From contig JBGSSV010000194.1 in assembly GCA_041736875.1 (NCBI GenBank), positions 1,993 through 65,992 of the forward strand: a stretch of DNA of 64,000 bases, in the 5' to 3' direction. The translations under genes were made by a program, and so were the position numbers. The notes beneath the pieces are model-generated. The model saw nothing but the letters and a program-made list of their open reading frames with translations, ran no database searches and had not been told where the DNA came from. This DNA comes from Chthoniobacterales bacterium. GTDB taxonomy: Bacteria; Verrucomicrobiota; Verrucomicrobiia; Chthoniobacterales; JACTMZ01. Shown here piece by piece: positions 1 through 64,000 of the stretch. Positions within the stretch are counted from its first letter, which is position 1. The number at the start of each line of letters is the position of its first letter.

Positions 1-2
1 CA

Positions 3-1658
3 TGGTGGAGCGAAGCCCGCTTCGGCCTCTTCATCCACTGGGGCGTTTACGCCGTGCCAGCGGGCATCCACCGCGGAAAGCGCACCCGCGGAGCCAGCGA
101 ATGGCTCATGCACGCCGCGAAAGTTCCCGTCGCGGACTACAAGCAACACGCCGAAGGCTTCACGGCGGAGAACTACGACCCCGAGGCCTGGGTGCAGGCC
201 GCCATCGACGCCGGCATGGGTTACCTCGTCATCACCGCCAAGCACCACGACGGCTTCGCCTTGTTCGACACGGCGGTGAACGACTGGAATGCGGTGCGCG
301 GTGCCAAAGCCGGCCGCGACTTGATCCGCGCCTTGGTTGAGGCCTGCCGCAAGGCCGGGTTGCCGATCGGGTTCTACTATTCGCAGGCGCAGGACTGGGT
401 GAACGGCGGGGCCGCCTTCGGAGACCAGTGGGACTCGGCGCAGGCGCGGGACTTCGACGATTACCTCGACCACACGGCCATTCCGCAGATCCGCGAGCTG
501 CTCACGCTCTACGGCCCCGATGTTCCCGCCCTGCTCTGGTGGGACACACCCGGGGAAATGACGCCAGAGCGGTGCGCCCGTATCGCAGCCGCCGTCGAGG
601 AACTCCGGCCGGGGTTACTGCAGAACGACCGCCTCGGCACGCAAACCGGCGGAGGACTGTTCGACACGCCCGAGCAGCGCATCCCGGCCAACCGCCCGTC
701 GCGCGCCTGGGAAACCTGCATGACCACGAACAACTCGTGGGGCTTCAACCAGCACGACCACGATTGGAAACCTCCGCATCTTCTCATACGGCAGCTGGGC
801 GAAGTCGTCTCCCAGGGCGGCAACTACCTGCTCAACATCGGGCCGCGCGCCGATGGCACCATTCCGCAGGAATCACTCGACGCCCTCCGCGCCATCGGCG
901 CGTGGATGCGCGTGAACGGGGCCGCCGTCCGCGGGGCCGGAGCCGGACCATTCCCCCACCGCATGCCGTGGGGCTTCGCCACCCGCACCGGCAAGACGGT
1001 GCATCTGCTGATCGACGAGTGGCCGCCCGATGGCCGGCTCGAATTGCCCCTGCTTGACGCCCCTCGAGCGATCCGTCTGCCGGCCGCCCCGGAACAGTCC
1101 GTCACAGCGGATATCACTCCCGGGGGCTTGGTCCTCGCACTGCCCTTGGCCGCTCCGGATGAGGCCCTCAGCGTGGTTTCACTCGACTTCGCCGCGGAAC
1201 CCCGGGTCGGACACATCCCCCCGCGTCCGCGTCCGCCGGTCATACCGCAACCCGCGGATGGCGTGGTCACCCTGAAGGCGGCCGACGCGGAAATCATCGG
1301 CGACCACTTGGCCCTCCTCGCCGGCTCCCCCCCGTGGCTCGGTTGCTGGAGCCACGGCGATTCCCACCCGCTCTGGCGCGTCGATCTCCACCGTGCCGGG
1401 ACCTACCGCGTCGAACTGGACTACGCCGTGCCGCCCCACCGTCAGGGGACTTTGCTCGACCTCGCCTGCGGCGAACAACGCCCGCGCGTTTGCATCCACG
1501 GCACCGGGGGGTGGGAGGAATTCGTCCGCCTCGATGCCGGCGAAGTCACCCTCGAACCGGCGGAAGCCCTCGAGATCCGCGTCCTGCCGGTCACCGTTCC
1601 CCTCGGCGCGGTGATGAACCTGCGCACCGTCATCCTGACGCCGGTGGCGCGTCGCTGA
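3..1658 (+). CDS. alpha-L-fucosidase, GH29 family (5' end outside the window) with an extra C-terminal beta-sandwich-like region
   Basis: Frame 3 is open from the window edge. Nt 3-53 read WWSEARFGLFIHWGVYAVPAG and run into tracked ORF 54..1658 (ITAKHHDGFALFDT). The RFGLFIHWG and KHHDGF blocks are GH29 signatures. The last ~130 aa (GWEEFVRLDAGEVTLEP...) look like an appended binding module. Confidence 0.9.
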   Translation, partial: WWSEARFGLFIHWGVYAVPAGIHRGKRTRGASEWLMHAAKVPVADYKQHAEGFTAENYDPEAWVQAAIDAGMGYLVITAKHHDGFALFDTAVNDWNAVRGAKAGRDLIRALVEACRKAGLPIGFYYSQAQDWVNGGAAFGDQWDSAQARDFDDYLDHTAIPQIRELLTLYGPDVPALLWWDTPGEMTPERCARIAAAVEELRPGLLQNDRLGTQTGGGLFDTPEQRIPANRPSRAWETCMTTNNSWGFNQHDHDWKPPHLLIRQLGEVVSQGGNYLLNIGPRADGTIPQESLDALRAIGAWMRVNGAAVRGAGAGPFPHRMPWGFATRTGKTVHLLIDEWPPDGRLELPLLDAPRAIRLPAAPEQSVTADITPGGLVLALPLAAPDEALSVVSLDFAAEPRVGHIPPRPRPPVIPQPADGVVTLKAADAEIIGDHLALLAGSPPWLGCWSHGDSHPLWRVDLHRAGTYRVELDYAVPPHRQGTLLDLACGEQRPRVCIHGTGGWEEFVRLDAGEVTLEPAEALEIRVLPVTVPLGAVMNLRTVILTPVARR

Positions 1659-1663
1659 ATCGC

Positions 1664-4021
1664 ATGATCGGCCTCCGCACCCCCTCGGCGTTCCTGGTGG
1701 TCGGCACGGTCTTGGGCTTCGCCGCAGCGACGGCTCGCGCCGAGGGGAATTCCTCGCACGGCGTCACCGTTGCGGTGGATTGGCCGTCGTTCCTCGGCCG
1801 CCACGACCTCGTTTGGGAACAGCTTCCGCGGCAGTGGAACGAGGGGGCCTTCACCGGCAACGGCCAACTCGGGACCATGTTCCACATGACGCCCGAAGGC
1901 GACGGCCTCGTGTTCCACCTCGGTCGGGCCGATGTGACCGACCACCGCAAGGCCCCCGACCGCAAAACCTCGATGGGCACGCCGGGCGCGGGCGTGATGT
2001 ATGACCATTGCCGGCTCGATGTCGGCCGCCTGATCTTGCGCCCCGCCGGCCGCATCCTCGAGGGCACGGTGCGTCAGGACCTTTGGAACGCCGAAGTGAC
2101 CGCCGAGGTGAAAACCGATCGCGGCGCGCTGCGCTTGCGCTTCCTCACGCCGCGCACGCGCATGATGCAGGTTTACGAGGTGTCCTCGACGGAGCAGGAC
2201 GAGGCCGGGAAGCCCTTGCCGTGGCGATGGGAATTCCATCCGGGCAATCCCGATTCGCCCCGCGCCCAGATCGAGGCGGCGCAGGGCAACCCGCGCGGCG
2301 ACTACACGCCGAACCCCGACCCGGTGCTGACGGAGATCGACGGCACCGCGGTCTGCGTCCAACCCCTTCTCGCCGGCGGCGACTACGCCACCGCCTGGCG
2401 GTCCGTGCGCGGGGAAGACGCGCGCAGCGGCCGCCTCATCGTCAGCACCGCCAACGAAGTCCCCGCGACGGACCGCTCCGGTGCCATGGCCGCGGAGGAG
2501 GTGCAGCGTGCAGCCGGCGAACCATTCGAGGGCATCCTGCGGGAGCACCGCGCGTGGTGGCATGATTACTACCAGCGGACTTTTCTGAGCATCCCGGACG
2601 TGCGGTTGGAGGCGTTCTATTGGATCCAGATGCACAAGCTGGCCTCAGCTTGGCGCGAGGACGCACCGGCTATTGATCTGAACGGTCCGTGGTTCCGCGT
2701 CACCCAATGGCCCGGCGTGTGGTGGAACCTCAACATCCAACTCACCTACTGGCCGGTCTATGCCGGCAACCGCTTGGAGATCGGCCGGAACTACCTCGAC
2801 CTTGTGGACGGACTCTTCGACACGACCTTCGTCGGCGCGGCCAAGGGCAAGACGTTCGGCGACTACGTCTGGGCCCTGCACAACTACTGGTGGCAGCTCC
2901 GTTTCGCAGGTGACCGCGAAGGACTCCGGGAACGCTGGGTGCCGAAGGCCCGTCAACTCGCCGACGCCTTCACCGCCCGCCTCGTCCGCAACCACGCAGG
3001 CAAACTCGGACTGCCCGCCATGGGCTCTCCAGAATACAAGGGCTTCCAGGCCTTCGACGACACCAACTACAACCTCGGACTGCTGCGATGGCTGCTCGGT
3101 GCCCTGATCGAGGAGGCCGAACACGACGGGAGGGGCGACAGTGCCGACGTGGACGGCTGGAGGCGCGTGCTCGCCGAGATAGTTGATTTTCCGACCGATG
3201 CAAACGGCCTGAAGATCGGCCGCGATCAGCCGGTGGACATGTCGCACCGCCACTACTCGCACCTCCTGCCGCTCTACCCACTCTACGTCATGGACCCTGA
3301 TGACGCGGCCACCCGCGAACTCTTGATCCGCAGCGCAAAGCACTGGCACGGCATTGAAAACGGCAAGGCCCTGGCCGGCTACTCGTTCACCGGGGGCGCT
3401 TCGATCTACGCGTCGCTCGGTCTGGGTGAGGAGGCGCACGGACTGCTCAACGACTTCCTCGACAATGCCCGCGGCGGAGGCAAGGTCCTGCCCAACACCT
3501 TCTACGTCGAGACCGCCGGGAGGAACCCGGTCATCGAAACACCGCTGAGCGCGGCCTCGGCCACGATGGACCTCCTCATTCAGAGCTGGCGGGGCAAAAT
3601 TCGCATCTTCCCCGCCGTGCCGCCCACATGGCGCGACGCGGTGTTCCACCAACTGCGGGCGATGGACGGCTTTGTCGTCAGCGCCCGCCGCCGCGAGGGT
3701 CGCACCGACTGGGTCCACTTGCGCAGCGAAGCCGGGGAGCCGTGCGTCATCCGCGTCGCAGATTGGAGCGGCCCGCTGAGTGCTCGCAGCTCGTCGCCCG
3801 TGGAGATCACGGAGATCACACCGGGCGAGTATCGGCTGGATCTGGCCAAGGGCAACGATGTGCTGCTTTTCCCGGCCGGACGCGATCAGCCCACCGCCAT
3901 CGTTGAGCCCGTGCCCGCCGCGAACTCAAACCCCTACGGAGTGAAGAAGGGCCACGGCCTCAAGGAAGACCAGACCTGGCCGGTGCCGGCCCGCGCATTA
4001 CCCACCGCCGCCATCCCTTGA
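1664..4021 (+). CDS. secreted six-hairpin glycoside hydrolase, GH95-like (family uncertain)
   Basis: Tracked ORF 1334..4021 overlaps the upstream gene. An in-frame ATG at 1664, 5 nt after that gene's stop, gives the signal peptide MIGLRTPSAFLVVGTVLGFAAATARAEG. WWHDYYQRTF, FYWIQMHKLA and WWNLNIQLTYWPVYAGNRLE resemble the NxNxQMNYW block of GH95-type enzymes. The match is from motif memory only. Confidence 0.6.
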   Translation: MIGLRTPSAFLVVGTVLGFAAATARAEGNSSHGVTVAVDWPSFLGRHDLVWEQLPRQWNEGAFTGNGQLGTMFHMTPEGDGLVFHLGRADVTDHRKAPDRKTSMGTPGAGVMYDHCRLDVGRLILRPAGRILEGTVRQDLWNAEVTAEVKTDRGALRLRFLTPRTRMMQVYEVSSTEQDEAGKPLPWRWEFHPGNPDSPRAQIEAAQGNPRGDYTPNPDPVLTEIDGTAVCVQPLLAGGDYATAWRSVRGEDARSGRLIVSTANEVPATDRSGAMAAEEVQRAAGEPFEGILREHRAWWHDYYQRTFLSIPDVRLEAFYWIQMHKLASAWREDAPAIDLNGPWFRVTQWPGVWWNLNIQLTYWPVYAGNRLEIGRNYLDLVDGLFDTTFVGAAKGKTFGDYVWALHNYWWQLRFAGDREGLRERWVPKARQLADAFTARLVRNHAGKLGLPAMGSPEYKGFQAFDDTNYNLGLLRWLLGALIEEAEHDGRGDSADVDGWRRVLAEIVDFPTDANGLKIGRDQPVDMSHRHYSHLLPLYPLYVMDPDDAATRELLIRSAKHWHGIENGKALAGYSFTGGASIYASLGLGEEAHGLLNDFLDNARGGGKVLPNTFYVETAGRNPVIETPLSAASATMDLLIQSWRGKIRIFPAVPPTWRDAVFHQLRAMDGFVVSARRREGRTDWVHLRSEAGEPCVIRVADWSGPLSARSSSPVEITEITPGEYRLDLAKGNDVLLFPAGRDQPTAIVEPVPAANSNPYGVKKGHGLKEDQTWPVPARALPTAAIP

Positions 4022-4141
4022 AAAGGTCCGTGAAGAGGAATCCCCGCCCCGCAAACTTTCGCGGAAGTTGCGATAAGTTTGCAAAGAAATTCCCGGCGAA
4101 AAATTCGCCCGCGGCTCCGACGCGTGTATTTTGACGGTCAC

Positions 4142-6334
4142 ATGAAGCCCCCCACCTGCGCCCGCGGGCCGCTCTTCGCCGCGGCTGTTCTGCTTTCCAT
4201 CGCCCTCACGCCCGTTCGCGCCACCACGATCTACGTCTCGCCTGAGGGGGCCGGGGCGGCGGATGGCAAGTCACCGGAATCGGCCTTCGCCGGCGTGCCG
4301 ACAGCGCGCGACGCGATCCGCCAGCGGAAATCCGCAGGGGAGACCGGTCCTTTCACCGTCGAGTTGCTGCCCGGCACCTATCCTGTGAAGGAAACCATCC
4401 GTTTCGGCCCGGAGGACTCCGGCACGAAGGACGCTCCCGTGACCTACCGCGCCCGCGAACCGCGGACCGCCCGGCTCACCGGCGCGCGCGCGTTCAGGAT
4501 TTCGGACTTCACGAAACCGGACGAGGACCTGCTGGGCCGGCTTGACCCCGCCGCCCGGCACCGCGTTGTCGTGCTCGACCTCGACGCCAAGAGCGTTTCC
4601 CACGCCGATCCTTTCCCGCCCATGTTTTCGGACCGCGGCGGCATCTTCGAATTGTTCGACACCGACGGCCGCTTACCCCTCTCCCGCTGGCCGAACGAGG
4701 GCTACACCACCATGGGGGAGACGCTCGACATCGGGGACAAGAACACGCCGGGCACGTTCAAGTTCAAGGACGACCGCCCGCTCCGCTGGCTCAAGAACCC
4801 CAGTGTCTGGCTCAAGGGCCAATGGCGCGTCGGGTGGGAAGACCCGGCCATCCGGGTCGACACGATCGATCCCGAGGCGCGCACGATCAAGTTCGCCGCC
4901 GGCATCCCCGGCGGCATCGGCTCGAAATACCATAGGCCGAAGGACAACTCGCCCATCGGATCGGGCCAGGAGCCCTGGGCCGCGATCAACCTCCCCGAGG
5001 AGATCGACCAACCCGGCGAATGGGCCATCGACTTCGCCAAGCGCAGCCTCATCCTCTGGCCGCGCCACGCCGCGCCGGACGACGAGATCATCATCACGCA
5101 GTTCGACCAGCCGGTCATCGCCGTGGAAGGCGCGACCGACCTCGTCTTCGAGAACCTCGTCATCCAGCACTCGCTCGGCGAGGGCATCGTGCTCGAGGAC
5201 GTGGACCGCTGCCTCGTCGTCGGTTGCATCATCCGCGACATCGCCGGACGCGGCGTCGTGCTGCACGGCATGAACTCCGGCATCCGGAGTTGCGACATCC
5301 ACGACATCGGGGAGGGTGCAGTCTACGTGAGCGGCGGGGACCGGAAGACGATCACGAAGTCGAACAATTTCGTCCTCAACAACCACCTCCACCACTTCGG
5401 CATCCTCAAGCGGCAGTATTCCCCCGGCATCGGGGTCGGCGTCCTCGCCAACCCGGCCGACCCCAAAGCCGTCCGCGACGCCGTGGGCATCCGCTGCGCG
5501 AACAACGTCATCCACCACTCGCCGCGCGACGCCTTCCTCTACTCGGGCAACGACAACCTCTACGAACTCAACGAGGTCTACTATTGCGGCTTCGACACCA
5601 AGGACACCGGCGTCTTCTACTCATGGCTCGACTGGACGATGCGCGGGAACGTCATCCGTCACAACTTCATGCACAGCACCATCGGCGGCGTGAATCCGGA
5701 CGACGGTGCCTCCGGCAACATCACCACGGGCAATGTCTTCGCCGGTCCGCGCATCGGCGTCTGGATCGCCTCGGGGCCGGACAACATCACCCGCCACAAC
5801 ATCTTCGTGAAGGACGAGGGCTCGGTCTTCGGCATCGACGACCGAGGCGTCAGCCGCGGCTACGCCACGAACCAGCGCCTGACCAAGCGCGTGGAGGAGA
5901 TCAACCCGACGCAGGAGCCGTGGAAAAGCGCGCACCCCGAGGTCGCCACCATGCTGACTAACCGTCCGGAACTCCCGTGGCGCACGGAATTCTCGGGCAA
6001 CCTCATCGTCTCGAAGAACCCCGCGCCCTCGGAACTCAAGATGAAGCCTGAGTTCCGCACGAACCCCGCGATCCTCCTCGAGACGAACAACGTCACGGTC
6101 ACCAATGACCCCGGCTTCGCCAACCCGTCCGCGTTCGACTACTCGCTTGCCGTGGACAATCCCATCGTCCAGCAGATCCCCGGCTTCCAGCCGATCCCGT
6201 TCGACAAGATCGGGCTGCAGGTGGATCAATACCGCACCAACCTCCCCACCGAGGCCCAACGAATGCGCGCCCCCGAATTCTCGCCCTACAAGGAGGACAA
6301 GGAGAAGAAGTTCGGCACGCAGGAACCAGCGTAA
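4142..6334 (+). CDS. secreted right-handed parallel beta-helix repeat protein (pectin-lyase fold; GH141-like or lyase-like)
   Basis: An in-frame ATG at 4142 gives the signal peptide MKPPTCARGPLFAAAVLLSIALTPVRA. TIYVSPEGAGAADGKSPESAF is a typical start for beta-helix CAZymes. The body has repeated short turns rich in N/G/I/H (NNHLHHFG, CANNVIHHSPRDA, GNVIRHNFMH, NITRHNIF). Confidence 0.6.
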   Translation: MKPPTCARGPLFAAAVLLSIALTPVRATTIYVSPEGAGAADGKSPESAFAGVPTARDAIRQRKSAGETGPFTVELLPGTYPVKETIRFGPEDSGTKDAPVTYRAREPRTARLTGARAFRISDFTKPDEDLLGRLDPAARHRVVVLDLDAKSVSHADPFPPMFSDRGGIFELFDTDGRLPLSRWPNEGYTTMGETLDIGDKNTPGTFKFKDDRPLRWLKNPSVWLKGQWRVGWEDPAIRVDTIDPEARTIKFAAGIPGGIGSKYHRPKDNSPIGSGQEPWAAINLPEEIDQPGEWAIDFAKRSLILWPRHAAPDDEIIITQFDQPVIAVEGATDLVFENLVIQHSLGEGIVLEDVDRCLVVGCIIRDIAGRGVVLHGMNSGIRSCDIHDIGEGAVYVSGGDRKTITKSNNFVLNNHLHHFGILKRQYSPGIGVGVLANPADPKAVRDAVGIRCANNVIHHSPRDAFLYSGNDNLYELNEVYYCGFDTKDTGVFYSWLDWTMRGNVIRHNFMHSTIGGVNPDDGASGNITTGNVFAGPRIGVWIASGPDNITRHNIFVKDEGSVFGIDDRGVSRGYATNQRLTKRVEEINPTQEPWKSAHPEVATMLTNRPELPWRTEFSGNLIVSKNPAPSELKMKPEFRTNPAILLETNNVTVTNDPGFANPSAFDYSLAVDNPIVQQIPGFQPIPFDKIGLQVDQYRTNLPTEAQRMRAPEFSPYKEDKEKKFGTQEPA

Positions 6335-6385
6335 AGAAAGTAGGAAGGCTGAAGTATGAATGCCTGCCCAAGCCCAAACTCCCCT

Positions 6386-6406
6386 CACTGAAAACTGAAC
6401 ACTGAA
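6386..6406 (+). repeat. three tandem heptamers NACTGAA (CACTGAA AACTGAA CACTGAA) ending 14 nt before the ATG at 6420
   Basis: Read directly from cactgaaaactgaacactgaaaacc in the 85-nt intergenic gap. Confidence 0.5.
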
Positions 6407-6419
6407 AACCCTCCCGCCC

Positions 6420-8087
6420 ATGCTCCGCTCCCTCATCCTTCGCACTTCATCCTTCATCCTTCTCACCTCGGCGCCTTTCGCCTACGCCGAGGTGGCGCTC
6501 CATCCGCTCTTCACGGACGGCATGGTCCTCCAACGTGAGAGCGTCGTGCCGGTCTGGGGCACGACCGCCCCCGGTGAGAAGGTCACGGTCGAATTCGCCG
6601 GGCAGACCGCCGAAGCCACGGCGGATGGCGACGGACGGTGGATGGCCAAGCTCAAAGGCCTACCGCCCTCGTCCGAGTCGCGCATCCTCACGGTCATGGG
6701 CGCGAACACTCTCACAGTCAATGATGTCGTGGTCGGAGACGTCTTCCTCGCCGGCGGCCAGTCGAACATGGACTCCCCGCTCAGCTCGGGTTCCGCCGCC
6801 GAGGCGCTGCCCACGGCGAACGACCCGCTCCTGCGCTTCCTCACCGTGAAGAAATCCGTTGCCGCGGAACCGCAGACTGCCGTCCAGGGCGAATGGCTCG
6901 CCACCACCCCGGACAACGCCAAGGGCTTCTCCGCCATTGCTTACTTCTTCGCCAGGGACGTCCGCGAGACCCAGAAGGTTCCTGTCGGCGTGATCCGTTC
7001 GGCCTGGGGAGGCACGCCGATCAAGACATGGATGAGCCTCGACAGCCTCCGCAAGGATCCGCCCGTCGCCGCCACGCTCAAGGAATGGGACGACGCTTTT
7101 GCCAAATATCAGGCCGTGAAAGACCAACCCGAAGTCATGGAGGCCTACTACAAGGACATGAAGGACTGGGAAACGAACGTCGAGCCCGCCTTCAAGGCAG
7201 CGAAGAAGACCCACCCCGAAGCGGTCGCCGCCGCCAAGGCCGCCGGACAGGCCCCGCCGCCCGCCCCCACCCCATCCCGCCCGGAGCCCGTCATGCCGAA
7301 CCCCATTGCCATGCCCTCGGCCAGCAAGCGCCCGTCGGTCCCGTCGATCAGCTACAACGCCATGATAGCCCCGCTCGCGCCCTACGGACTGCGCGGCATC
7401 CTCTGGTATCAGGGCGAAGCGGACGGCAGCCGCGGTCCCGAATACCGCGTCCTCTTCCCGCGCCTGATCGAGGGATGGCGGGCCGACTTCGACCAGCCCG
7501 CCCTGCCCTTCCTCTTCGTCCAGCTCCCGGCCAGCGGGACCGACCCCGCCATCGTGGCGGACAAAGGCATGCCCGTCCTCCGCGCCGCCCAAGCCTCCGC
7601 CCTCGCGCTGCCCGCCACCGGCATGGCGGTCACGCTCGACATCGGCGAGGCCAAGGACGCCCACCCGGACAATAAACTCCACGTCGGCCACCGCCTCGCC
7701 CTCGCCGGACGCAAGGTCGTTTACGGCGAGGATATCGTGGCCGCGGGCCCTACCTACGCCTCGCACGAGATCCGCGAGGGCAAGGTTGCGATCAAGTTCA
7801 CCAACACCGGCGGCGGACTGATCATCGGACAAGCCCCGTGGCGGGCGAAATCCATGCCTGAGGTTCCGACCGGCAAACTTGCCGGTTTTGCCCTCGCGGG
7901 AGCGGACGGCCAATGGTCCGCCGCCGAGGCGAGCATCGAGGGCGACACTGTCGTCGTCTCCAGCCCGTCCGTCCCCCAGCCCGCCGACGTCGCCTACGGC
8001 TGGGCCGACTCGCCTTCGGTCAACCTTTACAACAAGGAGAACCTCCCTGCCGCGCCGTTCCGCACGGACGCTGTGCATGGCAGGTGA
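6420..8087 (+). CDS. sialate O-acetylesterase-family (SASA/DUF303) carbohydrate esterase
   Basis: Signal peptide MLRSLILRTSSFILLTSAPFAYA. The VFLAGGQSNM catalytic-serine block and GILWYQGEADG block are typical of this family. Confidence 0.85.
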   Translation: MLRSLILRTSSFILLTSAPFAYAEVALHPLFTDGMVLQRESVVPVWGTTAPGEKVTVEFAGQTAEATADGDGRWMAKLKGLPPSSESRILTVMGANTLTVNDVVVGDVFLAGGQSNMDSPLSSGSAAEALPTANDPLLRFLTVKKSVAAEPQTAVQGEWLATTPDNAKGFSAIAYFFARDVRETQKVPVGVIRSAWGGTPIKTWMSLDSLRKDPPVAATLKEWDDAFAKYQAVKDQPEVMEAYYKDMKDWETNVEPAFKAAKKTHPEAVAAAKAAGQAPPPAPTPSRPEPVMPNPIAMPSASKRPSVPSISYNAMIAPLAPYGLRGILWYQGEADGSRGPEYRVLFPRLIEGWRADFDQPALPFLFVQLPASGTDPAIVADKGMPVLRAAQASALALPATGMAVTLDIGEAKDAHPDNKLHVGHRLALAGRKVVYGEDIVAAGPTYASHEIREGKVAIKFTNTGGGLIIGQAPWRAKSMPEVPTGKLAGFALAGADGQWSAAEASIEGDTVVVSSPSVPQPADVAYGWADSPSVNLYNKENLPAAPFRTDAVHGR

Positions 8088-8259
8088 CGACCGGGCGGGC
8101 GGCGTGGGGGGCACGGGAAGCAGTGCCGGGGCGGCCAGGACCGGGGGGAGCTGGATCGGATTCGTCGTGGTTCGGGGTCGGTCGACCATGTTCCAGGCGA
8201 GGCGCGCCTGCGGACGGAAATCAGTGGATCGGCTGGAGGTTGCGACCGGGTTTGCTTCC

Positions 8260-11200
8260 TCAGGGATTCTGCGTGGCCTCGACCCGGAAGAACGTGCGGC
8301 CGGAGGCGGGCACGGTGAACTGGCGGCGGGTGTAATTGGTCAGCAGGACGCCGCTCTGGTCGGGCGCGTTCGAGATGGTCACGACAACATTGGTCCACGA
8401 CGGCGTGGCGAGATTGGTCCGGCCTTGGACCTGGTAGGTCAGGGCGTTGGTGTCGGTGATGAAGGAAATGTTCGCGTTCGTGCCGACCTTCGTCGCCTGC
8501 AGGAGGGCCGGAGAGCCCTTCGTCGGGTCGCCACCGAAGGCGAACTCCTCCTGGTTGTCGAAACCGTCAGCATCCGGGTCCGCAGCCGGCAGGGCGTTGG
8601 TGCCGGTGAGCGAGGGGTAGTTGGTGAGCCAGATGGCGAAGGGGTTGGTCGGCGGGGGCGGCACAGTGCCGACGGAGAGCACCGAGTTGCTTTGGGTGAA
8701 CAGGTAGGTCACGCCGTTCTCGCCGCGATACCACGTGCCGCCGCTGTTGGTGAAGCCAGCGACGCTGAAACCGCCGTCGTAGGTCTTGGTCGTGCCGGAG
8801 GCCACGATGGTCCAACTGTCGCTGGCGTTGGTCGAGGCGTTGGCGAGGTTGAAGACGAAGGTGCCGCGGAGGAAGGCGCTGCCGCTGCCGGTGACGGTGT
8901 TGTTCACGCCGGAGTTGCCGATGTTGAAGGTGAGGGAGCCGGAAGGTCCGAGTTCGAGCAGCCCGTTGTTGATCGTGGTGTTACCGCCGTAGGTGTTGGC
9001 GCCATTGAGCACCTGGGTGCCGGCACCGGTCTTGGTGAGAGCCATGATGCCGTTCGTCGCCGTCGTGCCGATGAGGCTGTTGAGGCTGGAGCCGGTCACG
9101 ATCTGGCCGCTGAACGTGTTGTAGTCGCCCGCTTCGTTGCTGATGGTGAGCGTTGCCGTCGCGTTCGAGGCGAGCGTGGCCAAGGTGGTCACGTAGCCGG
9201 CCGATCCCGACAGCGACCGGATGGTCTGGCTGTTGACGCCGTTGGTCGTGCCGAGGCTGAAGACGCCCCCCGATTCCACAGTGACGTGGGGAAGAGCACC
9301 CGCCGCATTGGTGAACGCATTGCCGGGAGCGAAGGTGGTGATGATGTTGGTGCCGACAGTGAACCCGCCGCCGCCCGCGAACTGAATGCCGGTCACCCCG
9401 AAGTTGACCGAAGCGAAATCGGAGGAACCGCCATCGGGGTCCCGCACGAAGCGGAGGCTGCCATTGGTGATGACCGGAGTGAAGAACGTGGCATTGGTGA
9501 TGAAACGGAGGCTCTCGATGCCGCCCTGCAGGGCGCCGGCAGCGTTGGTGTAGGCGCCTAGCGCCACCGTCCGGGTAGCTCCGCCGAGGTTGATGAGGTT
9601 GGCCCCCAAGGAAACGCGGCCGTTGAGACCGCCGCGGGGCCCTTTGTTCACGCCGAAGTCGCCATTCACGGAAATGTTCGTAGCGTTCAGGGTCTGGCCG
9701 CTGCCGCCGAGGAGTCCGCCACCGTTGATGGTAAGGCCACCGACGCCGAAGGGACTGGCGATGATGTCGCTGCCCGAAAGGACGGTGGAGGAGCGCAGCT
9801 GCATCCAGCCTCCGTTGATCGCAGCCCCGCCGGAGAAGTCATTGGGCCCGAGCAGTGCCAGTGTTCCCGCCCCCGTCTTCGTGAGCCCCCCGGGTCCGGT
9901 GAGTTGGGCCACCGAATTGGTGATGGAGACAGTGATTCCGGCTCCAACCTCAAGCCCAGCGCCGCCGCTCCCGAGGGTCAGGCCGCGGTTGGGATTGAAC
10001 GTGATGTTGTTGGTCCCAGTGAAGATGATTTTGCTGCCGTTGGAAACAATGAGGGCGTCGGACGTGAATACGCCGGGCGCCGCCCCGATGCGGTTGTCTC
10101 CGACACTGATCGAAACCGCCCCCGCTTCAAGGGTCGCTCCTCCCGTGAAAGTGTTGTTCGTATTGAGGGTGAGCGTGCCCGCGCCTGTCTTGACCAACCG
10201 GCCGCTGCCGCTGATGGCGTTGGAGGCGAAGGACACTCCCTGCACGAGATCGTCGCTGCGATTGAAGATGAGGACACCGTTGTTGGCAATGGCTCCCGAG
10301 CCGACGTTGCCAGTGGTGCCGCCCTCGCCGACCTGAAGGACGCCGCCGCTGATCGTCGTGGTCCCGGTGTAGGAGTTGGAGCCGGTGAGGATCTGCGTGC
10401 CCGCACCGGCCTTGACCAGCGAGATGGCGACGTTGGTGTTGGACGTGCCGAGGGTGGCGTTGAGCAAGGTGCCGGTGAGGATGCTGCCGGAGAAAGTGGC
10501 GGCGTCCGAGGCGCTGGCATTGGAAATCGTGAGCGTGCTGGTCACGCTGGAGGTCGAGTTGGCCAAGCTGGTAACGAGACCGTCTCCGGAGAGGGTGCGG
10601 ACGCGGATGTTGCGCGCGTTGACGTCGGTCGACATGTTGAAGATGCCATTGGTCTCGACGGTGAATGAAGGAGGAGCGTTGGTCTCCCAAGCATCGGAGG
10701 TGGCGAACGTGGTGATGATGTTGCTGCCAACCGTGATGGCGGCATCCGCAGAAACGATCATGCCCGCGGAGAAGTTGACCGAGGCGTAGTTGGTGGGATC
10801 GCCGGTCTCGTCACGCACGAAGCGGATGGTGCCGTTGGTCAGGGTGGCGGGCACGAGGCTGTTGGAGAGGAAGCGGAAGCTTTCCTGGCCGCCGGCGAGG
10901 GAACCTATTGCGTTCGTCCACCTCCCGAGGGTCACCGTGCGGGTGCCGCCTTGGAGGTTGATCAATCCCGCGACGCTCAGCCGGCCATTGTCGGTCGCGC
11001 TGTAGGCGCCGAGATTGACGGCAAAGTTGCTGTTGACCAGGAACGTCGGAGGGTAAAGCGCACCGGCGCCGCCCGGCATGATGCGGCCGCCGTTGATCGT
11101 GATGGTGCCGGTGCCGAAGGATCCGCCAAAGTTGGTGCCGTTGGTGACAGCGGAATTCGCGCCCGGACGGATGGTGCCCTCGTTGAGGGTGACACCACCT

Positions 11201-11700
11201 TGGAAGGTGTTCGTCGTGCCGAGGTTCAACGTGCCCGACCCGCTTTTTACGATGCTGCCGGTGCCATTTATGGCGCCGTTGAGGAAAAGACGACCCGGGG
11301 CGGTGGAGATGGTGGTGGCTCCGTTGATGGTCAGCGCGCTGGTGATCGTGGCGGAGTTGGAACCGGCATTGGTGAGGCCGCCCGTGAGCGTGAAGGCGTT
11401 GCCCGTGATCGTGTAGGCGCCCGCGTTGGTGGCGAAGGACACGCCGCCAACATTGTAAGAGGAGAACCCGTTGGTCAGCGTGATGATGCTGCTATTGGCG
11501 AAGGCCCACGAGGTGCCGTCGGACGGAGCCACCCCACCTTGCCAGTTTGCACCATTCGTGGTCTGCCCGTCGGCGGGCGCGGTGCTCCAAGTGGTTTGGG
11601 CTTGGACACCGGGTGGCCAGGACAAGGCAGCGGCGAAGACAGCGGCGAGGAGGAAATTCGGGGTCGAAGGACGGATGGAGGAGAGGGGGGAGGTTTTCAT
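8260..11700 (-). CDS. giant secreted autotransporter-associated beta-strand repeat protein (1146 aa), no PEP-CTERM tail
   Basis: Signal peptide MKTSPLSSIRPSTPNFLLAAVFAAALSWPPGVQA. There are many G/T/N-rich repeats of the type GAGTLTLNTNNTFTGGATLEAG and GTQILTGSNSYTGTTTISGGVLQVG. The C-terminus carries DPDADGFDNQEEFAFGGDP followed by a beta-sandwich ending FFRVEATQNP. Confidence 0.85.
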   Translation of the reverse strand: MKTSPLSSIRPSTPNFLLAAVFAAALSWPPGVQAQTTWSTAPADGQTTNGANWQGGVAPSDGTSWAFANSSIITLTNGFSSYNVGGVSFATNAGAYTITGNAFTLTGGLTNAGSNSATITSALTINGATTISTAPGRLFLNGAINGTGSIVKSGSGTLNLGTTNTFQGGVTLNEGTIRPGANSAVTNGTNFGGSFGTGTITINGGRIMPGGAGALYPPTFLVNSNFAVNLGAYSATDNGRLSVAGLINLQGGTRTVTLGRWTNAIGSLAGGQESFRFLSNSLVPATLTNGTIRFVRDETGDPTNYASVNFSAGMIVSADAAITVGSNIITTFATSDAWETNAPPSFTVETNGIFNMSTDVNARNIRVRTLSGDGLVTSLANSTSSVTSTLTISNASASDAATFSGSILTGTLLNATLGTSNTNVAISLVKAGAGTQILTGSNSYTGTTTISGGVLQVGEGGTTGNVGSGAIANNGVLIFNRSDDLVQGVSFASNAISGSGRLVKTGAGTLTLNTNNTFTGGATLEAGAVSISVGDNRIGAAPGVFTSDALIVSNGSKIIFTGTNNITFNPNRGLTLGSGGAGLEVGAGITVSITNSVAQLTGPGGLTKTGAGTLALLGPNDFSGGAAINGGWMQLRSSTVLSGSDIIASPFGVGGLTINGGGLLGGSGQTLNATNISVNGDFGVNKGPRGGLNGRVSLGANLINLGGATRTVALGAYTNAAGALQGGIESLRFITNATFFTPVITNGSLRFVRDPDGGSSDFASVNFGVTGIQFAGGGGFTVGTNIITTFAPGNAFTNAAGALPHVTVESGGVFSLGTTNGVNSQTIRSLSGSAGYVTTLATLASNATATLTISNEAGDYNTFSGQIVTGSSLNSLIGTTATNGIMALTKTGAGTQVLNGANTYGGNTTINNGLLELGPSGSLTFNIGNSGVNNTVTGSGSAFLRGTFVFNLANASTNASDSWTIVASGTTKTYDGGFSVAGFTNSGGTWYRGENGVTYLFTQSNSVLSVGTVPPPPTNPFAIWLTNYPSLTGTNALPAADPDADGFDNQEEFAFGGDPTKGSPALLQATKVGTNANISFITDTNALTYQVQGRTNLATPSWTNVVVTISNAPDQSGVLLTNYTRRQFTVPASGRTFFRVEATQNP

Positions 11701-11752
11701 GAGGGTTATGGCTTTACAAAATAGCTTCGTTCGCGGGCAATCCCAGCAGACA

Positions 11753-11766
11753 GGTCATATATGTCC
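11753..11766. promoter_or_regulatory. near-perfect palindrome GGTCATATATGTCC upstream of the 8260..11700 gene
   Basis: The CATATATG core is a perfect palindrome and the GG/CC ends match. It lies 53-66 nt upstream of the ATG at 11700 in an unusually AT-rich 100-nt gap. Confidence 0.25.
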
Positions 11767-11800
11767 GAGATTTAATGATAATTTTGCGCAGGCTCGGGAC

Positions 11801-14254
11801 TCACCATCCCCGCGCCATGATCTCGGCGGCGAGGACTTCGGCGATGATCTGCTGGCCGGCATCGTTGAAGTGGACGTTGTCCGAGCGCAGGCTGCGCGGC
11901 GGGATGTCGGCTGCGCGGTCGATCTGATCGTTGACATCAACCGTGGCGTTGCGGATGAGTGCGGTGCGGACGTCGACAAAATTGTCGGGAAATTCGAGGC
12001 GGAGAAGGTGGTTGAGGTTGATCGAGCCGTAATAGTAACCGCTCCCGAGGGACTCTCCGCCACCATTGGTCACCGAGACGATGAGAAAACGGGCGTCGAG
12101 CGCTTTGATCTGCCGCACGGCGGCGCGGATATCCGCGTAGACCTCGTGGGGGCGGGCATTGTTATTCCGCCCCATCCAGAGGATGAACGTGTCCGCATCG
12201 CGGTCGGTATGCGTCCGCAGTCTAAGCGAAGTCGGGCCGCCGGGATGGGTCCAATCGAGCACAAACGGCCCTTGCACCGCGGTGGCCCCGGCAAAGTCAG
12301 CGCCGAGCGAAACCGGCGTGAGGCCCGGCTTGCCCAAGACCGCGCCGGTGTAGTTGTAGACCATCGAAATGGCATTGCCGCCGGGCGTCGCGGCGAGGGA
12401 GAAGCCGCCGGAGTCCACATCGCGCACGTGGTAAAGCTGTCCGGAAAAAAGACCCGGGGGAGCGGCCCCGCGGCGGAACCAGACGGTGTCGCCGGCAACG
12501 AAAGGGTGCCCCGGCGAGTCGAATCGCGCACTCGGGGCAGCGGATGAGGCGGCGACCGTGAAGGCCACATCCGCCTCGACGAGGGAAAAACCGCCGGCAT
12601 CCGCACCGCGCACGAAGTAGGTCTTAGCGACAACGAGCGGCGAAGGGAGAGGCCCGGCGGGAAACTGGACGACATCACCGTCGGCGAACGGGTGGCCCGG
12701 AGCGAGGAGGCGCGAAGAGTTGGCGGCGCGGCTGGAGGTGACGGACGCGGCGAGCGGCGTGCTCGATTCGCCGATCTTCACCCCGCGATTGAAGAACTCG
12801 ACTTTCGAGACCTTGGCAAGGGTGGCAGCGTAGGCAGCCCAGTTGCTGCGCTGGCTGGTGCTCATGATGCGCGCGTGGGTGGTGCGTGAGGCCACAATGC
12901 GCAACGGCGTCCCGGCGGGCGTGGAGGCAGCCTGGGCCGGGTAGGGCGAGGTGATGGTGACTCCGGCCATGCGCTCCGCGATTTGCATCGAGTTGTCGCC
13001 ACCGATGCCGCAATTCTGCGTGGCGCGACTGCCGGGAAGGAGTGCCGGGAGTTTGCTCACATAGGTGCCGGGGTTACCCGTCAGGCTGTCGCCCCAGCAG
13101 GTGATGAGGGAGGATGGAACGGTCGGCACCCTCGGGACGGACTTCAGACGGTAAAGTCGCATGGGACCTCCGCGCTGATCGAGGGCCTGGCGCAGACCGG
13201 CCATGTTGGTGGAAGCGAGCACGGAAGTCTGCCAGCCAGCCGGAGCAGTCCGATCCTCGAGCGCGGAGCCGACATCGAGGAGCGAAGGGTTTTCCGGCCA
13301 CGCGAGCCGGATACCCCCGGGTGCCGGTGTCAGGGCCAGACCGGTGCGATCGGGCACAAGCGGATTGCCGGCGGTCAGGTATTCCCAAAGGTTACTCCGC
13401 CCGTCCGCATCCGGATCGTGCGCCGTTCCACCGGATGTCCCGCGCAGCCTCCCGGCGAGACCGGAAAGGGCACGCCACTCCTCGAATGTGCTGAACGCGG
13501 GAGCGGACGGATCCGGCAGGAGAGGAACTCCGCGGACGGGGTTCGGGGTCTGCGAACTGGTGGTGTTGTGGAACGCGACCGCGCGACACTCATAGGGCTG
13601 CCCGGTGACGAGTCCGGTGATCGTGTGGGTCGTAGTATTGGGCGGCAGATTGTCGATCGTGACCCAGGCTGTGACTCCCTCGGCGCGGTATTGGACCCGG
13701 TAGCGCGTCTCGGTCTCGAACAGATCGAGCCAGCGCAGGGTGAGAGATGTCGCATCGGTCGATTCGATCGTGTGAAGGAACGGGGCAGTGAGGCTCAAGG
13801 TCTCGTCTTCCGCGATGGTGATGGTCGCCGAGGCCGGCAAGCCGACCGTGTAGGCCGGATCAGGCGCGACGGTGGCCACCACCGTCTCAAGGACATCGGC
13901 TTCGGCCACCGCGTCGTTGATCGGGTGCAGCGGCAGATCAAGGAAGGCCTCGCCCGCAGGGATGACCACGCTCGCGGGCAGCGTCTCGTAGTCAACGCCT
14001 GCCGTGGCAGTGCCACCGAAGGTCAGCCGGACGGTCAGGGGCTGACCCAAGTCCCCCCCCGCCCGACCGAGCCGCAGTAGTCCCTCATAGCTTCCCGCCT
14101 CGGAGGCAGCTCCATCCGGCGCCGTGATGCTGACCGTCTGCGCGCCCCCCCAACTGACCGTTGATGCAAGCAGCAAAGCCACAAGCAGAACGGGGAACGA
14201 GGGGGGGGAAACGGGAAGGCCGGAAGTCATGGGGGGACTCGGAGGATGACCCAT
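11801..14254 (-). CDS. secreted Calx-beta + fibronectin-III + SGNH/GDSL hydrolase (esterase)
   Basis: Likely start is ATG 14254 (MGHPPSPPMTSGLPVSPPSFPVLLVALLLAS); ATG 14230 is an alternative. TFGGTATAGVDYE is a Calx-beta motif. SLTLRWLD...YRVQYRA is FN3-like. ITCWGDSLTG is SGNH block I and DNVHFNDAGQQIIA is block V (DxxH). Confidence 0.8.
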   Translation of the reverse strand: MGHPPSPPMTSGLPVSPPSFPVLLVALLLASTVSWGGAQTVSITAPDGAASEAGSYEGLLRLGRAGGDLGQPLTVRLTFGGTATAGVDYETLPASVVIPAGEAFLDLPLHPINDAVAEADVLETVVATVAPDPAYTVGLPASATITIAEDETLSLTAPFLHTIESTDATSLTLRWLDLFETETRYRVQYRAEGVTAWVTIDNLPPNTTTHTITGLVTGQPYECRAVAFHNTTSSQTPNPVRGVPLLPDPSAPAFSTFEEWRALSGLAGRLRGTSGGTAHDPDADGRSNLWEYLTAGNPLVPDRTGLALTPAPGGIRLAWPENPSLLDVGSALEDRTAPAGWQTSVLASTNMAGLRQALDQRGGPMRLYRLKSVPRVPTVPSSLITCWGDSLTGNPGTYVSKLPALLPGSRATQNCGIGGDNSMQIAERMAGVTITSPYPAQAASTPAGTPLRIVASRTTHARIMSTSQRSNWAAYAATLAKVSKVEFFNRGVKIGESSTPLAASVTSSRAANSSRLLAPGHPFADGDVVQFPAGPLPSPLVVAKTYFVRGADAGGFSLVEADVAFTVAASSAAPSARFDSPGHPFVAGDTVWFRRGAAPPGLFSGQLYHVRDVDSGGFSLAATPGGNAISMVYNYTGAVLGKPGLTPVSLGADFAGATAVQGPFVLDWTHPGGPTSLRLRTHTDRDADTFILWMGRNNNARPHEVYADIRAAVRQIKALDARFLIVSVTNGGGESLGSGYYYGSINLNHLLRLEFPDNFVDVRTALIRNATVDVNDQIDRAADIPPRSLRSDNVHFNDAGQQIIAEVLAAEIMARGW

Positions 14255-14465
14255 CAAATTAAAACAGAATCCGCCACGCGCAAACTCCACCAATGGCAGG
14301 TAATGGCAGAGATTGCAGGAGCGGGGAAAGCTGACGCGGCAGATTGCACACGGCGACTTCTGTTTGTAGCGGCTCCGTGAGCGCCGGCCTTGCGGACGTT
14401 TCTTTAGCACCGACGCACATGGAGCGCCGCTACACGCGAAACCATCGGGAAGATGCGCGGTAGGA

Positions 14466-14491
14466 GCGCGGACGACCCCCATCGTCCGCGC
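14466..14491 (-). terminator. perfect 10-bp GC-rich stem-loop 10 nt after the stop of the PEP-CTERM giant
   Basis: GCGCGGACGA (14466-14475), loop ccccca, TCGTCCGCGC (14482-14491). No U-tract follows on the minus strand, so it may be an RNA-stabilising hairpin rather than a classical intrinsic terminator. Confidence 0.4.
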
Positions 14492-14500
14492 CCCTCCGCA

Positions 14501-17500
14501 CTACCCCAAATCAAAGGGTGCCCCGGCGGCTTTGGACCAGCGCGTCAAGTGGCGGCGCAGGGGCCAGAGGCAGAGGCCGAGCAGGCCGATGGCGGCCAAG
14601 ACCGTCGAGGGCTCGGGAATGGCGGTGATGGTGAAGGTGCTGCTGCCGCTGTCCCAACCGGAGTTGAACGCGCTGCTGAATGAGAACAAGCTAGTGTTGT
14701 TCACTGTGCTGGTCAGGTCGCTGCCGACGAACTTCAGCACGTTGCCGGCGAGGAAGTTGTTGACCGTCAGCTTGAGCGTCGGCGAGTAGGTGCCGAAGGT
14801 CAGGGTGCCGATCTCGCCGGTGCCGTAGTCGAGGAACGAGGCCTCGGTGAGGGTGAGGTCGCCCATGACTTCGTTCACGCCGCTACCGCGGGCGATCGTG
14901 CCGCCCGAGAGGGTGATGGTGGCGGTATCGTTCACCTGATCGTTCTTTGCGATCAAGAGGGTGGCTCCGGTGCGAACGGTAATGCCTGAGGTGCCGCCGG
15001 CGGCTTGGCCGCTGGTGGCGTTGAGTTGCAGCGTGCCGCCCGTGACAGCCGTGGCGCCCGTGCGACCGCTACCCGCCGTAAGCGTGAGGGTGTTTGCACC
15101 GAGCTTCCAGAGCTCGCGGGAATTGGCGATACCGGTGCCGTAGCTGAAATTGCCGGCTGTAGTGTCGATGCCGACGATCGAGCCGACGTTCATCGTGTAG
15201 CCCGTGGCGGTATTGCTGATGATGGTGTCGATCGTGGCTTCATCGTAGCCGCCCGAGCCGCCGACGCCCAAGCCGATGACGGCGTTGGACTGAACGGTAA
15301 CCTGAGAGTTGACGGACTTCGCATTGGTGTTGGCGAAGGTGAGCACGCCTGCGGCAACGGTCGTCGCCCCGCCGTAGGTGTTGTTGCCCGAGAGGACCTG
15401 GGTGCCGGCACCCGTCTTGGTGATCGCGATGGCCGCGTTGGTGGCGGTGGTGCCGATGGTCGCGTTCAGCTCCGAGCCCGTGACGATCCGGCCCCCGTAG
15501 TTGAAGTTGTCACCCGCTTGGTTGCTGATGGTCAGGATGGCGGTGTTGGTGGAGGCCGCGTTTGCCAACGTGGTGACAAAGCCGGCCGTGCCCGCGAGCG
15601 AGCGGATGGTTTGGCTATTCACGCCGTTGCTTGTGCCGAGATTGAAGATGCCTCCGTCCTCGGTGGCCACATGCGGCAACACTCCGTTCGTGTTAACGAA
15701 AGCGTTGCCGGGACCGAAGGTCGTGATGATGTTTGTCCCAACGATGAACCCGCTGCCTCCGGCAAACTGAATGTTAGTTACACCGAAGTTCACTGAGGCG
15801 AAGTCCGAGGATGAGCCACCGGCGTCGCGCACGAACCGCATGGTGCCATTGGTGATCGTCGGGGTGTAAAACGTGGCGTTGGTGATGAAACGGAGGCTTT
15901 CGATGCCACCCTGCAAGGAGCCTGCTGCATTGGTGTAACCACCGACGCTCACGGTGCGGGTTGCGCCGCTAAGGTTGATCAAGTTTGCCCCCAAGCTGAG
16001 ACGACCATTCAAACCCCCTCGAGCACCCTGGTTGACAGCGAAGTCGCCGTTGACGGTGATGTTGGTGGCGTTCAGGGTCTGGCCGGCGCCAAGGATGCCG
16101 CCGCCGCTGATGGTGATGTCACCGACGCCCAGCGGGCCGGAGACAATGTTGCTGCCGGACAAGATTGAGCTGGATTGCAGGCGGATGAAGCCCTCGCTGA
16201 TGAGGGTGCCACCGGAGTAAGTGCTGGCGGAACCCAAACTGAGCGTGCCAGCGCCAGTTTTGGTCAGGCTACCTCCACCAGCGATGACCTGGCCGGCTCC
16301 GACCGAGGCGGTTTGACCTGAGGAGACTTCCAAGCCGCCACCGCCGGTGCCGAGCGTGATGCCGCGATTGGCGTTGAAGGTGAAGCCCGTGGTGGTGACG
16401 AGTTTGCCGCCGTTAGTCAGCGTGATTGAGTCCGACGTGAAGGCGCCCGGGGCCGCGCCGAGGCGCGTGTCACCAGCTATGGCAACTGCACCCCCGCCGA
16501 TGAGGGTCTTCCCAGTGAAGCCGGTGCTAGCTGCGCTAAGGGTGAGGGTGCCCGTGCCGATCTTGCGGAGGGTGCCGCTGTTGCTCAGGGAGCCGCTGAC
16601 TGTAGGGTTGAACCCCGCAGTGTCGAAGGTGCCGGTGACCCCGGCGTTGATGGCGATACCGCGGTTTGCGCCCAGTGTGGGTGCGCCGAAGAAGGAAAGC
16701 GTGCTGTTGCCCCCGAAGGTGAATTGGTTGGTCGCCGATCCAGGCAGCGCGCCCCAGGCCGCGCCGTTGTCGATGGAGATCGCTCCGGCGTTGATGGTGA
16801 CGCCGCCAGTGTAGCTGTTGACTCCGGTGAGCGTGAGGGTGCCCGCCCCGTTCTTGATCACGTTACCGGAACCGCTGATGCCCGAACTGGTGAAGTCGGT
16901 GCCTTGGGCGATGTTGTCGCTGCGGTTGAAGATAAGTGTGCCGTTGTTCACGAAGGCACCGCTGGTGCCGAGGCTGCCGGTGGTTCCGCCGTTGCCGATT
17001 TGGAGCGCACCCCCGCTGATGGTGGTCGTGCCCGTGTAGTTGTTTGATCCGGCGAGCGTAAGGGTGCCTGCTCCGGCCTTGGTCAGAGCCAAGGTGACGT
17101 TGGTGGCGGACGTGCCGAGAGTTTCGTTGAGCAGATTGCCTTGAACGAGCCGTCCGGAGAACGTGGAACTGTCGGAGGCGGAAGTGTTCGAGACAGTGAG
17201 GGTGCTGGACTGTGCTGCTGCGGCGTTGGCCAAGCTGGTCACGATGCCGGCACCGGAGAGGCTCTGGACGCGGGCGTTGCGGGCGTTGACGTCGGTGGAG
17301 AGGTTGAAGTAGCCGCCCTCCTCCACGGAAACGAGGGGATTGGTGGTGGTGCCCCACGGGTCGCTTGAAGCGAAGGTGGTGATCACGTTCGAGCCGATCG
17401 TGATGCCGACGTTGGTGCCGATGGCCATGCCGCCGGAGAAGTTGACGCTGACGAAGTCGGAAGCGGTGCCGGCCGCATCGCGGGCGAAGCGCACAGTGCC

Positions 17501-18529
17501 GTTGGTGATGGTGGCGGCAAGGAGGTTGTTCGAGAAGAAGCGGAAACTTTCCTGTCCGCCCAACAGAGTGCCGAGCGCATTGGTCCACCGGCCGAGGGTG
17601 ATCGTGCGGGTGCCCCCGGCAAGGTTCATGATACCGGCGAAGCTGGCGCGGCCGTTGTCGCTGCCGTTGTAGATGCCCGCGTTGATGGCGAAATTGCTAT
17701 TGACCAGCATGGTGGGCACGTATAGGGCGCCGGCGCCACCGGGCATGATGCGGCCGCCGTTGATGGTGAGCGTGCCCGTTCCGAAAGAACCGCCCGTGAC
17801 AGTGCCGGAGGAAACGACCGAGTTGGCGCCCATGCGGATGGTGCCGTCGTTCAGCGTGACGCCCCCAGTGAAAGTATTGGTAGCCTGGAGGGTCAGCGAA
17901 CCGGCGCCATTTTTGACGATGCTGCCGCCCGAACCACCGACCACACCGTTAAGAACGAAACGATGGTTAGTTGAGGTTCCGCCGAAATCCGCAACGTTGC
18001 CGTTCAAGTAGAAATTGGTGTTGAAGATATTCTGGCTGGCCGCATTGGCACGGAAGAGCACGGTGGCGGCATCGATGCCAACTTCCACGTTCACGTTTTG
18101 GCTGCCGGTGCTGTTGTTGGTGAAGCCCTCGCCGCTGGTGCGGAAGCTCCAACCACCACCCGACGAGGAGTTGTAGGTGCGGGTCGAGGAGGCGGAACTT
18201 TGGATCTCGAGGCTGGCGAGCCAGAAGAACGTCCCGTTGACCGTCATCGTGAGGTTGCTGTTGTGACCGATCTTGACGAAGTTCGCGGTGTTGACCGGAT
18301 TGTCCGGGCGGTTTTGGCTGTTGCCGTCGGTGGCATAAAACCAAGGCAAATTCCCCGGGCTATCGTCCCACCAAAGTCCACTCGTGTTCTCGCTGCGGCT
18401 GAAGACGGTCTGTTGGGCGGAGGCGTCGTTGGTGGGCCAGCACGCTGCGATGGCGAGGGTTGCGGCGATGGTCAAACGTCCGGCGGAGCGGAATCCGCGG
18501 AAGGTGGAGGAGGTTGGGGGTTTTTTCAT
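14501..18529 (-). CDS. giant autotransporter-associated beta-strand repeat protein with PEP-CTERM sorting tail (1343 aa)
   Basis: ATG at 18529 gives MKKPPTSSTFRGFRSAGRLTIAATLAIAACWPTNDASA. The body is a paralog of 8260..11700. The C-terminus TITAIPEPSTVLAAIGLLGLCLWPLRRHL has the PEP motif, a hydrophobic helix and a basic cluster. Confidence 0.88.
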   Translation of the reverse strand: MKKPPTSSTFRGFRSAGRLTIAATLAIAACWPTNDASAQQTVFSRSENTSGLWWDDSPGNLPWFYATDGNSQNRPDNPVNTANFVKIGHNSNLTMTVNGTFFWLASLEIQSSASSTRTYNSSSGGGWSFRTSGEGFTNNSTGSQNVNVEVGIDAATVLFRANAASQNIFNTNFYLNGNVADFGGTSTNHRFVLNGVVGGSGGSIVKNGAGSLTLQATNTFTGGVTLNDGTIRMGANSVVSSGTVTGGSFGTGTLTINGGRIMPGGAGALYVPTMLVNSNFAINAGIYNGSDNGRASFAGIMNLAGGTRTITLGRWTNALGTLLGGQESFRFFSNNLLAATITNGTVRFARDAAGTASDFVSVNFSGGMAIGTNVGITIGSNVITTFASSDPWGTTTNPLVSVEEGGYFNLSTDVNARNARVQSLSGAGIVTSLANAAAAQSSTLTVSNTSASDSSTFSGRLVQGNLLNETLGTSATNVTLALTKAGAGTLTLAGSNNYTGTTTISGGALQIGNGGTTGSLGTSGAFVNNGTLIFNRSDNIAQGTDFTSSGISGSGNVIKNGAGTLTLTGVNSYTGGVTINAGAISIDNGAAWGALPGSATNQFTFGGNSTLSFFGAPTLGANRGIAINAGVTGTFDTAGFNPTVSGSLSNSGTLRKIGTGTLTLSAASTGFTGKTLIGGGAVAIAGDTRLGAAPGAFTSDSITLTNGGKLVTTTGFTFNANRGITLGTGGGGLEVSSGQTASVGAGQVIAGGGSLTKTGAGTLSLGSASTYSGGTLISEGFIRLQSSSILSGSNIVSGPLGVGDITISGGGILGAGQTLNATNITVNGDFAVNQGARGGLNGRLSLGANLINLSGATRTVSVGGYTNAAGSLQGGIESLRFITNATFYTPTITNGTMRFVRDAGGSSSDFASVNFGVTNIQFAGGSGFIVGTNIITTFGPGNAFVNTNGVLPHVATEDGGIFNLGTSNGVNSQTIRSLAGTAGFVTTLANAASTNTAILTISNQAGDNFNYGGRIVTGSELNATIGTTATNAAIAITKTGAGTQVLSGNNTYGGATTVAAGVLTFANTNAKSVNSQVTVQSNAVIGLGVGGSGGYDEATIDTIISNTATGYTMNVGSIVGIDTTAGNFSYGTGIANSRELWKLGANTLTLTAGSGRTGATAVTGGTLQLNATSGQAAGGTSGITVRTGATLLIAKNDQVNDTATITLSGGTIARGSGVNEVMGDLTLTEASFLDYGTGEIGTLTFGTYSPTLKLTVNNFLAGNVLKFVGSDLTSTVNNTSLFSFSSAFNSGWDSGSSTFTITAIPEPSTVLAAIGLLGLCLWPLRRHLTRWSKAAGAPFDLG

Positions 18530-18659
18530 GGTTGTGGTCGGGGTGTGTGGGGAGTGGATGGGAAGAATAGGACGATCCGTTAGGCCGGTGGCCTTGCGCA
18601 ATAACGGCTTCAGGCAAAGAAAGAGAGGGTTTGCAAAGGATTGCTGATTTTTGTGTCTG

Positions 18660-18679
18660 CCGCGGGGTCCGGCCCGCGG
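18660..18679 (-). terminator. 7-bp GC stem-loop (CCGCGGG gtccgg CCCGCGG) 6 nt after the pseudopilin-like gene stop
   Basis: Read directly. No U-tract follows on the transcribed strand. Confidence 0.3.
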
Positions 18680-18685
18680 TCAGTG

Positions 18686-19438
18686 TCACCAGCGGTAGTA
18701 AAGTTGGTTGGTCGGGCTGTAGGCGTTGTATTGCGGGTTGGCCGCGGAGGATTGGTCGCCGGCGATGGACTCGATGTGGTAGTCGCCGAAAAGGTAATAG
18801 GCTTTGTTGTTGCGGGAGATCCGGTAGGAGGACTCGACGTCGCGGGCGAAGGTCGGGGCTTGCGAGGGAATGAAGTCATGGCCGCCCGCGCGGTTCTTCT
18901 CGCCGACGATGACCAGCTTGCTGAGGTTCGGGGCGCGCAGAAGAAAACCCTGGAAATTGTTCATGTTCGCCGAACCCGAGTTGTAATAGAGGTGGTTGTT
19001 CATGCCCCAGGCGGTGCCCCAGTAATATTGGCTGTTGGGATTGAAACTCCGTCCGGGAGGCATCTGGGCGAAGCGCTTCGAATACCAAAGGGGGCGCTTG
19101 TTCCAGTTGTAGATGGAGTTCTTGCTGAAACTCGAAAGCGGCTCAAGGTAGCGGTCCACACTCTCCATGAAACTGTCCCGCTCCTGCGAGTCGCCCGGCA
19201 CAGGGGCGTTGCGGTTGGGGATGCGCCCGTTGTTTTCGCCCGCATAAATGGCGATGGCCGAACCGATCTGCCGCAGGTTGCTCAGGTCGGCCGCGTCGCC
19301 CCCCCGGTCCAACGCGGCTCCGGTGACGGGAATGGCGATGGCGGCCAGAATCGCGGTGATCGCGACGACGACCAGCACCTCGATGAGGGTGAAGGCCGGC
19401 GCCTGACCGGCCGGAGTGGTGCGGAAGTTGGCTTTCAC
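18686..19438 (-). CDS. prepilin-type N-terminal cleavage/methylation domain protein (pseudopilin-like)
   Basis: AFTLIEVLVVVAITAILAAIAIP is the canonical class III signal with the methylated F and E+5 helix. The globular part is rich in N, Y and W and ends LFGDYHIESI..., as in the expanded PVC pilin-like families. Confidence 0.85.
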   Translation of the reverse strand: MKANFRTTPAGQAPAFTLIEVLVVVAITAILAAIAIPVTGAALDRGGDAADLSNLRQIGSAIAIYAGENNGRIPNRNAPVPGDSQERDSFMESVDRYLEPLSSFSKNSIYNWNKRPLWYSKRFAQMPPGRSFNPNSQYYWGTAWGMNNHLYYNSGSANMNNFQGFLLRAPNLSKLVIVGEKNRAGGHDFIPSQAPTFARDVESSYRISRNNKAYYLFGDYHIESIAGDQSSAANPQYNAYSPTNQLYYRW

Positions 19439-19459
19439 CGGGGGCAGAGGAAAAAGGCG

Positions 19460-20134
19460 TCAGTTCTGCAGAATCGTGATCTTGCCGATCTTGCCCTTGA
19501 ACGGACGGCCGGCGTTGCCTTTGAGGCCAACGAAAACGGCCGATGGCTCGGTGATGATCGGGCGGTCGAATTGAACGCGGGACGTCTGGCCGTTGCCCTC
19601 GACCACAAGCTCGCCTTCGCTGATGTTGACCGTCACCTTGGTCCAACTCTCCGGCTTCGCTTCCACCCGGGCCGCGACGTAGTTGCCCTTGTTCACCTCC
19701 GTATCGAAGTAAAGGATGATGTCCAGTTTCTGCGTGGCGGCAATGTAGCGCACCTCCAAGCCGGCCGTGCTGAAGGCCGTCATGTCCTCGGTTGTAGGGT
19801 CAGGACAGACGCTCAATTCCACTCCCGTGCCGGCATTGATCCGGACCTTGGATTCCCCCGTGCTGCGCACCGCCTTGGTCTGCTGCCCGCCAAAAACCAG
19901 GGCCCCACCCTCAGGAAACTCCGCGGATCGCTCGATCGCCGCATCGGACTCCGCGGTGCCCTGCAGGTTCATCCCGCCTACGGTGTCAGGGATGGTCACC
20001 GTGCCACCGGAACTCGTGCCATCGGCGGGATTCCATTCTGCGATGGGCGCGGCGTGGAGATTGGTGGCCACGGTCAACAAGGTGGCCAGAACGAGGAAAC
20101 ACGCAGGGAACGCAGATTTGATGATGAGGGGCAT
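19460..20134 (-). CDS. secreted concanavalin-A/LamG-like lectin-fold protein (hypothetical)
   Basis: Signal peptide MPLIIKSAFPACFLVLATLLTVATNLHA. The single ~190-aa domain has an alternating beta pattern and the tail RPFKGKIGKITILQN, typical of LamG_3-type domains. The fold call is tentative. Confidence 0.5.
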   Translation of the reverse strand: MPLIIKSAFPACFLVLATLLTVATNLHAAPIAEWNPADGTSSGGTVTIPDTVGGMNLQGTAESDAAIERSAEFPEGGALVFGGQQTKAVRSTGESKVRINAGTGVELSVCPDPTTEDMTAFSTAGLEVRYIAATQKLDIILYFDTEVNKGNYVAARVEAKPESWTKVTVNISEGELVVEGNGQTSRVQFDRPIITEPSAVFVGLKGNAGRPFKGKIGKITILQN

Positions 20135-20269
20135 GGGATGGAGGGGATTTGAGCGACTTCAGGCAGTCGGCGGAGTTAACCTCCACGAGAACCTGACGAG
20201 TCGCTGGCTGGCAACATTGCACCGAACGTCCCGCACGCCAACCGGGATTACCGGCAAGAGCCAGAGAAT

Positions 20270-21343
20270 CTATGACGTTTCTCGCAATTTATTGCGCTGA
20301 ACCTTCCGGGTAGTTTCGCCCATGACGAACTCCGGAGGCAGGAGGACCGAGCGGGAAACCTCCCGCGGGGTCTGCAACCGGTTGACCAACCGGCGCAGGG
20401 CGGCCGCACCCAACTCCTCGCTGACCACATGCATCATGGTCAGCGGCGGAAGATGGTTGCGGTCTTGATAGCGCTCGCTGCAACTGGCCACTGCCACGTC
20501 CCGCGGCACCTTGAGCCCCTTCTGGAGCAGAAAATCCAGGAGGCTGGAAGCGGTGCCCGCCGAGGAACAAATCCATGCATCAACCCCCTGTTTGATCCGG
20601 CCCAGCACCTTGGCGCCCCAACCATCGTCAGCGAACTCTCGGTTGGTCAGCGATTGCTGCAAACTCACCGGGCAGATATCGCGGGGATCCTGCGGCATCC
20701 CCAAGCGGAGCAGGCTTTCAAAATAGGCGGCCAAGCGCGAGCGCGACCAGGTCACTTGGCGACAATAGCCGAAGAAGCCGATCTTGCTGTGCCCGCCCGC
20801 CACTAAGTGATCGAGCAAGGCATCCACGCTGCGGCGATCATCGACCCCCACGTGATCCGCCTCGGTGGAAGAGTATTGGTAGACGATCGAGACGGTGGGA
20901 AAACGTTCGGCGATCCGCGCGGCCACCTCGACCGGCCAGTAGTGGATGAGCACCACCCCGTCAACCATGCCGGCCCTCATGGCCACCGGCTGGCGTTCGT
21001 GATCGAGCACGGAACTGCAGTCGTCCGGCTGCACATGATGGGACAGGACCGCGAGGTTCATGGCGATGGAGGTGCGGCTCATCCCGGTGAGGAAACCCTG
21101 ATCGGTGCCGGGCGCCACCGAGGTGGCGAGGGCGAGGATCTGGTGCGGGCGGGCGTGGATATCGGGCCCTTGGAGGCCCGGCAGGACGTAACCCAGTTCC
21201 CCGGCTTTCTCCAAAACAAGGCGTCGGGTCTCCGGATGGATTCCGTCGGCATTGCGGATCGCCCTCGACGCGGTTGAAACGGAAAGCCCGAGCGAGCTGG
21301 CAATGGTGGTGAGGTTGGCTCCGGGGGAGGGTTTTCTGGCCAT
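20270..21343 (-). CDS. LacI-family transcriptional regulator
   Basis: The N-terminal helix-turn-helix is ANLTTIASSLGLSVSTASRAIRNADGIHPETRRLVLEKAGELGY, followed by a periplasmic-binding-protein-like sugar sensor domain. The start is probably ATG 21343 (MARKPSPG), although the tracked ORF reaches 21397. Confidence 0.88.
   Translation of the reverse strand: MARKPSPGANLTTIASSLGLSVSTASRAIRNADGIHPETRRLVLEKAGELGYVLPGLQGPDIHARPHQILALATSVAPGTDQGFLTGMSRTSIAMNLAVLSHHVQPDDCSSVLDHERQPVAMRAGMVDGVVLIHYWPVEVAARIAERFPTVSIVYQYSSTEADHVGVDDRRSVDALLDHLVAGGHSKIGFFGYCRQVTWSRSRLAAYFESLLRLGMPQDPRDICPVSLQQSLTNREFADDGWGAKVLGRIKQGVDAWICSSAGTASSLLDFLLQKGLKVPRDVAVASCSERYQDRNHLPPLTMMHVVSEELGAAALRRLVNRLQTPREVSRSVLLPPEFVMGETTRKVQRNKLRETS
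20284..20297. promoter_or_regulatory. 14-bp palindrome CGCAATTTATTGCG (candidate LacI-type operator)
   Basis: The 6+6 arms are perfect with a central TT mismatch. The GCAA..TTGC half-sites resemble LacI/PurR-type boxes. It lies in the last codons of the LacI gene, 150 nt upstream of the LamG-like gene start. Confidence 0.3.
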
Positions 21344-21499
21344 AGGGGATAGGGGTTGAATGTCACTATGCGCCATCATTGTTTCCCGGCAAGCCAAAGA
21401 TATTTTGCGAAAAGAAGCGCTAGCGAGTGGCCAAAACTCAGGACAAGGCGTTGCGCCAAATGCCGAAGGTGTAAGCCACTCGTCCTACAGCCTGACATG

Positions 21500-22120
21500 G
21501 AGGCATGGGCGTGAGCAAAGCTGCCGCGTCCGTCCGGGACCATCTGAGAAATCAAACCAGAGCAAGCGGCGTGCCCTTTGCTGCTCTGCTTGAGCGGATT
21601 GTGGTCGGGCGACGGCTGTGGCGGTTGATCCGGTTGGGTCCGGGCTCGTCTCGCCCGCCCCGTGATCTGGAACTACTTGGAACCCGGAGTCCGTCGATGG
21701 AAGGGCTGCGCAGCCGAGGAAAGCAGCAGGCGGAACTGGTTGGCCCACCAACCGTGGCAACTGGTGCGGCCGGCAAAGAGTCCGAGTTGCTGCTCCTTGA
21801 TCCTATTCTCCATCTCTCCTCGTGCGCAGTAGATCTCGTCGTAGATCTTGCGGGGTTCGCCCTCCAGGCTGGTGAGAATGAAGCGCGGGTTGGCCCCCTT
21901 CTCGGTGTGCTCGGCTTTGGCCATGACCTGGCGCGACCGATCCCGACTCGCCGCCGCGTAGTCCAAGCGCGTGAAGTGACGTTGCTTCCCCTTGGTCGCG
22001 GCGAAGGCCGCGGCCGCTTGCCTCATGGGCTCCTGGAGCAGGGCCAGCAACCGCGCGTTCTTGGCCAAGCCCACCACGTATCCGGCCAACGACTTCCCCG
22101 ACATCCATGCCGCGACCGAA
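21500..22120 (-). mobile_element. IS1380-family transposase remnant (C-terminal part only, degraded 3' end)
   Basis: ORF 21673..22152 reads GYVVGLAKNARL...VMAKAEHTEKGANPRFILTSL...IYCARGEMENRIKEQQLGLFAGRTSCHGWWANQFRLLLSS, which are hallmark IS1380 DDE transposase blocks. The N-terminal half is missing. Downstream of 21673 the homology only continues by hopping frames (TTIR..., ARRLLWFDFSDG). Confidence 0.7.
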
Positions 22121-22972
22121 GCCATGTTCGAGGCGGCGGGGAAGAACGGCATGAGTTTCGCCGCCTGCTACGAGGACCGGACGCTCAAGATCATGCTCGA
22201 CCAGGGCAAGATCACGCCCGACCAGGTGCCGGACCTGCTGCGCGCCGACCTCAAATGGGCAGCCGACCATTGGTTCCCCGCCGGGCATCACCAACGTTTC
22301 CGGGACAAGCCCCTGCTGCTCACCTTCGGGCCGCTGGAGGTCAAAGACCGGGAGACGTGGAGCCAAGCCCTGGACCTCCCCAGCGGCCGCCCCGCTTTCT
22401 TCGCCCTGCACCACCTGTGGCAGGGCGTGGGTGCCGATGGCGGCTTCTCCTGGGTTCACACCGAACCGTTCGACGGCGAACCTTTGCCCGACGTCATCCA
22501 GCGCCGGCTCGCCGCGACCCACGAATTCCGCTCCAAGAACCCCGACGAATCCATCCCTTCCGCCTACCCGGGATGGCGGGACATCTACGAGGTAAGCTAC
22601 CACGAACCGCTCGACCGCCGCGACGGCCGAACGATGCGCGAGACCCTGCAGGCCGCAATGGATGGCCCGTGGCCCATGGTGCAGCTCGTGACGTGGAACG
22701 ATTACGGCGAAGGCACGGTGATCGAGCCGACCCACGAATAGGGCTACGACGCCCTCGAAGCGATCCAAGAAGCACGCCGGAGGGAGATCGGCGAGGCGTT
22801 CACCTTCACCGCCGACGACCTCCGCCTCCCCACCCGACTGCTCGCCCTCCGGCGAACACCCGGCGCTTCCGCCGGCGAGGTTGACCGGATCTCCGACCTG
22901 CTGGTCGCCGGCCGAACCGAGGAAGCGCGGGCCCTGCTCGACGCCATTTCGGCAAAGACGAGCACACCTTGA
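22120..22972 (+). pseudogene. 5'-truncated GH71/GH99-like glycoside hydrolase with an in-frame TAG
   Basis: Coding sense appears only from about 22110-22125 (EAMFEAAGKNGMSFAACYEDR...) and runs to VQLVTWNDYGEGTVIEPTHE. TAG at 22739-22741 is followed by 76 more in-frame coding-like codons (GYDALEAIQEARRREIGEAF...) up to TGA at 22970-22972. There is no plausible N-terminus or start codon. Confidence 0.6.
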
Positions 22973-23295
22973 GCACCTCGCCCGATGAGGGATCGGATTG
23001 AGCCGCAGCGAGGCACCGTGCTCGCATGCCCGGATATTGCGAAAATCATGAGAAAGGTCCGGATACCGCGCGAAACCTTGCCCGGGGGGCCGCTTCGAGG
23101 TAACGTCGTAAGTCGCATGGGCACGCCGACTTCCGCAGGATCGACGATGCTTGGTTGCCATTCGGATCCCGCGCGCGCAGCCACCCCCAACGGACCCTCC
23201 GGCCTTGGTTGGCCAGTTTAGTTCTTGGCTCGTTTGGTTTGTTTGGCTTTTGTCTGGCATGGATTTCTGGGGGTGGTCTACTGGTGTTACCTCCT

Positions 23296-24798
23296 GTGAA
23301 GACGAAACGCCTCATCGCGATCCTGCTACTTATGATCTTGCACCAGCAGCCCGCCCATTCGACCGAGTCCCCCTACACGGTGGACCAAGCCGATCCGACG
23401 ACGATCGAGAAGAACGAGAAAAATTGGATGGCCGACACCCGCTTCGGCATGTTCATCCATTTCGGCCTTTATTCGATCCCCGCGGGCGTCTGGCAGGGCG
23501 AGGAAATGGGGCGAAATCACTACGCCGAATGGATCCGCACCCAATGGCGGTGGCCGCAGCCATCGGGCGGCATTCCCAAAAAGGATTACGACACCCTGCT
23601 GGCTCAATTCAACCCCACCAAGTTTGATGCCGACGAATGGATCGGCCAGGCCGCCAAAGCCGGGATGCGTTACTTCGTCATCACGAGCAAGCACCATGAC
23701 GGCTTCGCGCTGTGGGATTCCGCGGTCTCCGACTACGACATCGCCTCAACCCCTTTCGGCAAAAACGGACGTGATCCGCTGGCCGAACTCGCCGCCGCCT
23801 GCCGCAAACAAGGCGTCAAGCTCGGCTTCTATTACTCGCATTGGCAGGATTGGGAGCATCCGGGCGGGGCCCTGCCCCCGTGGCCCGAGATCAAAAACGA
23901 CCCGCCCCTCAAACAGCCCTCCGATGAGGAGTTCGGAAAATACTGGGAGGAAAAATGCCTGCCGCAAGTTGCCGAGCTCATCGAGCGCTACCAGCCCGAC
24001 ATGTTCTGGTTCGACACCTGGGGCAAGGGCGCGAAAAATCAAGTAACGGCTCCGCGCCGCGATCAGCTCATCAATCTCATCCGCGACAAGGCTCCGAACT
24101 GCATGATCAACGGACGCATCGCGTCGCACGATCCGGCGGGAGCCGATTTCATCTCCATGGGCGACAACCAGTTTCCCGATGCCAGCAACGCGCCCAAGGT
24201 CCCGTGGGAGACACCCGGCACGATGAACCACGCCTGGGGCTATCACCGCCTCGACTTTCAATGGCGCTCCTTCGGTCAACTCCTTGATGCACTCATCAAC
24301 AACGCGCACCACGGCGGCGCGGTTACGTTGAATGTCGGACCTCTGCCGGACGGCTCGTTCCAGCAGGCCGCCACGCGCCGGTTGAAGGAATTTGCCGCGT
24401 GGATGGAAATCAACGAATCGGCGCTCCAGCCAACGGGGCGAAGTCCGTTTGCGAAGGATGCCTTGCCGGAAAACGTCCGCGCCACGGTGGGCACCGATGC
24501 ATCCGAGCCCCATTTCAACCTCTTCCTGCTCAAGCCGCTGCCAGCCGGTGACCTTGTTCTGCCCCAGCCGCTCAAGTTGGAAAAACCCTCCACCAAGTTC
24601 CGTGCCCAAGTGCTCGAAACCCACGAACTGCTGCCGGTCAAAATCGACGACGAAGGAAAACTCGTCATCAGCATCCCGAAGGACCTTGCTGGTGTCGATC
24701 ACCCAGTTATCCGCGTCGGTCCCGCTTCATCCATCCCCGCCCTCTACGAAGACGGAACTCCGGTGGGGCCGGTCAAACCGGGGACAATGCAGAAGTAA
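23296..24798 (+). CDS. secreted alpha-L-fucosidase, GH29
   Basis: GTG at 23296 gives VKTKRLIAILLLMILHQQPAHS. The GH29 blocks are RFGMFIHFGLYSIPAGVW and ITSKHHDGFALWDS. Confidence 0.9.
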   Translation: MKTKRLIAILLLMILHQQPAHSTESPYTVDQADPTTIEKNEKNWMADTRFGMFIHFGLYSIPAGVWQGEEMGRNHYAEWIRTQWRWPQPSGGIPKKDYDTLLAQFNPTKFDADEWIGQAAKAGMRYFVITSKHHDGFALWDSAVSDYDIASTPFGKNGRDPLAELAAACRKQGVKLGFYYSHWQDWEHPGGALPPWPEIKNDPPLKQPSDEEFGKYWEEKCLPQVAELIERYQPDMFWFDTWGKGAKNQVTAPRRDQLINLIRDKAPNCMINGRIASHDPAGADFISMGDNQFPDASNAPKVPWETPGTMNHAWGYHRLDFQWRSFGQLLDALINNAHHGGAVTLNVGPLPDGSFQQAATRRLKEFAAWMEINESALQPTGRSPFAKDALPENVRATVGTDASEPHFNLFLLKPLPAGDLVLPQPLKLEKPSTKFRAQVLETHELLPVKIDDEGKLVISIPKDLAGVDHPVIRVGPASSIPALYEDGTPVGPVKPGTMQK

Positions 24799-24810
24799 TC
24801 CACTCCTGAG

Positions 24811-24838
24811 AAAAAGCCCCTCAAGCCGGCGTTTTTTT
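24811..24838 (+). terminator. weak A/T-flanked hairpin plus T7 run after the GH29 stop
   Basis: aaaaagcc-N9-ggcgttttttt. The stem is short and bulged. The T7 run stands out in this G+C-rich sequence. Confidence 0.3.
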
Positions 24839-24893
24839 GGTGTTTTTCCAATAAACTGCTAGTTTGAAAGTTGTCTGTCCCCCTCCCCCGGAG

Positions 24894-27800
24894 ATGTCGG
24901 CTCTTACCCCCATCAGCTCTTGTCGGCTCCGCCGTGCGATTGTCGCGCCGGCGACCTTGGCATTGGCGCTGTCCGCCCCGATTTCGCTGAACGCAGCGAT
25001 CATCCAGGCCACCAACGTCACGGAAGTCCTCGGGCCGACGTTTTTCATCGACGATGCCGCGAATGGCGGCACGGACACGGACATCAACCAGCCGGGCACG
25101 GCCGTGCTCGAGCGCTCTTTCACCGGGCTGCTGGCCCGCAACCAAGGGCCCGCCCGGGTGACGTTGACCGGCTTCGGCTTCGCCACGCACACCAGTGCGA
25201 CAGCCAACGACGCCACCTCGGTGTCGGTCGCCTTCACCTATCTCGGAGCTGACGAGGCCCTCGGTGGTGGTGACGACGTGGTCATCGGCAATACCACGGG
25301 CAGTTTTACCTTCGTTGACCCATTGGTGAACACAAATGCGGAATACGCCTTGGCTTTCAACACCCCTCTGTCGAGCGATCTCGCGATCACCGGCACGCGT
25401 TTCCGCATCGTGGTAACCCCGTCCAACCCGACAACCAACGGATCGTTGAAGCTCAAGGCCGTCGCACCCGCCTACAGCCCAGCCACCGGTCCCAAGGTTA
25501 GCGTCGCGGGCGTGGTTGCCCCCGTGATCAACCCGAACAGGGTGAACCTCGCAAAGTTTCAGGCCGTCTCGGCCACCAGTTCGGCGGGTCAGCGCCTCGC
25601 CACTTATCTCAACGACGGGGTAGCGGGGAACGACAACCGCTGGCAGGGCAGCAATTCGACTTGGCAGTGGATCCGCGTGGATTTCCCCTTCCCGGTGGAA
25701 GTCGGAAGCGCCCATGTTTTCACCGGGGTGGATGACGGCTTGGCCATCACCAATTACGGCCTCCAGTTCTGGAACGGAACCACTTGGTCCAACATCCCCG
25801 GAGGCTCGGTCACGGGAAACACCAACGTGGAAAGGAACCTTGTTTTCTCCAACGCGGTGACCGCCGCATCCTTCCGGTTCATGAGCGCGGAGAGTTCACT
25901 CCGCGTGCGCGAACTGGCCTTTTTCCCGACCAACGGCCCCGCCGGCTTCCCGCTCGGCACCGATGTCACGGTCAATCTTGCCCACCAGCGCCCCGTGCTC
26001 GCCTCGACCAACAGCGCCGGAAATTTCCCCCTGTATGCCGTGGACGGACGGGCCACGTCCTTCAGTTGGCAAACCACCACGGCAGGCACCAACACGCTTG
26101 ACCTAGATCTGCGGGTGACCACGAAAATCGGCAGCGTCCACCTGTATTCGGGTTCGGCCGGCGTCGCCCCGCTGGCCGATTTCACGCTGAAATACTGGGA
26201 TGGTGCGTCGTGGGTGAACATCCCCGGCGGCACGATCACGGCGAACGCGGCGGCCGACCGCGTTGTCACTTTCAGCATGCCCGTCACCACCAGCATGGTC
26301 CGTCTCGAGTTCAACAATCCCGGCACGACATCCATCCGAGAAATCTGCGTTTTCCCGGCGAACTCCGGAAACGTCGGCTACCCGCTCGGCACGAACATCA
26401 ACCCGTCCGGGAGAATCGCGAAGCAGGAAGATTTCAACGATTCCTTCTACCGCGTCAGCAATCCTTCGTCCGGCCGCTTCGCCGCCGTGACGAGCGGCAA
26501 CCCGCCCGCCCTCGACCAAGCCGGAGCCACCACCGCCCAAGGCCAATACCAGGTCCTGCTCAACCACTCCACCGGCACCTACCGCCTGCGCAACCGCGAC
26601 ACCGGCAACTGCCTCTCGGGCGCGCAATTGTCCAAGACCCCCGGCCAACCCCTCACCGATGCTCCCTACACCGCGCTGCCTCACCAGGACTGGATCCTCA
26701 TCCCCCTGGGTGGCGGAACCTATCAGTTGATCAACCAGTGGAGCGGCCTCGCCGTTGACACGCAGGGCGGAGCCACTGCGCAGGGCACCGCCCTCGTGCA
26801 AAACACTCCGGGCAACGCCACGACCCAACGCTGGCAATTCACCAATAAGGTCGGATACCCCAAGAAAGGCATCGGCGGGACCAGCGCTTCGAATCTCTTC
26901 AAGGCGAACTGGGTTTACAACTGGGGCCAGAGGTTCACGGAGAGCCTCGCCTCCGGAACGATCTTCATGCCCATGCAATGGGGAGACTTCAACTGGGTCA
27001 TCGGCAGCAACGCCGGCCCTTTGTGGCAATACTATCCCAACTGGCGCGACGCTTCGGAAGCCATCCATCTGCTGGGCTTCAACGAGCCGGATCGGACGGA
27101 TCAGTCGAACATGACGCTGGGCAAGACGATCGAATTCTGGCCCCGGCTGCTGGAACTCGACCTTCCGTTGGTCAGCCCCGCCCCGGCCGACCCCGCCTGG
27201 CTCGATGCCTTCTACGTCGAGGCGAATCGACTGGGCTACCGGGTCGACTACACCGCGATCCACCTCTACCCGGGCCCGAGCAGCGGATCATCCAATGGCT
27301 TGATCGGCAGCGTCCTTGACGCCTACGCCGACGGCGGAAACCGGCCGGTCTGGCTCACCGAGTTCTCGTTTGTGGACTGGGGAGGAAACCAATCGTGGAG
27401 CGAGGAGGACAACTACAACGCCCTCGCCGAATTCATCTGGCGGGCGGAGAGCGTGCCCGAACTCCGCAAATACGCCCTCTTCGTCTTCACCGAGGACGCA
27501 GAATACCCGCAGCCGGCGAACCCGTGGCAGAGCTTCACCCCCGCCCCACGATCAAATTCCCGCGACAAATTCGGTAACCTCACCGCCTTCGGCAAGCTTT
27601 ACACGGCCTGGGACAATGACGCCACGGTGAGGACGGACAAAACCTATCACCTCCACAACAAGGGCACCCGCAAACGCATGGCCAACCTCACAAGCCAGAC
27701 CAACGTCGCCGGGAGAGACATCCGGACCGATGGCGATCTCGTCCACTGGACGCTGGTCTCGGCGGGAGGCTCCAATCTCTACTACTTGGTTTCCTCGCTG

Positions 27801-30086
27801 GACGGACGCCGACTCAGCACGACCGCCACCTCCGGCGCGGCCGGCACCGTCAGTCTCGTGGCCGCCGGCACGACGGGCACCGCGGTGCAATGGTCGCTCA
27901 CCCAAAGCACCCATGGCTGGTATTACCTCGTCCACCCCGCTTCGACCCGGAGACTGCAACTCGCCTTCAACAACTCGACCCAGAGTGCGACCTACACCAT
28001 GGCAGCGAGTTCCACCGTTGCGGATGCCGTCCAATGGCGCTTCATCGTTCCCGCCACGACGGCCGGCAACACCGGGCCGACCCTCGCGTCCAACCCGTCA
28101 CAGGCCGTCAACGAAGGCGTCCGACTCAATTTCACCGCCAGCGCCACGGATGCCGACCTTCCCCCTGCCACGCTTTTCTACAGTCTGGTCAACGCCCCGA
28201 CCGGAGCCTCGATCAACCCGACCAGCGGTGTCTTTTCCTGGACCCCAGCGGAAAATCAGGGTCCGGGCACCTTCAACTTCTCCGTGCGGGTCAGCGACGG
28301 ATACCTCACCGCCGACCAACCGGTTTCCGTCACGGTCAGCGAGGTCAATGTGGCACCCGTCCTTGAAGCCATCACGTCCCCCACGGTCAACGAAGGCAGC
28401 CCGGTCACCTTCACCGCGACCGCGACCGATGCCGACCTCCCGGCCAACACGCTGACCTACAGCCTCGTGGGGGCGCCCGCCGGCGCGGCCATCAATTCTG
28501 CCAACGGCAACTTCACCTGGACGCCCAGCGAGGCCCAAGGTCCGGGCACGTTTAATTTCTCCGTCCGGGTCAGCGACGGCAGCCTGACCCATCAGTTGCC
28601 GGTTTCCATCACGGTCAATGAGGTCAACACCGCGCCGGCCCTCGCGTCCATCCCCGGCCAGACGGTGGATGAAGGCGTCTTGCTGAACTTCACGGCAAGC
28701 GCCACGGATGCCGACCTCCCCGCCAACACGTTGACCTATGCGCTGCTCGGTGCCCCCGGCGGTGCGACGATCAACGCTTCCAGCGGAGCCTTCTCATGGA
28801 CCCCCAACGAGACTCAGGGCCCGGGCACGTTCAATTTCACCGTGCGGGTCAGCGACGGCAGCCTCTTCACGGACCGATCGGTTGCCGTGACCGCCAACGA
28901 GGTCAACACCGCGCCGACCCTCGCCGCCGTTGCGGCGCAGACTGTGGACGAAGGCGTGCAGCTGACCTTCACCGCAAGCGCCACGGATGCCGACCTCCCC
29001 GCCAACGCCCTGACCTACGGTCTGATCGGCGCGCCGACCGGCGCAGCCATCAACCCCGCCACCGGCGTCTTCACTTGGACAGCCGACGAAGAACAGGGCC
29101 CCGGCACCTTCAATTTCACCGTCCGGGTCAGCGATGGCAATCTGACGGCTGACCGATCGGCCACCGTCACCGTCAATGAAGTCAACTCGGCCCCGGTTCT
29201 CGCCGGCATCCCACCGCAGACCGTGGACGAAGGCGTCGTGCTCAACTTTGCCGCCAGCGCCGCCGATCCCGACCTCCCCGCCAATCCTCTGAGTTTCAGC
29301 CTCCTCAACGCACCCAGCGGCGCGTCGATCGATCCGGGCACGGGAGCATTCACCTGGACACCCACCGAAGAACAGGGCCCCGGCACCTTCAATTTCGCCG
29401 TCCGCGTCAGCGATGGCTCCGTGTTCCGAGATCAGCCGGTGGCCGCCACCGTCAACGAGGTCAACGTGGCGCCGGTCCTCGAGCCCATCCCACCCCAGAG
29501 CGTCAACACGGATGCGCTCCTCACCTTCACCGCCACTGCCGCCGATGCCGACCTCCCTGCCAACGCTCTGACTTACACGTTGGTCGGCGCGCCCGACGGC
29601 GCGGCGATCGACTCCAGCACCGGAGTCTTCACCTGGACGCCCGCCGAGGCCCAAGGCCCCGGGACTTACAATTTCACCGCCCAAGTCAGTGACGGAATTC
29701 TGACCCATGATCAACCAGTCTCCGTCACCGTAGCGAGCCTGGCCCCGAGTCCCCACGAAACCGACACCGATGGGGACGGACTGTCCGACTTTATGGAGTA
29801 TGCCTTCGGAACCAACCCGGGGACGCCCAATCAAAGCCCGTTCCGGGTCGTCAGCGCCAACGGCGCTGGCACCATCACCCTCCAGTTGCAATGGAACTGG
29901 CAGGCGGCCGGGCTCAGCTGGCAAATCCGCCACGGGCGCGAGTTGGCCAACGTTCCGGCTTGGCCGATCGTGGCGCCCGGCGCGACCACGGTCGTGCGCG
30001 ACGGCGGCATTGACCACATCACGATCTCGCCAGCCAAGGCGGTTCCCGAGGGCGGATTCTACATTTTGGAAGTCATCGAAAACTGA
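24894..30086 (+). CDS. 1730-aa secreted multidomain protein: 2x discoidin (F5/8 type C)-like, ricin-type lectin, GH128-like (Glyco_hydro_cc) catalytic core, second beta-trefoil, 6x cadherin-like repeats, DxDxDG C-terminal module
   Basis: ATG at 24894 gives MSALTPISSCRLRRAIVAPATLALALSAPISLNA. The discoidin-like stretches are NDGVAGNDNRWQG...WIRVDF and YAVDGRATSFSWQT. QDWILIP and QRWQF are ricin QxW motifs. KKGIGG...WVYNWG...LLGFNEPD...PVWLTEFSFVDW matches the two small enzymes at 60.5-62.3 kb. The C-terminus carries DTDGDGLSDFMEYAFGTNPG. Confidence 0.85.
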   Translation: MSALTPISSCRLRRAIVAPATLALALSAPISLNAAIIQATNVTEVLGPTFFIDDAANGGTDTDINQPGTAVLERSFTGLLARNQGPARVTLTGFGFATHTSATANDATSVSVAFTYLGADEALGGGDDVVIGNTTGSFTFVDPLVNTNAEYALAFNTPLSSDLAITGTRFRIVVTPSNPTTNGSLKLKAVAPAYSPATGPKVSVAGVVAPVINPNRVNLAKFQAVSATSSAGQRLATYLNDGVAGNDNRWQGSNSTWQWIRVDFPFPVEVGSAHVFTGVDDGLAITNYGLQFWNGTTWSNIPGGSVTGNTNVERNLVFSNAVTAASFRFMSAESSLRVRELAFFPTNGPAGFPLGTDVTVNLAHQRPVLASTNSAGNFPLYAVDGRATSFSWQTTTAGTNTLDLDLRVTTKIGSVHLYSGSAGVAPLADFTLKYWDGASWVNIPGGTITANAAADRVVTFSMPVTTSMVRLEFNNPGTTSIREICVFPANSGNVGYPLGTNINPSGRIAKQEDFNDSFYRVSNPSSGRFAAVTSGNPPALDQAGATTAQGQYQVLLNHSTGTYRLRNRDTGNCLSGAQLSKTPGQPLTDAPYTALPHQDWILIPLGGGTYQLINQWSGLAVDTQGGATAQGTALVQNTPGNATTQRWQFTNKVGYPKKGIGGTSASNLFKANWVYNWGQRFTESLASGTIFMPMQWGDFNWVIGSNAGPLWQYYPNWRDASEAIHLLGFNEPDRTDQSNMTLGKTIEFWPRLLELDLPLVSPAPADPAWLDAFYVEANRLGYRVDYTAIHLYPGPSSGSSNGLIGSVLDAYADGGNRPVWLTEFSFVDWGGNQSWSEEDNYNALAEFIWRAESVPELRKYALFVFTEDAEYPQPANPWQSFTPAPRSNSRDKFGNLTAFGKLYTAWDNDATVRTDKTYHLHNKGTRKRMANLTSQTNVAGRDIRTDGDLVHWTLVSAGGSNLYYLVSSLDGRRLSTTATSGAAGTVSLVAAGTTGTAVQWSLTQSTHGWYYLVHPASTRRLQLAFNNSTQSATYTMAASSTVADAVQWRFIVPATTAGNTGPTLASNPSQAVNEGVRLNFTASATDADLPPATLFYSLVNAPTGASINPTSGVFSWTPAENQGPGTFNFSVRVSDGYLTADQPVSVTVSEVNVAPVLEAITSPTVNEGSPVTFTATATDADLPANTLTYSLVGAPAGAAINSANGNFTWTPSEAQGPGTFNFSVRVSDGSLTHQLPVSITVNEVNTAPALASIPGQTVDEGVLLNFTASATDADLPANTLTYALLGAPGGATINASSGAFSWTPNETQGPGTFNFTVRVSDGSLFTDRSVAVTANEVNTAPTLAAVAAQTVDEGVQLTFTASATDADLPANALTYGLIGAPTGAAINPATGVFTWTADEEQGPGTFNFTVRVSDGNLTADRSATVTVNEVNSAPVLAGIPPQTVDEGVVLNFAASAADPDLPANPLSFSLLNAPSGASIDPGTGAFTWTPTEEQGPGTFNFAVRVSDGSVFRDQPVAATVNEVNVAPVLEPIPPQSVNTDALLTFTATAADADLPANALTYTLVGAPDGAAIDSSTGVFTWTPAEAQGPGTYNFTAQVSDGILTHDQPVSVTVASLAPSPHETDTDGDGLSDFMEYAFGTNPGTPNQSPFRVVSANGAGTITLQLQWNWQAAGLSWQIRHGRELANVPAWPIVAPGATTVVRDGGIDHITISPAKAVPEGGFYILEVIEN
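28068..29741 (+). repeat. six in-frame tandem repeats of 279 bp (93 aa) encoding cadherin-like/Ig-like domains
   Basis: The units start at 28068, 28347, 28626, 28905, 29184 and 29463. Each reads N(T/V/S)AP.L..I..Q.V.EG..L.FTASATDADLPAN.LTY.L.GAP.GA.I....G.F.WTP.E.QGPGTFNF.VRVSDG.L......V.V.EV. Confidence 0.95.
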
Positions 30087-30121
30087 TGACCCCACGAGGC
30101 TCCGGCGGAGCCGGTGAAAGC

Positions 30122-30144
30122 ACAGACCTTTCGGCGAGGTCTGT
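30122..30144 (+). terminator. perfect 8-bp stem-loop (ACAGACCT ttcggcg AGGTCTGT) 36 nt after the stop of the 1730-aa gene
   Basis: Read directly. It is preceded by a second small hairpin, GGCTCC ggc GGAGCC (30098-30112). No clean U-tract follows. Confidence 0.35.
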
Positions 30145-30272
30145 CCCTGTCGTCCCTCTGTTTCGTCGTCATCTGCAGCTTCTAGCGCGCCCGCCGGGCG
30201 GCCTTGCGCAAAGAAGCCTGAATGCGAAGAACAAACGATGCTTGTCTGTGAAGAATCAGATTGAGCGTTTGC

Positions 30273-32312
30273 TCAAAGGCTCGGGCTCACACCGGCGGAG
30301 AACCTGAGGCGCGGGGCGGCCGCGCCGGAGTGGCGCGAATACACCCGAAGCGGATGCCAGCCTGCCGCGAGGCGGAGCCTCCCGCGATGCTCGCCGGCCG
30401 CACCGTGCAGAGGCTCGGTGATCACGCGAATGTCGTGGAGAAACAGCGTTGCGCCGGTGTCGCTCGCGAGGATGAATTCGTAGTCACCCTCTTCCGCAGC
30501 ATGAAAGTATCCGTTGAAGGCAACCCCGAAGGGGACGACGGTTGGAACTTCGGGCAGCAAGAGGGCGGAGGACTTGCCTTCGGCCACAGGCCGCAAAGTG
30601 CGGAAATCGGGCACCCATGGCAATTCACCTTGGAAGAAGGACCAGGCAAACTCGTTGGCCTCATCCGGCTTCGCCGCGAGGGAGGGCACCGGCGTCTGAT
30701 CGTAGGGTCGAGGCGCGGAAGCGTCGGGAATTCTCACCTGGAGCACGCGGGCCTTCATGGCCGCCTGCACCTCGGGGAGACCACCGTCTTGCGCAAGATT
30801 CTCGGCCTCCTGCGGGTCTGCGGAGAGATCGTAAATCTCGAAGTCGTCGTCTGCTGACCTCACGTCATAACGGATGCCTTTGTAACCATCGTGGTGGATG
30901 ACCTGCATCTGCCCGCGCTTGCGGCCCTGGCGGGCGGGCAGGAAATCCGGGATGTGCGGGGTTCTACCCGCGTGGAAATACTCGACGTAAACGAGGCCGG
31001 GCAGCCTCTGACCGCTGCCGCTCAAAGTGGGCACGAGGGAGACGCCGTCGGAGGCTGACGGCGCGGTCAGACCGGCCAGTTCGGCAAAGGTGGTCAGCCA
31101 ATCCCACTGGCCGGAGGCTTGGGCATCGGTGCGGCCGGCGGGAATGCCGGCGGGCCAGCGCGCGAGGGTGGGCACGCGGATGCCGCCCTCCCAAGTGTCG
31201 CGTTTGATGCCGTCGAAGGGGCCGAAGCTTTGAAAAAAACCCGGGGCGTGCGGCTCCGAGAGGTAGGACTCATCGGAAGGACCGTTGTCGGAGGTGAAAA
31301 TAACCAGCGTGTTGTCATCGATCCCGAGGTCCTTGAGCAGGTGAAGAAGGTCACCCACGCCGTCGTCGATGCGCCGAATGCTGTTGGCGTGGCGTTTCTC
31401 GACGTCCGGCCACGGGACTTCCGGCGTGGCCGGGTCGCGGTCGTGGTCCCACGTGGCATCGGCCAAGTCGGGATGCATCCATGCGTCTTTTTGGCCGGTC
31501 GCGGTGTTGAGCATCGCGTGGGGCCGGCCAGTCCACTGCATGCCGCCGTCGCGTCCGCCGCCGTCAGGATATGCGCAAGGGGGATTCTGCAACTTGGCGT
31601 GGGGAGTGTCGTAGGCGAGGTAGAGAAAGAAGGGCTGGGCGGGATGCGCGGCCGTGTGCTCCACGATCCATTGCTTGGTCCGCGCCGTGAAAAGATCTGT
31701 TGTGTAGCAGAGGTCGAGATCCGCTGAGATTTCGCGCTCGTTTTCCCAAACCTCACGACCGTCCTCCTTCGGGTAATGGTAGTGGCCATCTCGATGACGC
31801 ACGTAGCCAAAGAAAAAATCGAAACCACGGCAGGTCGGATAACCGGCCCAGACGGCAGGCGTGCCGGCGGGATTTTTCTCATCGCCGCCCTGCAAACCCC
31901 ATTTGCCCACGGCGGCAGTGGCGTAGCCGGCTTGGCGGAGCACGGTCGCAAGGGTGTGGGTATCGGCGAGGGCCTTGTCGAAATGGTTGTCGCGCACACT
32001 GGCATGACCTTGGGTGAGACCGGTCAGCAGCGAGGCGCGGGCCGGGGCGCACACCGAGGCGGCGGCGTAGTGCTGGGTCATCTTGAGCCCGTCGCGCGCC
32101 AAGGTATCAAGGTGCGGAGTGGCAAAGGAGGGCTGAGTGCGATCCTGCCGCGCGGCCCGCTGATTTTGCACAAACACACCCACATCCCCGTAGCCGAGAT
32201 CATCGCAGAGAATGTAAAGGATATTGGGCCGGGGCGCCGAGGCTGGCGGCTCGCCGGGGAGAGGTGTGGTGGTCAAGGCAGTCATGATGGATAAACCGCG
32301 GATAAGTCTCAC
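30273..32312 (-). CDS. Cys-type (formylglycine) arylsulfatase with C-terminal PA14-like domain
   Basis: PNILYILCDDLGYGDVG and SVCAPARASLLTG (CxPxR) are the sulfatase signatures. The C-terminus FNGYFHAAEEGDYEFILASDTGATLFLHDIRV...LAAGWHPLRVY fits the PA14 pattern. No hydrophobic signal peptide is visible at either candidate start. Confidence 0.88.
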   Translation of the reverse strand: MRLIRGLSIMTALTTTPLPGEPPASAPRPNILYILCDDLGYGDVGVFVQNQRAARQDRTQPSFATPHLDTLARDGLKMTQHYAAASVCAPARASLLTGLTQGHASVRDNHFDKALADTHTLATVLRQAGYATAAVGKWGLQGGDEKNPAGTPAVWAGYPTCRGFDFFFGYVRHRDGHYHYPKEDGREVWENEREISADLDLCYTTDLFTARTKQWIVEHTAAHPAQPFFLYLAYDTPHAKLQNPPCAYPDGGGRDGGMQWTGRPHAMLNTATGQKDAWMHPDLADATWDHDRDPATPEVPWPDVEKRHANSIRRIDDGVGDLLHLLKDLGIDDNTLVIFTSDNGPSDESYLSEPHAPGFFQSFGPFDGIKRDTWEGGIRVPTLARWPAGIPAGRTDAQASGQWDWLTTFAELAGLTAPSASDGVSLVPTLSGSGQRLPGLVYVEYFHAGRTPHIPDFLPARQGRKRGQMQVIHHDGYKGIRYDVRSADDDFEIYDLSADPQEAENLAQDGGLPEVQAAMKARVLQVRIPDASAPRPYDQTPVPSLAAKPDEANEFAWSFFQGELPWVPDFRTLRPVAEGKSSALLLPEVPTVVPFGVAFNGYFHAAEEGDYEFILASDTGATLFLHDIRVITEPLHGAAGEHRGRLRLAAGWHPLRVYSRHSGAAAPRLRFSAGVSPSL

Positions 32313-32317
32313 GTTGC

Positions 32318-34633
32318 TTACGGCGCCGGCTCAAGCGCAGAGCCCACGTAGGCTTGGAAAGACTTGATGCGGCCCGCCGCCTCCTCGGCGGTTCCTTGAC
32401 GGGGCACATAAATGAAGCCACTGAGTTGCTCTTCGCGCCCCAGATCGATGACGATCCAGTGCGGGTGGGAGGATTTGGATCCACTGAGCCAATGGTTGGA
32501 GATCTGGCCGTCGATGGCGTTGCCCGCGCCCGAGGCCTCGGCGGCCGTCTCCTCGCTGCTCACGCTGACGATGGTCCAGAGTTGGGAGCTGAGAGGGTGG
32601 CCGTCGGGGCCCAGAAGCGTGAGGTCGCCGATGGAGGCGCGCTGTCCTCCGTCATGGGCGTCGAGGGCCTCGAGTGCAAAGTAGCGGCCCCGCAGCGGGT
32701 GGTCGAAAGCGATCCGCTGGGACTCTCCGCCGCTCGGGAAGAGCCCGCGATGTGCGGCCTCGCCTTCGAGGCGAAGGCGCTTGAGTTCGGACTTCTGACC
32801 GAGGAGGTCGAGTTCCGGGCGGAGCGCGTCGAGGATCGGTTTTTCGAGTCCGGCCAGTTCTGCGTCGGCGTCACCGACGTAGTCGAGCACGATGAATTCA
32901 TTACAGCCGGGCTTGAGCCAAGGTGCGGGGACAAACATCGTCTGTTGGGGCCCGATGTTCCAATAGTAGCCGAGGTTGCGGCCGTTGACCCAGACCATGC
33001 CTTTGCCCCAGGGCCGCATGTCGAGGAAGGTGTCGCCGACTTCCTTGAGATCAACCTCAAAGCGGTGGAATCCGGGGCGCAAGCACTCGAAGGGCGTGTC
33101 GGATGCTGGAGCGACCGCAGCAGGTTGGAAGCGGAGCCTGTTCAAGTGGCCGCTGTCGAGCGGAAGGGAAAACATCTCCCAGTCGCGGAGTTCCTCATCA
33201 CCCACGCGCACCGGGCCGTGCAGACCCTTGCGGTCATGGACCTCGACGCCGAAGTTGACCCGGCCCATGGCCTCGACAAGCACTTCGAGCACGGCGGGTT
33301 TTTCGCGGGCGGGAAGCTCGGCGAGGAAGACGCGGTTGCGGCGGTCGAAGGTGGCCACGCGCACACCATCGAGAAAAAGCTGGCCGATGTCGTGCACGCC
33401 AGCGGCATGGAAGACGGCCTCGGGTCCGGCAGGCAGCATAGTGCGGTAGAGCACGGCACCATGGGCTTGATCGAGTTTTTCCAGGTTGAGCGGCTGCTCG
33501 GAGCGGACGGAGTCGGGCAAATCCGCAAGCAGCGGCGCGAACCCGGTGGATCGGGTCGGAGGAAACGATATGACCGGCGGCGCGGCGGGCGGCTCTGGGA
33601 TGGACTCGCCGGGCTGGAGATAACGGGCGAAGAGGTCACGGGTCTGGAAAAACTTGTCCGTGGTCCAACCGGCCTCGCTAATCGGCGCATCGTAGTCGTA
33701 GGAGGACGTGTCGGGCTTGAACGGGCGATCCGCGCCCGTGCTGAAACCGAAGGACGTGCCCCCATGCGCCATATAGATGCTGAACGAAGCGTTCATCTTC
33801 AGCATGGTCTCAAGGTCGCGGAGGTAGCGCTCAACCTTGCCCCGGTGATGGGGCTGCCCCCACGTATCGAACCAACCGGGATAGAACTCGCCGCACATGA
33901 GCGGCCCCTTCGGGAGAATCTCGCGCAGCTTCTTGAAGGCGCCCTCGGGATCGGAGCCGAAGTTGACCACCGGAAACAGGTCTTTGCGGTAGCCGTTGCG
34001 CAGATGCCAGACAGGATTGCAGGCAAAGAGCGGAACATCGAAACCGGCATCGACAAGGGCTCGGCGGATCTCGCCCATGTATTCGGCGTCCTTGCCAAAA
34101 AAACCATATTCGTTTTCCGCCTGCACCATCAGGATCGGACCCCCGCGCGTCACCTGCAGGGGCGCGAGCTGGCGTCCGACCTCTGTGAAATAGTTCCGCA
34201 CGGCGGCGAGGAAGCGTGGATCGCGAGTGCGCAACTGAATGTCGTCGTGCTTGAGCAACCACCACGGCAGTCCGCCCATCTCCCACTCGGCACAGGCGTA
34301 TGGGCCGGGACGCAACACGATCCAAAGACCCTCGGCCTGGGCCAGTCGGCAGAACTCGGCGATGCCGGCGCTTCCGGACCAATCAAACTGACCCTCGCGA
34401 GGCTCGATCTGGTTCCAGAAAAGATATGCACACACCGCATTCAAGCCCATGGCCTTGGCCATCTGCAGCCGATGTTTCCAGTATTCGCGCGGCACGCGGG
34501 CCGAATGGATTTCGCCGATGCGCATTACGAACGGTTGGCCGTTGAGCAAGAAGGCGTCCGGGCCGAGCTCAAACGTGTTGGTGGCGGCGGACAGGTTCAT
34601 GGAGAGGAGGAGGCTGAGCAGGATGGACCGCAT
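32318..34633 (-). CDS. secreted beta-galactosidase, GH35, with C-terminal discoidin-like domain
   Basis: ATG at 34633 gives MRSILLSLLLSMNLSAA. FLLNGQPFVMRIGEIHSARVPREYWKHRLQMAKAMGLNAVCAYLFWNQIEPREGQFDW is the classic GH35 N-terminus, and QAENEYG is also present. The tail reads NAIDGQISNHWLSG...HWIVIDLG. Confidence 0.9.
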   Translation of the reverse strand: MRSILLSLLLSMNLSAATNTFELGPDAFLLNGQPFVMRIGEIHSARVPREYWKHRLQMAKAMGLNAVCAYLFWNQIEPREGQFDWSGSAGIAEFCRLAQAEGLWIVLRPGPYACAEWEMGGLPWWLLKHDDIQLRTRDPRFLAAVRNYFTEVGRQLAPLQVTRGGPILMVQAENEYGFFGKDAEYMGEIRRALVDAGFDVPLFACNPVWHLRNGYRKDLFPVVNFGSDPEGAFKKLREILPKGPLMCGEFYPGWFDTWGQPHHRGKVERYLRDLETMLKMNASFSIYMAHGGTSFGFSTGADRPFKPDTSSYDYDAPISEAGWTTDKFFQTRDLFARYLQPGESIPEPPAAPPVISFPPTRSTGFAPLLADLPDSVRSEQPLNLEKLDQAHGAVLYRTMLPAGPEAVFHAAGVHDIGQLFLDGVRVATFDRRNRVFLAELPAREKPAVLEVLVEAMGRVNFGVEVHDRKGLHGPVRVGDEELRDWEMFSLPLDSGHLNRLRFQPAAVAPASDTPFECLRPGFHRFEVDLKEVGDTFLDMRPWGKGMVWVNGRNLGYYWNIGPQQTMFVPAPWLKPGCNEFIVLDYVGDADAELAGLEKPILDALRPELDLLGQKSELKRLRLEGEAAHRGLFPSGGESQRIAFDHPLRGRYFALEALDAHDGGQRASIGDLTLLGPDGHPLSSQLWTIVSVSSEETAAEASGAGNAIDGQISNHWLSGSKSSHPHWIVIDLGREEQLSGFIYVPRQGTAEEAAGRIKSFQAYVGSALEPAP

Positions 34634-34634
34634 A

Positions 34635-35756
34635 TCATGGCGCTGGAGTTTGAGTCGTCCCGGCCGACGCCTTGGGGGGGAGCACGCGTGGAGAAAACAC
34701 GGGGGCATCGAGGAAGCTCGTCTCGCCGGTGTTGGCGTCAATCGTCCAAGGGCGGGGTTCGGGCAGCCAGAGTTTGCCGCCGCCGATCTCGAGAGGCATC
34801 CAGAGATAGCGACTGTCGTCCAGGGCGGGCGGCCACCACATGTCGCCCATGTAGATGACGGATGTTTTTTTCGAACCCACGACCTTGAGGATGTAAGAGG
34901 ACTGGGAGCCGTAGGTCTTCTTCCCGGGCGGCGCGATGTCCTTGAATTCCGACCATGGGCCGGCGAGCGAGGTGGCCGTGGCGTATTGGTTGTTGTTGGG
35001 CGTCCACCCGCTCATGAACGACGCGATGAGGTAATAGAGGCCGTCGTGTTTCACGAGCGAGCCACCCTCGAGGGGAGATTTGATGAAACAAACCTCGCGC
35101 ACGACATCCAGGTAGTCGTCGGAAAGGGCGGCGATGAAGAAGCCCTGTGTCGGGCGCGACTCGAAGATGAGGTAAGGCGTGCCATCATCGTCGATGAACT
35201 GGCCGATGTCGCGGCTCTCCTGCCCGAGTGGACGGAAGCTGCGAATGTAGGTGTAGTCGCCGTCGATGGTGTCGGAGACGGCAACACCGACGCGGGCGAG
35301 GCTGTAGGCGCTCCCTTTGTCCGTGCCATCCCGCGTGCCGTCGATGTGCATATACATGACGTATTTTCCGGTCTTCGGGTTGTGGAAGACTTTGGGCCGC
35401 TCGAGAACCCAGCGGGGGCCGAGCTTCTCGGGGTCGGCGGACTTGAAAACCTGGCGGCGGAATTCCCAATTGATGAGATCTTTTGAGCTATAGCAGGAGA
35501 CGAAGCGCCAGCCCGGGGTATTGTCCGCCGCGCGATCCTCACCGAACCAGTAATAGGTATCGCCTTTCTTAAGGATGCCGCTGCCGTGCGCTTGAATGTG
35601 GCGTCCGCGGTCGTCGGGCCAGATTTCGCCCGGCATGATATGGGTGCGCGGCGAGGACGTGGCGTGAGCCGAGGTGGCAAGGAGAGCTGACATGAGAATG
35701 GTGAGGGGCACTTTGATAACAACGGTCGTCAAAGATCGGGAGGCGGTAAGGTGCAA
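34635..35756 (-). CDS. secreted GH43 hydrolase, exo-beta-1,3-galactanase-like (GH43_24-like)
   Basis: HIQAHGSGILKKGDTYYWFGEDR and GKYVMYMHID resemble the QAHGGG/YYWFGE blocks of GH43 exo-1,3-galactanases. The N-terminus is hydrophobic (LTILMSALLATSAHA). The stop is 1 nt from the GH35 start. Confidence 0.75.
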   Translation of the reverse strand: MHLTASRSLTTVVIKVPLTILMSALLATSAHATSSPRTHIMPGEIWPDDRGRHIQAHGSGILKKGDTYYWFGEDRAADNTPGWRFVSCYSSKDLINWEFRRQVFKSADPEKLGPRWVLERPKVFHNPKTGKYVMYMHIDGTRDGTDKGSAYSLARVGVAVSDTIDGDYTYIRSFRPLGQESRDIGQFIDDDGTPYLIFESRPTQGFFIAALSDDYLDVVREVCFIKSPLEGGSLVKHDGLYYLIASFMSGWTPNNNQYATATSLAGPWSEFKDIAPPGKKTYGSQSSYILKVVGSKKTSVIYMGDMWWPPALDDSRYLWMPLEIGGGKLWLPEPRPWTIDANTGETSFLDAPVFSPRVLPPKASAGTTQTPAP

Positions 35757-35770
35757 AGCCGAGAGCGCAC

Positions 35771-37120
35771 TTAGGGCCGCGCCGATTCCGACTTGGAGGC
35801 GGATCCTTCGCCGCTTGACTCCAAAACCTGGAACGGCAGCACGCTGGCAGAAGTGCCACCTTTGTTGTCATTGGCATAGACCATGACGAGATATTCGCCC
35901 GGAGTTTCGGGTGCGTTGACGACGGCGTTCTCGCCGGAGGCATGCTTGAAGGGGCCGGCGATGTTGGTGACCTTGCGGGCCTTGGACCGCAGGATCCATG
36001 TGACAAACTCGACCATGTCGCCATTCGAGTCGTCCGCGGCGAAGTTCATGGACAGGGCTTCACCTGGCGCAGCGGCTCTTGATTTCGCGCCGCCTGCGAA
36101 CTCCAGCTTGGAGAGCACCGGCGCGCGGTTGCCGACCATGGTCTGGCCGGTGAAATGTTCGGTCATCGCATCGGCTTGCGGAGTCCGCAGCAAACCGTCG
36201 AACGACTCACCTTCCTTCGGACCTTCCGGATCGGGGGAGAGAAGCGTGCTGAAGTAAGTCGGCCGGTCGTCTGTCGCGTAGTGCCCCCAGACGAAGATCG
36301 TCGAACCCAAGCAGAGCGGTGATTCATCGATCGCGACATAGCAATCCTTGAGGTCGCTCACCTTGCGGGTCACGGGCTCGTCCAGCGGCACGTCCCACTC
36401 GGTTTTGTTGAAGTTCCATGGCCCGTTGGCGTTGAACTCCGACACGTAGAAGGGTTTGCCCCAGTGTTGCTCGGCGTTCTTGATCCCACCTCGGACCGCG
36501 CCCCGGCTGTAGGCTTGGATCCCCAAGACATCGAGATCGGGCGCAAATTTCTTGATCTTTTCGATGTGCTCGGGCTTCGCGTTGATCATGGTCAGGCTGG
36601 TGAGGTGGTGGGGAAAACGTTTGTGAATCTCCTCCGACATCCGGTTGACCACGCGCAGGTAGGGTTCGTCGAGGTGGACTTCGTTGCCCAGGCCCCACAT
36701 GAGGAGGGCCGGATGGTCGCCGATCCCTTCGATCTTCTTGATCAGGTTCTCCACCGTCAGATCACCCTTCGCGTTGTAGTCGAAATCCCACAGGTGCCCC
36801 TCCTTGCTTTTGTTCTCGCCGTGGTGCGGCATCCACTCGCTGACGATCATCTTCATGCCGAGGCGTTCGGCATGATCGAGTTTCTTCTTCATGACCTCGG
36901 GTTCTTCGATAGTGTAGCCGCGCACGGTGTTGACCCCGAGCGTGGCCAGGCGGCCCAGATCACGATCGCCGCACACGCCCTTGATCTGGAAGTTTTCGAA
37001 GCGTTCGAAACGGTCGCGGTCGGTTGCGGACATGCCTTCGGGGATGGTGAAGGGCCGGGCAGGCGCGGAGGAGGCGAGGAGGAACAAGCCAAGCGAGGCG
37101 ATGCGGATGGTGGTTTTCAT
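35771..37120 (-). CDS. secreted clan GH-A (beta/alpha)8 glycoside hydrolase, family unresolved, with C-terminal Ig-like domain (paralog A)
   Basis: Signal peptide MKTTIRIASLGLFLLASSAPA. FQIKGVCGD...GVNTVRGYTI, LLMWGLGNEVH (NE acid/base) and PFYVSEFN (nucleophile Glu) are present. The tail NRAPVLSKLEF...EYLVMVYANDNKGG is Ig-like. Confidence 0.7.
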   Translation of the reverse strand: MKTTIRIASLGLFLLASSAPARPFTIPEGMSATDRDRFERFENFQIKGVCGDRDLGRLATLGVNTVRGYTIEEPEVMKKKLDHAERLGMKMIVSEWMPHHGENKSKEGHLWDFDYNAKGDLTVENLIKKIEGIGDHPALLMWGLGNEVHLDEPYLRVVNRMSEEIHKRFPHHLTSLTMINAKPEHIEKIKKFAPDLDVLGIQAYSRGAVRGGIKNAEQHWGKPFYVSEFNANGPWNFNKTEWDVPLDEPVTRKVSDLKDCYVAIDESPLCLGSTIFVWGHYATDDRPTYFSTLLSPDPEGPKEGESFDGLLRTPQADAMTEHFTGQTMVGNRAPVLSKLEFAGGAKSRAAAPGEALSMNFAADDSNGDMVEFVTWILRSKARKVTNIAGPFKHASGENAVVNAPETPGEYLVMVYANDNKGGTSASVLPFQVLESSGEGSASKSESARP

Positions 37121-37155
37121 AAAGATTGAGTGATTAGTCTATGCAGTTGTTGGTG

Positions 37156-38985
37156 TTATTGGCCGAAGATTCTGACGGCCCGGAGGTGCAGAGCATCGGG
37201 CTTTTCCAAGCGACGCTCGAGCTTCACGTAGCGGGCATCCCGGCCGGGGATGTGCGCCCCGGCCACGAAGCTGGTCACAGGAATCTCCCAAGTGTCGGAG
37301 ACGTCGGATGAGGTCCAGATCTCCTCCCATGTCTCACCGTCCACCGAGAGGGAGACGACCACGCCGGCCTTCCGCTCGGGATACCCTTCCCGGTTTTGGA
37401 TCAGGATGCCACGGAGACTGCGCTTTTCGCCGAGGTCAATGATGGCGTGAGGATTGGTTTCTTCGCCGGTGTGGAAAGCGAACTGCTCGCCCGCCAGAGA
37501 CCCCTTGAACAGGTGCGCGTGGTTGGCACGGTTGTCCCATTTTGAGGCGGAACTGAGTTCGAGCGTGGCTTGGTCGGAAATCACGCCGCCATACTCGGGC
37601 GCGTCAAACATGGATTTCCACCTCTTGGGATGGATGATCTGTGTGCTCGGTGCATCGAGCGTCAACTCGACCACGGTGCAGAGCGGGTCCTCGGCCCCGG
37701 CGGGAACTGTGATTTCCAATTGCTCGCCGGTTTGCCGGAAGGGAACTTCCAGGCCGCCGTGGATCTGCGCTTTGAGGACTTTGGGCTCCAAGCCTTCAAG
37801 CTGCAGTTTGTTGCCCTGCGGCATGCTCTTGATGTGCAGGTAGACCGACTTGCCCCGGCGGACGCTGCCGCCCCACTGGTCAGGAGTCCAAGGACCGCCG
37901 CGCGTTCCGTAGATGGCTTGGGCGTTTTTCTTCATCCAATCGCCCACGGCCGCGAGCGAAGCGATTTGATCCGGAGCAAATGCACCGCTCCATTTCGGCC
38001 CCCAGCTCATGAGCATGTTGCCGTCACCGCAGAGTGTGCTGACCAGCATGTCCACCAGCTGCTTGGGTGATTTGGTCGGGGTCTCGCTGTAGGACCACGT
38101 GGCGCACAGGCACATGCAGCTTTCCCAAGGACGATGGCTCTGGAAGCTCCCGATCTTCTGCTCGGGGGTGTCGAAATCGCCCGGCAGGCTGGCCCGGTTG
38201 TTGATAATGATGCCGGGCTGCAGCTCGCGGATCATTCGGGTGAGGTGTTCGGCGTCCCACATCTCGGGCGTGAACATGCCGCCCCATGTCAAGGCATCGA
38301 ACCAGAAGATATCCACCTTGCCGTAGTTCGTGCAGAGTTCGCGGACGGCTTCGTTTTGATATTTGATGTAGCTTTGGTGCTTCTCGCCCTGCCAGTTGGT
38401 CGGTTCGTAATCCGGGTGAACCCAGTCGCGTTGTGAGTAGTAGATGCCTAACTTCATTCCTGCCTCATGACAGGCCTCCGCGACCTCCTTGAGGAAATCG
38501 CGGCCAAACGGCGTGTTCGTCACCTTGAAGTCGGAGAGCTTTGTGTCCCACAGGTGGAAGCCATCATGGTGCTTGGCGATGACCACGATGTATTTCATCC
38601 CGGCCTCCTGGGCGTGCTTCACAAGCCGCTTCGCATCGAAGCCGGGCAGACGGAATTCCTCCTTCCAAGTCATCCACTCCGAGGCTGGATAGGGTCCGGC
38701 GCCCTTGTCCGGCGCCTTGCGCACCTGGCAGACGCCCCAGCTTAACTCGGCATTCTTGTAGGTGGAGAGTCCGAAGTGGACGAACATCCCGTATTTTGCA
38801 TCACGGAACCACTGGATTTCCTCAGGTGGGGCGAAGTTGCTTTTGTTCCAGTCCTCCTCCGAAAACACTTCGAAGGCATGACTCGGATTCCTCGGGCGGG
38901 GATCATCTTCTAAAACAGACCACATGGCAGACAGTGAGGAGTTGAGGACTACGAATGCGACCGTGGCGGGAAGAAGTCTTTTCAT
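37156..38985 (-). CDS. secreted alpha-L-fucosidase, GH29, with C-terminal discoidin-like domain
   Basis: AKYGMFVHFGLSTY and VIAKHHDGFHLWDT are the GH29 blocks. The tail reads HAIIDLGEKRSLRGILIQNREGYPERKAGVVVSLSVDGETWEEIW. Confidence 0.9.
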   Translation of the reverse strand: MKRLLPATVAFVVLNSSLSAMWSVLEDDPRPRNPSHAFEVFSEEDWNKSNFAPPEEIQWFRDAKYGMFVHFGLSTYKNAELSWGVCQVRKAPDKGAGPYPASEWMTWKEEFRLPGFDAKRLVKHAQEAGMKYIVVIAKHHDGFHLWDTKLSDFKVTNTPFGRDFLKEVAEACHEAGMKLGIYYSQRDWVHPDYEPTNWQGEKHQSYIKYQNEAVRELCTNYGKVDIFWFDALTWGGMFTPEMWDAEHLTRMIRELQPGIIINNRASLPGDFDTPEQKIGSFQSHRPWESCMCLCATWSYSETPTKSPKQLVDMLVSTLCGDGNMLMSWGPKWSGAFAPDQIASLAAVGDWMKKNAQAIYGTRGGPWTPDQWGGSVRRGKSVYLHIKSMPQGNKLQLEGLEPKVLKAQIHGGLEVPFRQTGEQLEITVPAGAEDPLCTVVELTLDAPSTQIIHPKRWKSMFDAPEYGGVISDQATLELSSASKWDNRANHAHLFKGSLAGEQFAFHTGEETNPHAIIDLGEKRSLRGILIQNREGYPERKAGVVVSLSVDGETWEEIWTSSDVSDTWEIPVTSFVAGAHIPGRDARYVKLERRLEKPDALHLRAVRIFGQ

Positions 38986-38997
38986 CGGGTCGTTCTC

Positions 38998-41225
38998 TCA
39001 AGGCGCAGTCATGAAAGTCCACTTCACGTCCCCGTAGCTCCATTTCTTGCCGTTGGCATCAGGGGTGACAGTGCCGACCCACTTTCCAGCAGAGTCCTTG
39101 GCGACGGCCAGGCCGGTCCAGGAGTGATCGCCCTTCTCGAAGTTGAAGGTCTCGCCGTCGTCGTCGTAGAGATTGAGTTGGCCGGGGGTCTCACCGTAGT
39201 GACGGACCTCAAGCGCGACGGTCTCGCCGGCGGCGGGGGTCCTGAAGCGAGGCTCAATCATCGGGATAAGTGCTCCATCTTTGACAAAAACCGGAATGTG
39301 GTCGAGCGAAGGCGTCACCTCGATGCTCTCGTTGGCCCCGGCGAACTTACCGGTGTAAAGGTCATACCATTTGCCAGCGGGAAGGAGGACCGAGCGGGTC
39401 GTCACACCCGGTGCGATGGGAGCGACGAGGAGGGAGTCGCCAAACATATACTGATCCTTGATCTCACGGGCAGCGGGCGGGACTTCGTAGGGGTTGGCCG
39501 TGGCGTCTAACTTACCGACCTTGGCCTCTGGTGCGTCGGCGGTGATAACAGCGGCCAGTTGCATCGGCCGGATGGGCGGCGTGCCCTCGTAACGATACTG
39601 GGCGAAGGTGTTATAGAGATAGGGCAGCAAACGGCCCCGCAGCACGATGGCCTCGCGGACGTAATCCTTCACCTCGGGGTGCGACCAGAGCTTCTCATCG
39701 GACGCCCAGCCGTTGTAGAGGGCGAGCGGGGAGAAGCACACGGCTTGCGTCCGGCGAAGCATGTCCTCGCCGTTCTTGCTGCCGCGGACTTCGGGCGACC
39801 AGAGCACGCCGGCGAAGCCGCTGTTCACGAGGGCGGTGATGTATTCGCCAAACTCATAGTTGTCGTTGTAGATGACAAACGGATACGGCGAAGCCCCCGC
39901 GTTGGTGCCGCGGACCTGCCCCAAGGTGCGGCGGTTGGCCTCATGGAAAAGATCAAAGACGATCTTTTGGAGAAGCAGGCCGTAGGTCTGACGCAGTTGC
40001 TCGCCGTCGCGACCCGAGGGGAAGAGCGAGGCATCGGGCCAGAGATATCTGTCGAAGCCGTCAACCTCGTCGATTTTGAATCCGCCGATGGCGGCGGGAT
40101 TCAGGTCAATGACGGCGCGCTTGAGATGGTCGGCGAAAATCTTTTGTGCCTCGGGCATGGTGAAGTCGGACACGAGGCCATTCCAAACCAAATGCGTGCC
40201 GGCGTAGGGGAGCAGCTTCTGGTAAAGCGGAGTCGAAGGCGGACCGACGTAGGGATTGAACCACAGGTTTGCACGAATGCCGGATGCGGCGAGTTGGTCG
40301 AGAAAGCCCTTGGGGTCAGGGAAGCGGGTTTTATCCCACTCGAAAGAGCACGGGTAGGCGTGATCCATCCAACCGGGCTCGAGGCCGATCATGTCGAGCG
40401 GGATGCCGTGTTGTTTGAATTCGGCAATGTCGGCGAGCACCTGATCCGCCGTGTAATTGGTGCGGACGCGATTCATGAACCCAAGGCCCCACTTGGGCGG
40501 GAGGGCGCCACCGCCGGAATAAAGATTGTAGCGGCGGACGGCATCCAGCGGGCTCGGCCCGGCGAAGACGTAAACGTCCATGCCGGGGGCATTGGCCAGC
40601 ACTTCAATCGAGTCGGAACGGGGGTGCGCGTCCCACTGAGCGTTCGTCCATGCGCCTTCTGGCGAGGAGGGCATGATCTTGTTGCTCGTGCGGTCAACGA
40701 CGGGCGGCTTGTCTTTGGCGGCAAGGCGGACGCCATGGCCGACGGTGACCTTGAGGTAGCGGGCCGTGTCGAACAGGACGGCGCAAAGCCCTTGGTTGAA
40801 ACGTAGAGCGGCACCGGGGCATGCGTGCGGCCCGTGATGGCGCGCTTGCTGTCCCAGTGATCCACGTGGAGTTCAAACACGCCTCCATTGCGGCGCATGG
40901 AGGAAAAGTCCACGCCGAGGCCATAAATGTCTTCGTTGCCACCAAAAGGAAAACGAACGGCGGTCTTGGAGTTGAAGTTGCGGCCCTCGATCTCCGCGGG
41001 GTCGAGCGGGAAACCGGCCTGAGGCATCCGAGCCAGGGCCTGGCGCAACGGCGTGCTGCCGGCGGCACCGAGCAGGGTGAGCGAGTCGGCCTGACCGATG
41101 GTTGTCTTCCATACGCCGGGCGCGACTTCGTCCCAAGCCGGGGTGATCGGTGTCGGGATGGCAGCTTGCATGGTCGCGGCGAGCAGAAGATTGAGCAGAG
41201 CGGCAGGCAGAAGGGGTGGTTTCAT
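38998..41225 (-). pseudogene. GH31 alpha-glycosidase split by a 1-nt frameshift near 40782-40790 (true pseudogene or assembly error)
   Basis: ORF 40473..41225 makes sense (signal peptide plus N-domain) up to HAPVPLYVSTKGF and then becomes A/P/S/R junk. The adjacent frame is open from there. It reads CAVLFDTARYLKVTVGHGVRLAAKDKPPVV...IMPSSPEG and continues into ORF 38998..40674 (KWGLGFMNRV, GIPLDMIGLEPGWMD, GGFKIDEVDG). Loss of one G in an ancestral GGC TTT GGC GCC would explain the split. Confidence 0.75.
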
Positions 41226-41250
41226 ACAGGTTCAGCCCACGACGGGAATA

Positions 41251-42597
41251 CTACGGCTGCGCTCCTTCGATGGTGGTTGGAGGACTTTTGGCGGCGGAAT
41301 CTGGCACCTTGAGGGCGATGGTGCTCGCAGATGCCCCACCTTTGTTGTCCTGGGCATAGACCATGAGGAGGTATTCGCCGGGGGTCTCCGGCGCTCTAAG
41401 CACCGCGTGTTCCGGGGACGCCTGCAGGAATGGACCGGCCACGGATTTGGTCGGGCGGGCTTTGGCGTCAAGAATCCAGGTGACGAATTCCACCGTGTCG
41501 TCGTTCGGATCCAGCGCCTCGAAGCGCACGGTCATCGGCTCACCGGGGGCGGCCAATCTTGAGGCCAAGCCGCCCTCAAACTCTAGTTTGACGAGGACAG
41601 GGGCGCGGTTGCCTGCGGGGGGATGGCCGGTGAAATTCTCGAACATGACCTCGGCCTGGGGCGTGATCATAAGGTCGTCGTAGGAGGCGTTCTTCGCAAT
41701 TCCGTTGGGATGGGAATTGAGCAACAGGCTGAAATAGGTCGGGCGGTAGCTGGTGGCGTGCCCCCACAAAAAAATCGTGGATCCCAAGCACAAGGGCGAG
41801 GCATCGATGGCAGCGTAACATCCGATCAGGTCGTTTACTTTCCGGTTCACCGGCTCGTCAAGCTCCACGCCCCAGTCGGTTTTCCCGAAGTTCCAGGGTC
41901 CCTTGGTATTGAACTCGGACATGTAGAATGGTTTGCCCCAGACGGCTTCGGCCTTCTTGATCGAGCCGCCGACCGCACCAAGGCTGTAGCTCTGCACCCC
42001 AAGGACGTCGATGTCCGGGGCGTATTCCTTGATCGCCGCAACACCCTCTTCCTTGACATTGATCACCGTCAGGCTGGTGAGGTGATGAGGGAAGCGCTTG
42101 TGAATCTCCTCCGACATGCGGTTGGCGACGCGCAGGTAGGGCTCATCGAGGGGAACCTCATTGCCGAGGCCCCACATGAGAAGCGCAGGATGGTCCCCGA
42201 TGCCCTCAACCTTGGTGATGAGGTCTGCGATCATTTTCTCCCCCCGGACCGCATAATCGAAATCCCACGAGGAGCCGTTGCGGCTTTTGTTTTCGCCTTG
42301 GTGCGGCATCCATTCACTGACAATCATCTTCATGCCGAGACGGTGGGCGTGATCAAGTTTCTCACGCATGGCCTCGACCGATGGGATGGTATAGCCCCGC
42401 ACCGTGTTGACGCCGAACGAGGCGAGCCGGTCCAGATCGGTATCCCCGCAAACGCCCTTGATTTGGAAGTTCTGGAAGCGGTCGAACCTTTTTCGCTCAA
42501 TTTCAGACATTCCCTCAGGGAGGACGAATGATTGGGCAAAGGCTGATCCCATCAGGAGCAACGCGATGAGTGGGGTGAGTCGAATGATTTGATTCAT
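41251..42597 (-). CDS. secreted clan GH-A glycoside hydrolase, family unresolved (paralog B of 35771..37120)
   Basis: ATG at 42597 gives MNQIIRLTPLIALLLMGSAFA. It is collinear with paralog A: FQIKGVCGDTDLDRLASFGVNTVRGYTI, LLMWGLGNEVPLDEPYLRV, PFYMSEFNTKGPWNF and NRAPVLVKLEFEGG. Confidence 0.7.
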   Translation of the reverse strand: MNQIIRLTPLIALLLMGSAFAQSFVLPEGMSEIERKRFDRFQNFQIKGVCGDTDLDRLASFGVNTVRGYTIPSVEAMREKLDHAHRLGMKMIVSEWMPHQGENKSRNGSSWDFDYAVRGEKMIADLITKVEGIGDHPALLMWGLGNEVPLDEPYLRVANRMSEEIHKRFPHHLTSLTVINVKEEGVAAIKEYAPDIDVLGVQSYSLGAVGGSIKKAEAVWGKPFYMSEFNTKGPWNFGKTDWGVELDEPVNRKVNDLIGCYAAIDASPLCLGSTIFLWGHATSYRPTYFSLLLNSHPNGIAKNASYDDLMITPQAEVMFENFTGHPPAGNRAPVLVKLEFEGGLASRLAAPGEPMTVRFEALDPNDDTVEFVTWILDAKARPTKSVAGPFLQASPEHAVLRAPETPGEYLLMVYAQDNKGGASASTIALKVPDSAAKSPPTTIEGAQP

Positions 42598-42668
42598 AAA
42601 CACTTTGGCTAATCCGGAAAATCCGTGCAGTTTGAGGTTGGTGATGGGGTTGCCAAAGGAGGGGCGAC

Positions 42669-44030
42669 TCATGACTCCGGCGGACGGACCGGAGTCAACG
42701 CCTCAGCGCGTGCCCTCAATTCGGGCTCGCGCTCAATGTTGCGCTCGATGGCCCGGTTGATTTCCGAGGCCAGCTGCCGTGCGGCCTCCTCGGGGGTGAC
42801 CACGCGATTTTCCAGACGCCCAAGGCTTTCTTGGATCCAGCGTTGCACTTGGGCCGCATCGATGAAGGGGCTTGTTCCGGGAGGAACAGCATCACGGATG
42901 GCATCGACGAATACCTGGTGGAAGGCGGGGTCGGGGATGCCGCTGTTGGCCAGTGCGGTGCCATCCTGAGCCAACTCCGGGCTGGGTGGAAGCGCATCAC
43001 CATCGTCGACAATCGAACGGCCATACTCGGGACTGGTGAGGTGCACGAGGAACTTCACCGCGGCCTCGGGGTGGGCGGTCTTCGCATTGACGGCGACTCC
43101 CCTCGCGCGGGTGAACCCCCGCGAGGGCTGACCCGGCAGACGTGGCAGACGTGCAGCGGCGAGGTTGCCTTTGAGGTTGGGAAAACTGTCTACCTGCACC
43201 GTGAACCAACGCCCGATAATGATCATGGCCGCCTCGCCCGAGGAAAACCAGTTGATGCCGCCGGCGCCGAACCCACCCTGGCTGGACATGGCCGCGGTTT
43301 GCTCGGGCGGCGGGAGGACACCGTCCACGAACATCAAGTCATGGTAGTGCTTGAAGGCGGCGACCGCTGCGGGCGAATCCAGCCGGCTGGTCCGTCCGTC
43401 TTCACTGAAGAAACGCCCGCCATGGGCCACCAGCAATTCGGTGAACATGTCGGGAGGGGCGTAGTGCGCTACGGCAATATGCTCCTTGCCGCTCTTCGAG
43501 GGCGCATCCTTGATTGCTTTGGCCGATGCCACGAAATCGTCCCAAGTCCAGTCGGCCCTCGGATAAGCAACCCCGTGGTCGTCGAAAATCGCCTTGTTAT
43601 AGAGCACAGCCTGCACGTTCACGTTGGCAGGGAAACGGTATTGTCGCCCGTCCATCATCAGCGCCTCACGAATCGCCGGAAACGTTTTCGACGGATCAAA
43701 TCCGTGTTCCTTGGCCAAGTCGGTCAAGTCGAGCAAGAGCCCGGCCTGCACCATGCTGTTCATCACGGATTCCGAGACGTCCATGAGGTCGGGTCCGACC
43801 CCTGTTGCGCATTGCACAAGGAGCTTGGTGGAGTCCCCCGTCTCGGTGACGACTTGCAAGCCGGGATTGGATTGCGCAAACCCCGCGGTTTGACGGTCGC
43901 GGGCCGGGTTGGGGTCAGTTGCCCATCGCAGGACGACCTCGCTTTCCCCGGCCTGCGGCTTGAGCGTGCCGACAGCGAGGGCGTAGAAGCCGAGAAAGAC
44001 GATGAAGGCCGCAGCAAAGATGTATTTCAT
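42669..44030 (-). CDS. ABC-transporter extracellular solute-binding protein (family 1, sugar type), N-terminally anchored
   Basis: MKYIFAAAFIVFLGFYALAV is the anchor. VVLRWATDPNPARDRQTAGF...GPDLMDV and the overall ~450-aa pattern are typical of carbohydrate binding proteins. No intact permease or ATPase gene lies nearby. Confidence 0.75.
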   Translation of the reverse strand: MKYIFAAAFIVFLGFYALAVGTLKPQAGESEVVLRWATDPNPARDRQTAGFAQSNPGLQVVTETGDSTKLLVQCATGVGPDLMDVSESVMNSMVQAGLLLDLTDLAKEHGFDPSKTFPAIREALMMDGRQYRFPANVNVQAVLYNKAIFDDHGVAYPRADWTWDDFVASAKAIKDAPSKSGKEHIAVAHYAPPDMFTELLVAHGGRFFSEDGRTSRLDSPAAVAAFKHYHDLMFVDGVLPPPEQTAAMSSQGGFGAGGINWFSSGEAAMIIIGRWFTVQVDSFPNLKGNLAAARLPRLPGQPSRGFTRARGVAVNAKTAHPEAAVKFLVHLTSPEYGRSIVDDGDALPPSPELAQDGTALANSGIPDPAFHQVFVDAIRDAVPPGTSPFIDAAQVQRWIQESLGRLENRVVTPEEAARQLASEINRAIERNIEREPELRARAEALTPVRPPES

Positions 44031-44132
44031 CGCCTGACGCCCCGGAATTGCCGTCCCTTGACGACGAACCTCTGGAATACGACGCAGGTCACGATGAGCG
44101 GCGCAATCTTCATGACGGCCAAAAAGCCAAGA
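44027..44132 (-). pseudogene. vestigial 3' end of an ABC sugar-permease gene
   Basis: The minus-strand frame reads ...LGFLAVMKIAPLIVTCVVFQRFVVKGRQFRGVRR*. The P-L-I-V-x-x-V-F-Q-R-F-V-x-G stretch matches the conserved C-terminal helix of MalF/MalG-type permeases. Its TGA overlaps the binding-protein ATG as ATGA. Upstream it is cut off by the stop of the 44133 gene. Confidence 0.45.
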
Positions 44133-46226
44133 TCAGTTCTCTCTCGCAGCCGCAGCTTCCGGCGGAGCGGCAGTAGCGTCCCCAATGCGGCCTTGGGCAT
44201 CGCCAAGCCGCCAGGCATGCAGCCCGCGAGAAACGTTGCGCAGGGCGTCATTCAACGTCTTCACCGGGCGGTCCACAACCGTGACCAAGCCGACGCCGAA
44301 ATTTTCCCCGTCGCCCCGTCCGGTGACCCCCTGATCGCCCCATTGGAACCAATGAGCACCCACGAAATTTGGGTGGCGCAGCGCATCCGACAAAAAGGCC
44401 TGCACAACATCGGCCTGGTTGCGCGCATCGGCCGCCCACGTCAACCCCGTGCCCAGATTGCCGTGATCCCGCATGCCGAAGTGGAATTCACTGATCAGCC
44501 ACGGCCGGTCCACCTCGGCACCCATGGAGAACCCATCGAGGTCGTGTTGGTAGATGTTGATAGAGAGGACGTCGCAATACCGCGAGGCAACCTTTCTGAC
44601 CATGGTGTTACGGACGTTGAATCGGTTGCCGAGATAGAGATGGTGGGGAAAAAATCGGTCCATGGCTGCACGGCAAAGCCCGAAATACTTGTCGGCAAAC
44701 GAAGCCAAAAAGTCCTCGAGATCCTGCTGGTAGGCTTTCTCGCCGCCCGGCCCCGGATTGGGCGTGATGGCGGTGAGATCAGCAAAGCTTGTGCCCCAGG
44801 CCTTGTTGAGCGCGGCGACATCTCCGTGACGCTCGCGCAAGAACTCGATCAAGGCGACGCGCGCGGGTGTCTGCTCGGAACTCTTGATGATCTCCTGCAC
44901 CAGTTTGGTGTCTCCCGTCCAATTGAGCTCGTTGTCCACAAAGATGCCGACCAGCCACGGGCTCGCCGCGTGGTCGGCGGCAAGAGACGCCATGCTTCTC
45001 TCCAGCGAGTCGGTGAAAGACTTGGAAAATGGATCGGCAATCTTATCGAGCGAACCCAACCGCGCCATCGCTGTGTGAATGATCAGGGTGTAGGGGACGC
45101 GTTGGGTCTGCAAAAGCTCCCTTCTCGACCATGCCCCGGCAGTGTTCACGCCCCAGTCCAACATCCGCGCCACCGTGACGTCGACGTGCTGCTTGAGCCA
45201 ATCGTCCCCGCCATACTTGCGCTTCAGATTATCCTCGTAGATCTCGACTTTCGGCTGACCTCGCATCGATTCGGGGAACAAGTGCTCGCGCCCTCGGACG
45301 ATCGATTCCGCCCCGTAGGACGCGCCGTTGACGCCGACGGACCAGAATAAGTCGCCCTCCGGATCGACGAACCACCACTTGCCATTCACTTTCTCGACCC
45401 GGAAAAAGCCTGTTGCCTCCAACTTGGGGCCACCGATCAGGCCCCCGAAGCGGCTGCGCTTGTCACCAAAGTTGGTCACGGTGGACGCGAAAGCGACATC
45501 CCTCCGGCCATCTTCCCGCAGTTCCTCCGCGCTGCGCACCTTGCCGGGCCAATCCAACCACCGCGCCTGGCCGAACTCGTCCACCATGGGAAGCTCGAAA
45601 GTGTCAAGCAACGCAGGATCCGTGCTGTAGTCACCAGAGCCCCGCGGACCCCCGATCTCGATGGTCTGACCGGCTTTTGCATTCCGCCAAGTGATCCGCA
45701 CAGTGACCCGCCGGATCGCGGCCGGATCCGCGGCAGCCCAATGAGAGCTATGTCCCCACGGGAAGGCGAAAAGCTGTCCGAGACGTTTCACGTGCGGGTG
45801 CTCGGAGGGCAGAGTCTGCCGAGCCAGGAGCGCGGTCATGTCCAGCTCTTCGTGTGCCCGGACCAGGAAACGGCCACTGGTGCCATAGCGCCATGCCTCT
45901 TCGGGGTTGCTCGTGGCCGCGATGAGCACATCAAGCTCTACAGCAGCGCCGTTCTTGATCGGAATCGCGATGTCCCGGAACGCTGATAAATCGAGCGGAG
46001 CGTCCTTGTAGGAAAATGTCACTGTCGCCCGCCCCGAAGGCTGAGTGGTCTCAAGGGCAACCGTTCCGCGAGGATCGTCTCCCGCAGTCGCGTCCATAGA
46101 AATTCGAGCCTCACCCGTCACTGCGGGCGCCAAGGCACTGACGGGCCCGGTGCTCACGAGTGCGATGACGAGCCCGCAGAGGAGAGGGCGGCTCAGTTTG
46201 GCGGTTGGGTCATTCCTCATAACCAT
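44133..46226 (-). CDS. secreted beta-sandwich + clan GH-A glycoside hydrolase, GH50/GH42-like (single-module paralog of 53152..57312)
   Basis: [53 protein letters not shown] and [26 protein letters not shown] are present. The family guess is from motif memory only. The start (46226 or 46220) overlaps the galE stop. Confidence 0.7.
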
Positions 46227-47187
46227 CCGGATGTGCCCTGTGCCAGTCCCACGCGCTCTGCACGATCATTTTCAAATCCGCGTAGCGCGGCGTCCAACCC
46301 AACTCCCGCCGGATCTTGTCGCTGCCAGCCACCAGCGTGGCCACATCGCCGGGACGGCGCTCCCCCATTTCCACGGGGATCGGGTGACCGCTGATCGCCC
46401 GTGCGGCATCAATGACTTCCTTGACCGAAAAGCCCAGCCCGTTGCCCAGATTGTAGACGCGGCTGCCGGAGTCAAGCGCCTCCAGCGCGAGAATATGGGC
46501 CTGCGCGAGGTCCACCACGTGGATGTAATCCCGCACACAGGTTCCATCCGGTGTGGCATAATCGCTGCCGAAGACCGTGACGTGCTCGCGCTGTCCGAGC
46601 GCCACCTGCAGGACGATGGGGATCAAATGTGTTTCCGGGTCGTGGTCCTCGCCTCGCTCAGGGGTTCCGCCGGCGGCATTGAAGTAGCGGAGACACGCGG
46701 AGTGCAGGCCGTGAGTTCTTTCCAACCAGTAGAGCATGCGCTCGATGATGAATTTCGACTCACCGTAGGGGCTTCCCGGGATGATCTTGGCCGTTTCATC
46801 GATCGGAATTTTTTCCGGATTGTCGAAGAGATTGGCCGTGGACGAAAAAATGAACCGCTTCACGCTCCGGTCGGCCGTCACCTGCAGGAGGTTCAATGCG
46901 TTGGTGATGTTCTCGCCGAGATAGAGGAAGGGCTTCTGCATGGACTCGCCCACCAGACTGCGTGCGGCAAAGTGCATGACCGCCTCGGGTTTGTGTTGCG
47001 CAAACACCTGCTCGACCTCGCCGATGTTGGCCAGATCCCCCTCCACGAATGCCGCCTTCGGATGCACCGCGGCGCGGTGACCCTGGCTCAAGTTGTCGAA
47101 CACCACGACATCGTGCCCGGCGCGGATGAGTTCAGCCGTTGCCGTGCTTCCGACATAACCAGCTCCGCCTGTGACCAAGACTTTCAT
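46210..47187 (-). CDS. galE: UDP-glucose 4-epimerase
   Basis: [14 protein letters not shown] is the Rossmann motif. The gene also has PYGESK (YxxxK), the typical ~325-aa length and a position next to galT. Confidence 0.92.
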
Positions 47188-47206
47188 AGGAAATCCTGTT
47201 TGTTGT

Positions 47207-48247
47207 TTATTTGTGCCGGTAATGTGTGGCCGGCAGTTCGCGCAGGCGTTGGGCCGCCTGCTCCGCTGTGAGATCGCGCTGGGCCTCCGCCAACATCTCG
47301 TAACCGACCATGAATTTCTTCACGGTGGCCGAGCGCAGCAGGGGCGGATAAAAATGCGCGTGCAACTGCCAGTGGGCGAGATCCCCCGCCTCATTCGGCG
47401 CACCGTGCCAGCCCATGGAATAGGGAAACGAGGTCTCGAAGAGGTTGTCGTAGCGGATGAGCAGCGCCTGGAGCACTTCGGCCAAGCTGGTGCGCTCCGC
47501 CTCCGTCAAGTCCGGCAGACGCAGAACATGACGGGTCGGCAGCAGCAGGATTTCATACGGCCAGAGTGCCCAAAATGGAACCACCGCGACCCAGTGCTCG
47601 TTGCTCACGACGACGCGGGTCTGATCTGCCATCTCGCGTTGCACGTAATCAAGCAGCAAGACAGATCCGTGCTCGTTCCGGTAAATCCGCTGCTCGCGGT
47701 CCTCGATCGCGATCTCGTTCGGCAGGAAATTGCCGGCCCACACCTGGCCGTGCGGGTGCGGGTTGGAGCATCCCATCACCCCGCCCTTGTTCTCGAAGAC
47801 CTGCACCCAGCGGTAACGCCCACCGAGTTCGGCGGTTTGCTCCGCCCAAACGTCCACCACCTTGCGGATGTCCGGCACGGCCATTTCGGCCACCGTCAAA
47901 TCGTGGCGCGGGGAAAAGCAGATGACGCGACACTCGCCCCGCACCGGATCGACGCGCAGCAGGTTGTCTTCCGCCCCCCTTGCTTCCGGCGTGTCGGGGA
48001 GCAAGGCCGAAAAGTCGTTCGTAAAGACAAAGGTGGATTCGTAATTCGGATTCACATCATCGCCCGAACGCTTGTTGCCCGGGCAGAGGTAGCAGGTGGG
48101 ATCGTAGGCCGGACGCCCGTCGTTGGCCGCCTTCTCCGTCTGGCCCTGCCACGGGCGCTTGGTGCGATGTGGTGAAACCAGGATCCACTCGCCGCGCAAG
48201 GGATTGAAGCGGCGATGCGGATGTTCATCCGAATGAAAGGTTGTCAT
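47207..48247 (-). CDS. galT: galactose-1-phosphate uridylyltransferase (class I)
   Basis: [30 protein letters not shown] (zinc site) and [10 protein letters not shown] (HPH active site) are present. Confidence 0.92.
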
Positions 48248-48272
48248 GGATATTTAACGTTTGCGGTTTGGA

Positions 48273-50459
48273 TCAGATCTCACTCCCGGCGAAATCGAAC
48301 CACATGGAAGCGTTAGCCGCCAATTCGACGGTGCGCTCCCGGCCCTCGCCGTCAGTGATCTGCGTGGTCTGGGGTCCGTTGGAGTTGTTGATCACGATGT
48401 ATTTGCCTGTCTTCGGGTAGGCGGCAATTTCCGTGTGGATATTCGTGGAGAACCAGCGCCTGGCCATCTCGTCTTCCCGACCCGAGGCGAACCAGATCGC
48501 GCGTTGCAACAGGCGGCTTTGCTCCGCGCCAAGTTTGAATCCGGCCAGATACACACCGCGTCCCTTCCCGTAACTGTTGGCAGCGATGGTGACGCTGCCC
48601 TCGCCATCCTTCGCCACAATCTCCGTCGTCCCGACGCAGGGATAGATCCGCTGCACATGTTTGCCCAGATCCGGCGCGGTGCCGTTGGAATCGGCCAGGA
48701 TGAAATGACTTTCCCTCACCTCTGTGGGGATCACCTTCTTGGTGTCGTTGGAGAGGCCGTATTCTTTTTGCACGCCGAGAACATCCCACATTTGGTAGAA
48801 AGCACCGCCGTTTTCCGCCGCCGTGGGGTCTAGGACACCCAAGAGGCCGCCCCCATTGTCCACAAACTCGCGGATGGCCGCGACGACGCGGGGGTCTTTC
48901 CAATTCTCGCCGCCGCTCCACGAGGTGCCAGCGTGGCCGAGATTGATGATGACACCCACATCCGCGGGAATGCCGTTCCGGATGTCGTCGAAATTGATCC
49001 ACAAGAGATCGAACGGCTGTCCCGAGAGCGACTCAATGATCGCGCCTTCCGGCCAGGATTGATCGTAACCCCAGGAACGGTCGCGGCCCCAGGCATTGAG
49101 GATCGCCACCTTGAAGGGCGCATTCTCGACGGGGGTGAAATCCGTGTGCTCGCAAATCCCGTAGAACTCCTTGGTTTGATGCTCGATGTAGTCGATGAAG
49201 TCCGGGAACTTGACGGCCAGATCCAAATACCCGCCGTAGCCGATGCGATGGACGAGTTTGCGGAGCATGGCCCGGCGGATCCACATCCAGTATTTCTTGC
49301 AGTCGGCCACCGGATCGCCACCCTCCTGAAACGTGGGTCGGTTGAGCAGATCGACCGCGAAGAAGTAGGGGTAAAGGCGGAGCTCTTTGACCAACTCGCC
49401 CGGCACGTCGGCGATGCGACGAACTTCGCGGCCATTGATGCAGGGCCCGATGATTCCGTCGAAGCCGATCTGCTGGAACTTCGGCTTGTAGGGTTCCGTG
49501 CCGATCCAGTGGTCGCAGTAGAAGAGCACCGCCTTCTTGCCGACCGCGTGAACCTGCTGAACGCACTGCTTGGCCCAATCGACCATGAACTCGTGGACGA
49601 ACTCGATCCAATCGAGGTAAGCCTTGCTGGGCACGCGGTCGGTCGAGCAGAGGTAGCCGTTGTCGATGATGTCATTCGGGCGCAAGCGATATCCCTTCTT
49701 CGCCTCGAATTCGTCAAGAGCCTGGGCGGACATGCAGTCGAGGTAGCCATACCAATCCTGATAGAGCGTCTCGTGCGCCGGGTTGGTGATGATGGGAAAT
49801 TGGTAGGCCATCGAGGTGAAGCGCACGTAGTCCGTGCCGGGATGGGTTTCCAGCCACTTGTCGAGGAACTTGGCCAGATGCTCCCGGGTCGCCTTCTTGC
49901 GCGGATCCACCCCGGACTGGTGCGGCTTGTCGCCCCAGTTGTTGGTGAGGTGATTATACATCGAGGTCGTTTCCCAGATCTGGAAGACGAGGAAATTGAC
50001 GCTGTAAACATTCCACTTGGCGCAGTTGCGCACCGTGACGATGCCGCGGGCGTAATCCCAGTCGGAGGTCGGCACGACCTCGCCGGTCGTGCGGTTGATC
50101 ACCTCCCAATACTTCTTGGCGTCGTTGATCTCATCGATCCGGTATTGCTGCGGCGAATACCGTGCGAGGATGTCGATCTGCATGGTGGCCTCCCGGGCCA
50201 CCTGCGGCGTGGAGAAGAGATACTTCTGCTGGTTGTCCTCGGGATGGGCACGGTTCCACTCCTGGTCCGCCCGGATCAGGCAAAGCGTGGAATAAATGTC
50301 ATAGCCGAGGCGGGTGATCGAGTCCGACAGGACGGTTCCATCCGAGTCGCGGATGGCATCCGCGCCCCAGCGCTTCGCGAGGTCCACGACCACGTCGTCC
50401 ATTCCTGCTTGGGCCGGCAGGGTGAACCCCCCTCGCTTTGCGTGTGTTTTTTCAGGCAT
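48273..50459 (-). CDS. GH112 beta-galactoside phosphorylase (1,3-beta-galactosyl-N-acetylhexosamine phosphorylase family)
   Basis: ATG at 50459 gives MPEKTHAKRGGFTLPAQAGMDDVVVDLAKRWGADAIRDSDGTVL. This matches the conserved N-terminus of lacto-N-biose/galacto-N-biose phosphorylases (G.FTLP...WGADAIR.SDGT). The length is ~728 aa. The tracked 808-aa ORF carries a spurious extension. Confidence 0.85.
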   Translation of the reverse strand: MPEKTHAKRGGFTLPAQAGMDDVVVDLAKRWGADAIRDSDGTVLSDSITRLGYDIYSTLCLIRADQEWNRAHPEDNQQKYLFSTPQVAREATMQIDILARYSPQQYRIDEINDAKKYWEVINRTTGEVVPTSDWDYARGIVTVRNCAKWNVYSVNFLVFQIWETTSMYNHLTNNWGDKPHQSGVDPRKKATREHLAKFLDKWLETHPGTDYVRFTSMAYQFPIITNPAHETLYQDWYGYLDCMSAQALDEFEAKKGYRLRPNDIIDNGYLCSTDRVPSKAYLDWIEFVHEFMVDWAKQCVQQVHAVGKKAVLFYCDHWIGTEPYKPKFQQIGFDGIIGPCINGREVRRIADVPGELVKELRLYPYFFAVDLLNRPTFQEGGDPVADCKKYWMWIRRAMLRKLVHRIGYGGYLDLAVKFPDFIDYIEHQTKEFYGICEHTDFTPVENAPFKVAILNAWGRDRSWGYDQSWPEGAIIESLSGQPFDLLWINFDDIRNGIPADVGVIINLGHAGTSWSGGENWKDPRVVAAIREFVDNGGGLLGVLDPTAAENGGAFYQMWDVLGVQKEYGLSNDTKKVIPTEVRESHFILADSNGTAPDLGKHVQRIYPCVGTTEIVAKDGEGSVTIAANSYGKGRGVYLAGFKLGAEQSRLLQRAIWFASGREDEMARRWFSTNIHTEIAAYPKTGKYIVINNSNGPQTTQITDGEGRERTVELAANASMWFDFAGSEI

Positions 50460-51582
50460 GTTGGTTTTCTGATTCCGGGTGATTTCGCTTTTCAAAAACG
50501 GTGAGATCCCAACCATCGTGCCAGTGAATCGTGAAGCCTCGGTCTGCTTGCCACGAAACCGGAAGCCACACATAACGACCGTCGATCGCATTGGCGGGGG
50601 TCCAAATATCGAACAGGGCGATGAACGCATCGGCGAGGCCATGGACCTTCTGCACGTAAGTGCTCTGCGCTCCGAAGGTCTTCTCCGGGCCGAACCCATT
50701 CTGCGGGTTCACCCCCCGGCAAGGGTTCTCCATCTCGTGCCAGGGGCCCATGATGTTTTGCGCGATGGCGCAGCGGGCCGCGTTGGGGTCCCAACCGGTG
50801 CAACCGCTGGCAATCAGGTAGTAAAATCCATCACGCTTGAAGACCGCCGCGGCTTCCATGTAGCGGCCCTCGAAGAGGCGGACGAAGCGCCCGGCCGGGG
50901 AAAGATAATCTGCCTCAAGTTCCGAGATGTGAAGAGTGCTATTCTCCTCGGAGGAAAAGATATGATACGCCTTGCCGTCCTCATCCACAAAGAGGTTCAT
51001 GTCGCGGGCCATCTGGCCGTGGGGCAGGTCGCGGGCGAAGATGTTACTTTGGATGACGTTCAGTCGCGGCAGCGGATGGTCGCCAGTGAACCCATCGCCG
51101 ACCAAGCCCGGGGAATGTAGCGTAGGGGAATCATTCAGCGGATAGGCCCCCGCGTTGGGACGAAAGGCGCGAAGGTAGGTGAACGGTCCGGTCGGCCGGT
51201 CAGCCACGGCAACCCCGCTGCTGGCGGTGTCATAGCCGCAGCCCTTTTTTTCCAGGTGAAACCACATGACAAACTTCCCGGTGGACGAGTTGAAAATCAC
51301 CTTGGGGCGTTCGAGAATGCAGCCGACTTCGATGTCATGGCCGGGCTCCGTGCTGACCGCGAGGGCAATGCCTTCGTCCTTCCAATCGTAAAGATCCGGG
51401 GAGGAATAAGCATGCACGCCGACCATGGCCCGATTGCCCGCGTCGCCTTCGATCTTGTGCTCCCCGAACCAGTAGTAAGTCCCCTCGTGGAAAAGCAGCC
51501 CACCCCCGTGGGCGTTGATGGGGACACCGTTGGTGTCATTCCAGGTTTTTCCCGGCTCAAACATGCGAAGCGACGTGCTCAT
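50452..51582 (-). CDS. cytoplasmic GH43 hydrolase, exo-beta-1,3-galactanase-like
   Basis: PINAHGGGLLFHEGTYYWFGEHK and GKFVMWFHLE are the GH43 blocks. No signal peptide is present (MSTSLRMFEPGKTWND). The 3' end overlaps the GH112 start by 8 nt. Confidence 0.75.
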   Translation of the reverse strand: MSTSLRMFEPGKTWNDTNGVPINAHGGGLLFHEGTYYWFGEHKIEGDAGNRAMVGVHAYSSPDLYDWKDEGIALAVSTEPGHDIEVGCILERPKVIFNSSTGKFVMWFHLEKKGCGYDTASSGVAVADRPTGPFTYLRAFRPNAGAYPLNDSPTLHSPGLVGDGFTGDHPLPRLNVIQSNIFARDLPHGQMARDMNLFVDEDGKAYHIFSSEENSTLHISELEADYLSPAGRFVRLFEGRYMEAAAVFKRDGFYYLIASGCTGWDPNAARCAIAQNIMGPWHEMENPCRGVNPQNGFGPEKTFGAQSTYVQKVHGLADAFIALFDIWTPANAIDGRYVWLPVSWQADRGFTIHWHDGWDLTVFEKRNHPESENQHA

Positions 51583-51641
51583 ACTTTTTCCTGATCTTCG
51601 GCTTCTTGGACGATGGTGAATGGTGTTTCCGCTTGGGGTTC

Positions 51642-53162
51642 TCAGATTCCAGCCCGCAAGCGCTCGAGCTCCCTGCGGTTATTCTCCGCCTTTTCCCTCG
51701 TGAGGGGATAGAACTTGAGAAGGACGAAACACAGGATGGCCGGACCGGCAGCGCCCAGGCACATGGCCAGGCGCATGTTAAGGTAGGTTTCCGGGCTCTG
51801 CGATGACGCACCGGGATCGAAGCCGATGGCGTTGAGGAAAACGCCGATCATGACGAAGCTGATGGCAAACGAGGCTTTCATGAACCAGCCGTAGATCGCC
51901 CCGAACATGCCTTCTCGCCGACAGCCATTCTTGATCTCGTCATCGTCACACACGTCGGCAATCAGCGACTGGCCAAGAACACCCACGCCGATCCAGAACA
52001 GGCCGCCAGTCAAAGGATCGAGCCAAATGAGCGACTGAAAGACCGCGACGAGCGAACCGCCCACAGCCTCCAGACTCGACCAGCTCAGCGCGGTGTCGAA
52101 GCGACCGGGGCGATAGACAAACCAGCGGATGGCCGCGTTGAGGATCATCATGCCGTAGATGAACATGAAGCCGCGGATCTTGGTCATTTTCCCGGTCAAC
52201 CAGACGATCAAGGGGATGCCGAGAACGCCGACCAAAGCATAGCCGACGGTCACAATCAGCTTCCACTGCGTTCCCACCGCTACGTCGCCATTCGAGAGGT
52301 AGTAGATCAGAAGATACCAGTCCATGTTGCTGGCAAACATGCCGGCAATGATGGTGAAGACGGCGATGGCACAGAGAATCGCGAACGCCCGGTTTTGCAG
52401 GCACATCCGGACGGATGACCAGAAACGATCCCTCTTCCCGTGGTGTTCCTTGATGTTGATTTCATAGTTGCGCTCTCTGCCGAAGAAGGCGGGGAGCATG
52501 CCGAAGAGCGTCATGCCGATTCCGCCGTAAACGGCTGCGGACATGCGGATGCCTTCCATTTTCTCCGCCGTGGTCAGGTCGCCGGATTCGGCGTAGCCGT
52601 ATTTCCAGGCGATGAACATCAACGAGAAGGGAATCAGGCCCATGTAGGTCATCTCGCCCAAGCGGTTCCAGAATGTGACGTAGCCCTGCACGATGGTGCG
52701 CTCGTCGTAGTCCGGCGTCATCTCGTAGGTCAGGGCGATGAAGGGCACCGAGAAGATCGTGTAGGCGGTATAGAACAGAATGCTGGTCGTAAGGAACCAA
52801 GCCAGCTTTCCGGCATCGCTCCACTCCATCGGGATCATCCAGATTGATGCAAAGGTCAGGCCCATGAGAATGGCGCCGCAGAAAATGAACGGTCGACGGC
52901 GACCGAAGCGCGATCTGAAGTTGTCCGAGATATTCCCCATGATGGGGTCGGTGATGGCATCCCACAGGAGCGGGATGGCCAGCACGATGCCCACCCAGAA
53001 GGCATTGATGCCCAGAATCATGTTCAGCACCGCCTGTCCGGTCGTGCGAACGCTTTGGTTGCCCAGTGAGACGGTGAATCCCCCAGTGCCTACCGACAAC
53101 TTCTCGGCGATGCTCAGTTTCCCGCTGTTTGGCGCCGGTGGCTGATGTGGGCTATTGTCCAT
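51642..53162 (-). CDS. glycoside-pentoside-hexuronide (GPH):cation symporter, MFS
   Basis: ATG at 53162 gives MDNSPHQPPAPNSGKLSIAEK. DAITDPIMGNISDNFRSRFGRRRPFI is the GPH signature, and about 12 hydrophobic segments follow. Confidence 0.85.
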   Translation of the reverse strand: MDNSPHQPPAPNSGKLSIAEKLSVGTGGFTVSLGNQSVRTTGQAVLNMILGINAFWVGIVLAIPLLWDAITDPIMGNISDNFRSRFGRRRPFIFCGAILMGLTFASIWMIPMEWSDAGKLAWFLTTSILFYTAYTIFSVPFIALTYEMTPDYDERTIVQGYVTFWNRLGEMTYMGLIPFSLMFIAWKYGYAESGDLTTAEKMEGIRMSAAVYGGIGMTLFGMLPAFFGRERNYEINIKEHHGKRDRFWSSVRMCLQNRAFAILCAIAVFTIIAGMFASNMDWYLLIYYLSNGDVAVGTQWKLIVTVGYALVGVLGIPLIVWLTGKMTKIRGFMFIYGMMILNAAIRWFVYRPGRFDTALSWSSLEAVGGSLVAVFQSLIWLDPLTGGLFWIGVGVLGQSLIADVCDDDEIKNGCRREGMFGAIYGWFMKASFAISFVMIGVFLNAIGFDPGASSQSPETYLNMRLAMCLGAAGPAILCFVLLKFYPLTREKAENNRRELERLRAGI

Positions 53163-56100
53163 AAAGATTTCTTCCGCAGGCCGCCATGGCGCGGACCAGT
53201 TCGGCGTTGGGGCCGTCCGCGACATCATAGAGGCCGACGTCGAAATTCTCGCCATCGTAACGACCGGCGGCGCTCTGGTCACGCCACTGGAACCAGTGGG
53301 CGCCGACAAGTTTGGGATTTTTCACGGCTTCAGCGATGAATTCCTTGAGCAACCGCCCCTGCTGCACCGCATCTTGCGCGCTGCGCAAGCCGCCGCCGAG
53401 GTTGTTGCCCGAGACGTCGGCGAAATGGAATTCCGAGATGAGGACGGGCTTGTCGGTTGCGCCATACTGTTTGAGCTCGGGATGATAGGAGTAAATGTTG
53501 GCGCTGATCACATCGGCATGCCGGGCCAGCGCGGCGATGACCTCGGATGGACCGGAGTTCATCCGGCAACCGAGATATAGCACGTTGGGCGAGTAGGCGG
53601 TGAGTTCTTCCCGGACCATGCTGAACATGGTGTCGGCAAACAATGTGGCCAAGGCCGAGCAATCGGCGGCATCGGCCTCCGAAAACAAATCGGGGTCGGT
53701 TGTTTTCAACAGATCATCCCAACTCCCCAGCGTCGTCTTCCACGCTCGGTTCAGCGCCGCGATGTCGCCGTGCTTTTTCTTGAGCCATCCGATGAAAACC
53801 TTCCGCGCCTTCGAACCGGTGGTGCTGTGACCGAAGATGGCGCCGACCAGAAGCCGGGCGTCGTTCTTCCAATGCAGCTCGTTGTCCACGAACGCGCCGA
53901 GGCACCAGGGGTCGTTGGCAAACTTGACGGGATAACCTGCCAACGCCTTGCGCAAACTGAGGCGGGTTTCCGGGTTGAACGGGTCGGGCAGTTTAGGAGC
54001 AGCCTCGGGATACACGTAATGTAGCATGGCCACATAGGGCACTTCCCGGCGCTCGATGATGGCGTTGTCCGACCACGCACCGATGGTGTTGAGGTGGGTG
54101 TATTTGAGACGCTCGACATCCTGGTCGACCTGCTGCTTTTCCCAGCCCTCGCCGTATTTTCGCCATAGGTTGGCCCTCGTGAAATCGAAATGGGGCACGT
54201 CGGGCCGGGCAAGAAAGTTTTCCTCCACCTCGAGCTTCGTGTGGAAGCGCCCGAATACCGGGTCGTCCGCCGCAGGCAGATCTTGGAAGACCGCCTGATC
54301 CCGCTCGGTGGGCGTCTGGCCGGCGAAGTCAATGCCGATGCAGTTGGCGCCAAACGACCAGAAAAGCCGCCCCTCCGGATCCACAAACCACCATTTACCT
54401 TTCACCTTCTCCGAGCGGAAAAAGCCGGTCGCCTTGAGCTGGGGACCGGCCTGCCAGCCGCCATACTTATTGAGGTCGCGGGCCGGTCCGATTTCCCGGA
54501 CCAGCGCGTCTTCGACCTTTGCTTTCGCTTTGATGTCGTCATCGGAGAGGACCTTCCCCGGCCAGGTGCGGTGGAGGTATTGACCGTAACGATCAAGGAT
54601 CGGGAGGACATCGGCCAGGCTCTCATCCGTTTCTTGCAGTGGAGCCATGGGGCCGAGTTCGAACGCATGCTCCTCGGGAGTGGAGCAGGTGATGACAAGA
54701 TCCCTCACATCCGCCGGATCGAAGGTGTGCCAGTGGCGGAAGTAACCGTTCGGCCGACCGGACATGCGGAGGTAAGCCGGATGCTTCGCGCGATAGTCGG
54801 CCGTGCGTTGGAAGGCCACGCCCAGCGGCAGCGTCTCCCCAGATTTGATCACGGTGCGGCCAAGGGCGGACTTCGAAAACGTGGTCGCGCCGTCGTTGCG
54901 AGCCATCACGTCCAGAACAAGCTCCGTTGGTCCCGTGTTTTTCACTATCAGGCCGAGCACGCGGATATTCTGCATGTTCCAGGCCTCGCCGTGGGCCGGC
55001 TCCAGCACGAGGCGAAACGGACCTTGGCCGCGGATCTCCTGAACTTCCTTGCCTGGGGAGACTTTCACTCCCTCGCTTTTTTCAATGCGGTAGGGAATCG
55101 ACTCTGAGCCCGGGGCGCCAACTTCACCGCGCCAGAGCTTCTCGAGCGATTCCAGCAGGGTGGACGACTTGTCCGTTCCGAGCTCATACATGCGCTCGGA
55201 CATCGCGCGCGAGGCGCGGGTGATTTCCGGATACGGCGTGTCGGTCACATCCACGAAGCCTATCTGGTAGTTCTCCCCCGAGCTTCCTCCGGGTGACACC
55301 GGGCGGGCGGCGGCCGATTGGTCGGGGAAGGCGAACCAGTGCGTGCCGACGATATTCGGGTGCTTGAGGCCCGACAGCACGTAGGCCACGTAGGCACGAC
55401 TGCGCTGGATCTGGTCGCCGACCGGCCACAACCCCACGCCGGGCACCCCTCGGTCCGGAGCCCCGAAGTGGAATTCGGTTTCCATGCAGGGCATGTCGCC
55501 TGCCTTGGAAACCTTGGAGCCGGAGAGTGGTTCGTAGCTGTTGCCGCTGAGGACATCCACATACTTGGCCGATTCTTCGTAAACTTCTTGGTCGGCCTTG
55601 TGCTTGCGGGACCCGAGGTAGAGGTGGTTCGGCAAGGCCTCGCGCATGGCTTCGCGACAAAGCCGGTAGTAGGTGCCAGAGATGAGGCGCTTCAGGTCCG
55701 AGAGGTCGGCTTTGAAACCCTCGGTCTCGTTTTCGGCATCCGGCAGCGCCCCGATCGCTTGCCACGAGTCATAGGATGTTCCCCACGCGCTGTTGAGTTT
55801 TTTGATCGTCCCGTGCTTGTTTTTGAGCCATTCCACGGAAGCGATTCGTGCGGGCTGTTCGGGGCCGCGGAGGAAGGCATTCTGCACGAAGGGTTCGTTC
55901 CAATAGATCTCGTTGTCGATGAAGACGCCGAGAACCCACGGGTTGTCCTTGTCCGGAACGATCCGGCGCAGTCCCTCGACCACGCCGGCTTTGAAGTCCT
56001 TGGCGAACGGATCGACCACCTTGTTGCCGAGGGGCGAACCTTTGCCACCCAGATGGAGAATGGGGGTGAACGGCGTGCGTTGGTCCGCCATCAGCCCGGC

Positions 56101-57312
56101 ATCCGACCACGCACCGATGGTGTTCATGCCCCACTGACGAAGCCTGCGATGGACGCGGTCGCGCGCCGGCTCCTGCCACGAGGGACCGAAGGTGCGGGCA
56201 AGGTTCGCAACCATGAATTGCATCTGGTTGTTCTTGATGGCCCCGCCGAAGAGCGGATCACCCTCCGCGGGCAGCCAGGCGAAGAGGGATTCGCGGCCCG
56301 GGATCGGCGTGACCTGTTCGAAGCCGATGCTGTTTGCACCGTGCGAGAAGAAGAGCCGCCCCTCGGGATCGATCAGCCACCATTTGCCGTCCACCTTCTC
56401 CACGCGGAAGAACCCGGTGGCCTGCAACTGCGGACCGTTAGCCCATCCTCCGAAACGATTGAACGAGCGGGGACCTTGGTCATTTCTGGCTGCGGCCAAC
56501 TCGGCCTCGTGCCGCTGCTTCAGTTCGCCTTCGTCATGCAGTTTCCCCGGCCAGTCCACTTTGCGGACCTGGCCGAACTCGTCAAGGTAGGGCAACTCCA
56601 ACCGGTCCGCATTCGCCTCGGCACCGTAAGGGTAGGCGAGGCTGATCACGAAGTCGTCCAGCGCCAAGGTGGAGGACGTGGACTGGATGACCAACCGGCA
56701 GGCGATGACCTTCGAGGGATCGAACGGTTTCCAGTGGTCCCGGTGGCCGTTGGGCTTGCCGCTTTGCTGGTTGAAGATCGGCGGCGTATCGTTCAGGTCC
56801 TTCGCGCGCTGGAAGGGAAAACCCAGCGTGGCCCGCTCGCCCGGCATGACGAACGCCTGCGACGGAGCGCTGTTGGCCCAGTCGAGCGCGCCCTTGTTGT
56901 CCAAACGGCCACGAATCCAGACCAAGCCCGGGCCGTTGTTGACGAAATCAATGCGGACAAAGCTGTAAGCTGAAACATCCCAGGAGCCCGAGGTCGGCGA
57001 CAGGATGACGTTCGCCCCCTGCTTCGGCATCTCGCCGGACAGCCGGAACGAGTCCTTGTCGCCCGGAGCGAAGCTCAAACCATCCGGACCTTTGCCCGTG
57101 ACATCCGTCAAGGCGCGCACCGGCGCGAGAAGATCCTCGATGGGTGTGGCGGAGGCTTGGCCGGATACCGCACCCGCAGCTCCCTCCCCGCTCGCCTCCT
57201 TCGGAGTGACCGCTTGGGAGGCAAGGACGAAACAAAAGCAACAGCCAAGAACAACGAGGAAGATGACGGCGGAAATGCGGAAGACAGACAGACGGAGGAA
57301 CGGATAGAACAT
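53152..57312 (-). CDS. membrane-anchored or secreted tandem double glycosidase: two complete beta-sandwich + GH-A (GH50/GH42-like) modules in one ~1386-aa chain
   Basis: ATG at 57312 gives MFYPFLRLSVFRISAVIFLVVLGCCFCFVLASQA; the tracked TTG at 57351 is an alternative. Module 1 has [37 protein letters not shown] and METEFHFGAPDRG. Module 2 has [50 protein letters not shown] and GAHWFQWRDQSAAGRYDGENFDVGLY. Confidence 0.8.
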   Translation of the reverse strand: MFYPFLRLSVFRISAVIFLVVLGCCFCFVLASQAVTPKEASGEGAAGAVSGQASATPIEDLLAPVRALTDVTGKGPDGLSFAPGDKDSFRLSGEMPKQGANVILSPTSGSWDVSAYSFVRIDFVNNGPGLVWIRGRLDNKGALDWANSAPSQAFVMPGERATLGFPFQRAKDLNDTPPIFNQQSGKPNGHRDHWKPFDPSKVIACRLVIQSTSSTLALDDFVISLAYPYGAEANADRLELPYLDEFGQVRKVDWPGKLHDEGELKQRHEAELAAARNDQGPRSFNRFGGWANGPQLQATGFFRVEKVDGKWWLIDPEGRLFFSHGANSIGFEQVTPIPGRESLFAWLPAEGDPLFGGAIKNNQMQFMVANLARTFGPSWQEPARDRVHRRLRQWGMNTIGAWSDAGLMADQRTPFTPILHLGGKGSPLGNKVVDPFAKDFKAGVVEGLRRIVPDKDNPWVLGVFIDNEIYWNEPFVQNAFLRGPEQPARIASVEWLKNKHGTIKKLNSAWGTSYDSWQAIGALPDAENETEGFKADLSDLKRLISGTYYRLCREAMREALPNHLYLGSRKHKADQEVYEESAKYVDVLSGNSYEPLSGSKVSKAGDMPCMETEFHFGAPDRGVPGVGLWPVGDQIQRSRAYVAYVLSGLKHPNIVGTHWFAFPDQSAAARPVSPGGSSGENYQIGFVDVTDTPYPEITRASRAMSERMYELGTDKSSTLLESLEKLWRGEVGAPGSESIPYRIEKSEGVKVSPGKEVQEIRGQGPFRLVLEPAHGEAWNMQNIRVLGLIVKNTGPTELVLDVMARNDGATTFSKSALGRTVIKSGETLPLGVAFQRTADYRAKHPAYLRMSGRPNGYFRHWHTFDPADVRDLVITCSTPEEHAFELGPMAPLQETDESLADVLPILDRYGQYLHRTWPGKVLSDDDIKAKAKVEDALVREIGPARDLNKYGGWQAGPQLKATGFFRSEKVKGKWWFVDPEGRLFWSFGANCIGIDFAGQTPTERDQAVFQDLPAADDPVFGRFHTKLEVEENFLARPDVPHFDFTRANLWRKYGEGWEKQQVDQDVERLKYTHLNTIGAWSDNAIIERREVPYVAMLHYVYPEAAPKLPDPFNPETRLSLRKALAGYPVKFANDPWCLGAFVDNELHWKNDARLLVGAIFGHSTTGSKARKVFIGWLKKKHGDIAALNRAWKTTLGSWDDLLKTTDPDLFSEADAADCSALATLFADTMFSMVREELTAYSPNVLYLGCRMNSGPSEVIAALARHADVISANIYSYHPELKQYGATDKPVLISEFHFADVSGNNLGGGLRSAQDAVQQGRLLKEFIAEAVKNPKLVGAHWFQWRDQSAAGRYDGENFDVGLYDVADGPNAELVRAMAACGRNLYGQ

Positions 57313-57474
57313 CAGCTTCGAGGGGACGAGGGGGGCTTTCGCAGTTGACAATGGAACATAATGTCAGACAAATATCAAACAGATTGTAGCAGCTTCGTTT
57401 GCGCCGAAAAAAACCGTCACCGAGGCCTGTTGCAGTTAGTGTTCTAAAGCCCCCCCTTCGATTGAACCACGCTC

Positions 57475-60400
57475 ATGATTGAAGTTCAAAACCAACGGCG
57501 CCCCCTTTTTTCGGCGGGCGCCCTCCTCGGAGCGTCTCTCCACTGCTTCGCAACCCACACTGCATTCGCTGAAATGTCCAACGCCGAAACCACCGCCTCC
57601 CCCACCCGGCCGAACATCATCATCATCAACGCCGACGACCTCGGATTCGGCGACCTGGGCTGCTACGGGGCGGACGGCATTCCGACGCCCAACCTCGACC
57701 GCATGGCGGCGGAAGGCGTCCGCTTCACCGATTTCTACGCCACGGCCGCGACGTGCACACCCTCGCGCTACAGCCTCCTGACCGGCCGCTATCCGTGGCG
57801 GAACCCGAAGGCCAAGATCTTGGCCGGCGATGCCCCGATGATCATCGGCAAAGACGAACTCACCCTCCCTGCCGCGCTGAAACGCGCCGGCTACACCACG
57901 TCCGTCATCGGCAAATGGCACATCGGCCTCGGCGACGGCACAATCGATTGGAACGGCGACATCCGCCCCTCCCCGAATGACGTCGGCTTCGACGAATCGT
58001 TCATCATGGCCGCGACGGCCGACCGTGTGCCTTCGGTGTATATCCAAAACGGACGGGTAGTGAACCTTGACCCCGCCGATCCGCTCGAAGTGTCTTACGC
58101 CAAAAGCAACCCGTTCCCCGACATGCCCACTGGGCTCACGCATCCGGAGTTGCTCACCATGCGCCACAGCGACGAACAGCACGCGGAAACGATCGTCAAC
58201 GGCGTCCCACGCATCGGGTTCAGCCGTGGCGGCAAATCGGCCACCTGGGACGACGCGACCATGACTGATGTGTTCCTGCAACAGACAAAGGACTTCATCA
58301 CCCGCCAGAAGGATTCTCCGTTTTTCCTCTACATGGCCCTGCACCAACCGCATGTCCCGAGGCTTCCATCGAAGCGCTTTGCGGGCACCTCGGAGAAAGG
58401 ACCTCGCGGCGATGTGATCATGGAGATGGATTGGATGGTCGGCGAAGTGCTCGACCACCTGAAGAAGTCCGGGCTCGATAAAAACACGATCGTCGTCTTC
58501 ACCAGCGACAATGGGCCGGTCTTGGATGACGGCTACGTGGACGGATCGGAGGAGCGCAACGGATCCCACCGCCCCGCTGGCCCGCTCCGCGGCGGAAAAT
58601 ACAGCTTCTTCGACGCAGGTGCCCGTGTCCCGACGATTGTGTGGGCGCCCGGCATGGCCAAGCCCGGCGAGTCCGATGCACTTCTCAGCCAAGTGGATTT
58701 CCTCGCCAGCTTCGCGCACCTTGTCGGCCAGGACCTCAAGCCTTCGGAAACAGCCGACAGCCAGCAACTGGCCGACGCCCTGCTCGGGAAATCCGAGAAG
58801 GGCCGCGACAACCTCGTCACCGAGGGATTCGGTGCGAAGACGCTCCTGCGCGAGGGACCCTGGGTTTACATTCCCCCCTACCCCGGTCCCCGTCTCTTTG
58901 GCGACAAGAACGTCGAGTCCGGCAATTCAAAGGTCCCACAGCTCTACGATCTTTCCTCCGACATCGGGCAAACCAAGAACGTTGCCCCCGAACACCCGGA
59001 AAAAGTCGCGGCCATGAAGGCCCTGCTGCAATCGATCCGCGCGCAGCCCACCAAGCCCGCGCCGGAAGCCAGCGCCGCCCGACCGCCGAACATCCTCTTC
59101 ATCCTGTGCGACGACCTTGGGATCAACGACCTGCATTGCTACGGGCGCAAGGACCACCATACGCCCCACCTCGACCGTTTGGCCGCGCAGGGAACGCGCT
59201 TCACGTCCGCCTACGCCTCCCAGGCTATTTGCTCGGCCTCACGTGCCGGCCTTCTCACGGGGCTCAACCCGGCGCGACTGCACCTTACGGACTGGTTGCC
59301 CGGACGCTCCGATGCGGTATCACAGCGGGTGCTCCATCCGGAGATCATGATGAACGTGCCGCTTTCGGTCAAAACCCTGCCGCGCTATTTCCGGGAGGCC
59401 GGCTACGCCACGGGAATGGTCGGAAAATGGCACATCGGCAAAAGCCCGGGGCCGGCCGAGCACGGGTTCGACTTTGTTTATCATCCCAGCGACGGCAAAA
59501 ACACCACGCCCTCGGAAACGGAAGGCGGCAAGGCGGAATACGAACTGACCCGCGAGACGATCGGGTTCATCGAAGCGAACAAGGACCGCCCGTTCGTGGC
59601 CTATCTCGCCCATTACACACCCCACATTTCCTACACCGCCAAACAGGACCTGATCGACAAGAACGCGCAGGCCTTCGAGCCGGTTTATGCGGCGCTGATC
59701 GAGACCTTGGACGATTCGGTGGGGCTCCTGCTCAACAAGCTCGACGAACTAGGACTGGCCGATAACACCATCGTCGTCTTCACCTCGGACAACGGCGGCC
59801 TCCATGTGCCCGAAGGCGGCCACGTCCGCGTGACCCACAACACTCCCTTCCGGGCCGGCAAAGGCCACACCTACGAGGGCGGCCAGCGGATTCCGCTCAT
59901 CGTGCGCTGGCCCGGCCATGTGCCAGCCGGCCGCGTGGTTGATGCGCCCGTCAACAATGTGGACTGGATCCCCACGCTGCTGGAAATGGCCGGAACGACC
60001 CCGCCAGACGGCTTCGACGGCGTCAGCTTCGCCCATGGGCTCACGGGAGGAGCGTTCCCGACAAGGCCGCTTTTCTGGCATTATCCGCACTACACCAACC
60101 AAGGCGGACGCCCCAGCGGCGTCATGCGGGATGGGCGGTGGCTGCTGGTGGAATACTACGACGAGGACAGAACGGAACTCTACGACCTCTCGGCGGAGTT
60201 GGAGCAAAAACAAGACCTGGCCGCCCGCGAACCAGCGCGCGTGGCCACCATGAAGACTGCACTCGCGGACTGGCGCCGGGCCAACGATGCCCAGCTCAAT
60301 ACGCCCAACCCCGAAAACGACGAGGAGGCCTTCCGCAAACTTTACATCACCGTCGACTCCAGCACATTCGATCCCACAACGGCTGACGAGGCCGCGTGGG

Positions 60401-60495
60401 CGAAGATGCAGGATTGGCGCCGGGAGATGAATCGTATGGCCTCGGAGAAGCGAAAGCATGATCAGCCGGAGGGCGGCTCTGCCGGCGCGCCATAG
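57475..60495 (+). CDS. tandem double sulfatase (two complete Cys-type sulfatase domains, 1006 aa)
   Basis: Signal-like N-terminus LFSAGALLGASLHCFATHTAFA. Domain 1 has PNIIIINADDLGFGDLGCYG and ATCTPSRYSLLTGRYP. After the linker QPTKPAPEASAARP, domain 2 has PNILFILCDDLGINDLHCYG and AICSASRAGLLTGLNP. Confidence 0.88.
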   Translation: MIEVQNQRRPLFSAGALLGASLHCFATHTAFAEMSNAETTASPTRPNIIIINADDLGFGDLGCYGADGIPTPNLDRMAAEGVRFTDFYATAATCTPSRYSLLTGRYPWRNPKAKILAGDAPMIIGKDELTLPAALKRAGYTTSVIGKWHIGLGDGTIDWNGDIRPSPNDVGFDESFIMAATADRVPSVYIQNGRVVNLDPADPLEVSYAKSNPFPDMPTGLTHPELLTMRHSDEQHAETIVNGVPRIGFSRGGKSATWDDATMTDVFLQQTKDFITRQKDSPFFLYMALHQPHVPRLPSKRFAGTSEKGPRGDVIMEMDWMVGEVLDHLKKSGLDKNTIVVFTSDNGPVLDDGYVDGSEERNGSHRPAGPLRGGKYSFFDAGARVPTIVWAPGMAKPGESDALLSQVDFLASFAHLVGQDLKPSETADSQQLADALLGKSEKGRDNLVTEGFGAKTLLREGPWVYIPPYPGPRLFGDKNVESGNSKVPQLYDLSSDIGQTKNVAPEHPEKVAAMKALLQSIRAQPTKPAPEASAARPPNILFILCDDLGINDLHCYGRKDHHTPHLDRLAAQGTRFTSAYASQAICSASRAGLLTGLNPARLHLTDWLPGRSDAVSQRVLHPEIMMNVPLSVKTLPRYFREAGYATGMVGKWHIGKSPGPAEHGFDFVYHPSDGKNTTPSETEGGKAEYELTRETIGFIEANKDRPFVAYLAHYTPHISYTAKQDLIDKNAQAFEPVYAALIETLDDSVGLLLNKLDELGLADNTIVVFTSDNGGLHVPEGGHVRVTHNTPFRAGKGHTYEGGQRIPLIVRWPGHVPAGRVVDAPVNNVDWIPTLLEMAGTTPPDGFDGVSFAHGLTGGAFPTRPLFWHYPHYTNQGGRPSGVMRDGRWLLVEYYDEDRTELYDLSAELEQKQDLAAREPARVATMKTALADWRRANDAQLNTPNPENDEEAFRKLYITVDSSTFDPTTADEAAWAKMQDWRREMNRMASEKRKHDQPEGGSAGAP

Positions 60496-60506
60496 GCATT
60501 CCTCTC

Positions 60507-61346
60507 ATGAACCTCACCCGAAGAAAGTTCCTTGGTCTTTCCGCTGCAGCCGCCGCCGCAATTCCGATACACGCGTTGGCTCAAGAGTCCGGCCAGGCCG
60601 GACCGTCGGGCTCGAAGAAAAAGGGCCTCGGCCTCGGGGCGAAAAATCCGTTCTGGCCCGGCATACTCACGGACCTCCGCTGCCGCTGGGTTTACACCTG
60701 GATGGGCAACGTGCCGCCCGACCTGCCCGAGGGGACAGGCTTCATTCCCATGATCCGCAGCGGCGGCATCACCAATACTGCCGCGATCGCCAAGGTCGCG
60801 GATCAAGCCAAGGCGAACAACATCACCGAGCTGCTTGGCCTCAACGAACCCGACGCAGCGAAGCAGGACGACATGACGGTCGAAGGCGCCCTCGAGGCCT
60901 GGCCGCTGCTGATGGAGACGGGTCTGCGACTCGGCAGTCCGGGCTGCGTCCATCCCGACAAGGATTGGATGGTCGAGTTCATGGCCGGCGTGAAAGAGCG
61001 AGATCTTCGGGTCGATTTCGTCTGCGTGCATTCGTATGGCGGCCCGAATCCGGAGGCGCTGGTCCAGCGGCTGGAGAAAGTGCACAAGATGTATGATCGC
61101 CCGCTCTGGATCACGGAGTTCGGTGTGGGCGACTGGGCGGCCAAGAGCGTCGAGGAGAACCAGCACTCGCCGGAGACGGTCCAGCGTTTCATGGAAAAAG
61201 TCCTGCCCATGCTCGACGACCTCGATTTCCTCGAGCGCTACGCGTGGTTTCCGTCCATGCCCGACAGCGGCCCTCTCGGCACCAGCGCGCTTTTCGACCA
61301 CAATGGAGAGTTGACCCCGCTGGGCGAAATCTACCGCGACGCATGA
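60507..61346 (+). CDS. Tat-signal GH128-like (Glyco_hydro_cc) glycoside hydrolase
   Basis: MNLTRRKFLGLSAAAAAAIPIHALA is a twin-arginine signal. KKKGLG...WVYTWMG, LLGLNEPD and PLWITEFGVGDW are the catalytic-core blocks. Confidence 0.75.
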   Translation: MNLTRRKFLGLSAAAAAAIPIHALAQESGQAGPSGSKKKGLGLGAKNPFWPGILTDLRCRWVYTWMGNVPPDLPEGTGFIPMIRSGGITNTAAIAKVADQAKANNITELLGLNEPDAAKQDDMTVEGALEAWPLLMETGLRLGSPGCVHPDKDWMVEFMAGVKERDLRVDFVCVHSYGGPNPEALVQRLEKVHKMYDRPLWITEFGVGDWAAKSVEENQHSPETVQRFMEKVLPMLDDLDFLERYAWFPSMPDSGPLGTSALFDHNGELTPLGEIYRDA

Positions 61347-61439
61347 TGCCGACCCCTTCGCGCATTTTGTGGCACCGGCACGAAACGCATCCCGCTTGAT
61401 CAGCCCTCTCTCCACCCTCCAACCCACCAACACACCCCC

Positions 61440-62285
61440 ATGATGACCCGCCGCAAATTCCTCAACCTCGCCGCCGCATCCGCCGCCGCGCTCTCCATCA
61501 CCGCCTGCCAACGTCAACCGGGATTCCTGGATGGAATCTTTGCCCGGGGTTCAAAGAAGAAGGGTCTTGGTCAGACCGTGAAAGTGCCTGAGTGGGCCCA
61601 GCGGCTGAGTGACCTTCGCTGCAAATGGTTCTACTCCTGGAACTCCGCCATCCCCGAGGGCATTCCCCGGGGCATGGAATTCATACCCATGATCTATCGC
61701 TACGGCGGAAAACCGGAGACGATCTCGGCCCCCGCCGCGGCGGCCAAGCAGGCGGGCATCACCGAGTTGCTTGGCTTCAACGAGCCGGACGTCAAGAAGC
61801 AGGGCAATATGACGTTGGATGAAACGCTGAACGCGTGGCCGCTGCTGATGGAAACAGGGATGCGCCTCGGCAGCCCCGGCTGCGTGCATCCCGACAAGGA
61901 GTGGATGATCAACTTCATGAACGGCGTGAAGGAGCGCGGCCTGCGGGTGGACTTTGTCAACGTGCACTCCTATGGCGGCCCGAGCGCCGAAGCGCTGGTC
62001 AAGCGGTTGGAGAGCGTCCACAAGATGTTCGATGAGCGGCCGGTCTGGATCACTGAGTTCGCGGTGGGCGACTGGGAGGCGAAAAGCGTCGAGCAGAATC
62101 GCCACAAGCCGGAGGCGGTGATGCGCTTCATGGAGAGCGTTGTCCCCATGCTCGACAAGCTGGACTTCGTCGAGCGCTACGCGTGGTTCCCGGCCAAGAA
62201 CACGAGCATTCCCCTCGGCACCAGCGCGCTCTTCGACGCGAACGGGGCACTCACCCCGCTGGGAGAGATCTACCGCGATGCGTGA
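61440..62285 (+). CDS. Tat-signal lipoprotein, GH128-like glycoside hydrolase (tandem paralog)
   Basis: MMTRRKFLNLAAASAAALSITAC has an RR motif plus a lipobox-like ITAC. It is collinear with 60507..61346 (KKKGLG, WFYSWNS, LLGFNEPD, PVWITEFAVGDW). Confidence 0.75.
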   Translation: MMTRRKFLNLAAASAAALSITACQRQPGFLDGIFARGSKKKGLGQTVKVPEWAQRLSDLRCKWFYSWNSAIPEGIPRGMEFIPMIYRYGGKPETISAPAAAAKQAGITELLGFNEPDVKKQGNMTLDETLNAWPLLMETGMRLGSPGCVHPDKEWMINFMNGVKERGLRVDFVNVHSYGGPSAEALVKRLESVHKMFDERPVWITEFAVGDWEAKSVEQNRHKPEAVMRFMESVVPMLDKLDFVERYAWFPAKNTSIPLGTSALFDANGALTPLGEIYRDA

Positions 62286-62520
62286 TGCCGGCGACGGGCG
62301 GGATTTGGGTGGCCTGCACCCGCTTCGGCCTGTTTATCACGTTCGGGCTCTACTCGATTCCCGCCGGCGTCTGGCCGCGCGAGAAGATGGGGAGGAATGA
62401 TTACGCGAGCGCAGAGTGGCCCTGGCCAGAGTCATCGGGAGGGATCCCCAGGGCGGATTACGACACGCTGCTCGTGAGATTCTGCCCCGACAAGTCCGAT
62501 GCGGAGGTGGGGGGGTCCGG
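62285..62520 (+). pseudogene. 5' fragment of a GH29 fucosidase paralog
   Basis: [60 protein letters not shown] parallels the 23296 gene ([67 protein letters not shown]). Similarity stops at a G7 run (62509-62515). There is no KHHDGF block and no signal peptide. Confidence 0.65.
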
Positions 62521-62645
62521 TTGGTCTCCGAGGCCAACATGCCCCCACGAGCGACGCGGAATGCATCGCTCGCATAAGCGATTGTGTAAAATAGACACGC
62601 GGCGCCACTGGACAGGCTGTCTGACTTGCGTTTGAGTGGTTGCGG

Positions 62646-64000
62646 ATGATGCCCCCTAAGAGTCTCCGTCGCTTCCTTCCGCTGACCGTGATGGTTACGC
62701 TCGGCCTCACTCCCGGTTCGGCCGCGGAGGATCCGGCGCTGAGCGAGCAGCCGATTGCGGTGAACCAGGTGGGGTATGAAACCGTCAACCCGAAGCGATT
62801 CACGGCGCCGAAAGCAGCGGACGGAACGCGATTTTCGATTCGACCAGCAGCTGGAGGAGACGCCTTGTTTCAAGGGGAGATCCGGGGAAACATCGGCGAT
62901 TTCTCGGGGTTCAAGCCGGAGGATTCGACGGGGCGGTTTGTGGTGGAATTGGAGGGCGCAACGAAGGCCACGAGTGATCCGTTTTTGATTCGTTCGGACC
63001 TGTTTCGCGAGCAGTTCTGGCAGGCGGCGGTGGATTTTCTCATTGATGCACGGTCGGCGGTCGGAAGCCACCCGAGTGCTTTTGGCGGATGTCCGTGGCG
63101 CGATGGAACCTACTACGATGCGATCATTCCGGCGCTGGTCATGTTCTACCTCGCCGATCCAGAAGGCGTGAAGGCCATGCCAAGGCAATTGGATTGGGCG
63201 GCGGACAAGAAGCGCGTAACGGCTCCGGATTTTACCTTCATCGACAAGGACCCCGGCGGGAAGGGTTTCCTGGATGCCGTGAAGGCCTACTACGAACTCG
63301 AACCACCCGGCGCCGATGCGCCCGACGTGGTGAAGCTGATCCATTGGGGCGCAGGCATGTATCTCGTCAATCCCAACACCCAGGACATCATGGGAGATCC
63401 CGCCAAGCTGGGAATCCACCAGCAGACCGTGGAGCAGATGGCTTACGTGATTTGGGCGTGGCCGGTGCTCAAACAATGGCTGCCCCAGTCGTTCCACAAC
63501 CAAGTCCGTGACTTTGTTTTCGCGAACTGGAGCCCTTCCCTCGAGATCAGCCGGTGGTGGGACCCCAAAACCTACCTCACCCCCGAGGATCTCACCGAAA
63601 AGAATCCGATGGGAGGCTTATTGCATCCCTTCAAAGGACGGCACGCGCCGGGTCACTCCATCGTCCCTAATCTGCTCATGCATGAAGTCGCCAAGCGCGA
63701 GGCTCGCGGTGATGCCGCGAGCTATCTTCAGGCCGCCGTGAAGCAGGCCGAGTGGTGCGTGAAGCATCTCGATTGGAACGATCCCCGCACCACCAAGGGC
63801 CACCGCATGAGCGAGCACCGCACCATTCCCAATCTCGTTTGGCTGCTGCAAAAGTATCCGGACCAAGCCCCCGCTGGACTGAAGGAGAAAATCAACGAAT
63901 GGGTGGATGTCGCGCTCAGCGGCACGGAAAACCTCTGGGACTACCGCCGCTACGATAGGGAGAATCACTGGTCGATCCCCAAGGTCAACGACGTCGGCAA
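62646..64000 (+). CDS. secreted putative (alpha/alpha)6-type glycoside hydrolase with GH9-like N-terminal Ig domain (3' end outside the window; ORF absent from the supplied track)
   Basis: My own translation from ATG 62646 is open to the window end. It reads MMPPKSLRRFLPLTVMVTLGLTPGSAAEDP..IAVNQVGYETVNPKRFTAP..DPFLIRSDLFREQFWQAAVDFLIDARS..CPWRDGTYYDAIIPALVMFYLADPEG...HRMSEHRTIPNLVWLLQKYPD. VNQVGY followed by K.FT is the usual start of the CelD-type Ig domain. The family is not confirmed. Confidence 0.6.
   Translation, partial: MMPPKSLRRFLPLTVMVTLGLTPGSAAEDPALSEQPIAVNQVGYETVNPKRFTAPKAADGTRFSIRPAAGGDALFQGEIRGNIGDFSGFKPEDSTGRFVVELEGATKATSDPFLIRSDLFREQFWQAAVDFLIDARSAVGSHPSAFGGCPWRDGTYYDAIIPALVMFYLADPEGVKAMPRQLDWAADKKRVTAPDFTFIDKDPGGKGFLDAVKAYYELEPPGADAPDVVKLIHWGAGMYLVNPNTQDIMGDPAKLGIHQQTVEQMAYVIWAWPVLKQWLPQSFHNQVRDFVFANWSPSLEISRWWDPKTYLTPEDLTEKNPMGGLLHPFKGRHAPGHSIVPNLLMHEVAKREARGDAASYLQAAVKQAEWCVKHLDWNDPRTTKGHRMSEHRTIPNLVWLLQKYPDQAPAGLKEKINEWVDVALSGTENLWDYRRYDRENHWSIPKVNDVG

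What the first reader, a model, noticed from the sequence alone, without database searches (positions are those of the whole stretch)
30273..57312. 27-kb uninterrupted single-strand array of 15 genes: a SusCD-less polysaccharide utilisation super-operon
Every gene from 57312 down to 30273 is on the minus strand. Junctions include overlaps of 8-17 nt (53152/53162, 50452/50459, 46210/46226) and a 1-nt gap (34633/34635). The largest gaps are 102, 71 and 59 nt.

The contents are a double GH50/42-like enzyme, a GPH symporter, a cytoplasmic GH43, GH112, galT, galE and a single GH50/42-like enzyme. These are followed by a binding protein, two unclassified GH-A paralogs, GH31, GH29, a secreted GH43, GH35 and a PA14-sulfatase.

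The mix of beta-1,3-galactan-type enzymes, fucosidases and sulfatases fits a sulfated fucosylated galactan, either algal or invertebrate. Mucin-type O-glycan (Gal-beta-1,3-GalNAc cores) is an alternative. No regulator or outer-membrane transporter lies inside the array.
Basis: partly seen in the sequence, partly recalled or inferred. Interest (0 to 1): 0.6.

Follow-up and report, generated by a model that had tools for sequence, protein, structure and literature searches.

The report
Verrucomicrobial sulfated-galactan utilisation gene array
A real 27-kb one-strand run of sugar-degrading genes in a verrucomicrobium, built around a four-gene cassette (GH50, sugar symporter, cytoplasmic galactosidase, GH112 phosphorylase) that recurs across PVC bacteria, that I did not find described, and whose substrate is unknown but is probably a sulfated, fucosylated galactan.

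Summary
Every gene from 57312 down to 30273 is on the minus strand, and the stated overlaps and gaps are correct.

Family calls are right or can be sharpened:
- The "GH50/42-like" proteins are GH50, with catalytic Glu residues conserved.
- Both GH43s are exo-beta-1,3-galactanase type.
- The two "GH-A paralogs" are GH158-like.
- The PA14-sulfatase is S1_20, the Gal-3-sulfate type.

Caveats:
- GH31 is broken by a 2-nt insertion.
- The binding protein is the orphan remnant of an ABC importer that is intact in a close relative.
- The host is a verrucomicrobium, so the absence of SusCD is expected.
- The system extends past both ends of the stated interval.

The new point is a cassette: GH50, GPH symporter, GH42 or GH43_24, and GH112, usually with a sulfatase nearby. 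It is present in every informative locus from Verrucomicrobiota, Kiritimatiellae, Victivallales and Planctomycetota. Literature searches found no description of it.

Best model: periplasmic desulfation and trimming of a sulfated fucosylated galactan, symporter uptake, then cytoplasmic hydrolysis plus phosphorolysis to Gal-1-P for GalT/GalE. The substrate and the single-transcript claim remain unproven.

The parts
53152..57312 (-). a01: secreted or anchored protein with two GH50 modules (N module about residues 59-714, C module about 738-1384)
   Evidence: PDB phmmer to Aga50D 4bq2 gives E 3e-73 with two matched stretches. The NE...E catalytic pair is invariant in both modules. The N-terminus is hydrophobic. 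Orthologs are 74-79% identical in L002, L017 and L018.
51642..53162 (-). a02: GPH-family glycoside:cation symporter, with its start overlapping the a01 stop by 11 nt
   Evidence: Pfam MFS_2 E 1.5e-65. NCBIfam TIGR00792 gph. Found next to GH50 in all related loci with enough flank.
50452..51582 (-). a03: cytoplasmic GH43 of the exo-beta-1,3-galactanase type (GH43_24-like), no signal peptide
   Evidence: PDB 6eug E 7e-115, 3vsf E 4e-60, 7bys 'Galactan 1,3-beta-galactosidase' E 7e-42. No GH117 hits. N-terminus shown.
48273..50459 (-). a04: GH112 beta-galactoside phosphorylase (cytoplasmic)
   Evidence: Pfam Lact_bio_phlase with LBP_M and LBP_C, E 4e-164. PDB 2zus E 2e-162 with catalytic Asp313 aligned. 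It sits in a tight PVC clade of 67-89% identity.
47207..48247 (-). a05: galactose-1-phosphate uridylyltransferase (GalT)
   Evidence: Pfam PF01087 and PF02744, E about 1e-70.
46210..47187 (-). a06: UDP-glucose 4-epimerase (GalE)
   Evidence: Pfam Epimerase E 4e-57.
44133..46226 (-). a07: secreted single-module GH50
   Evidence: PDB 4bq2 E 7e-76. Catalytic pair conserved. Orthologs lie downstream of GH112 in L002, L018 and L030.
44031..44116 (-). Relic of the 3' end of an ABC permease gene (deletion scar) within the 102-nt gap
   Evidence: blastn aligns window 44116-42700 to L018 15930-17346. That stretch starts 86 nt inside the second permease gene of L018.
42669..44030 (-). a08: orphan ABC solute-binding protein (SBP_bac_1); permeases and ATPase are missing
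   Evidence: Pfam SBP_bac_1 E 4e-38. The L018 ortholog (76%) sits between two BPD_transp_1 permeases and a MalK-type ATPase.
41251..42672 (-). a09: secreted GH158-like clan GH-A enzyme (paralog of a12, 65% identical); the likely start is 42597
   Evidence: No Pfam hit. Paralogy shown. GH158 assignment follows a12.
38998..41225 (-). a10: GH31 gene disrupted by a 2-nt (GC) insertion at about 40781-40784; probably a pseudogene
   Evidence: Two overlapping ORFs. Pfam GH31 catalytic domains hit the 3' ORF. The frame change is at ...VSTKGF|AVLFDTARY. Removing 2 nt gives a 741-aa ORF. The L030 ortholog has the predicted junction but its own in-frame TAA.
37156..38985 (-). a11: secreted GH29 alpha-L-fucosidase with a C-terminal F5/8 type C domain
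   Evidence: Pfam Alpha_L_fucos E 2e-71 and F5_F8_type_C.
35771..37120 (-). a12: secreted GH158-like enzyme
   Evidence: PDB 9oro 'Glycoside hydrolase family 158' E 2e-31 and 6pal E 3e-27. There are 248 homologs, mostly unnamed or called hypothetical, where named from Verrucomicrobiota. It recurs next to GH43, GH128, SASA and sulfatase genes in L020, L021, L030 and L031.
34635..35756 (-). a13: GH43 exo-beta-1,3-galactanase type, probably secreted (start uncertain: TTG at 35756 or ATG at 35636)
   Evidence: PDB 7bys E 9e-71, 3vsf E 8e-58, 5flw 'exo-beta-1,3-galactanase' E 4e-50. The alternative gene call is 333 aa.
32318..34633 (-). a14: secreted GH35 beta-galactosidase with an F5/8 type C domain
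   Evidence: Pfam Glyco_hydro_35 E 1e-106 plus BetaGal domains.
30273..32312 (-). a15: S1_20-type sulfatase with a C-terminal PA14 domain; CxPxR motif present; no obvious signal peptide
   Evidence: PDB 9s8a E 9e-154 and 9s8x E 1e-150. By architecture these correspond to the Akkermansia S1_20 Gal-3-sulfatases Amuc0451 and Amuc0953 (PMC13524802). Pfam Sulfatase and PA14. N-terminus.
57358..57381 (-). Conserved 24-nt element TGTTTGATATTTGTCTGACATTAT upstream of a01, in the divergent intergenic region
   Evidence: Conserved in the alignment of window, L018, L017 and L002 upstream regions. It is unique in the window with 0 expected by chance. Near-copies occur in L002 and L018. Its role as promoter or operator is inferred.
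57475..60495 (+). h1: divergently oriented double sulfatase; the N half is S1_15 (exo Gal/GalNAc-6-sulfatase type)
   Evidence: Pfam Sulfatase with 2 stretches. N half against PDB: 7ozc E 2e-159 and 9bas 'S1_15A' E 4e-156. S1_15 function is described in PMC12549532. Orthologs lie next to, or fused to, the GH50 genes in L002, L015/L016, L017 and L019.
60507..62285 (+). h2 and h3: two GH128 enzymes with twin-arginine-like signal peptides (60507-61346 and 61440-62285)
   Evidence: Pfam Glyco_hydro_cc E 1e-44 and 2e-46. PDB 6uaq E 1e-40. The same arrangement is seen in L017.
24864..30086 (+). g13: 1740-aa surface protein with F5/8, ricin, a GH128-like catalytic core, He_PIG and cadherin repeats, convergent with the array end
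   Evidence: Pfam. Orthologs lie next to the cassette or GH158 genes in L014 (34%), L015, L030 (60%) and L031 (69%).
20270..21397 (-). g10: LacI-family regulator, the nearest regulator, about 9 kb beyond the array end
   Evidence: Pfam LacI and Peripla_BP_3. No link to the array was tested.

Best explanation
The array is a glycan-utilisation gene cluster of a verrucomicrobium. It is the central part of a CAZyme island that fills the whole 64-kb window, and it most likely handles a sulfated, fucosylated and probably O-acetylated galactan containing beta-1,3-linked galactose.

Proposed mechanism (family assignments are shown; activities, order and substrate are inferred):
1. Surface or periplasmic enzymes open the polymer. 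These are the giant GH128-lectin protein, the two small GH128s and the two GH158-like enzymes.
2. Exo-sulfatases remove Gal-6-sulfate (S1_15) and terminal Gal-3-sulfate (S1_20).
3. GH29 and GH95-like fucosidases, SASA-type esterases, GH35 and a secreted GH43_24 strip side groups and trim chain ends.
4. The three GH50 modules, homologous to exo-acting biose-releasing beta-agarases, release short beta-galactosides.
5. The GPH symporter imports these oligosaccharides.
6. In the cytoplasm, GH43_24 (replaced by GH42 in many relatives) removes beta-1,3-linked Gal.
7. GH112 phosphorolyses the remaining beta-galactoside to Gal-1-P. GalT and GalE feed it into central metabolism without spending ATP on galactokinase.

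The core is GH50, GPH, GH42 or GH43_24, and GH112, with an adjacent sulfatase. It is an ancient mobile cassette shared across PVC phyla. The rest of the 27-kb array is lineage-specific accretion, and in this strain it is partly decayed: the ABC importer is lost and GH31 is frameshifted. Co-transcription from a promoter near 57358-57381 is plausible but unproven.
For: - **Family assignments:**
- **GH50 is catalytically plausible:** the NE and E catalytic residues are invariant in all three modules when aligned with an annotated agarase.
- **Compartment logic:** a03-a06 have no signal peptide, whereas a01, a07-a14 and h1-h3 have hydrophobic or twin-arginine N-termini.
- **Cassette conservation:** every locus carrying a PVC-clade GH112 with enough flank has GPH, GH50 and either GH42 or GH43_24. 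These loci come from Terrimicrobiaceae, Pontiella and other Kiritimatiellae, Victivallales, Puniceicoccaceae and Thermoguttaceae. In L012 the four genes stand alone among housekeeping genes.
- **Sulfatase link:** the S1_15 sulfatase is fused to the double GH50 in L015/L016 as a 1845-aa protein. This ties desulfation to GH50 action.
- **Distinct clades:** the GH112 clade (67% or more, then a drop to 54% or less) and the GH50 C-module clade (51% or more, then 45% or less) are both discrete.
- **Beta-1,3-Gal linkage:** GH42 and GH43_24 alternate at the same cassette position, which points to a beta-1,3-Gal bond (inference). The GH158-like genes recur with GH43, GH128, SASA and sulfatase genes in L020, L021, L030 and L031.
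- **Sulfatase functions:** S1_20 and S1_15 functions come from PMC13524802 and PMC12549532.
- **Operon-like features:** tight junctions with three overlaps, and a single conserved upstream element.
Against: - No enzyme here has been assayed.
- GH50 is known only as beta-agarase. GH128 and GH158 are known only as beta-1,3-glucanases. GH112 is known only for Gal-beta1,3-HexNAc and Gal-beta1,4-L-Rha (PMC8950772). The model therefore needs new specificities in several families.
- A phosphorylase and a hydrolase acting on the same linkage looks redundant unless the imported sugar has DP 3 or more.
- No endo-beta-1,3-galactanase of a known family (GH16) and no galactokinase lie in the window.
- a15 lacks a signal peptide, so its compartment is unclear.
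- The nearest-relative arrays differ in content, so the 15 genes need not serve one substrate.
- The promoter and terminator scans are uninformative for this phylum.
- The habitat of the source organism is unknown.
Confidence: 0.55

Rival explanations
1. Host or animal O-glycan foraging (mucin-type, type-1 chains). Sulfatases uncap 3S- and 6S-Gal, fucosidases remove Lewis or H fucose, GH35 and GH50 release Gal or lacto-N-biose/galacto-N-biose, and GH112 acts as a classical GNB/LNB phosphorylase as in the bifidobacterial lnp pathway.
For: - a15 matches Akkermansia Amuc0451 (S1_20 with PA14; 3'S-LacNAc/LNB sulfatase) at E 9e-154.
- The h1 N half matches mucin and chondroitin S1_15 enzymes, including those of Akkermansia.
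- GH112, GalT and GalE occur in the same order as lnpA, lnpC and lnpD.
- GH29, GH95-like, GH35, SASA and F5/8 domains are typical of mucin degraders.
Against: - None of the roughly 33 ORFs scanned is GH20, GH84, GH89, GH33, GH101, GH129 or GH136. There is no S1_11 sulfatase, NahK or HexNAc catabolic gene.
- Two GH43_24-type enzymes, three GH50 modules, three GH128 domains and two GH158-like enzymes have no known role on mucin.
- Cassette-bearing relatives are MAGs from sediment and other environmental metagenomes, plus a marine sediment isolate.
- S1_15 also acts on algal galactan.
Confidence: 0.13
2. Red-algal galactan (agar, porphyran or carrageenan-like) utilisation. The GH50 modules are genuine exo-beta-agarases releasing neo-series bioses after desulfation, and GH29 acts as an alpha-L-galactosidase.
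For: - The only characterised GH50 activity is beta-agarase, and the match to Aga50D is E 1e-73 to 1e-76.
- A cycle of exo-sulfatase plus exo-GH is the known logic for carrageenans (PMC12549532).
- In Pontiella the cassette lies next to aldehyde dehydrogenase, MR/MLE, Zn-ADH and SDR genes. From my own knowledge this resembles anhydro-galactose or L-sugar acid pathways.
Against: - The window has no GH117, GH86, GH16 or GH96 gene and no anhydrogalactose pathway. a03 is GH43_24-type, not GH117.
- Neo-series bioses carry the alpha-linked sugar at the non-reducing end, so they are not substrates for GH112, GH42 or GH43_24.
- Pontiella desulfatans F1 carries the cassette but does not grow on agar (PMC7356697).
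- Among the chains matched in the PDB searches, the L-Gal-6-sulfatase 7lha scores only E 1e-19 to the h1 N half (and 1e-16 to a15).
- GH50 homologs also occur in non-agarolytic bacteria such as P. aeruginosa.
Confidence: 0.12
3. The array is not one system. It is a co-oriented accumulation of several independent modules for different glycans (for example beta-1,3-glucan through GH128 and GH158, galactan through GH50 and GH112, fucosides through GH29), each with its own promoter. Under this reading "super-operon" is an artefact of gene orientation.
For: - Module content differs among close relatives. L017 stops after GH112, L002 lacks galT and galE, L018 has a full ABC system, and L030 has SASA x2 and tandem GH158 genes.
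- GH128 and GH158 are known only as beta-1,3-glucanases.
- Gaps of 59-102 nt, and possibly 134 nt, could hold promoters.
- Decay of GH31 and the ABC genes shows uneven selection along the array.
Against: - The same families recur together in distant genomes: GH50, GH112, S1_15, GH128, GH158-like, GH43, GH29, SASA and the giant GH128-lectin protein.
- No beta-glucosidase family is present.
- Pontiella with the cassette and a GH128 giant protein does not grow on laminarin.
- Most junctions are 35 nt or less, or overlap.
Confidence: 0.2

Closest known systems
Bifidobacterial GNB/LNB pathway (lnpABCD: GH112 GLNBP, NahK, GalT, GalE, with an ABC importer)
   Same: A GH112 phosphorylase is followed directly by GalT and GalE. 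Cytoplasmic phosphorolysis of an imported beta-galactoside yields Gal-1-P. A solute-binding protein is nearby.
   Different: - There is no NahK and no HexNAc metabolism.
- Uptake is by a GPH symporter, and the ABC system is degenerate.
- The GH112 belongs to a separate PVC clade. It is 38-39% identical to two plasmid-borne homologs, one annotated gnpA, and has a 6-residue insertion after the PYFF motif relative to B. longum.
- The partners are GH50, GH43_24 and sulfatases rather than GH20 or GH136 lacto-N-biosidases.
GH50 exo-beta-agarase systems (e.g. Saccharophagus Aga50D with GH117)
   Same: GH50 membership holds for three modules, with the N-terminal accessory domain and the catalytic Glu pair conserved. 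The inferred logic is also shared: a secreted exo-enzyme feeds small sugars to a cytoplasmic finishing step.
   Different: - GH117, GH86, GH16 and the anhydrogalactose pathway are absent.
- The cytoplasmic partners act on non-reducing beta-Gal.
- The cassette occurs in non-agarolytic Pontiella.
- The cassette GH50s form their own clade, only 35-38% identical to the rest of the family.
Bacteroides arabinogalactan-protein PULs with GH43_24 exo-beta-1,3-galactanases (own knowledge: Cartmell et al. 2018)
   Same: There are two GH43_24-type enzymes, with best PDB matches to Bacteroides and Clostridium beta-1,3-galactan enzymes, and a GH35.
   Different: - No SusCD pair.
- No arabinofuranosidase, glucuronidase or rhamnosidase families.
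- Sulfatases, fucosidases, GH50 and GH112 are present.
- One GH43_24 is cytoplasmic.
Exo-sulfatase plus exo-glycosidase cascades for carrageenans in Pseudoalteromonas (PMC12549532), and Akkermansia mucin sulfatases (PMC13524802)
   Same: S1_15 (Gal-6S) and S1_20 (Gal-3S) exo-sulfatases sit beside exo-glycosidases. The fusion of S1_15 to GH50 in L015 implies the same rule of desulfating first and cleaving second.
   Different: The glycosidase families differ, with no GH150, GH110, GH167 or GH16. There is a phosphorolytic end step, and the host phylum is different.
Verrucomicrobial fucoidan and sulfated methyl-pentose degradation loci (own knowledge: Lentimonas, bloom-associated Verrucomicrobiota)
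   Same: A PVC host, many sulfatases with GH29 and GH95, large co-directional clusters and no SusCD.
   Different: The core here is galactose-directed (GH50, GH43_24, GH35, GH112, GalT, GalE). No GH107, GH141 or GH168 domain or fucose-catabolic microcompartment gene was seen among the ORFs scanned.

Membership tests
Bacteroidota-type PUL | Adjacent SusC-like TonB-dependent transporter and SusD-like lipoprotein | tested here: not met
   Pfam scans of about 33 ORFs across the window gave no Plug, TonB_dep_Rec or SusD hits. Relatives are Verrucomicrobiota/PVC.
Operon (single transcription unit) | Same strand with short or overlapping junctions | tested here: met
   All 15 genes are on the minus strand. 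There are three overlaps, and most gaps are 35 nt or less.
Operon (single transcription unit) | One promoter, no internal terminators, one transcript | not testable with these tools
   Consensus scans were at or below the shuffle expectation. One conserved upstream element occurs only at 57358-57381. No transcript data are available.
GH50 | Significant sequence similarity to GH50 catalytic domains, with conserved clan GH-A acid/base (NE) and nucleophile Glu | tested here: met
   E 3e-73 and 7e-76 to Aga50D. N526/E527 and E687 (Catenovulum numbering) are invariant in a01N, a01C and a07.
GH50 | Beta-agarase activity | not testable with these tools
   Indirect evidence argues against it. No agarolytic partner genes are present, and Pontiella with the cassette does not grow on agar.
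GH112 | Three-domain Lact_bio_phlase architecture with a conserved catalytic Asp | tested here: met
   Pfam PF09508, PF17385 and PF17386. Asp313 of B. longum GLNBP is aligned and conserved. TIGR02336 scores 803 bits against a cut-off of 560.
GNB/LNB pathway (lnpABCD) | N-acetylhexosamine 1-kinase (NahK) alongside GH112, GalT and GalE | tested here: not met
   No kinase lies in the array or window. GH112, GalT and GalE are contiguous.
GNB/LNB pathway (lnpABCD) | Acceptor specificity for GlcNAc/GalNAc | not testable with these tools
   Residues R358, Y362 and F364 (assignment from memory) are conserved, but a 6-residue insertion follows them. The primary structure papers could not be read.
GH43 subfamily 24 (exo-beta-1,3-galactanase) | Closest similarity to characterised exo-beta-1,3-galactanases rather than other GH43 subfamilies or GH117 | tested here: met
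   a13: 7bys E 9e-71, 3vsf, 5flw. a03: 6eug E 7e-115, 3vsf E 4e-60. Xylanase and arabinofuranosidase GH43s score E 1e-7 or worse, and there are no GH117 hits. No formal dbCAN subfamily call was run.
GH158 | Sequence similarity to GH158 structures | tested here: met
   9oro E 2e-31 and 6pal E 3e-27 over nearly the full length.
GH158 | Beta-1,3-glucanase activity | not testable with these tools
   The context (GH43_24, sulfatases, no beta-glucosidase) suggests a different substrate, but this is inference.
Sulfatase S1_20 | Best similarity to S1_20 Gal-3-sulfatases, FGly motif, PA14 appendage as in Amuc0451 | tested here: met
   9s8a E 9e-154 across residues 28-667. The CAPAR motif is present. 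Pfam PA14 hit. No SulfAtlas HMM was run.
Sulfatase S1_15 | Best similarity to S1_15 Gal/GalNAc-6-sulfatases | tested here: met
   The h1 N half scores 7ozc E 2e-159, 9bas S1_15A E 4e-156 and 6s20 E 1e-149. The next chain below the S1_15 block (arylsulfatase A) scores 1e-53.
ABC sugar importer | SBP together with two permeases and an ATPase | tested here: not met
   Only the SBP remains. The permeases and ATPase present in L018 are deleted, leaving an 86-nt relic.

The most novel reading that the evidence does not exclude
The cassette of GH50, GPH symporter, GH42 or GH43_24, and GH112, with an S1_15 sulfatase alongside, defines a previously unrecognised phosphorolytic route for a widespread sulfated galactan, shared by horizontal transfer among Verrucomicrobiota, Kiritimatiellota, Lentisphaerota and Planctomycetota.

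Under this reading the GH50s are not agarases but biose-releasing exo-beta-galactanases. The GH112 has a new acceptor specificity, for example beta-1,3-galactobiose or another non-HexNAc, non-rhamnose galactoside. The co-occurring GH158-like and GH128 enzymes are endo-beta-1,3-galactanases rather than glucanases. That would amount to new activities in up to four CAZy families.
Probability: 0.3. Interest if true: 0.7.

Novelty: new variant of a known kind. Interest (0 to 1): 0.5.

Why it matters
PVC bacteria are major degraders of sulfated polysaccharides in sediments, soils and waters, yet most of their CAZyme clusters have no assigned substrate. This locus offers a compact, recurrent and therefore testable cassette.

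The cassette links three families with very narrow known activity ranges (GH50, GH112, GH43_24) to defined exo-sulfatases (S1_15, S1_20). It is also present in a cultured organism, Pontiella desulfatans F1.

If the inferred activities hold, the result would be:
- the first non-agarase function in GH50;
- a third specificity in GH112;
- an energy-saving phosphorolytic end step for galactan catabolism.

If they do not hold, the array is one more well-annotated verrucomicrobial polysaccharide locus.

Tried and rejected
1. **a03 as GH117.** I considered that the cytoplasmic "GH43" might be a GH117 neoagarobiose hydrolase, which would make an agar pathway. This is rejected. The PDB hits are all exo-beta-1,3-galactanase-type GH43, and none is GH117.
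2. **PF11790 proteins as GH168 fucanases.** Not supported. They match GH128 structures at E 1e-40.
3. **GH112 acceptor subsite.** I tried to read the subsite residues from the primary papers (JBC 2009 structure and GalRhaP papers). They are not held and the reviews give no residues. The 6-residue insertion after PYFF is shared by all 120 top homologs, so it does not mark the GH50-linked clade.
4. **Shared regulatory motif.** The conserved element upstream of a01 is unique in the window and restricted to close relatives.
5. **Promoter, terminator and RNA scans.** Sigma-70 promoter and terminator scans were uninformative. Rfam gave no hits.
6. **Repeats.** The repeat search found only the paralogous genes.
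7. **Literature.** Searches for GH50 with GH112, GH50 with GH43_24, and GH112 with sulfatase and Verrucomicrobia found no description of the cassette. The library is limited to open-access papers.
8. **NCBIfam.** It added no subfamily information for GH31, GH29 or the SBP.
9. **Plasmid collection.** It holds no copy of the cassette.

Full report
**1. Observation**

The ORF table and translations show an unbroken minus-strand series from 57312 to 30273.
- overlaps of 11, 8 and 17 nt at 53152/53162, 50452/50459 and 46210/46226;
- a 1-nt gap at 34633/34635;
- largest gaps of 102, 71 and 59 nt.

GC content (0.59-0.64) does not set the array apart from its flanks. Consensus scans found no sigma-70-like promoters. 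Terminator-like hairpins were at or below the shuffle expectation. The only minus-strand hairpin at a gene end is at 30276..30261, the 3' end of the array. Rfam found nothing. Repeats reflect only paralogous genes.

**2. What the genes are**

| Gene | Assignment | Evidence |
|---|---|---|
| a01, a07 | GH50: two modules in a01, one in a07 | E 3e-73 and 7e-76 to Aga50D. NE acid/base and nucleophile Glu invariant when aligned with an annotated Catenovulum agarase |
| a02 | GPH symporter | Pfam MFS_2 |
| a03 | GH43 of the exo-beta-1,3-galactanase type, no signal peptide | 6eug E 7e-115, 3vsf, 7bys |
| a04 | GH112 | 2zus E 2e-162 |
| a05, a06 | GalT and GalE | Pfam |
| a08 | SBP_bac_1 binding protein | Pfam |
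| a09, a12 | GH158-like, 65% identical to each other, no Pfam domain | 2e-31 and 3e-27 |
| a10 | GH31 | Pfam |
| a11 | GH29 with an F5/8 domain | Pfam |
| a13 | second exo-beta-1,3-galactanase-type GH43 | 7bys E 9e-71 |
| a14 | GH35 with an F5/8 domain | Pfam |
| a15 | S1_20 sulfatase with PA14 | 9s8a E 9e-154 |

The structure 9s8a matched by a15 is one of the Akkermansia sulfatase structures deposited with PMC13524802. By length and architecture it corresponds to the S1_20-with-PA14 Gal-3-sulfatase Amuc0451.

**3.

*GH31 is split.* Frame 0 reads ...PLYVSTKGF and the sequence continues in another frame as AVLFDTARYLKV.... Deleting a GC dinucleotide at about 40781-40784 restores a 741-aa ORF with a signal peptide. 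The ortholog in L030 has exactly the predicted junction sequence, but it carries its own in-frame TAA about 60 codons further on. GH31 therefore seems to be decaying independently in two lineages.

*The binding protein is an orphan.* A relative at about 80-90% amino-acid identity (L018) has the same order a01-a07. This is followed by two permeases, the SBP ortholog (76%), a MalK-type ATPase and GH158. blastn shows the window lacks exactly those 2.3-kb and 1.4-kb segments. It retains 86 nt of the permease 3' end inside the 102-nt gap.

**4. Host and boundaries**

The nearest GH112 homologs (76-89%) are in MAGs labelled Terrimicrobiaceae, Verrucomicrobiota, Pontiella and other Kiritimatiellae, Puniceicoccaceae, Victivallales and Thermoguttaceae. 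Terrimicrobiaceae belongs to Verrucomicrobiota in the PVC group. The absence of SusCD is therefore expected rather than special.

The whole window is a CAZyme island:
- two further GH29 genes, a GH95-like protein, a beta-helix protein and a SASA esterase;
- two PATR giant proteins with an N-methyl prepilin-like gene;
- a LacI regulator (20270-21397);
- a 1740-aa protein with F5/8, ricin, a GH128-like core and He_PIG repeats (24864-30086);
- divergent from a01, a double sulfatase whose N half is S1_15 (E 2e-159), followed by two GH128 genes (6uaq E 1e-40).

**5. The conserved core**

Synteny analysis covered every locus with a PVC-clade GH112 and enough flank. In all of them GH112 is accompanied by a GPH symporter, a GH50 orthologous to the a01 C module (50-82% identical) and a cytoplasmic galactosidase. 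In most of these loci the galactosidase is a conserved GH42. In the window, L002, L010, L014, L017 and L018 it is a GH43_24-type enzyme.

Further observations on the core:
- A sulfatase is usually adjacent.
- In L015/L016 the S1_15 domain is fused to the double GH50 as an 1845-aa protein.
- In the Thermoguttaceae genome (L012) the four genes stand alone among housekeeping genes.
- The GH112 clade is sharply bounded (67% or more, then 54% or less). So is the GH50 C-module clade (51% or more, then 45% or less).
- A Puniceicoccales genome keeps the orthologous GH42 and S1_15 with a GH112 from another clade.
- A GH112 at 53% identity sits in a pectin/galactan context. The wider family therefore serves several substrates.

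**6. The accessory part**

The GH158-like family has 248 detected homologs. Most are unnamed or called hypothetical, and the named ones are from Verrucomicrobiota. It recurs with GH43, GH128, SASA esterases, sulfatases and the giant GH128-lectin protein in L020, L021, L030 and L031.

L030 repeats much of the window's order: GH112, galT, galE, GH50, SASA x2, GH158 x2, an intervening unannotated gene, then GH31 and GH29, with the giant protein opposite. It differs in detail. L017 ends after GH112, and L002 lacks galT and galE. The 27-kb array is thus a mosaic around a stable core, not a conserved 15-gene unit.

**7. Mechanism**

*Shown:* family memberships, conserved catalytic residues in GH50, the pattern of signal peptides, and the gene associations.

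*Inferred:*
- periplasmic or surface endo-cleavage by GH128 and GH158-like enzymes;
- exo-desulfation of Gal-6S (S1_15; function from PMC12549532) and of terminal Gal-3S (S1_20; PMC13524802);
- removal of fucose, acetyl groups and side-chain Gal;
- release of small beta-galactosides by GH50, and uptake by the symporter;
- cytoplasmic removal of beta-1,3-Gal by GH43_24 or GH42;
- phosphorolysis by GH112 to Gal-1-P, which GalT and GalE process.

GH42 and GH43_24 interchange at one cassette position. This is the main argument for a beta-1,3-Gal linkage in the imported sugar. In a 3-linked galactan only the terminal residue can carry a 3-sulfate, which fits an exo S1_20 enzyme.

Pontiella desulfatans F1 carries the cassette. 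It grows on fucoidans, including Undaria galactofucan, and on kappa-carrageenan and chondroitin sulfate. It does not grow on agar, laminarin or pectin (PMC7356697). This argues against the textbook activities of GH50, GH128 and GH158 in this context.

**8. Rivals**

- *Mucin-type glycans.* The sulfatase matches and the GH112 annotation favour this reading. No HexNAc-active enzyme, sialidase or NahK is present.
- *Red-algal galactans.* The GH50 family history favours this reading. No GH117, GH86 or GH16 gene or anhydrogalactose pathway is present, and neo-series products would not fit the cytoplasmic enzymes.
- *A heterogeneous multi-substrate cluster.* This remains possible given the mosaicism.

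**9. Novelty**

Known GH112 activities are Gal-beta1,3-HexNAc and Gal-beta1,4-L-Rha phosphorylases (PMC8950772). GH158 is known for beta-1,3-glucans. Searches for GH50 with GH112, GH50 with GH43_24, and GH112 with sulfatase and Verrucomicrobia returned no description of the cassette. These searches cover only the open-access library.

I classify the locus as a new variant of a known kind, namely a PVC polysaccharide-utilisation cluster. The cassette is a good enzyme-discovery lead rather than a new principle.

**10. Verdict**

- The operon claim is untested.
- The substrate is unresolved but constrained.
- Interest is moderate (0.5).

Noticed in passing
window 40781-40784 (within 38998-41225, minus strand); L030:14495-16720: GH31 is split by a 2-nt GC insertion. 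The ortholog in a Methylacidiphilales-labelled MAG is intact at that site but has an in-frame TAA about 60 codons downstream. These are two independent lesions in the same gene. A Logan contig from SRR28170466 ends about 16 nt from the insertion site, which might reflect a polymorphism.
   Followed up: partly
window 44031-44116 and 42598-42700: Deletion scars: two ABC permease genes and the ATPase present in relative L018 are missing. An 86-nt relic of the permease 3' end remains upstream of the orphan binding-protein gene.
   Followed up: yes
L015:932-6469 and L016:3-5390: A single 1795-1845-aa protein fuses an S1_15-type sulfatase to two GH50 modules. This is a Rosetta-stone link between desulfation and GH50 action.
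   Followed up: partly
L014:14588-20420 (Pontiella desulfatans, GCA_900890425.1): Downstream of the cassette, after an oppositely oriented GH50 gene, lie aldehyde dehydrogenase, MR/MLE enolase-superfamily, Zn-ADH and SDR genes plus an AraC-type regulator with a periplasmic-binding domain. This could be a non-phosphorylative L-sugar (fucose, rhamnose or L-galactose) pathway or an anhydrogalactose pathway. It is not seen in the other loci.
   Followed up: no
window 57358-57381 (minus strand): The 24-nt element TGTTTGATATTTGTCTGACATTAT contains a TGATAT/TGACAT direct repeat 11 nt apart. It is conserved upstream of the double GH50 gene in close relatives and is unique in the window. It does not fit a sigma-70 spacing.
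   Followed up: partly
window 8260-20134 (minus strand): A cluster of two PATR-repeat giant proteins (1146 and 1366 aa), an fn3/Calx-beta/GDSL protein, an N-methyl prepilin-like protein and a LamG-like protein. PATR proteins also flank related loci (L012, L017, L020, L031). They may be surface or adhesion machinery for glycan capture.
   Followed up: no
window 30273-32312 (a15): The S1_20-PA14 sulfatase has no recognisable signal peptide, and its start lies 5 nt after the GH35 stop. It may act in the cytoplasm on imported sulfated oligosaccharides, or it may be exported by another route.
   Followed up: no
window 60507-61346 and 61440-62285: The two small GH128 proteins begin with RRKFL-type twin-arginine motifs, suggesting Tat export of folded enzymes.
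   Followed up: no
L026:5335-7608 (P. aeruginosa record NZ_CP131792.1 in the plasmid collection): A GH50 homolog annotated beta-agarase (36% identical to a07) sits between dinG and an esterase gene in a non-agarolytic species. This is another hint that GH50 has non-agar functions.
   Followed up: no
L022 (Puniceicoccales bacterium CK1056, GCA_010500615.1): This locus keeps the orthologous GH42 (79%) and S1_15 (68%), together with a GPH and a GH50. Its GH112 is only 52% identical, so the GH112 partner can be exchanged between clades.
   Followed up: partly
window 21505-22884 (+) and 62337-63503 (-): Two long ORFs (459 and 388 aa) have no Pfam match. The second has a 43%-identical stretch in L020. 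They may be real unknown genes or high-GC artefacts.
   Followed up: no

Follow-up and report, generated by a model that had tools for sequence, protein, structure and literature searches.

Five genes on the minus strand of the 64-kb stretch of DNA analysed here (the window), whose host is a PVC-group bacterium (Verrucomicrobiota or Kiritimatiellota), may be the cytoplasmic end of a large locus for the use of a sulfated, fucose-decorated galactan, in which a neutral beta-galactoside would be phosphorolysed, beta-1,3-galactobiose being the likeliest candidate. We favour this reading tentatively. In this marine-type locus, GH112 probably serves to process sulfated galactan from algae and not an amino-sugar disaccharide, since its branch of the family is consistently accompanied by a sugar symporter, by an enzyme that trims galactose inside the cell and by enzymes of the agarase family.

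The identity of the polymer, the flux direction and the nature of the acceptor are what we infer, and the pathway would run as follows. Outside the cytoplasm, secreted sulfatases, GH29 and GH95 fucosidases, a secreted GH43_24, GH35 and GH158-, GH128- and GH50-like enzymes would cut and strip the polymer. Short neutral beta-galacto-oligosaccharides would be imported by a GPH symporter, and a signal-less GH43_24 (GH42 in sister genomes) would trim non-reducing beta-galactose down to a disaccharide, which GH112 would split with phosphate into alpha-galactose 1-phosphate and a free neutral sugar. This sugar would most likely be galactose, i.e. the GH112 substrate would be Gal-beta-1,3-Gal. A class-I GalT and GalE would convert galactose 1-phosphate to glucose 1-phosphate, so that one ATP would be saved per disaccharide, and the free galactose would need a GalK encoded elsewhere. 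As no HexNAc would be released, NahK and NagK/NagA/NagB would be unnecessary.

The five genes and the surrounding cluster

An earlier note on this DNA had described the five genes, with gaps of 25 nt (GH112-galT) and 19 nt (galT-galE) and an 8-nt overlap of GH43 and GH112 (50452-50459), and all of this was confirmed. The gene identities and the split between cytoplasmic and secreted products were obtained directly. The galE gene (46210-47187) encodes a 325-aa UDP-glucose 4-epimerase (TIGR01179, 404 bits for a cutoff of 262; 40% identity to E. coli GalE), and galT (47207-48247) a 346-aa galactose-1-phosphate uridylyltransferase of class I, E. coli type (NF008724, 587 bits for a cutoff of 448; TIGR00209, 565 bits; 63% identity to E. 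coli GalT). The GH112 beta-galactoside phosphorylase of class A1 (728 aa, 48273-50459) contains each of the three Pfam domains of Lacto-N-biose phosphorylase, aligns with 2ZUS/3WFZ (about E-163) and scores 803 bits (cutoff 560) on TIGR02336, the curated equivalog model of Gal-HexNAc phosphorylase. Enzymes of this kind usually receive an annotation as phosphorylases of milk or mucin disaccharides. Next to it lies a GH43 subfamily-24-like exo-beta-1,3-galactanase (376 aa, 50452-51582), which matches 6EUG (7e-115), 3VSF (4e-60) and the named exo-beta-1,3-galactanases 7BYS (7e-42) and 5FLW (2e-31). No upstream extension of this ORF is possible, and the homology of its product to 6EUG already begins at residue 9, which leaves no room for a signal peptide and makes the enzyme cytoplasmic, as had been proposed. 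The fifth gene (51642-53162) encodes a 506-aa GPH/MFS_2 cation symporter (PF13347, 1.5e-65; TIGR00792, 152 bits, below its cutoff), the presumed oligosaccharide importer, in line with the suggested use of a GPH symporter instead of an ABC system.

These genes occupy the centre of a far longer cluster, since the GPH start overlaps the stop of one GH50-like gene by 11 nt and the galE stop overlaps the start of another by 17 nt. A co-directional glycan-utilisation cluster of about 27 kb has the module at its core and includes GH50-like, GH158-like, GH35, GH29, secreted GH43_24 and sulfatase genes. The first of the two overlapping neighbours (53152-57351, minus strand) encodes a secreted or anchored protein of 1399 aa with a hydrophobic N-terminus, a weak Glyco_hydro_42 Pfam match and two tandem GH50-like catalytic modules; its orthologues, at 50-75% identity, adjoin GH112 in 10 other loci. 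The second (44133-46226, minus strand) encodes a 697-aa enzyme of the same family, with a signal peptide, which matches Aga50D (4BQ2) at 7e-76 and keeps both catalytic Glu motifs (DNE and SEFH).

Further along the minus strand, Pfam scans identified a lone extracellular solute-binding protein (SBP_bac_1, 42669-44030), with no ABC permease in the 64-kb window. It is followed by a GH158-like enzyme (473 aa, 41251-42672; 9ORO 4e-35, 6PAL 5e-22) and by a GH31 gene (38998-41225) apparently frameshift-split into two overlapping ORFs, one with the catalytic and C-terminal domains (38998-40674) and one with the N-terminal Gal_mutarotas_2 domain (40473-41225). Then come a GH29 alpha-L-fucosidase with an F5/8 type C domain and a signal peptide (37156-38985), a second GH158-like enzyme without a Pfam match (449 aa, 35771-37120; 9ORO 2e-31, 6PAL 3e-27), a second GH43_24-like exo-beta-1,3-galactanase with a signal-peptide-like N-terminus (34635-35756; 7BYS 9e-71, 3VSF 8e-58) and a GH35 beta-galactosidase with an F5/8 type C domain (32318-34741). 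The co-directional run ends with a sulfatase carrying a PA14 domain (30273-32312).

On the plus strand, domain scans revealed a divergently transcribed double-sulfatase protein (1006 aa, 57475-60495), with an orthologue in the same position in one sister locus (L006, 79% identity), and a pair of small GH128-like (Glyco_hydro_cc) genes, one at 60507-61346 (6UAQ, 7e-37) and one at 61440-62285. A 1740-aa surface protein (24864-30086, plus strand) combines F5/8-C, ricin-B, a GH128-like catalytic core and He_PIG repeats, and in three other loci (L001, L002 and L015) similarly built proteins lie next to the GH112 module.

The earlier claim that no kinase-like ORF is present held. Pfam scans of every coding-like ORF in the 64-kb window found no kinase, galK included, and tblastn with E. 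coli GalK, a NahK-like APH, two ROK kinases, NagA and NagB gave no match at E<=1 in the window and 14 related A1 loci (297 kb in total), a kinase being found in 0 of the 15. Likewise, GH20, GH84, GH101, GH129 and GH136 were found neither in the window nor in the 14 sister loci. As a difference from the classical pathway, this kinase absence is conserved clade-wide, but taken alone it is weak evidence and not diagnostic of GH112 specificity, because GH112 enzymes of class C, which adjoin a GH101 endo-alpha-GalNAc-ase and are for this reason almost certainly GNB-acting, also have no kinase within 10 kb. On a Rathayibacter plasmid, the HexNAc route can run via ROK/NagA/NagB instead of NahK.

Synteny and the GH112 clade

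Synteny was counted over 15 unique class-A1 loci, window included, and its conservation is a direct observation. In all 15, GH112 is adjoined by GH43_24 (7 loci) or GH42 (9 loci; both in one), which fits the suggestion that imported oligosaccharides may be trimmed in the cytoplasm to a disaccharide that is then phosphorolysed. Of the 15 loci, 12 have a transporter of the same GPH family, 12 have sulfatases and 11 have GH50-like genes (11 of 12 among loci of at least 12 kb). The contiguity of GH112, galT and galE holds in the window but is not general, galT being linked to GH112 in only 3/15 A1 loci and galE in only 2/15; the conserved partner that defines the module is the GH50-like (agarase-family) enzyme, together with sulfatases. 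The core of GH50-like, GPH, GH42/GH43_24 and GH112 genes recurs in MAGs that carry the labels of five or more different PVC lineages, with GH112 identities as low as 76%. A complete 3,6-anhydro-L-galactose (AHG) pathway adjoins the module in Pontiella desulfatans, where the genes that follow encode an aldehyde dehydrogenase, a cycloisomerase of 3,6-anhydro-L-galactonate (1.8e-194 to 5XD7), a Zn-ADH and a KduD-like SDR, together with a regulator whose family also adjoins GH112 in L015 and L027; no AHG genes were found in the 64-kb window or in the other 13 A1 loci.

In a neighbour-joining tree of GH112 classes A1, A2, B, C, D and E, from which the characterised Gal-Rha phosphorylases (Cphy_1920, Oter_1377) were left out, the window enzyme belongs to the tight clade A1, whose members come from Pontiella and from MAGs of the PVC group and share at least 67% identity. 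This clade is monophyletic inside an insertion-bearing superclade A1+A2+B, apart from classes C, D and E, the last of which contains the Bifidobacterium longum enzyme BlGLNBP (LnpA; 2ZUS/3WFZ). The window enzyme shares with BlGLNBP the three domains and 70 positions conserved throughout the family, among them R32, N166, the catalytic Asp (Bl D313, window D316), R358, Y362 and F364, but is only 42% identical to it. A1 and class E are separated by 36 fixed differences, including D160E, P161T, G312C, S336P, V337C, G338I, G357L, L360Y, D366P and a 6-aa insertion after PYFF that marks the superclade (VDLLNR after PYFFA in the window). Canonical GNB/LNB-type enzymes have neither this insertion nor the superclade's replaced acceptor-side loop residues; P161, V162 and S336 are positions that we take to lie near the acceptor.

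The GPH family of the window adjoins GH112 only in A1, A2 (with GH42 and GH53) and B (with GH28, GH106 and GH105, i.e. rhamnogalacturonan genes), whereas class E goes with ABC transporters and either ROK or NTP-transferase, APH and GalE. In Blautia schinkii (L040), a cluster of ABC, NTP-transferase, APH and GalE genes has a GH112 of the insertion class immediately upstream. Clade, motifs and gene context support the view that the window GH112 is not a canonical GNB/LNB-type enzyme. To that extent, the earlier idea of a non-HexNAc acceptor is plausible.

The acceptor sugar and competing readings

Judging from sequence, our best guess for the substrate is beta-1,3-galactobiose, with L-rhamnose, AHG and HexNAc as less probable acceptors. 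The characterised galactosyl-rhamnose phosphorylase (GalRhaP) also transfers galactose to O3 of D-galactose and D-glucose (PMC4336185), giving Gal-beta-1,3-Gal and Gal-beta-1,3-Glc, which supports galactobiose. Against galactobiose, an exo-beta-1,3-galactanase could hydrolyse it, which would make the phosphorylase partly redundant. The GH53 of class A2 is a beta-1,4-galactanase, and gives no pointer to a beta-1,3 linkage. The TIGR02336 score, the APH cluster of B. schinkii, the lack of galK in the window and the AHG pathway of P. desulfatans also count against it, as does the fact that GH50 is mainly an agarase family.

An ordinary Gal-beta-1,3-HexNAc (GNB/LNB) phosphorylase, with a GalNAc/GlcNAc kinase (NagK, AgaK or NahK) elsewhere and a mucin- or glycosaminoglycan-like sulfated, fucosylated target, is unlikely. 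It would account for the TIGR02336 score and for the fucosidases, sulfatases and SASA esterase of the locus, as in mucin loci, and the kinase-less class C and the Rathayibacter route are in its favour. It is opposed by the absence of GH20, GH84, GH101, GH129, GH136, NagA, NagB and ROK from the window and its 14 sister loci, by the low identity to BlGLNBP, by the other superclade with its insertion and its substitutions at 160-162, 312, 336-338 and 357-366, by a GPH transporter rather than ABC or SSF, and by the E. coli type of GalT.

That the enzyme is a D-galactosyl-beta-1,4-L-rhamnose phosphorylase (EC 2.4.1.247), as Cphy_1920 and Oter_1377, is quite unlikely. GalRhaP is the sole characterised GH112 activity with a non-HexNAc acceptor (PMC8950772), one example is from a verrucomicrobium, and A1 shares the insertion superclade and the GPH family with the rhamnogalacturonan-I-associated class B. 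However, A1 and class B, which is likened to GalRhaP by gene context, are only 44% identical and differ in the acceptor-side motif (GPCINGRE against LIKCVFNAFEA), and rhamnosidases (GH78/GH106), GH28, GH105 and rhamnose catabolic genes are absent from the window and every A1 locus.

We also consider improbable an agar-type pathway, in which the GH50-like enzymes would be beta-agarases, GH112 would split Gal-beta-1,4-(3,6-anhydro-L-galactose) of agarobiose or agarotriose, and GH42/GH43 would be the agarolytic beta-galactosidase. The Aga50D match with both catalytic Glu, the AHG genes of P. desulfatans and the known GalRhaP acceptor, also an O4-linked L-sugar, agree with it. Yet those genes are confined to one of the A1 loci, GH117, GH16 and GH86 were not seen, and agar offers no role for fucosidases or two GH43_24 enzymes. 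Moreover, beta-agarases release AHG-capped neoagaro-oligosaccharides, in which GH117 is needed before a beta-galactoside is exposed, and agar does not support growth of P. desulfatans (PMC7356697). Chance adjacency without pathway meaning, in genomes with hundreds of CAZymes and sulfatases (PMC7356697) and with the sparse galT and galE linkage, is very improbable given the stop/start overlaps (8, 11 and 17 nt), consistent with co-transcription and coupled translation, and the recurrence of the core across PVC lineages.

Relation to known systems

As in the lnpABCD GNB/LNB pathway, neighbouring genes of the window encode the uridylyltransferase and the 4-epimerase that would receive the galactose 1-phosphate. 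The window differs by its GPH symporter instead of ABC, the lack of NahK, the class-I GalT, a cytoplasmic exo-galactosidase inside the operon, and a context of sulfatases and GH50-like enzymes instead of HMO or mucin enzymes.

With the Bacteroides arabinogalactan-protein PULs, including that of B. plebeius for sulfated AGP (PMC8406133), the window shares GH43_24 and sulfatases, here for a putative sulfated beta-1,3-galactan backbone, accompanied by GH35 and other galactosidases; on such a galactan (Codium AGP), a sulfatase is required before GH43_24 acts (PMC8406133). Those PULs are SusC/D-based, purely hydrolytic and periplasmic, whereas the window has one of its GH43_24 enzymes in the cytoplasm, coupled to phosphorylase and GPH symporter, and GH145, GH127 and arabinofuranosidases were not seen in the window.

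The three GH50-like modules share fold-level sequence similarity and both catalytic glutamates with Aga50D and with the beta-1,3-glucanases PaBglu50A and Fsa16295Glu, which GH50 now takes in (PMC11079163). In these loci they never occur with GH117 and co-occur with galactose-specific enzymes and GH112, a combination with no earlier description for GH50. Pairs of an exo-hydrolase and a disaccharide phosphorylase have so far not been described for galacto-oligosaccharides with GH112; the GH94 and GH130 pairs acting on beta-glucans and mannans follow the same import-trim-phosphorolyse logic, with ATP saved (PMC8950772).

The galactoside module and its genes

The module is made of five minus-strand genes, all of them named in the earlier note and all confirmed in the window: a GPH/MFS_2 symporter (51642-53162; PF13347 at 1.5e-65), a GH43 (50452-51582), a GH112 (48273-50459), a class I galT (47207-48247) and galE (46210-47187). 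Their spacing is also the one first reported, with gaps of 25 and 19 nt and an 8-nt overlap between the GH43 and the GH112. The Leloir pair passes the curated equivalog models for both enzymes, NF008724 for the class I GalT (587 bits against a cutoff of 448; 63% identity to E. coli GalT) and TIGR01179 for GalE (404 bits against a cutoff of 262; 40% identity to the E. coli protein). A scan of 44-58 kb for promoters and terminators gave counts no higher than those of shuffled sequence.

The GH43 falls within subfamily GH43_24 and is predicted to be an exo-beta-1,3-galactanase. It matches 6EUG over residues 9-359 (7e-115), as well as the named exo-beta-1,3-galactanases 3VSF (4e-60), 7BYS (7e-42) and 5FLW (2e-31). 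Since its ORF cannot be extended and the homology to 6EUG already starts at residue 9, the enzyme has no signal peptide, as had been claimed. It was also considered as a GH117-like anhydrogalactosidase, and this was rejected: GH43_24 structures match at E-115 and no GH117 structure was among the matches.

The window encodes no kinase either, in agreement with the first reading of the sequence. None was found by Pfam over all coding-like ORFs, and tblastn searches of the window with E. coli GalK, a NahK-like APH, two ROK kinases, NagA and NagB gave zero matches at E<=1. We nevertheless rejected the missing kinase as a sufficient argument for a non-HexNAc substrate, because class C, a GH112 class linked to GH101, has none either.

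The cluster around the module

The earlier note ended at the borders of the module, and a larger unit continues on both sides. In this GC-rich window (59-69%), 15 co-directional minus-strand genes run from 57351 down to 30273, with small gaps or overlaps between them. Upstream of the symporter, whose start overlaps its stop, is a gene for a 1399-aa protein with two GH50-like modules (53152-57351, minus strand). On the other side, a third GH50-like gene (44133-46226, minus strand) begins within galE. This third protein belongs to GH50 by its match to the exo-beta-agarase Aga50D (4BQ2, 7e-76) and it keeps both catalytic glutamates: the one that 4BQ4 carries as Gln (motif DNE) and the one in SEFH each align to a conserved Glu. 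The GH50-like partner takes three forms among the loci that we compared, namely the tandem double module of 1399 aa in the window, an 1845-aa sulfatase/double-GH50 fusion in a Verrucomicrobia MAG (L002, 932-6469) and single modules in Pontiella.

Further downstream, a lone gene for a solute-binding protein comes first, followed by one of two GH158-like genes, an apparently frameshifted GH31, a fucosidase of GH29, the other GH158-like gene, another GH43_24 (its N-terminus resembling a signal peptide), a GH35 and finally a sulfatase. Divergent from the cluster are two GH128-like genes and a double sulfatase and, farther off, the window holds additional GH29 genes as well as a GH95, a SASA esterase and a GH128-like surface protein of 1740 aa. 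No HexNAc-active or rhamnose-active family was found in the window locus. The gene content as a whole suggests a locus for the use of a galactose-rich polymer that is sulfated and decorated with fucose.

Several of these genes deserve a comment of their own. GH158 and GH128 are both known for beta-1,3-glucanases; the two GH158-like genes (41251-42672 and 35771-37120) and the three GH128-like genes (24864-30086, and two in 60507-62285) may have shifted in specificity, the rest of the locus being oriented towards galactose and fucose. The GH31 (38998-41225, minus strand) is split, with the Gal_mutarotas_2 N-terminus in ORF 40473-41225 and the catalytic and C-terminal parts in 38998-40674. They share about 200 nt, read in different frames, so that the gene is either frameshifted, a pseudogene or affected by a sequencing error. 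The SBP_bac_1 protein (42669-44030, minus strand) lies inside the cluster and has an N-terminal anchor, and there are zero ABC permease or ATPase genes across the 64 kb; its role may be to bind glycans at the cell surface instead of serving a transporter. A DDE_Tnp_1_4 transposase fragment (6e-40; 21673-22152, minus strand) sits between a LacI-family regulator and a plus-strand block of fucosidase and GH128-like genes. Upstream of a LacI-family regulator, small N_methyl (prepilin-type) and LamG-like proteins accompany two very large PATR-repeat proteins, which resemble autotransporter passengers (8260-11700 and 14501-18601, minus strand); this set is typical surface machinery of the PVC group.

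The GH112 family and its gene contexts

The window GH112 carries the three LNB-phosphorylase Pfam domains (PF09508 4e-164, PF17385 1e-63, PF17386 5e-21) and matches the Bifidobacterium longum GNB/LNB phosphorylase (BlGLNBP; 2ZUS/3WFZ) over its full length at about E-163. Its D316 aligns to D313 of BlGLNBP, the residue reported as the catalytic proton-donor Asp (Nishimoto and Kitaoka 2007). This Asp is the same in 18 of 18 sequences and, in the larger set of 88, is conserved to at least 98%. More generally, 70 positions are at least 98% conserved through all classes, including R32, N166, R210, W233, D313, R358, Y362 and F364; because these are kept, the protein is very probably an active phosphorylase that would bind Gal-1-P in the usual way. 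It also passes the GNB/LNB equivalog TIGR02336 (803.5 bits against a cutoff of 560.3). Since all six GH112 classes described below are annotated by that model, it probably does not separate acceptor specificities.

The best 31 database matches of the protein, at 67-92% identity, come from Verrucomicrobiota, Kiritimatiellae, Victivallales and Pontiella, and beyond them identity falls to 54% or less. We built an alignment of BlGLNBP, its sequence taken from the PDB alignment, and the GH112s of 88 loci; classes were defined by motif and then checked on a neighbour-joining tree. Classes A1 (with the window protein), B, C, D and E (with BlGLNBP inside) are monophyletic, while A2 is a paraphyletic set that forms one superclade with A1 and B. 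The marker of this superclade is a 6-residue insertion straight after a conserved PYFF, a signature present in all 120 best database matches of the window protein.

Mean identity between A1 and class E is 44% (42% for the window protein against BlGLNBP), and 36 positions differ in a fixed manner. These cluster at 160-161 (D160E, P161T), at 312 (G312C, which neighbours the catalytic Asp), at 336-338 (S336P, V337C, G338I), at 357-366 and at the insertion. The characterised Gal-HexNAc motifs WDPVxMYN, LGD[QH]W, VVGS[VI]G[DN]G and TEGRFLPYFFPDTF correspond in the window protein to WETTSMYN, YCDHW, IIGPCINGRE and KELRLYPYFFAVDLLNRPTF. P161, V162 and S336 are said, after work by Nishimoto et al. in 2012, to tune the preference for GNB or LNB near the HexNAc O4.

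To describe gene contexts, the ORFs of all loci, called by our own greedy procedure, were clustered and the recurrent families annotated with Pfam; flanks extend to at most 10 kb, several loci are short contigs and the genome scan gave the best 80 loci. Class E shows the classical GNB/LNB logic, with AraC, a solute-binding protein, two ABC permeases, and ROK or NTP-transferase plus a NahK-like APH and GalE as neighbours; APH or ROK adjoins GH112 in 8 of its 14 loci. Class D, with an ABC transporter and GH29, resembles the locus of a Rathayibacter plasmid, one of the two distant GH112s that were the sole finds of a plasmid search. There, a class D-like arrangement (ABC, GH29) is followed by ROK, NagB and NagA, so it serves as a HexNAc-type control. 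Class C neighbours a GH101 endo-alpha-N-acetylgalactosaminidase and an SSF symporter, with no kinase within 10 kb. Its substrate is almost certainly GNB, and it looks like a non-ABC, kinase-less GNB route; its loci (L036, L038, L047 and others) come from Verrucomicrobia, Planctomycetota and Kiritimatiellae. Class B is found with GPH, GH28, GH106 and GH105, a context of rhamnogalacturonan-I, which is the expected source of Gal-beta-1,4-Rha. Class A2 combines GH112, GH42, GH53 and GPH, often with GH2 or GH35 and a conserved 611-aa protein, in a galactan-type context. A separate case is Blautia schinkii DSM 10518 (L040), which has two GH112 genes 5 kb apart, one of class E and one of an insertion class, the latter followed directly by two ABC systems, an NTP-transferase, an APH of the NahK type and GalE.

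The context of class A1 is of a sulfated galactan type. Over its 15 unique loci, window included, GH112 is always adjoined by GH43_24 (7 loci) or GH42 (9 loci; both in one). GPH and sulfatases each occur in 12 of the 15 loci, and GH50-like genes in 11 (11/12 among loci of at least 12 kb), while GalT is found in 3/15 and GalE in 2/15. No ABC importer, and no linkage to NahK, APH, ROK, NagA or NagB, was found in the window or in its 14 sister loci (kinases, NagA and NagB: 0/15). In the closest locus, a metagenome contig whose GH112 is 92% identical, the gene order is that of the window, with the double GH50-like gene leading to galE and the third GH50-like gene.

Substrate, acceptor and rival readings

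GH112 is treated nearly everywhere as a marker of human milk oligosaccharides or mucin, and automatic annotation calls every member a Gal-HexNAc phosphorylase. The classes described here show that most environmental GH112 diversity lies in context-defined classes without HexNAc logic. The only GH112 activities listed in a 2022 review are Gal-HexNAc and Gal-Rha (PMC8950772); neither a new specificity nor the module itself came up in our search of the GH112 literature from 2022 to 2026, and of GH112 together with GH43_24, GH50 or Kiritimatiellota. With A1, an uncharacterised GH112 subfamily stands at the centre of a pathway architecture that is conserved and undescribed, and the chances that A1 has a truly new acceptor specificity are about even.

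We infer the following route. Secreted enzymes would desulfate, defucosylate and cut the polymer, and short beta-galacto-oligosaccharides would enter via the GPH symporter. A cytoplasmic exo-beta-galactosidase would then trim them, a position at which GH43_24 and GH42 are interchangeable across the sister loci; GH43_24 is known for beta-1,3-galactan only. The remaining disaccharide would be phosphorolysed by GH112, and Gal-1-P would enter the Leloir pathway through the class I GalT and GalE.

The most likely acceptor is D-galactose, with Gal-beta-1,3-Gal as the substrate, and this for several reasons. The GH112 has a GH43_24 partner, a second, secreted GH43_24 lies in the same cluster, and the locus holds no HexNAc-active or rhamnose-active enzyme. 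In a side reaction, the characterised Gal-beta-1,4-L-Rha phosphorylase (GalRhaP) already places Gal on the O3 position of D-Gal and of D-Glc (PMC4336185). Sulfated beta-1,3-galactans exist in marine algae (Codium AGP), and a sulfatase is required before GH43_24 can act on them (PMC8406133). Finally, the GH50-, GH158- and GH128-like genes belong to families with beta-1,3-glycanases, which also occur within GH50 (PMC11079163).

A standard GNB/LNB phosphorylase (lnpABCD pathway, EC 2.4.1.211) with its kinase encoded at a distance would fit the TIGR02336 score, and class C tells us that a missing kinase is not diagnostic. We consider it unlikely, however, because the window GH112 differs from this type in clade, acceptor-side motifs, transporter type and gene context alike. 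An agar-type substrate, Gal-beta-1,4-anhydrogalactose with 3,6-anhydro-L-galactose (AHG) as the acceptor, is kept alive by GH50 being an agarase family and by Pontiella desulfatans (GCA_900890425.1; L001, 14588-20420), in which five genes directly abut the GH112 module. They encode an aldehyde dehydrogenase, a 3,6-anhydro-L-galactonate cycloisomerase (5XD7, 1.8e-194), a Zn-ADH, a KduD-like SDR and an AraC/PBP regulator, and presumably make up the complete AHG pathway, from 3,6-anhydro-L-galactose to KDG. Such genes are however found neither in the window nor in the 13 remaining sister loci, the same holds for GH117, and Pontiella desulfatans was reported without growth on agar (PMC7356697), all of which makes this substrate a less likely one.

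A Gal-beta-1,4-L-Rha phosphorylase (EC 2.4.1.247) is also unlikely: A1 shares its superclade and transporter family with the rhamnogalacturonan-I-linked class B, but rhamnose logic appears in 0 A1 loci, and GH28, GH105 and GH106 are found in class B only. With the characterised GalRhaPs Cphy_1920 (ABX42289.1) and Oter_1377 (ACB74662.1), the comparison is one of gene context, and the rhamnose or rhamnogalacturonan-I genes expected around such an enzyme are lacking in the window and in the A1 loci. Their organisms were absent among the best 80 loci of the genome-collection scan (18-sequence alignment), homology searches from the Lachnoclostridium class D and Blautia insertion-class proteins gave no match named as GalRhaP, and the names of ten 50%-identity cluster representatives were uninformative in this respect.

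Taken as a whole, our proposal is evenly poised: A1 would have a third GH112 specificity, for a neutral galactosyl disaccharide (beta-1,3-galactobiose or, less likely, an agarobiose-type Gal-beta-1,4-anhydrogalactose), its GH50-like partners would bring a new exo- or endo-galactanase activity to an agarase family, and the two would form an ATP-saving phosphorolytic route by which Verrucomicrobiota and Kiritimatiellota use sulfated marine galactans. If the acceptor of A1 and A2 is neutral, this new phosphorylase specificity would be of use for the synthesis of galacto-oligosaccharides from Gal-1-P, and GH50-like enzymes would gain a function beyond agar degradation. It would also supply a testable piece of the digestion of sulfated algal galactans and galactofucans by the PVC group, relevant to marine carbon turnover, and metagenome counts of GH112 could no longer be read as a potential for HMO or mucin.

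Class A2, which is much larger and has GH53 and GH42 in its context, may follow the same phosphorolytic logic. The link to GH53 suggests that A2 substrates may be sugars derived from beta-1,4-galactan, so the superclade of A1, A2 and B is maybe not uniform in substrate. In 11 of 22 A2 loci, GH112, GH42 or GH53 is adjoined by the protein of about 611 aa (L025, 6317-8152), which has zero Pfam or NCBIfam matches and could be a galactan-related enzyme of an undescribed kind.

Follow-up and report, generated by a model that had tools for sequence, protein, structure and literature searches.

The minus-strand gene at 53152..57312 of the 64,000-nucleotide Chthoniobacterales stretch analysed here (the window) encodes a protein of 1386 amino acids in which two complete GH50 modules are joined head to tail. 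The GH50 family is known; an architecture with two complete modules of this family in one chain is new. Both modules are probably catalytically active, as judged from their conserved residues. The whole reading, in which the fused gene would specify a secreted, bifunctional, retaining GH50-GH50 hydrolase acting in a sulfated beta-galactan pathway, is considered somewhat likelier to be right than wrong.

Architecture and origin of the fused gene

The fused gene (1386 codons plus a stop) is the first in a co-directional cluster of 15 genes. Its ATG at 57312 sits inside a minus-strand open reading frame that begins with a TTG (53152..57351), and public gene calls use the identical start (P0001, 1386 aa, 100% identical). 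A profile made from the N-terminal (N), C-terminal (C) and stand-alone (solo) modules matches the protein twice, first at residues 24-719 (1191 bits) and then at 720-1386 (1106 bits). These envelopes place the module boundary at about nucleotide 55155, close to the 55120 estimated earlier. The two halves share 34.7% identity over 655 columns (BLASTP E 6e-114). The original prediction, two complete glycosidase modules fused head to tail, is thereby borne out, and the motifs quoted for it (LPYLDEFGQVRKVDWPGK, LPILDRYGQYLHRTWPGK, ATGFFR.EKV.GKWW..DPEG, DNE and EFHF) are all present in the sequence.

The N-type module (55156..57312, minus strand; residues ~24-719) is composed of a CBM-like beta-sandwich, an LPYLDEFGQ linker and a (beta/alpha)8 barrel. 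The C-type module (53155..55155, minus strand; residues 720-1386) repeats this plan with a beta-sandwich, an LPILDRYGQ linker and a barrel. Comparison of orthologues reveals no long low-complexity linker between them. The junction (55078..55191, minus strand; residues ~708-745) consists instead of a conserved LLESLE.LW segment and then a short variable stretch. A signal peptide is predicted by eye at residues ~1-33 (MFYPFLRLSVFRISAVIFLVVLGCCFCFVLASQ; 57214..57312, minus strand), and the VLGC in this region may be a lipobox. Orthologues in clusters P0002-P0018 also carry an N-terminal hydrophobic stretch and, after it, an AxA-like site, again by eye, and the fused protein is likely to be secreted.

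There is practically no chance that the fusion is an artefact of assembly or gene calling that unites two adjacent genes, an outcome that the original prediction had allowed for, and no support for it was found. The open reading frame is uninterrupted, and the identical protein occurs on contigs of three separate runs (SRR28170473, SRR28170467 and SRR28170466). The same two-module architecture recurs at 59-81% identity in 17 further 90%-identity clusters (P0002-P0018), which come from several pipelines and taxa and conserve the junction sequence. Its bearers are Terrimicrobiaceae, Opitutales and Kiritimatiellae, represented by MAGs of several studies with contigs of up to 301 kb. Among the best 150 matches listed from 1.84 billion representative proteins, the exact GH50-GH50 arrangement occurs in one 50%-identity cluster (representative P0018). 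By our reading of isolate labels, several of the hosts apparently originate from non-marine material, soda-lake sediment among it; the host of the fused gene studied here is a soil/sediment Verrucomicrobium.

The third, diverged copy that had been placed 7 kb away is also confirmed. This solo-type GH50 gene (44133..46226, minus strand; 697 aa, with a signal peptide by eye) terminates 6.9 kb away from the fused gene, is 33.4% identical to the N half (E 1e-103) and 34.0% identical to the C half (E 3e-105) by BLASTP, and in relatives shares synteny with the fusion. Its predicted acid/base is Glu433 (44928-44930) and its predicted nucleophile Glu580 (44487-44489). About 48 orthologous clusters of the solo type are found at 49% identity or above. 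The likeness among N, C and solo modules is far beyond chance. The earlier proposal that the three have three specificities on one polymer is consistent with their deep divergence, their type-specific loop lengths and their conserved co-occurrence in one operon.

A neighbour-joining tree built from 209 modules over 510 columns with 200 bootstraps (VadG925, PaBglu50A, Fsa16295Glu and the GH50 glucuronidases were left out) recovers an N-type clade and a C-type clade with 100% bootstrap each, and the two are sisters in 0%. A recent internal duplication is ruled out as the origin by these values. On this tree, the fused gene is the product of joining two old GH50 paralogues, one from each lineage. 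The C-type clade takes in eight single-module genes at 48-61% identity, and the next larger clade around the N type is made up mainly of sulfatase-fused GH50 modules. The C-type module would be the original partner of the gene cassette described below, with an N-type module fused in front of it in one subset. One further N-type module is fused to a GH43_24-like domain (P0020). Other proteins with several GH50 modules have the orders GH50-sulfatase-GH50 (P0021/P0022) and sulfatase-GH50-GH50 (P0015/P0016, with the sulfatase at the N-terminus), and one of 2723 aa has two GH50 barrels (P0131). Fusions of GH50 modules to sulfatases are frequent.

Family assignment and catalytic residues

Of the families that had been considered (GH50, GH42, GH86 or none), matches to structure databases identify GH50. 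The best PDB match of the fused protein is Aga50D (4bq2, E 3e-73), with further matches to 5z6p and 6xj9, and the solo protein matches Aga50D at E 7e-76 (4bq2). The three-module profile aligns to Aga50D chain residues 170-745 at E 2e-114. Low-confidence models of both fused modules (pLDDT 58 and 68) retrieve 5z6p, 4bq2/4 and 6xj9 (all GH50) as top Foldseek matches over ~750 alignment columns. For the C-type AF2 model (pLDDT 68), the matches to 5z6p (E 1e-38) and 4bq4 (E 5e-37) extend over the full length.

Both halves retain the acid/base and nucleophile glutamates originally ascribed to them. In the N module, the putative acid/base Glu468 (motif FIDNE; 55909..55911, minus strand) aligns with Aga50D Glu534, the position changed to Gln in 4bq4, and the putative nucleophile Glu613 (TEFHF; 55474..55476, minus strand) aligns with Aga50D Glu695. 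Their counterparts in the C module are Glu1145 (FVDNE; 53878..53880, minus strand) and Glu1294 (SEFHF; 53431..53433, minus strand). All four are invariant in the 20 modules compared of the respective type. Each module would act independently through the double-displacement, retaining mechanism of clan GH-A.

It is very improbable that a single module carries out all the hydrolysis while the other is a relic without catalytic activity or helps only in carbohydrate binding. Multi-domain CAZymes do often contain pseudo-enzyme domains, and near the active site, the N module in the window carries 6 inserted residues between the Arg and GEN (ARPVSPGGSSGENY). However, six active-site residues listed for Aga50D (N533, E534, E695, F742, R752 and E757; PMC11079163) are kept in both modules of 20 orthologues at 59-85% identity. 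Five of them are identical in all 20 N modules, all 20 C modules and both solo-type sequences, and F742 is replaced once, by Tyr in a C module. The loss of catalytic residues in one half that would have spoken against the original prediction is not seen, and the halves are similarly conserved overall (N 68-85%, C 61-85%).

Gene neighbourhood and candidate substrates

The stop of the fused gene overlaps by 11 nt the start of a GPH-family MFS sugar symporter gene (51642..53162, minus strand; Pfam MFS_2 2e-65, TIGR00792 gph, and gene calls). In each of the 13 related loci that have such a symporter, it lies directly downstream of the C-type GH50, and it is 71-89% identical in 12 of these and 49% identical in the other (L012). 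Next are a GH43_24-type exo-beta-1,3-galactanase (50452..51582, minus strand), predicted to be cytoplasmic because its N-terminus has no signal peptide, which matches PDB entries 6eug (7e-115), 3vsf (4e-60) and 7bys ('Galactan 1,3-beta-galactosidase', 7e-42), and a GH112 beta-1,3-galactosyl-N-acetylhexosamine-type phosphorylase (48273..50459, minus strand; Pfam Lact_bio_phlase 5e-164; PDB 2zus/3wfz ~1e-162). Between the GH112 gene and the solo gene lie those of the Leloir enzymes GalT (47207-48247) and GalE (46210-47187), which take up Gal-1-P (together 46210..48247, minus strand). Overlaps and gaps from the fusion to the solo gene range from -17 to +59 nt. A 1006-aa protein with two sulfatase domains (57475..60495; Pfam Sulfatase 1.5e-117 in two stretches) is encoded divergently on the plus strand.

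Much of this arrangement is conserved. The order GH50, MFS, GH43_24 or GH42, and GH112, with GalT/GalE and the solo GH50 where present, occurs in loci L004, L077 and L078 and on the P0007 contig. In L006, L014, L015, L009, L012 and L076 the order is GH50, MFS and GH112, with an unassigned gene of ~2 kb in between. The core cassette ranges over Verrucomicrobiota, Kiritimatiellota and Planctomycetota. GalT/GalE accompany it in most tandem-bearing loci; in L004, tblastn finds no match to either, and the GH112-to-solo gap is ~100 nt. The solo GH50 comes after GalE in L077 and after GH112 in L004. In L077 and L078 the fusion is preceded by at least one divergently oriented sulfatase gene, and on the P0007 contig a sulfatase gene is its immediate upstream neighbour. 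Such a conserved context suggests that the substrate is a sulfated beta-(1,3)-galactoside and not agar.

A possible course of the pathway, with its substrate, its imported product and the division of labour between modules, is this. A sulfated beta-galactan would be cut outside the cytoplasm by sulfatases together with the N, C and solo GH50s; the likeliest target is one with beta-1,3-linked galactose, such as a type II arabinogalactan-like or a green-algal or microbial sulfated galactan. Small beta-galactosides would enter through the symporter. Once in the cytoplasm, they would be hydrolysed by GH43_24 or GH42 and phosphorolysed by GH112 to Gal-1-P, which would reach glycolysis through GalT and GalE. 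The two GH43_24 proteins of the window, GH35, GH112, GalT, GalE, the GH158-like and GH128-like proteins, and GalK and GalM beside the cassette in L078 favour galactose and beta-1,3 linkages. One step counts against this pathway. Characterised GH112 enzymes are known to act on Gal-beta1,3-HexNAc or Gal-beta1,4-Rha, not on galactobiose, and a GH50 that has the Asn-Glu motif would be expected to create a new reducing end of Gal or Glc and not of HexNAc, so that the GH50 product may not match the GH112 substrate.

A second possibility, appreciably less probable than the galactan pathway, is that the locus degrades sulfated, fucosylated glycans with Gal-beta1,3-GlcNAc/GalNAc, such as mucin O-glycans, type-1 chains or glycosaminoglycan-like exopolymers. 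The GH50s might then, with similarly limited likelihood, be beta-galactosidases of endo or exo type. They would release fragments with terminal lacto-N-biose or galacto-N-biose, which would be imported and phosphorolysed by GH112 in the manner of the GNB/LNB system of bifidobacteria. The GH112 protein scores 803 bits on the TIGR02336 equivalog for 1,3-beta-galactosyl-N-acetylhexosamine phosphorylase (cut-off 560) and matches the B. longum LNB phosphorylase at ~1e-162. It is followed by GalT and GalE, as in lnpACD, and the window also encodes three GH29 fucosidases, a GH95-like protein, a SASA esterase, GH35, GH31 and several sulfatases. However, the window ORFs scanned contain neither an N-acetylhexosamine kinase nor a gene of HexNAc catabolism, and GalK and GalM beside the cassette in L078 suggest free galactose as a co-product. 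A cytoplasmic GH43_24 beta-1,3-galactanase within the operon, and the N-type GH50 fused to such a domain, also argue against host-type glycans. So does the conserved Asn-Glu motif, which in clan GH-A implies a sugar with a 2-OH in the -1 subsite.

Cleavage of laminarin- or curdlan-type beta-1,3-glucans is unlikely. Beta-1,3-glucanases such as PaBglu50A and Fsa16295Glu are known in GH50 (PMC11079163; bioRxiv 10.64898/2026.05.19.726164). The window holds two GH158-like proteins (9oro/6pal at E 1e-22 to 4e-35) and, in the same region, two Glyco_hydro_cc (GH128-like) proteins; since GH158 and GH128 are beta-1,3-glucanase families, some weight stays with a glucan. Yet the genes linked most tightly and widely to the GH50s are galactose-specific (GH112, GalT, GalE, GH42 and GH43_24), beta-glucoside enzymes of the GH3, GH1, GH17, GH16 and GH94 types are not seen, and laminarin offers no role for fused and neighbouring sulfatases.

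Agarose and porphyran headed the substrates first suggested. An agarase or porphyranase reading, in which both modules would be beta-agarases of differing product size that act on red-algal agar or porphyran after desulfation, is quite improbable, even though the best matches of known structure are exo-beta-agarases, characterised GH50s are mostly agarases (PMC11079163) and sulfatases are adjacent. An agarase clade of Aga50D and 10 PF17992-positive proteins is monophyletic in 100 of 100 bootstraps, and the N, C and solo modules all fall outside it, also in 100 of 100, at 32-36% identity to it. Between DPEG and W461, where Aga50D holds the tunnel end-block V350-A375 with D362 (PMC8551122), the agarase clade has 136-141 aa and the N, C and solo modules have 82-84, 99 and 75; the modules are thus 37-66 residues shorter, with an unreliable alignment in the shortened loop. 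No match to GH117, GH16 or GH86 occurs among the window ORFs scanned, including the 15 minus-strand cluster genes, and the GH43-like genes are GH43_24, not GH117. The hosts, moreover, are Terrimicrobiaceae, Opitutales and Kiritimatiellae MAGs, several apparently non-marine by label. For the clade, segment and neighbourhood reasons given, agarose, porphyran and fucoidan are unlikely among the substrates first suggested, and sulfated galactan stays plausible.

Comparison with known systems

The module plan in the window is that of Aga50D (the Sde_1176-type exo-beta-agarase of Saccharophagus degradans, 4BQ2-4BQ5), AgWH50C (5Z6P) and PfGH50B (6XJ9), and the Glu534/Glu695 pair of Aga50D is shared along with Asn533, Phe742, Arg752 and Glu757. 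The window's modules are only 32-37% identical to these enzymes, differ from them in clade, are 11-17 residues shorter than the Aga50D group between the two catalytic glutamates, and show no Pfam Agarase_CBM (PF17992) signature. In the GH50 structures known, each chain has a single module and occurs as a monomer, homodimer or homotetramer (PMC11079163), whereas here two modules share one chain. GH50 is polyspecific, with agarase, beta-galactosidase, beta-1,3-glucanase and beta-glucuronidase activities (PMC11079163; bioRxiv 10.64898/2026.05.19.726164). VadG925, a beta-galactosidase of Victivallis vadensis from the PVC superphylum that also bears this fusion, PaBglu50A, Fsa16295Glu and the GH50 beta-glucuronidases of the 2026 preprint represent specificities beyond the agarase clade. 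Unlike the fused gene, all of them are single-module, and Fsa16295Glu is without the CBM-like domain.

The neighbourhood resembles the Bifidobacterium GNB/LNB operon in that GH112, GalT and GalE occur together downstream of a transporter. That operon comprises lnpA (GH112), lnpB (NahK), lnpC (GalT) and lnpD (GalE) with an ABC transporter. The cassette differs from it by having no NahK, by using a GPH/MFS symporter in place of the ABC system, and by including GH50s, GH43_24 or GH42, and sulfatases. Like the GH9-GH48 CelA of Caldicellulosiruptor, an example of a multi-catalytic CAZyme, and like GH50-sulfatase fusions, the protein carries several catalytic domains for one polymer on one polypeptide. 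Unlike other multi-catalytic CAZymes, it joins two full GH50 modules of different subclades directly head to tail.

Two GH50 modules in one polypeptide

The minus-strand open reading frame at 53152..57351 gives a 1386-aa protein when read from the ATG at 57312, the start also used in public gene calls for a 100% identical protein (P0001). A three-module profile matches this protein twice, over residues 24-719 (1191 bits) and over 720-1386 (1106 bits), so the module boundary lies near nucleotide 55155. A self-BLAST of the entire fusion returns the identity match alone. The repeat becomes visible once the halves are compared separately, when they align end to end with 34.7% identity (E 6e-114). 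The fusion of two complete glycosidase modules proposed in the original prediction is therefore borne out, as is its diverged third copy at 44133..46226 (-). This stand-alone paralogue (solo, 697 aa) is 33.4% identical to the N half of the fusion and 34.0% identical to the C half. Every motif quoted in that prediction was found in the sequences. The junction between the modules is short and conserved in orthologues (…MYELG.D.S..LLESLE.LW…), and signal-peptide-like N-termini are present in orthologues of the tandem protein and of solo.

Pfam gives just a weak GH42 signal for these proteins, and no NCBIfam model matches them. Sequence comparison with solved structures is unambiguous. The fusion matches best the exo-beta-agarases Aga50D of Saccharophagus degradans (4bq2, E 3e-73), AgWH50C (5z6p, 3e-68) and PfGH50B (6xj9, 1e-66), and then BpGH50 (5t3b, 4e-15), solo matches 4bq2 with an E value of 7e-76, and the three-module profile matches residues 170-745 of the same chain at 2e-114. 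Among the candidate families named earlier (GH50, GH42, GH86 or none), the modules are assigned by this comparison to GH50, whose established members resemble them in the catalytic domain. All three window modules carry the clan GH-A machinery of an Asn-Glu acid/base and a Glu nucleophile. AF2 models, one per module of the fusion from 16-row alignments, served for a coarse fold match only. These low-confidence models (pLDDT 58 and 68) have GH50 structures as their top Foldseek matches, with alignments of about 750 columns (E 1e-38 and 2e-28, TM 0.4-0.6), and are consistent with a CBM-like beta-sandwich and a barrel in each half.

The active site of Aga50D includes Asn533, Glu534, Glu695, Phe742, Arg752 and Glu757 (PMC11079163), and its subsite residues are cited here through PMC11079163 and PMC8551122. 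When the protein is aligned to Aga50D, the Glu of the DNE motif coincides with the acid/base position, which is replaced by Gln in the mutant chain 4bq4. Across 209 aligned GH50-type modules, the equivalents of N533, E534, E695, R752 and E757 are identical in 20/20 sequences of the N-type lineage, in 20/20 of the C-type lineage and in both solo-type sequences. Phe742 is kept throughout these lineages with a single exception, a C module that carries Tyr. The alignment to Aga50D predicts as catalytic residues Glu468 (55909-55911) and Glu613 (55474-55476) in the N module, and Glu1145 (53878-53880) and Glu1294 (53431-53433) in the C module, all encoded on the minus strand. Retention of the putative catalytic DNE and EFHF motifs in both halves, as originally proposed, thus agrees with the alignment to Aga50D and orthologues. 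The halves are conserved alike among orthologues (N half 68-85%, C half 61-85%), and on these alignments neither looks like a decaying copy.

Distribution and ancestry of the fusion

The possibility that the fusion is an assembly artefact, raised as a way in which the original prediction could fail, does not hold up. Three different sequencing runs yielded contigs with the identical protein, and the two-module plan is shared by 17 more 90%-identity clusters (P0002-P0018), with 59-81% identity, lengths of about 1330-1390 aa and a conserved junction. The plan occurs on contigs of up to 301 kb and in metagenome-assembled genomes labelled Terrimicrobiaceae (the closest, 77%), Opitutales, Kiritimatiellae, 'Ca. 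Methylacidiphilales' and Verrucomicrobia. When 1.84 billion representative proteins were searched exhaustively with the profile, 6112 members of the GH50-type family passed E<=1e-3, of which 2141 also passed E<=1e-30. Among the best 150 matches, two full head-to-tail modules are found in one 50%-identity cluster (P0018). Other layouts with two GH50 modules differ: two proteins (P0021/P0022) are arranged GH50-sulfatase-GH50, and another (P0131, 2723 aa) contains two barrels. Literature searches gave no relevant work on tandem GH50 enzymes or on operons that combine GH50 with GH112. The fusion is real, and is a new architectural variant within a known enzyme family, located in a conserved operon.

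Ancestry was examined by neighbour joining of 209 modules (510 columns, 200 bootstraps), a sequence set that does not include the characterised non-agarase GH50 enzymes VadG925, PaBglu50A and Fsa16295Glu. The N modules form one clade with two further proteins, P0019 and P0020 (100% bootstrap). The C modules form another, also at 100%, with eight single-module genes, whose sources are Planctomycetota, Pontiella, Sedimentisphaerales, Puniceicoccaceae, Thermoguttaceae and Opitutaceae. Solo pairs with the solo gene of a Terrimicrobiaceae genome (100%). N and C are sisters in 0/200 bootstraps. This placement indicates that two old paralogues were fused, and a recent internal duplication is ruled out by the two separate, fully supported clades. 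As a natural 'Rosetta stone', the fusion indicates that N- and C-type enzymes work together.

The next larger clade around the N-type modules consists chiefly of sulfatase-fused GH50 modules (P0021-P0045). Fusion to a sulfatase is common among GH50-type modules (P0021-P0045, P0015/P0016, P0019), in the orders sulfatase-GH50, GH50-sulfatase-GH50 and sulfatase-GH50-GH50; in P0015 and P0016 the sulfatase is placed ahead of the N-C pair. Other fusion partners of GH50 modules are GH43, metallophosphoesterase, esterase and beta-helix domains. In P0020 (10001-13087 of the related locus L079), an N-type module is joined directly to a GH43_24-like exo-beta-1,3-galactanase domain, and its gene has GH29, GH16, SASA and sulfatase genes as neighbours. 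P0020 is an independent 'Rosetta stone' that links the N-type clade to beta-1,3-galactan.

The gene cluster and its conserved cassette

The fusion leads a co-directional gene cluster, with overlaps and gaps of -17 to +59 nt as far as solo. Its stop is overlapped by 11 nt by the start of a GPH-type MFS symporter gene (51642-53162, -). A GH43_24 exo-beta-1,3-galactanase that lacks a signal peptide follows (50452-51582, -; 6eug, 7e-115), then a GH112 phosphorylase (48273-50459, -; TIGR02336 at 803 bits, cut-off 560), GalT, GalE and solo. After solo comes a solute-binding protein (SBP) gene (42669-44030) with no adjoining permease gene, and then genes for a GH158-like protein, GH31, GH29, a second GH158-like protein, a secreted GH43_24, GH35 and a sulfatase-PA14 protein. 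The secreted GH43_24 (34635-35756, -; 7bys, 9e-71) has a signal-peptide-like N-terminus. The enzyme at 50452-51582 has none, so the former exo-beta-1,3-galactanase is predicted to be extracellular and the latter cytoplasmic. GH117 neoagarobiose hydrolases, which would favour agar, were considered as an identity for these two GH43-like neighbours; PDB comparison assigns both to the GH43_24 exo-beta-1,3-galactanases.

The two GH158-like proteins (35771-37120 and 41251-42672, both -) are paralogues that match the GH158 structures 9oro and 6pal with E values of 1e-22 to 4e-35, and neither has a match in Pfam or NCBIfam. GH158 is a beta-1,3-glucanase family, and despite this the two genes are located within a galactose-oriented operon. 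Divergent from the fusion, and separated from it by about 160 bp, is a gene for a 1006-aa protein with two sulfatase domains (57475-60495, +; Pfam Sulfatase in two stretches, 1.5e-117). A second tandem fusion of same-family domains therefore adjoins the first.

The core order of C-type GH50, MFS symporter, GH43_24 or GH42, and GH112 recurs in relatives, both with single-module C-type genes and with the fusion. The latter three genes lie directly downstream of a C-type GH50 gene in the related loci L004-L012, L014, L015 and L076-L078, which come from Verrucomicrobiota, Kiritimatiellota and Planctomycetota. In several related loci, about 2 kb between the MFS and GH112 genes holds no recognised gene, and in L078 GalK and GalM adjoin the cassette. 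Identity is 71-89% for the symporter (49% in L012) and 76-90% for GH112, compared with 45-81% for GH50. This far better conservation of the symporter and phosphorylase suggests horizontal spread or very strong constraint.

Elsewhere in the window are two adjacent paralogous Glyco_hydro_cc (GH128-like) genes (60462-61346 and 61440-62285, both +). A third such domain lies within a 1740-aa protein (24864-30086) that also carries F5/8 type C and ricin-B domains and six He_PIG/Big_9 repeats. Between two glycoside hydrolase blocks, the regions 8260-11700, 14501-18601 and 18686-20134 (all -) encode two very large proteins with PATR (autotransporter-associated) repeats (1146 aa; 1366 aa), together with small proteins that bear a prepilin-type N-methylation motif. 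L079 and the contig of P0007, a two-module homologue, have similar PATR and N_methyl genes on their flanks. The stretch 21505-23260 holds candidate genes with no Pfam match: two long open reading frames that overlap on opposite strands (459 aa and 485 aa), and one of 249 aa.

Substrate and relation to known pathways

GH50 includes beta-agarases, a beta-galactosidase, beta-1,3-glucanases and beta-glucuronidases (PMC11079163; bioRxiv 10.64898/2026.05.19.726164), so family membership cannot decide the substrate. The partner genes, whose targets are non-reducing beta-(1,3)-galactose and Gal-1-P, together with the fused and adjacent sulfatases, make a sulfated, probably beta-1,3-linked galactan the best-supported substrate. 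Such a polymer would be depolymerised outside the cell or in the periplasm, and its products would be imported by the symporter. The enzymes that would then cleave these are GH43_24 or GH42 and, presumably, GH112. The GH50 product should have Gal at its reducing end.

Agar, porphyran and fucoidan, which had been put forward as substrates, are unlikely. Agar degradation would fit the structure matches to agarases. However, Aga50D and 10 PF17992-positive proteins form an agarase clade in 100/100 bootstraps with the N, C and solo modules all outside it, so that none groups with the characterised gammaproteobacterial beta-agarases of GH50_1, the agarase subfamily proposed in PMC11079163. The segment between the DPEG motif and the first barrel Trp points the same way. 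Counted from the alignment, which is unreliable there residue by residue so that lengths alone were compared, it spans 136-141 aa in the agarase clade versus 82-84 (N), 99 (C) and 75 (solo), and its length is fixed within each type. In Aga50D it carries the tunnel end-block V350-A375, including D362, and partial loss of the end-block in AgaB50 has been linked to endo/exo action (PMC8551122). By length, the window modules do not have the long end-block-bearing segment of a closed tunnel. Nor does the locus resemble an agar utilisation locus: the open reading frames scanned over the window gave no GH117, GH16 or GH86 match, and their matches, which come from a general scan, included no recognisable gene of anhydrogalactose catabolism. 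Agar degradation is thus very improbable.

Degradation of beta-1,3-glucan, to which the GH158-like and GH128-like neighbours would be suited, also appears quite unlikely. Use of mucin or other LNB-type glycans would account for the GH112, fucosidase and sulfatase genes, and we regard it as doubtful.

Sulfated galactan as substrate can be extended to a wider, speculative reading that is unlikely to hold in full. The fusion and cassette would represent an undescribed sulfated beta-1,3-galactan pathway widespread in the PVC superphylum. The non-agarase GH50 modules may have new specificities, for example those of an exo-beta-1,3-galactobiohydrolase and a sulfate- or branch-tolerant galactanase. 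GH112 may phosphorolyse a substrate new to its family, such as beta-1,3-galactobiose, and the covalent N-C fusion may be an obligate heterodimer that mimics the homodimers of GH50 crystal structures.

GH50 was long regarded as an agarase family, and its polyspecificity is recognised only now. This locus places three uncharacterised GH50 subclades, along with informative partner genes, in a single conserved operon. It therefore offers concrete, cheap targets for new GH50 and possibly new GH112 activities. The locus would further clarify the use of sulfated galactans by members of the PVC superphylum that live in soil, sediment and gut. Multi-catalytic CAZymes and fusions of glycoside hydrolases with sulfatases are already well known. 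The findings challenge no established principle, being useful for enzyme discovery and unsurprising in principle.

Among known systems, the GNB/LNB (lnpABCD-type) pathway shares with this cluster the combination of GH112, GalT and GalE. No kinase, and thus no N-acetylhexosamine 1-kinase (NahK), was found among the window open reading frames scanned. Whereas the known pathway has a GNB/LNB ABC transporter, the window has an MFS symporter in the transporter position, together with a lone SBP.
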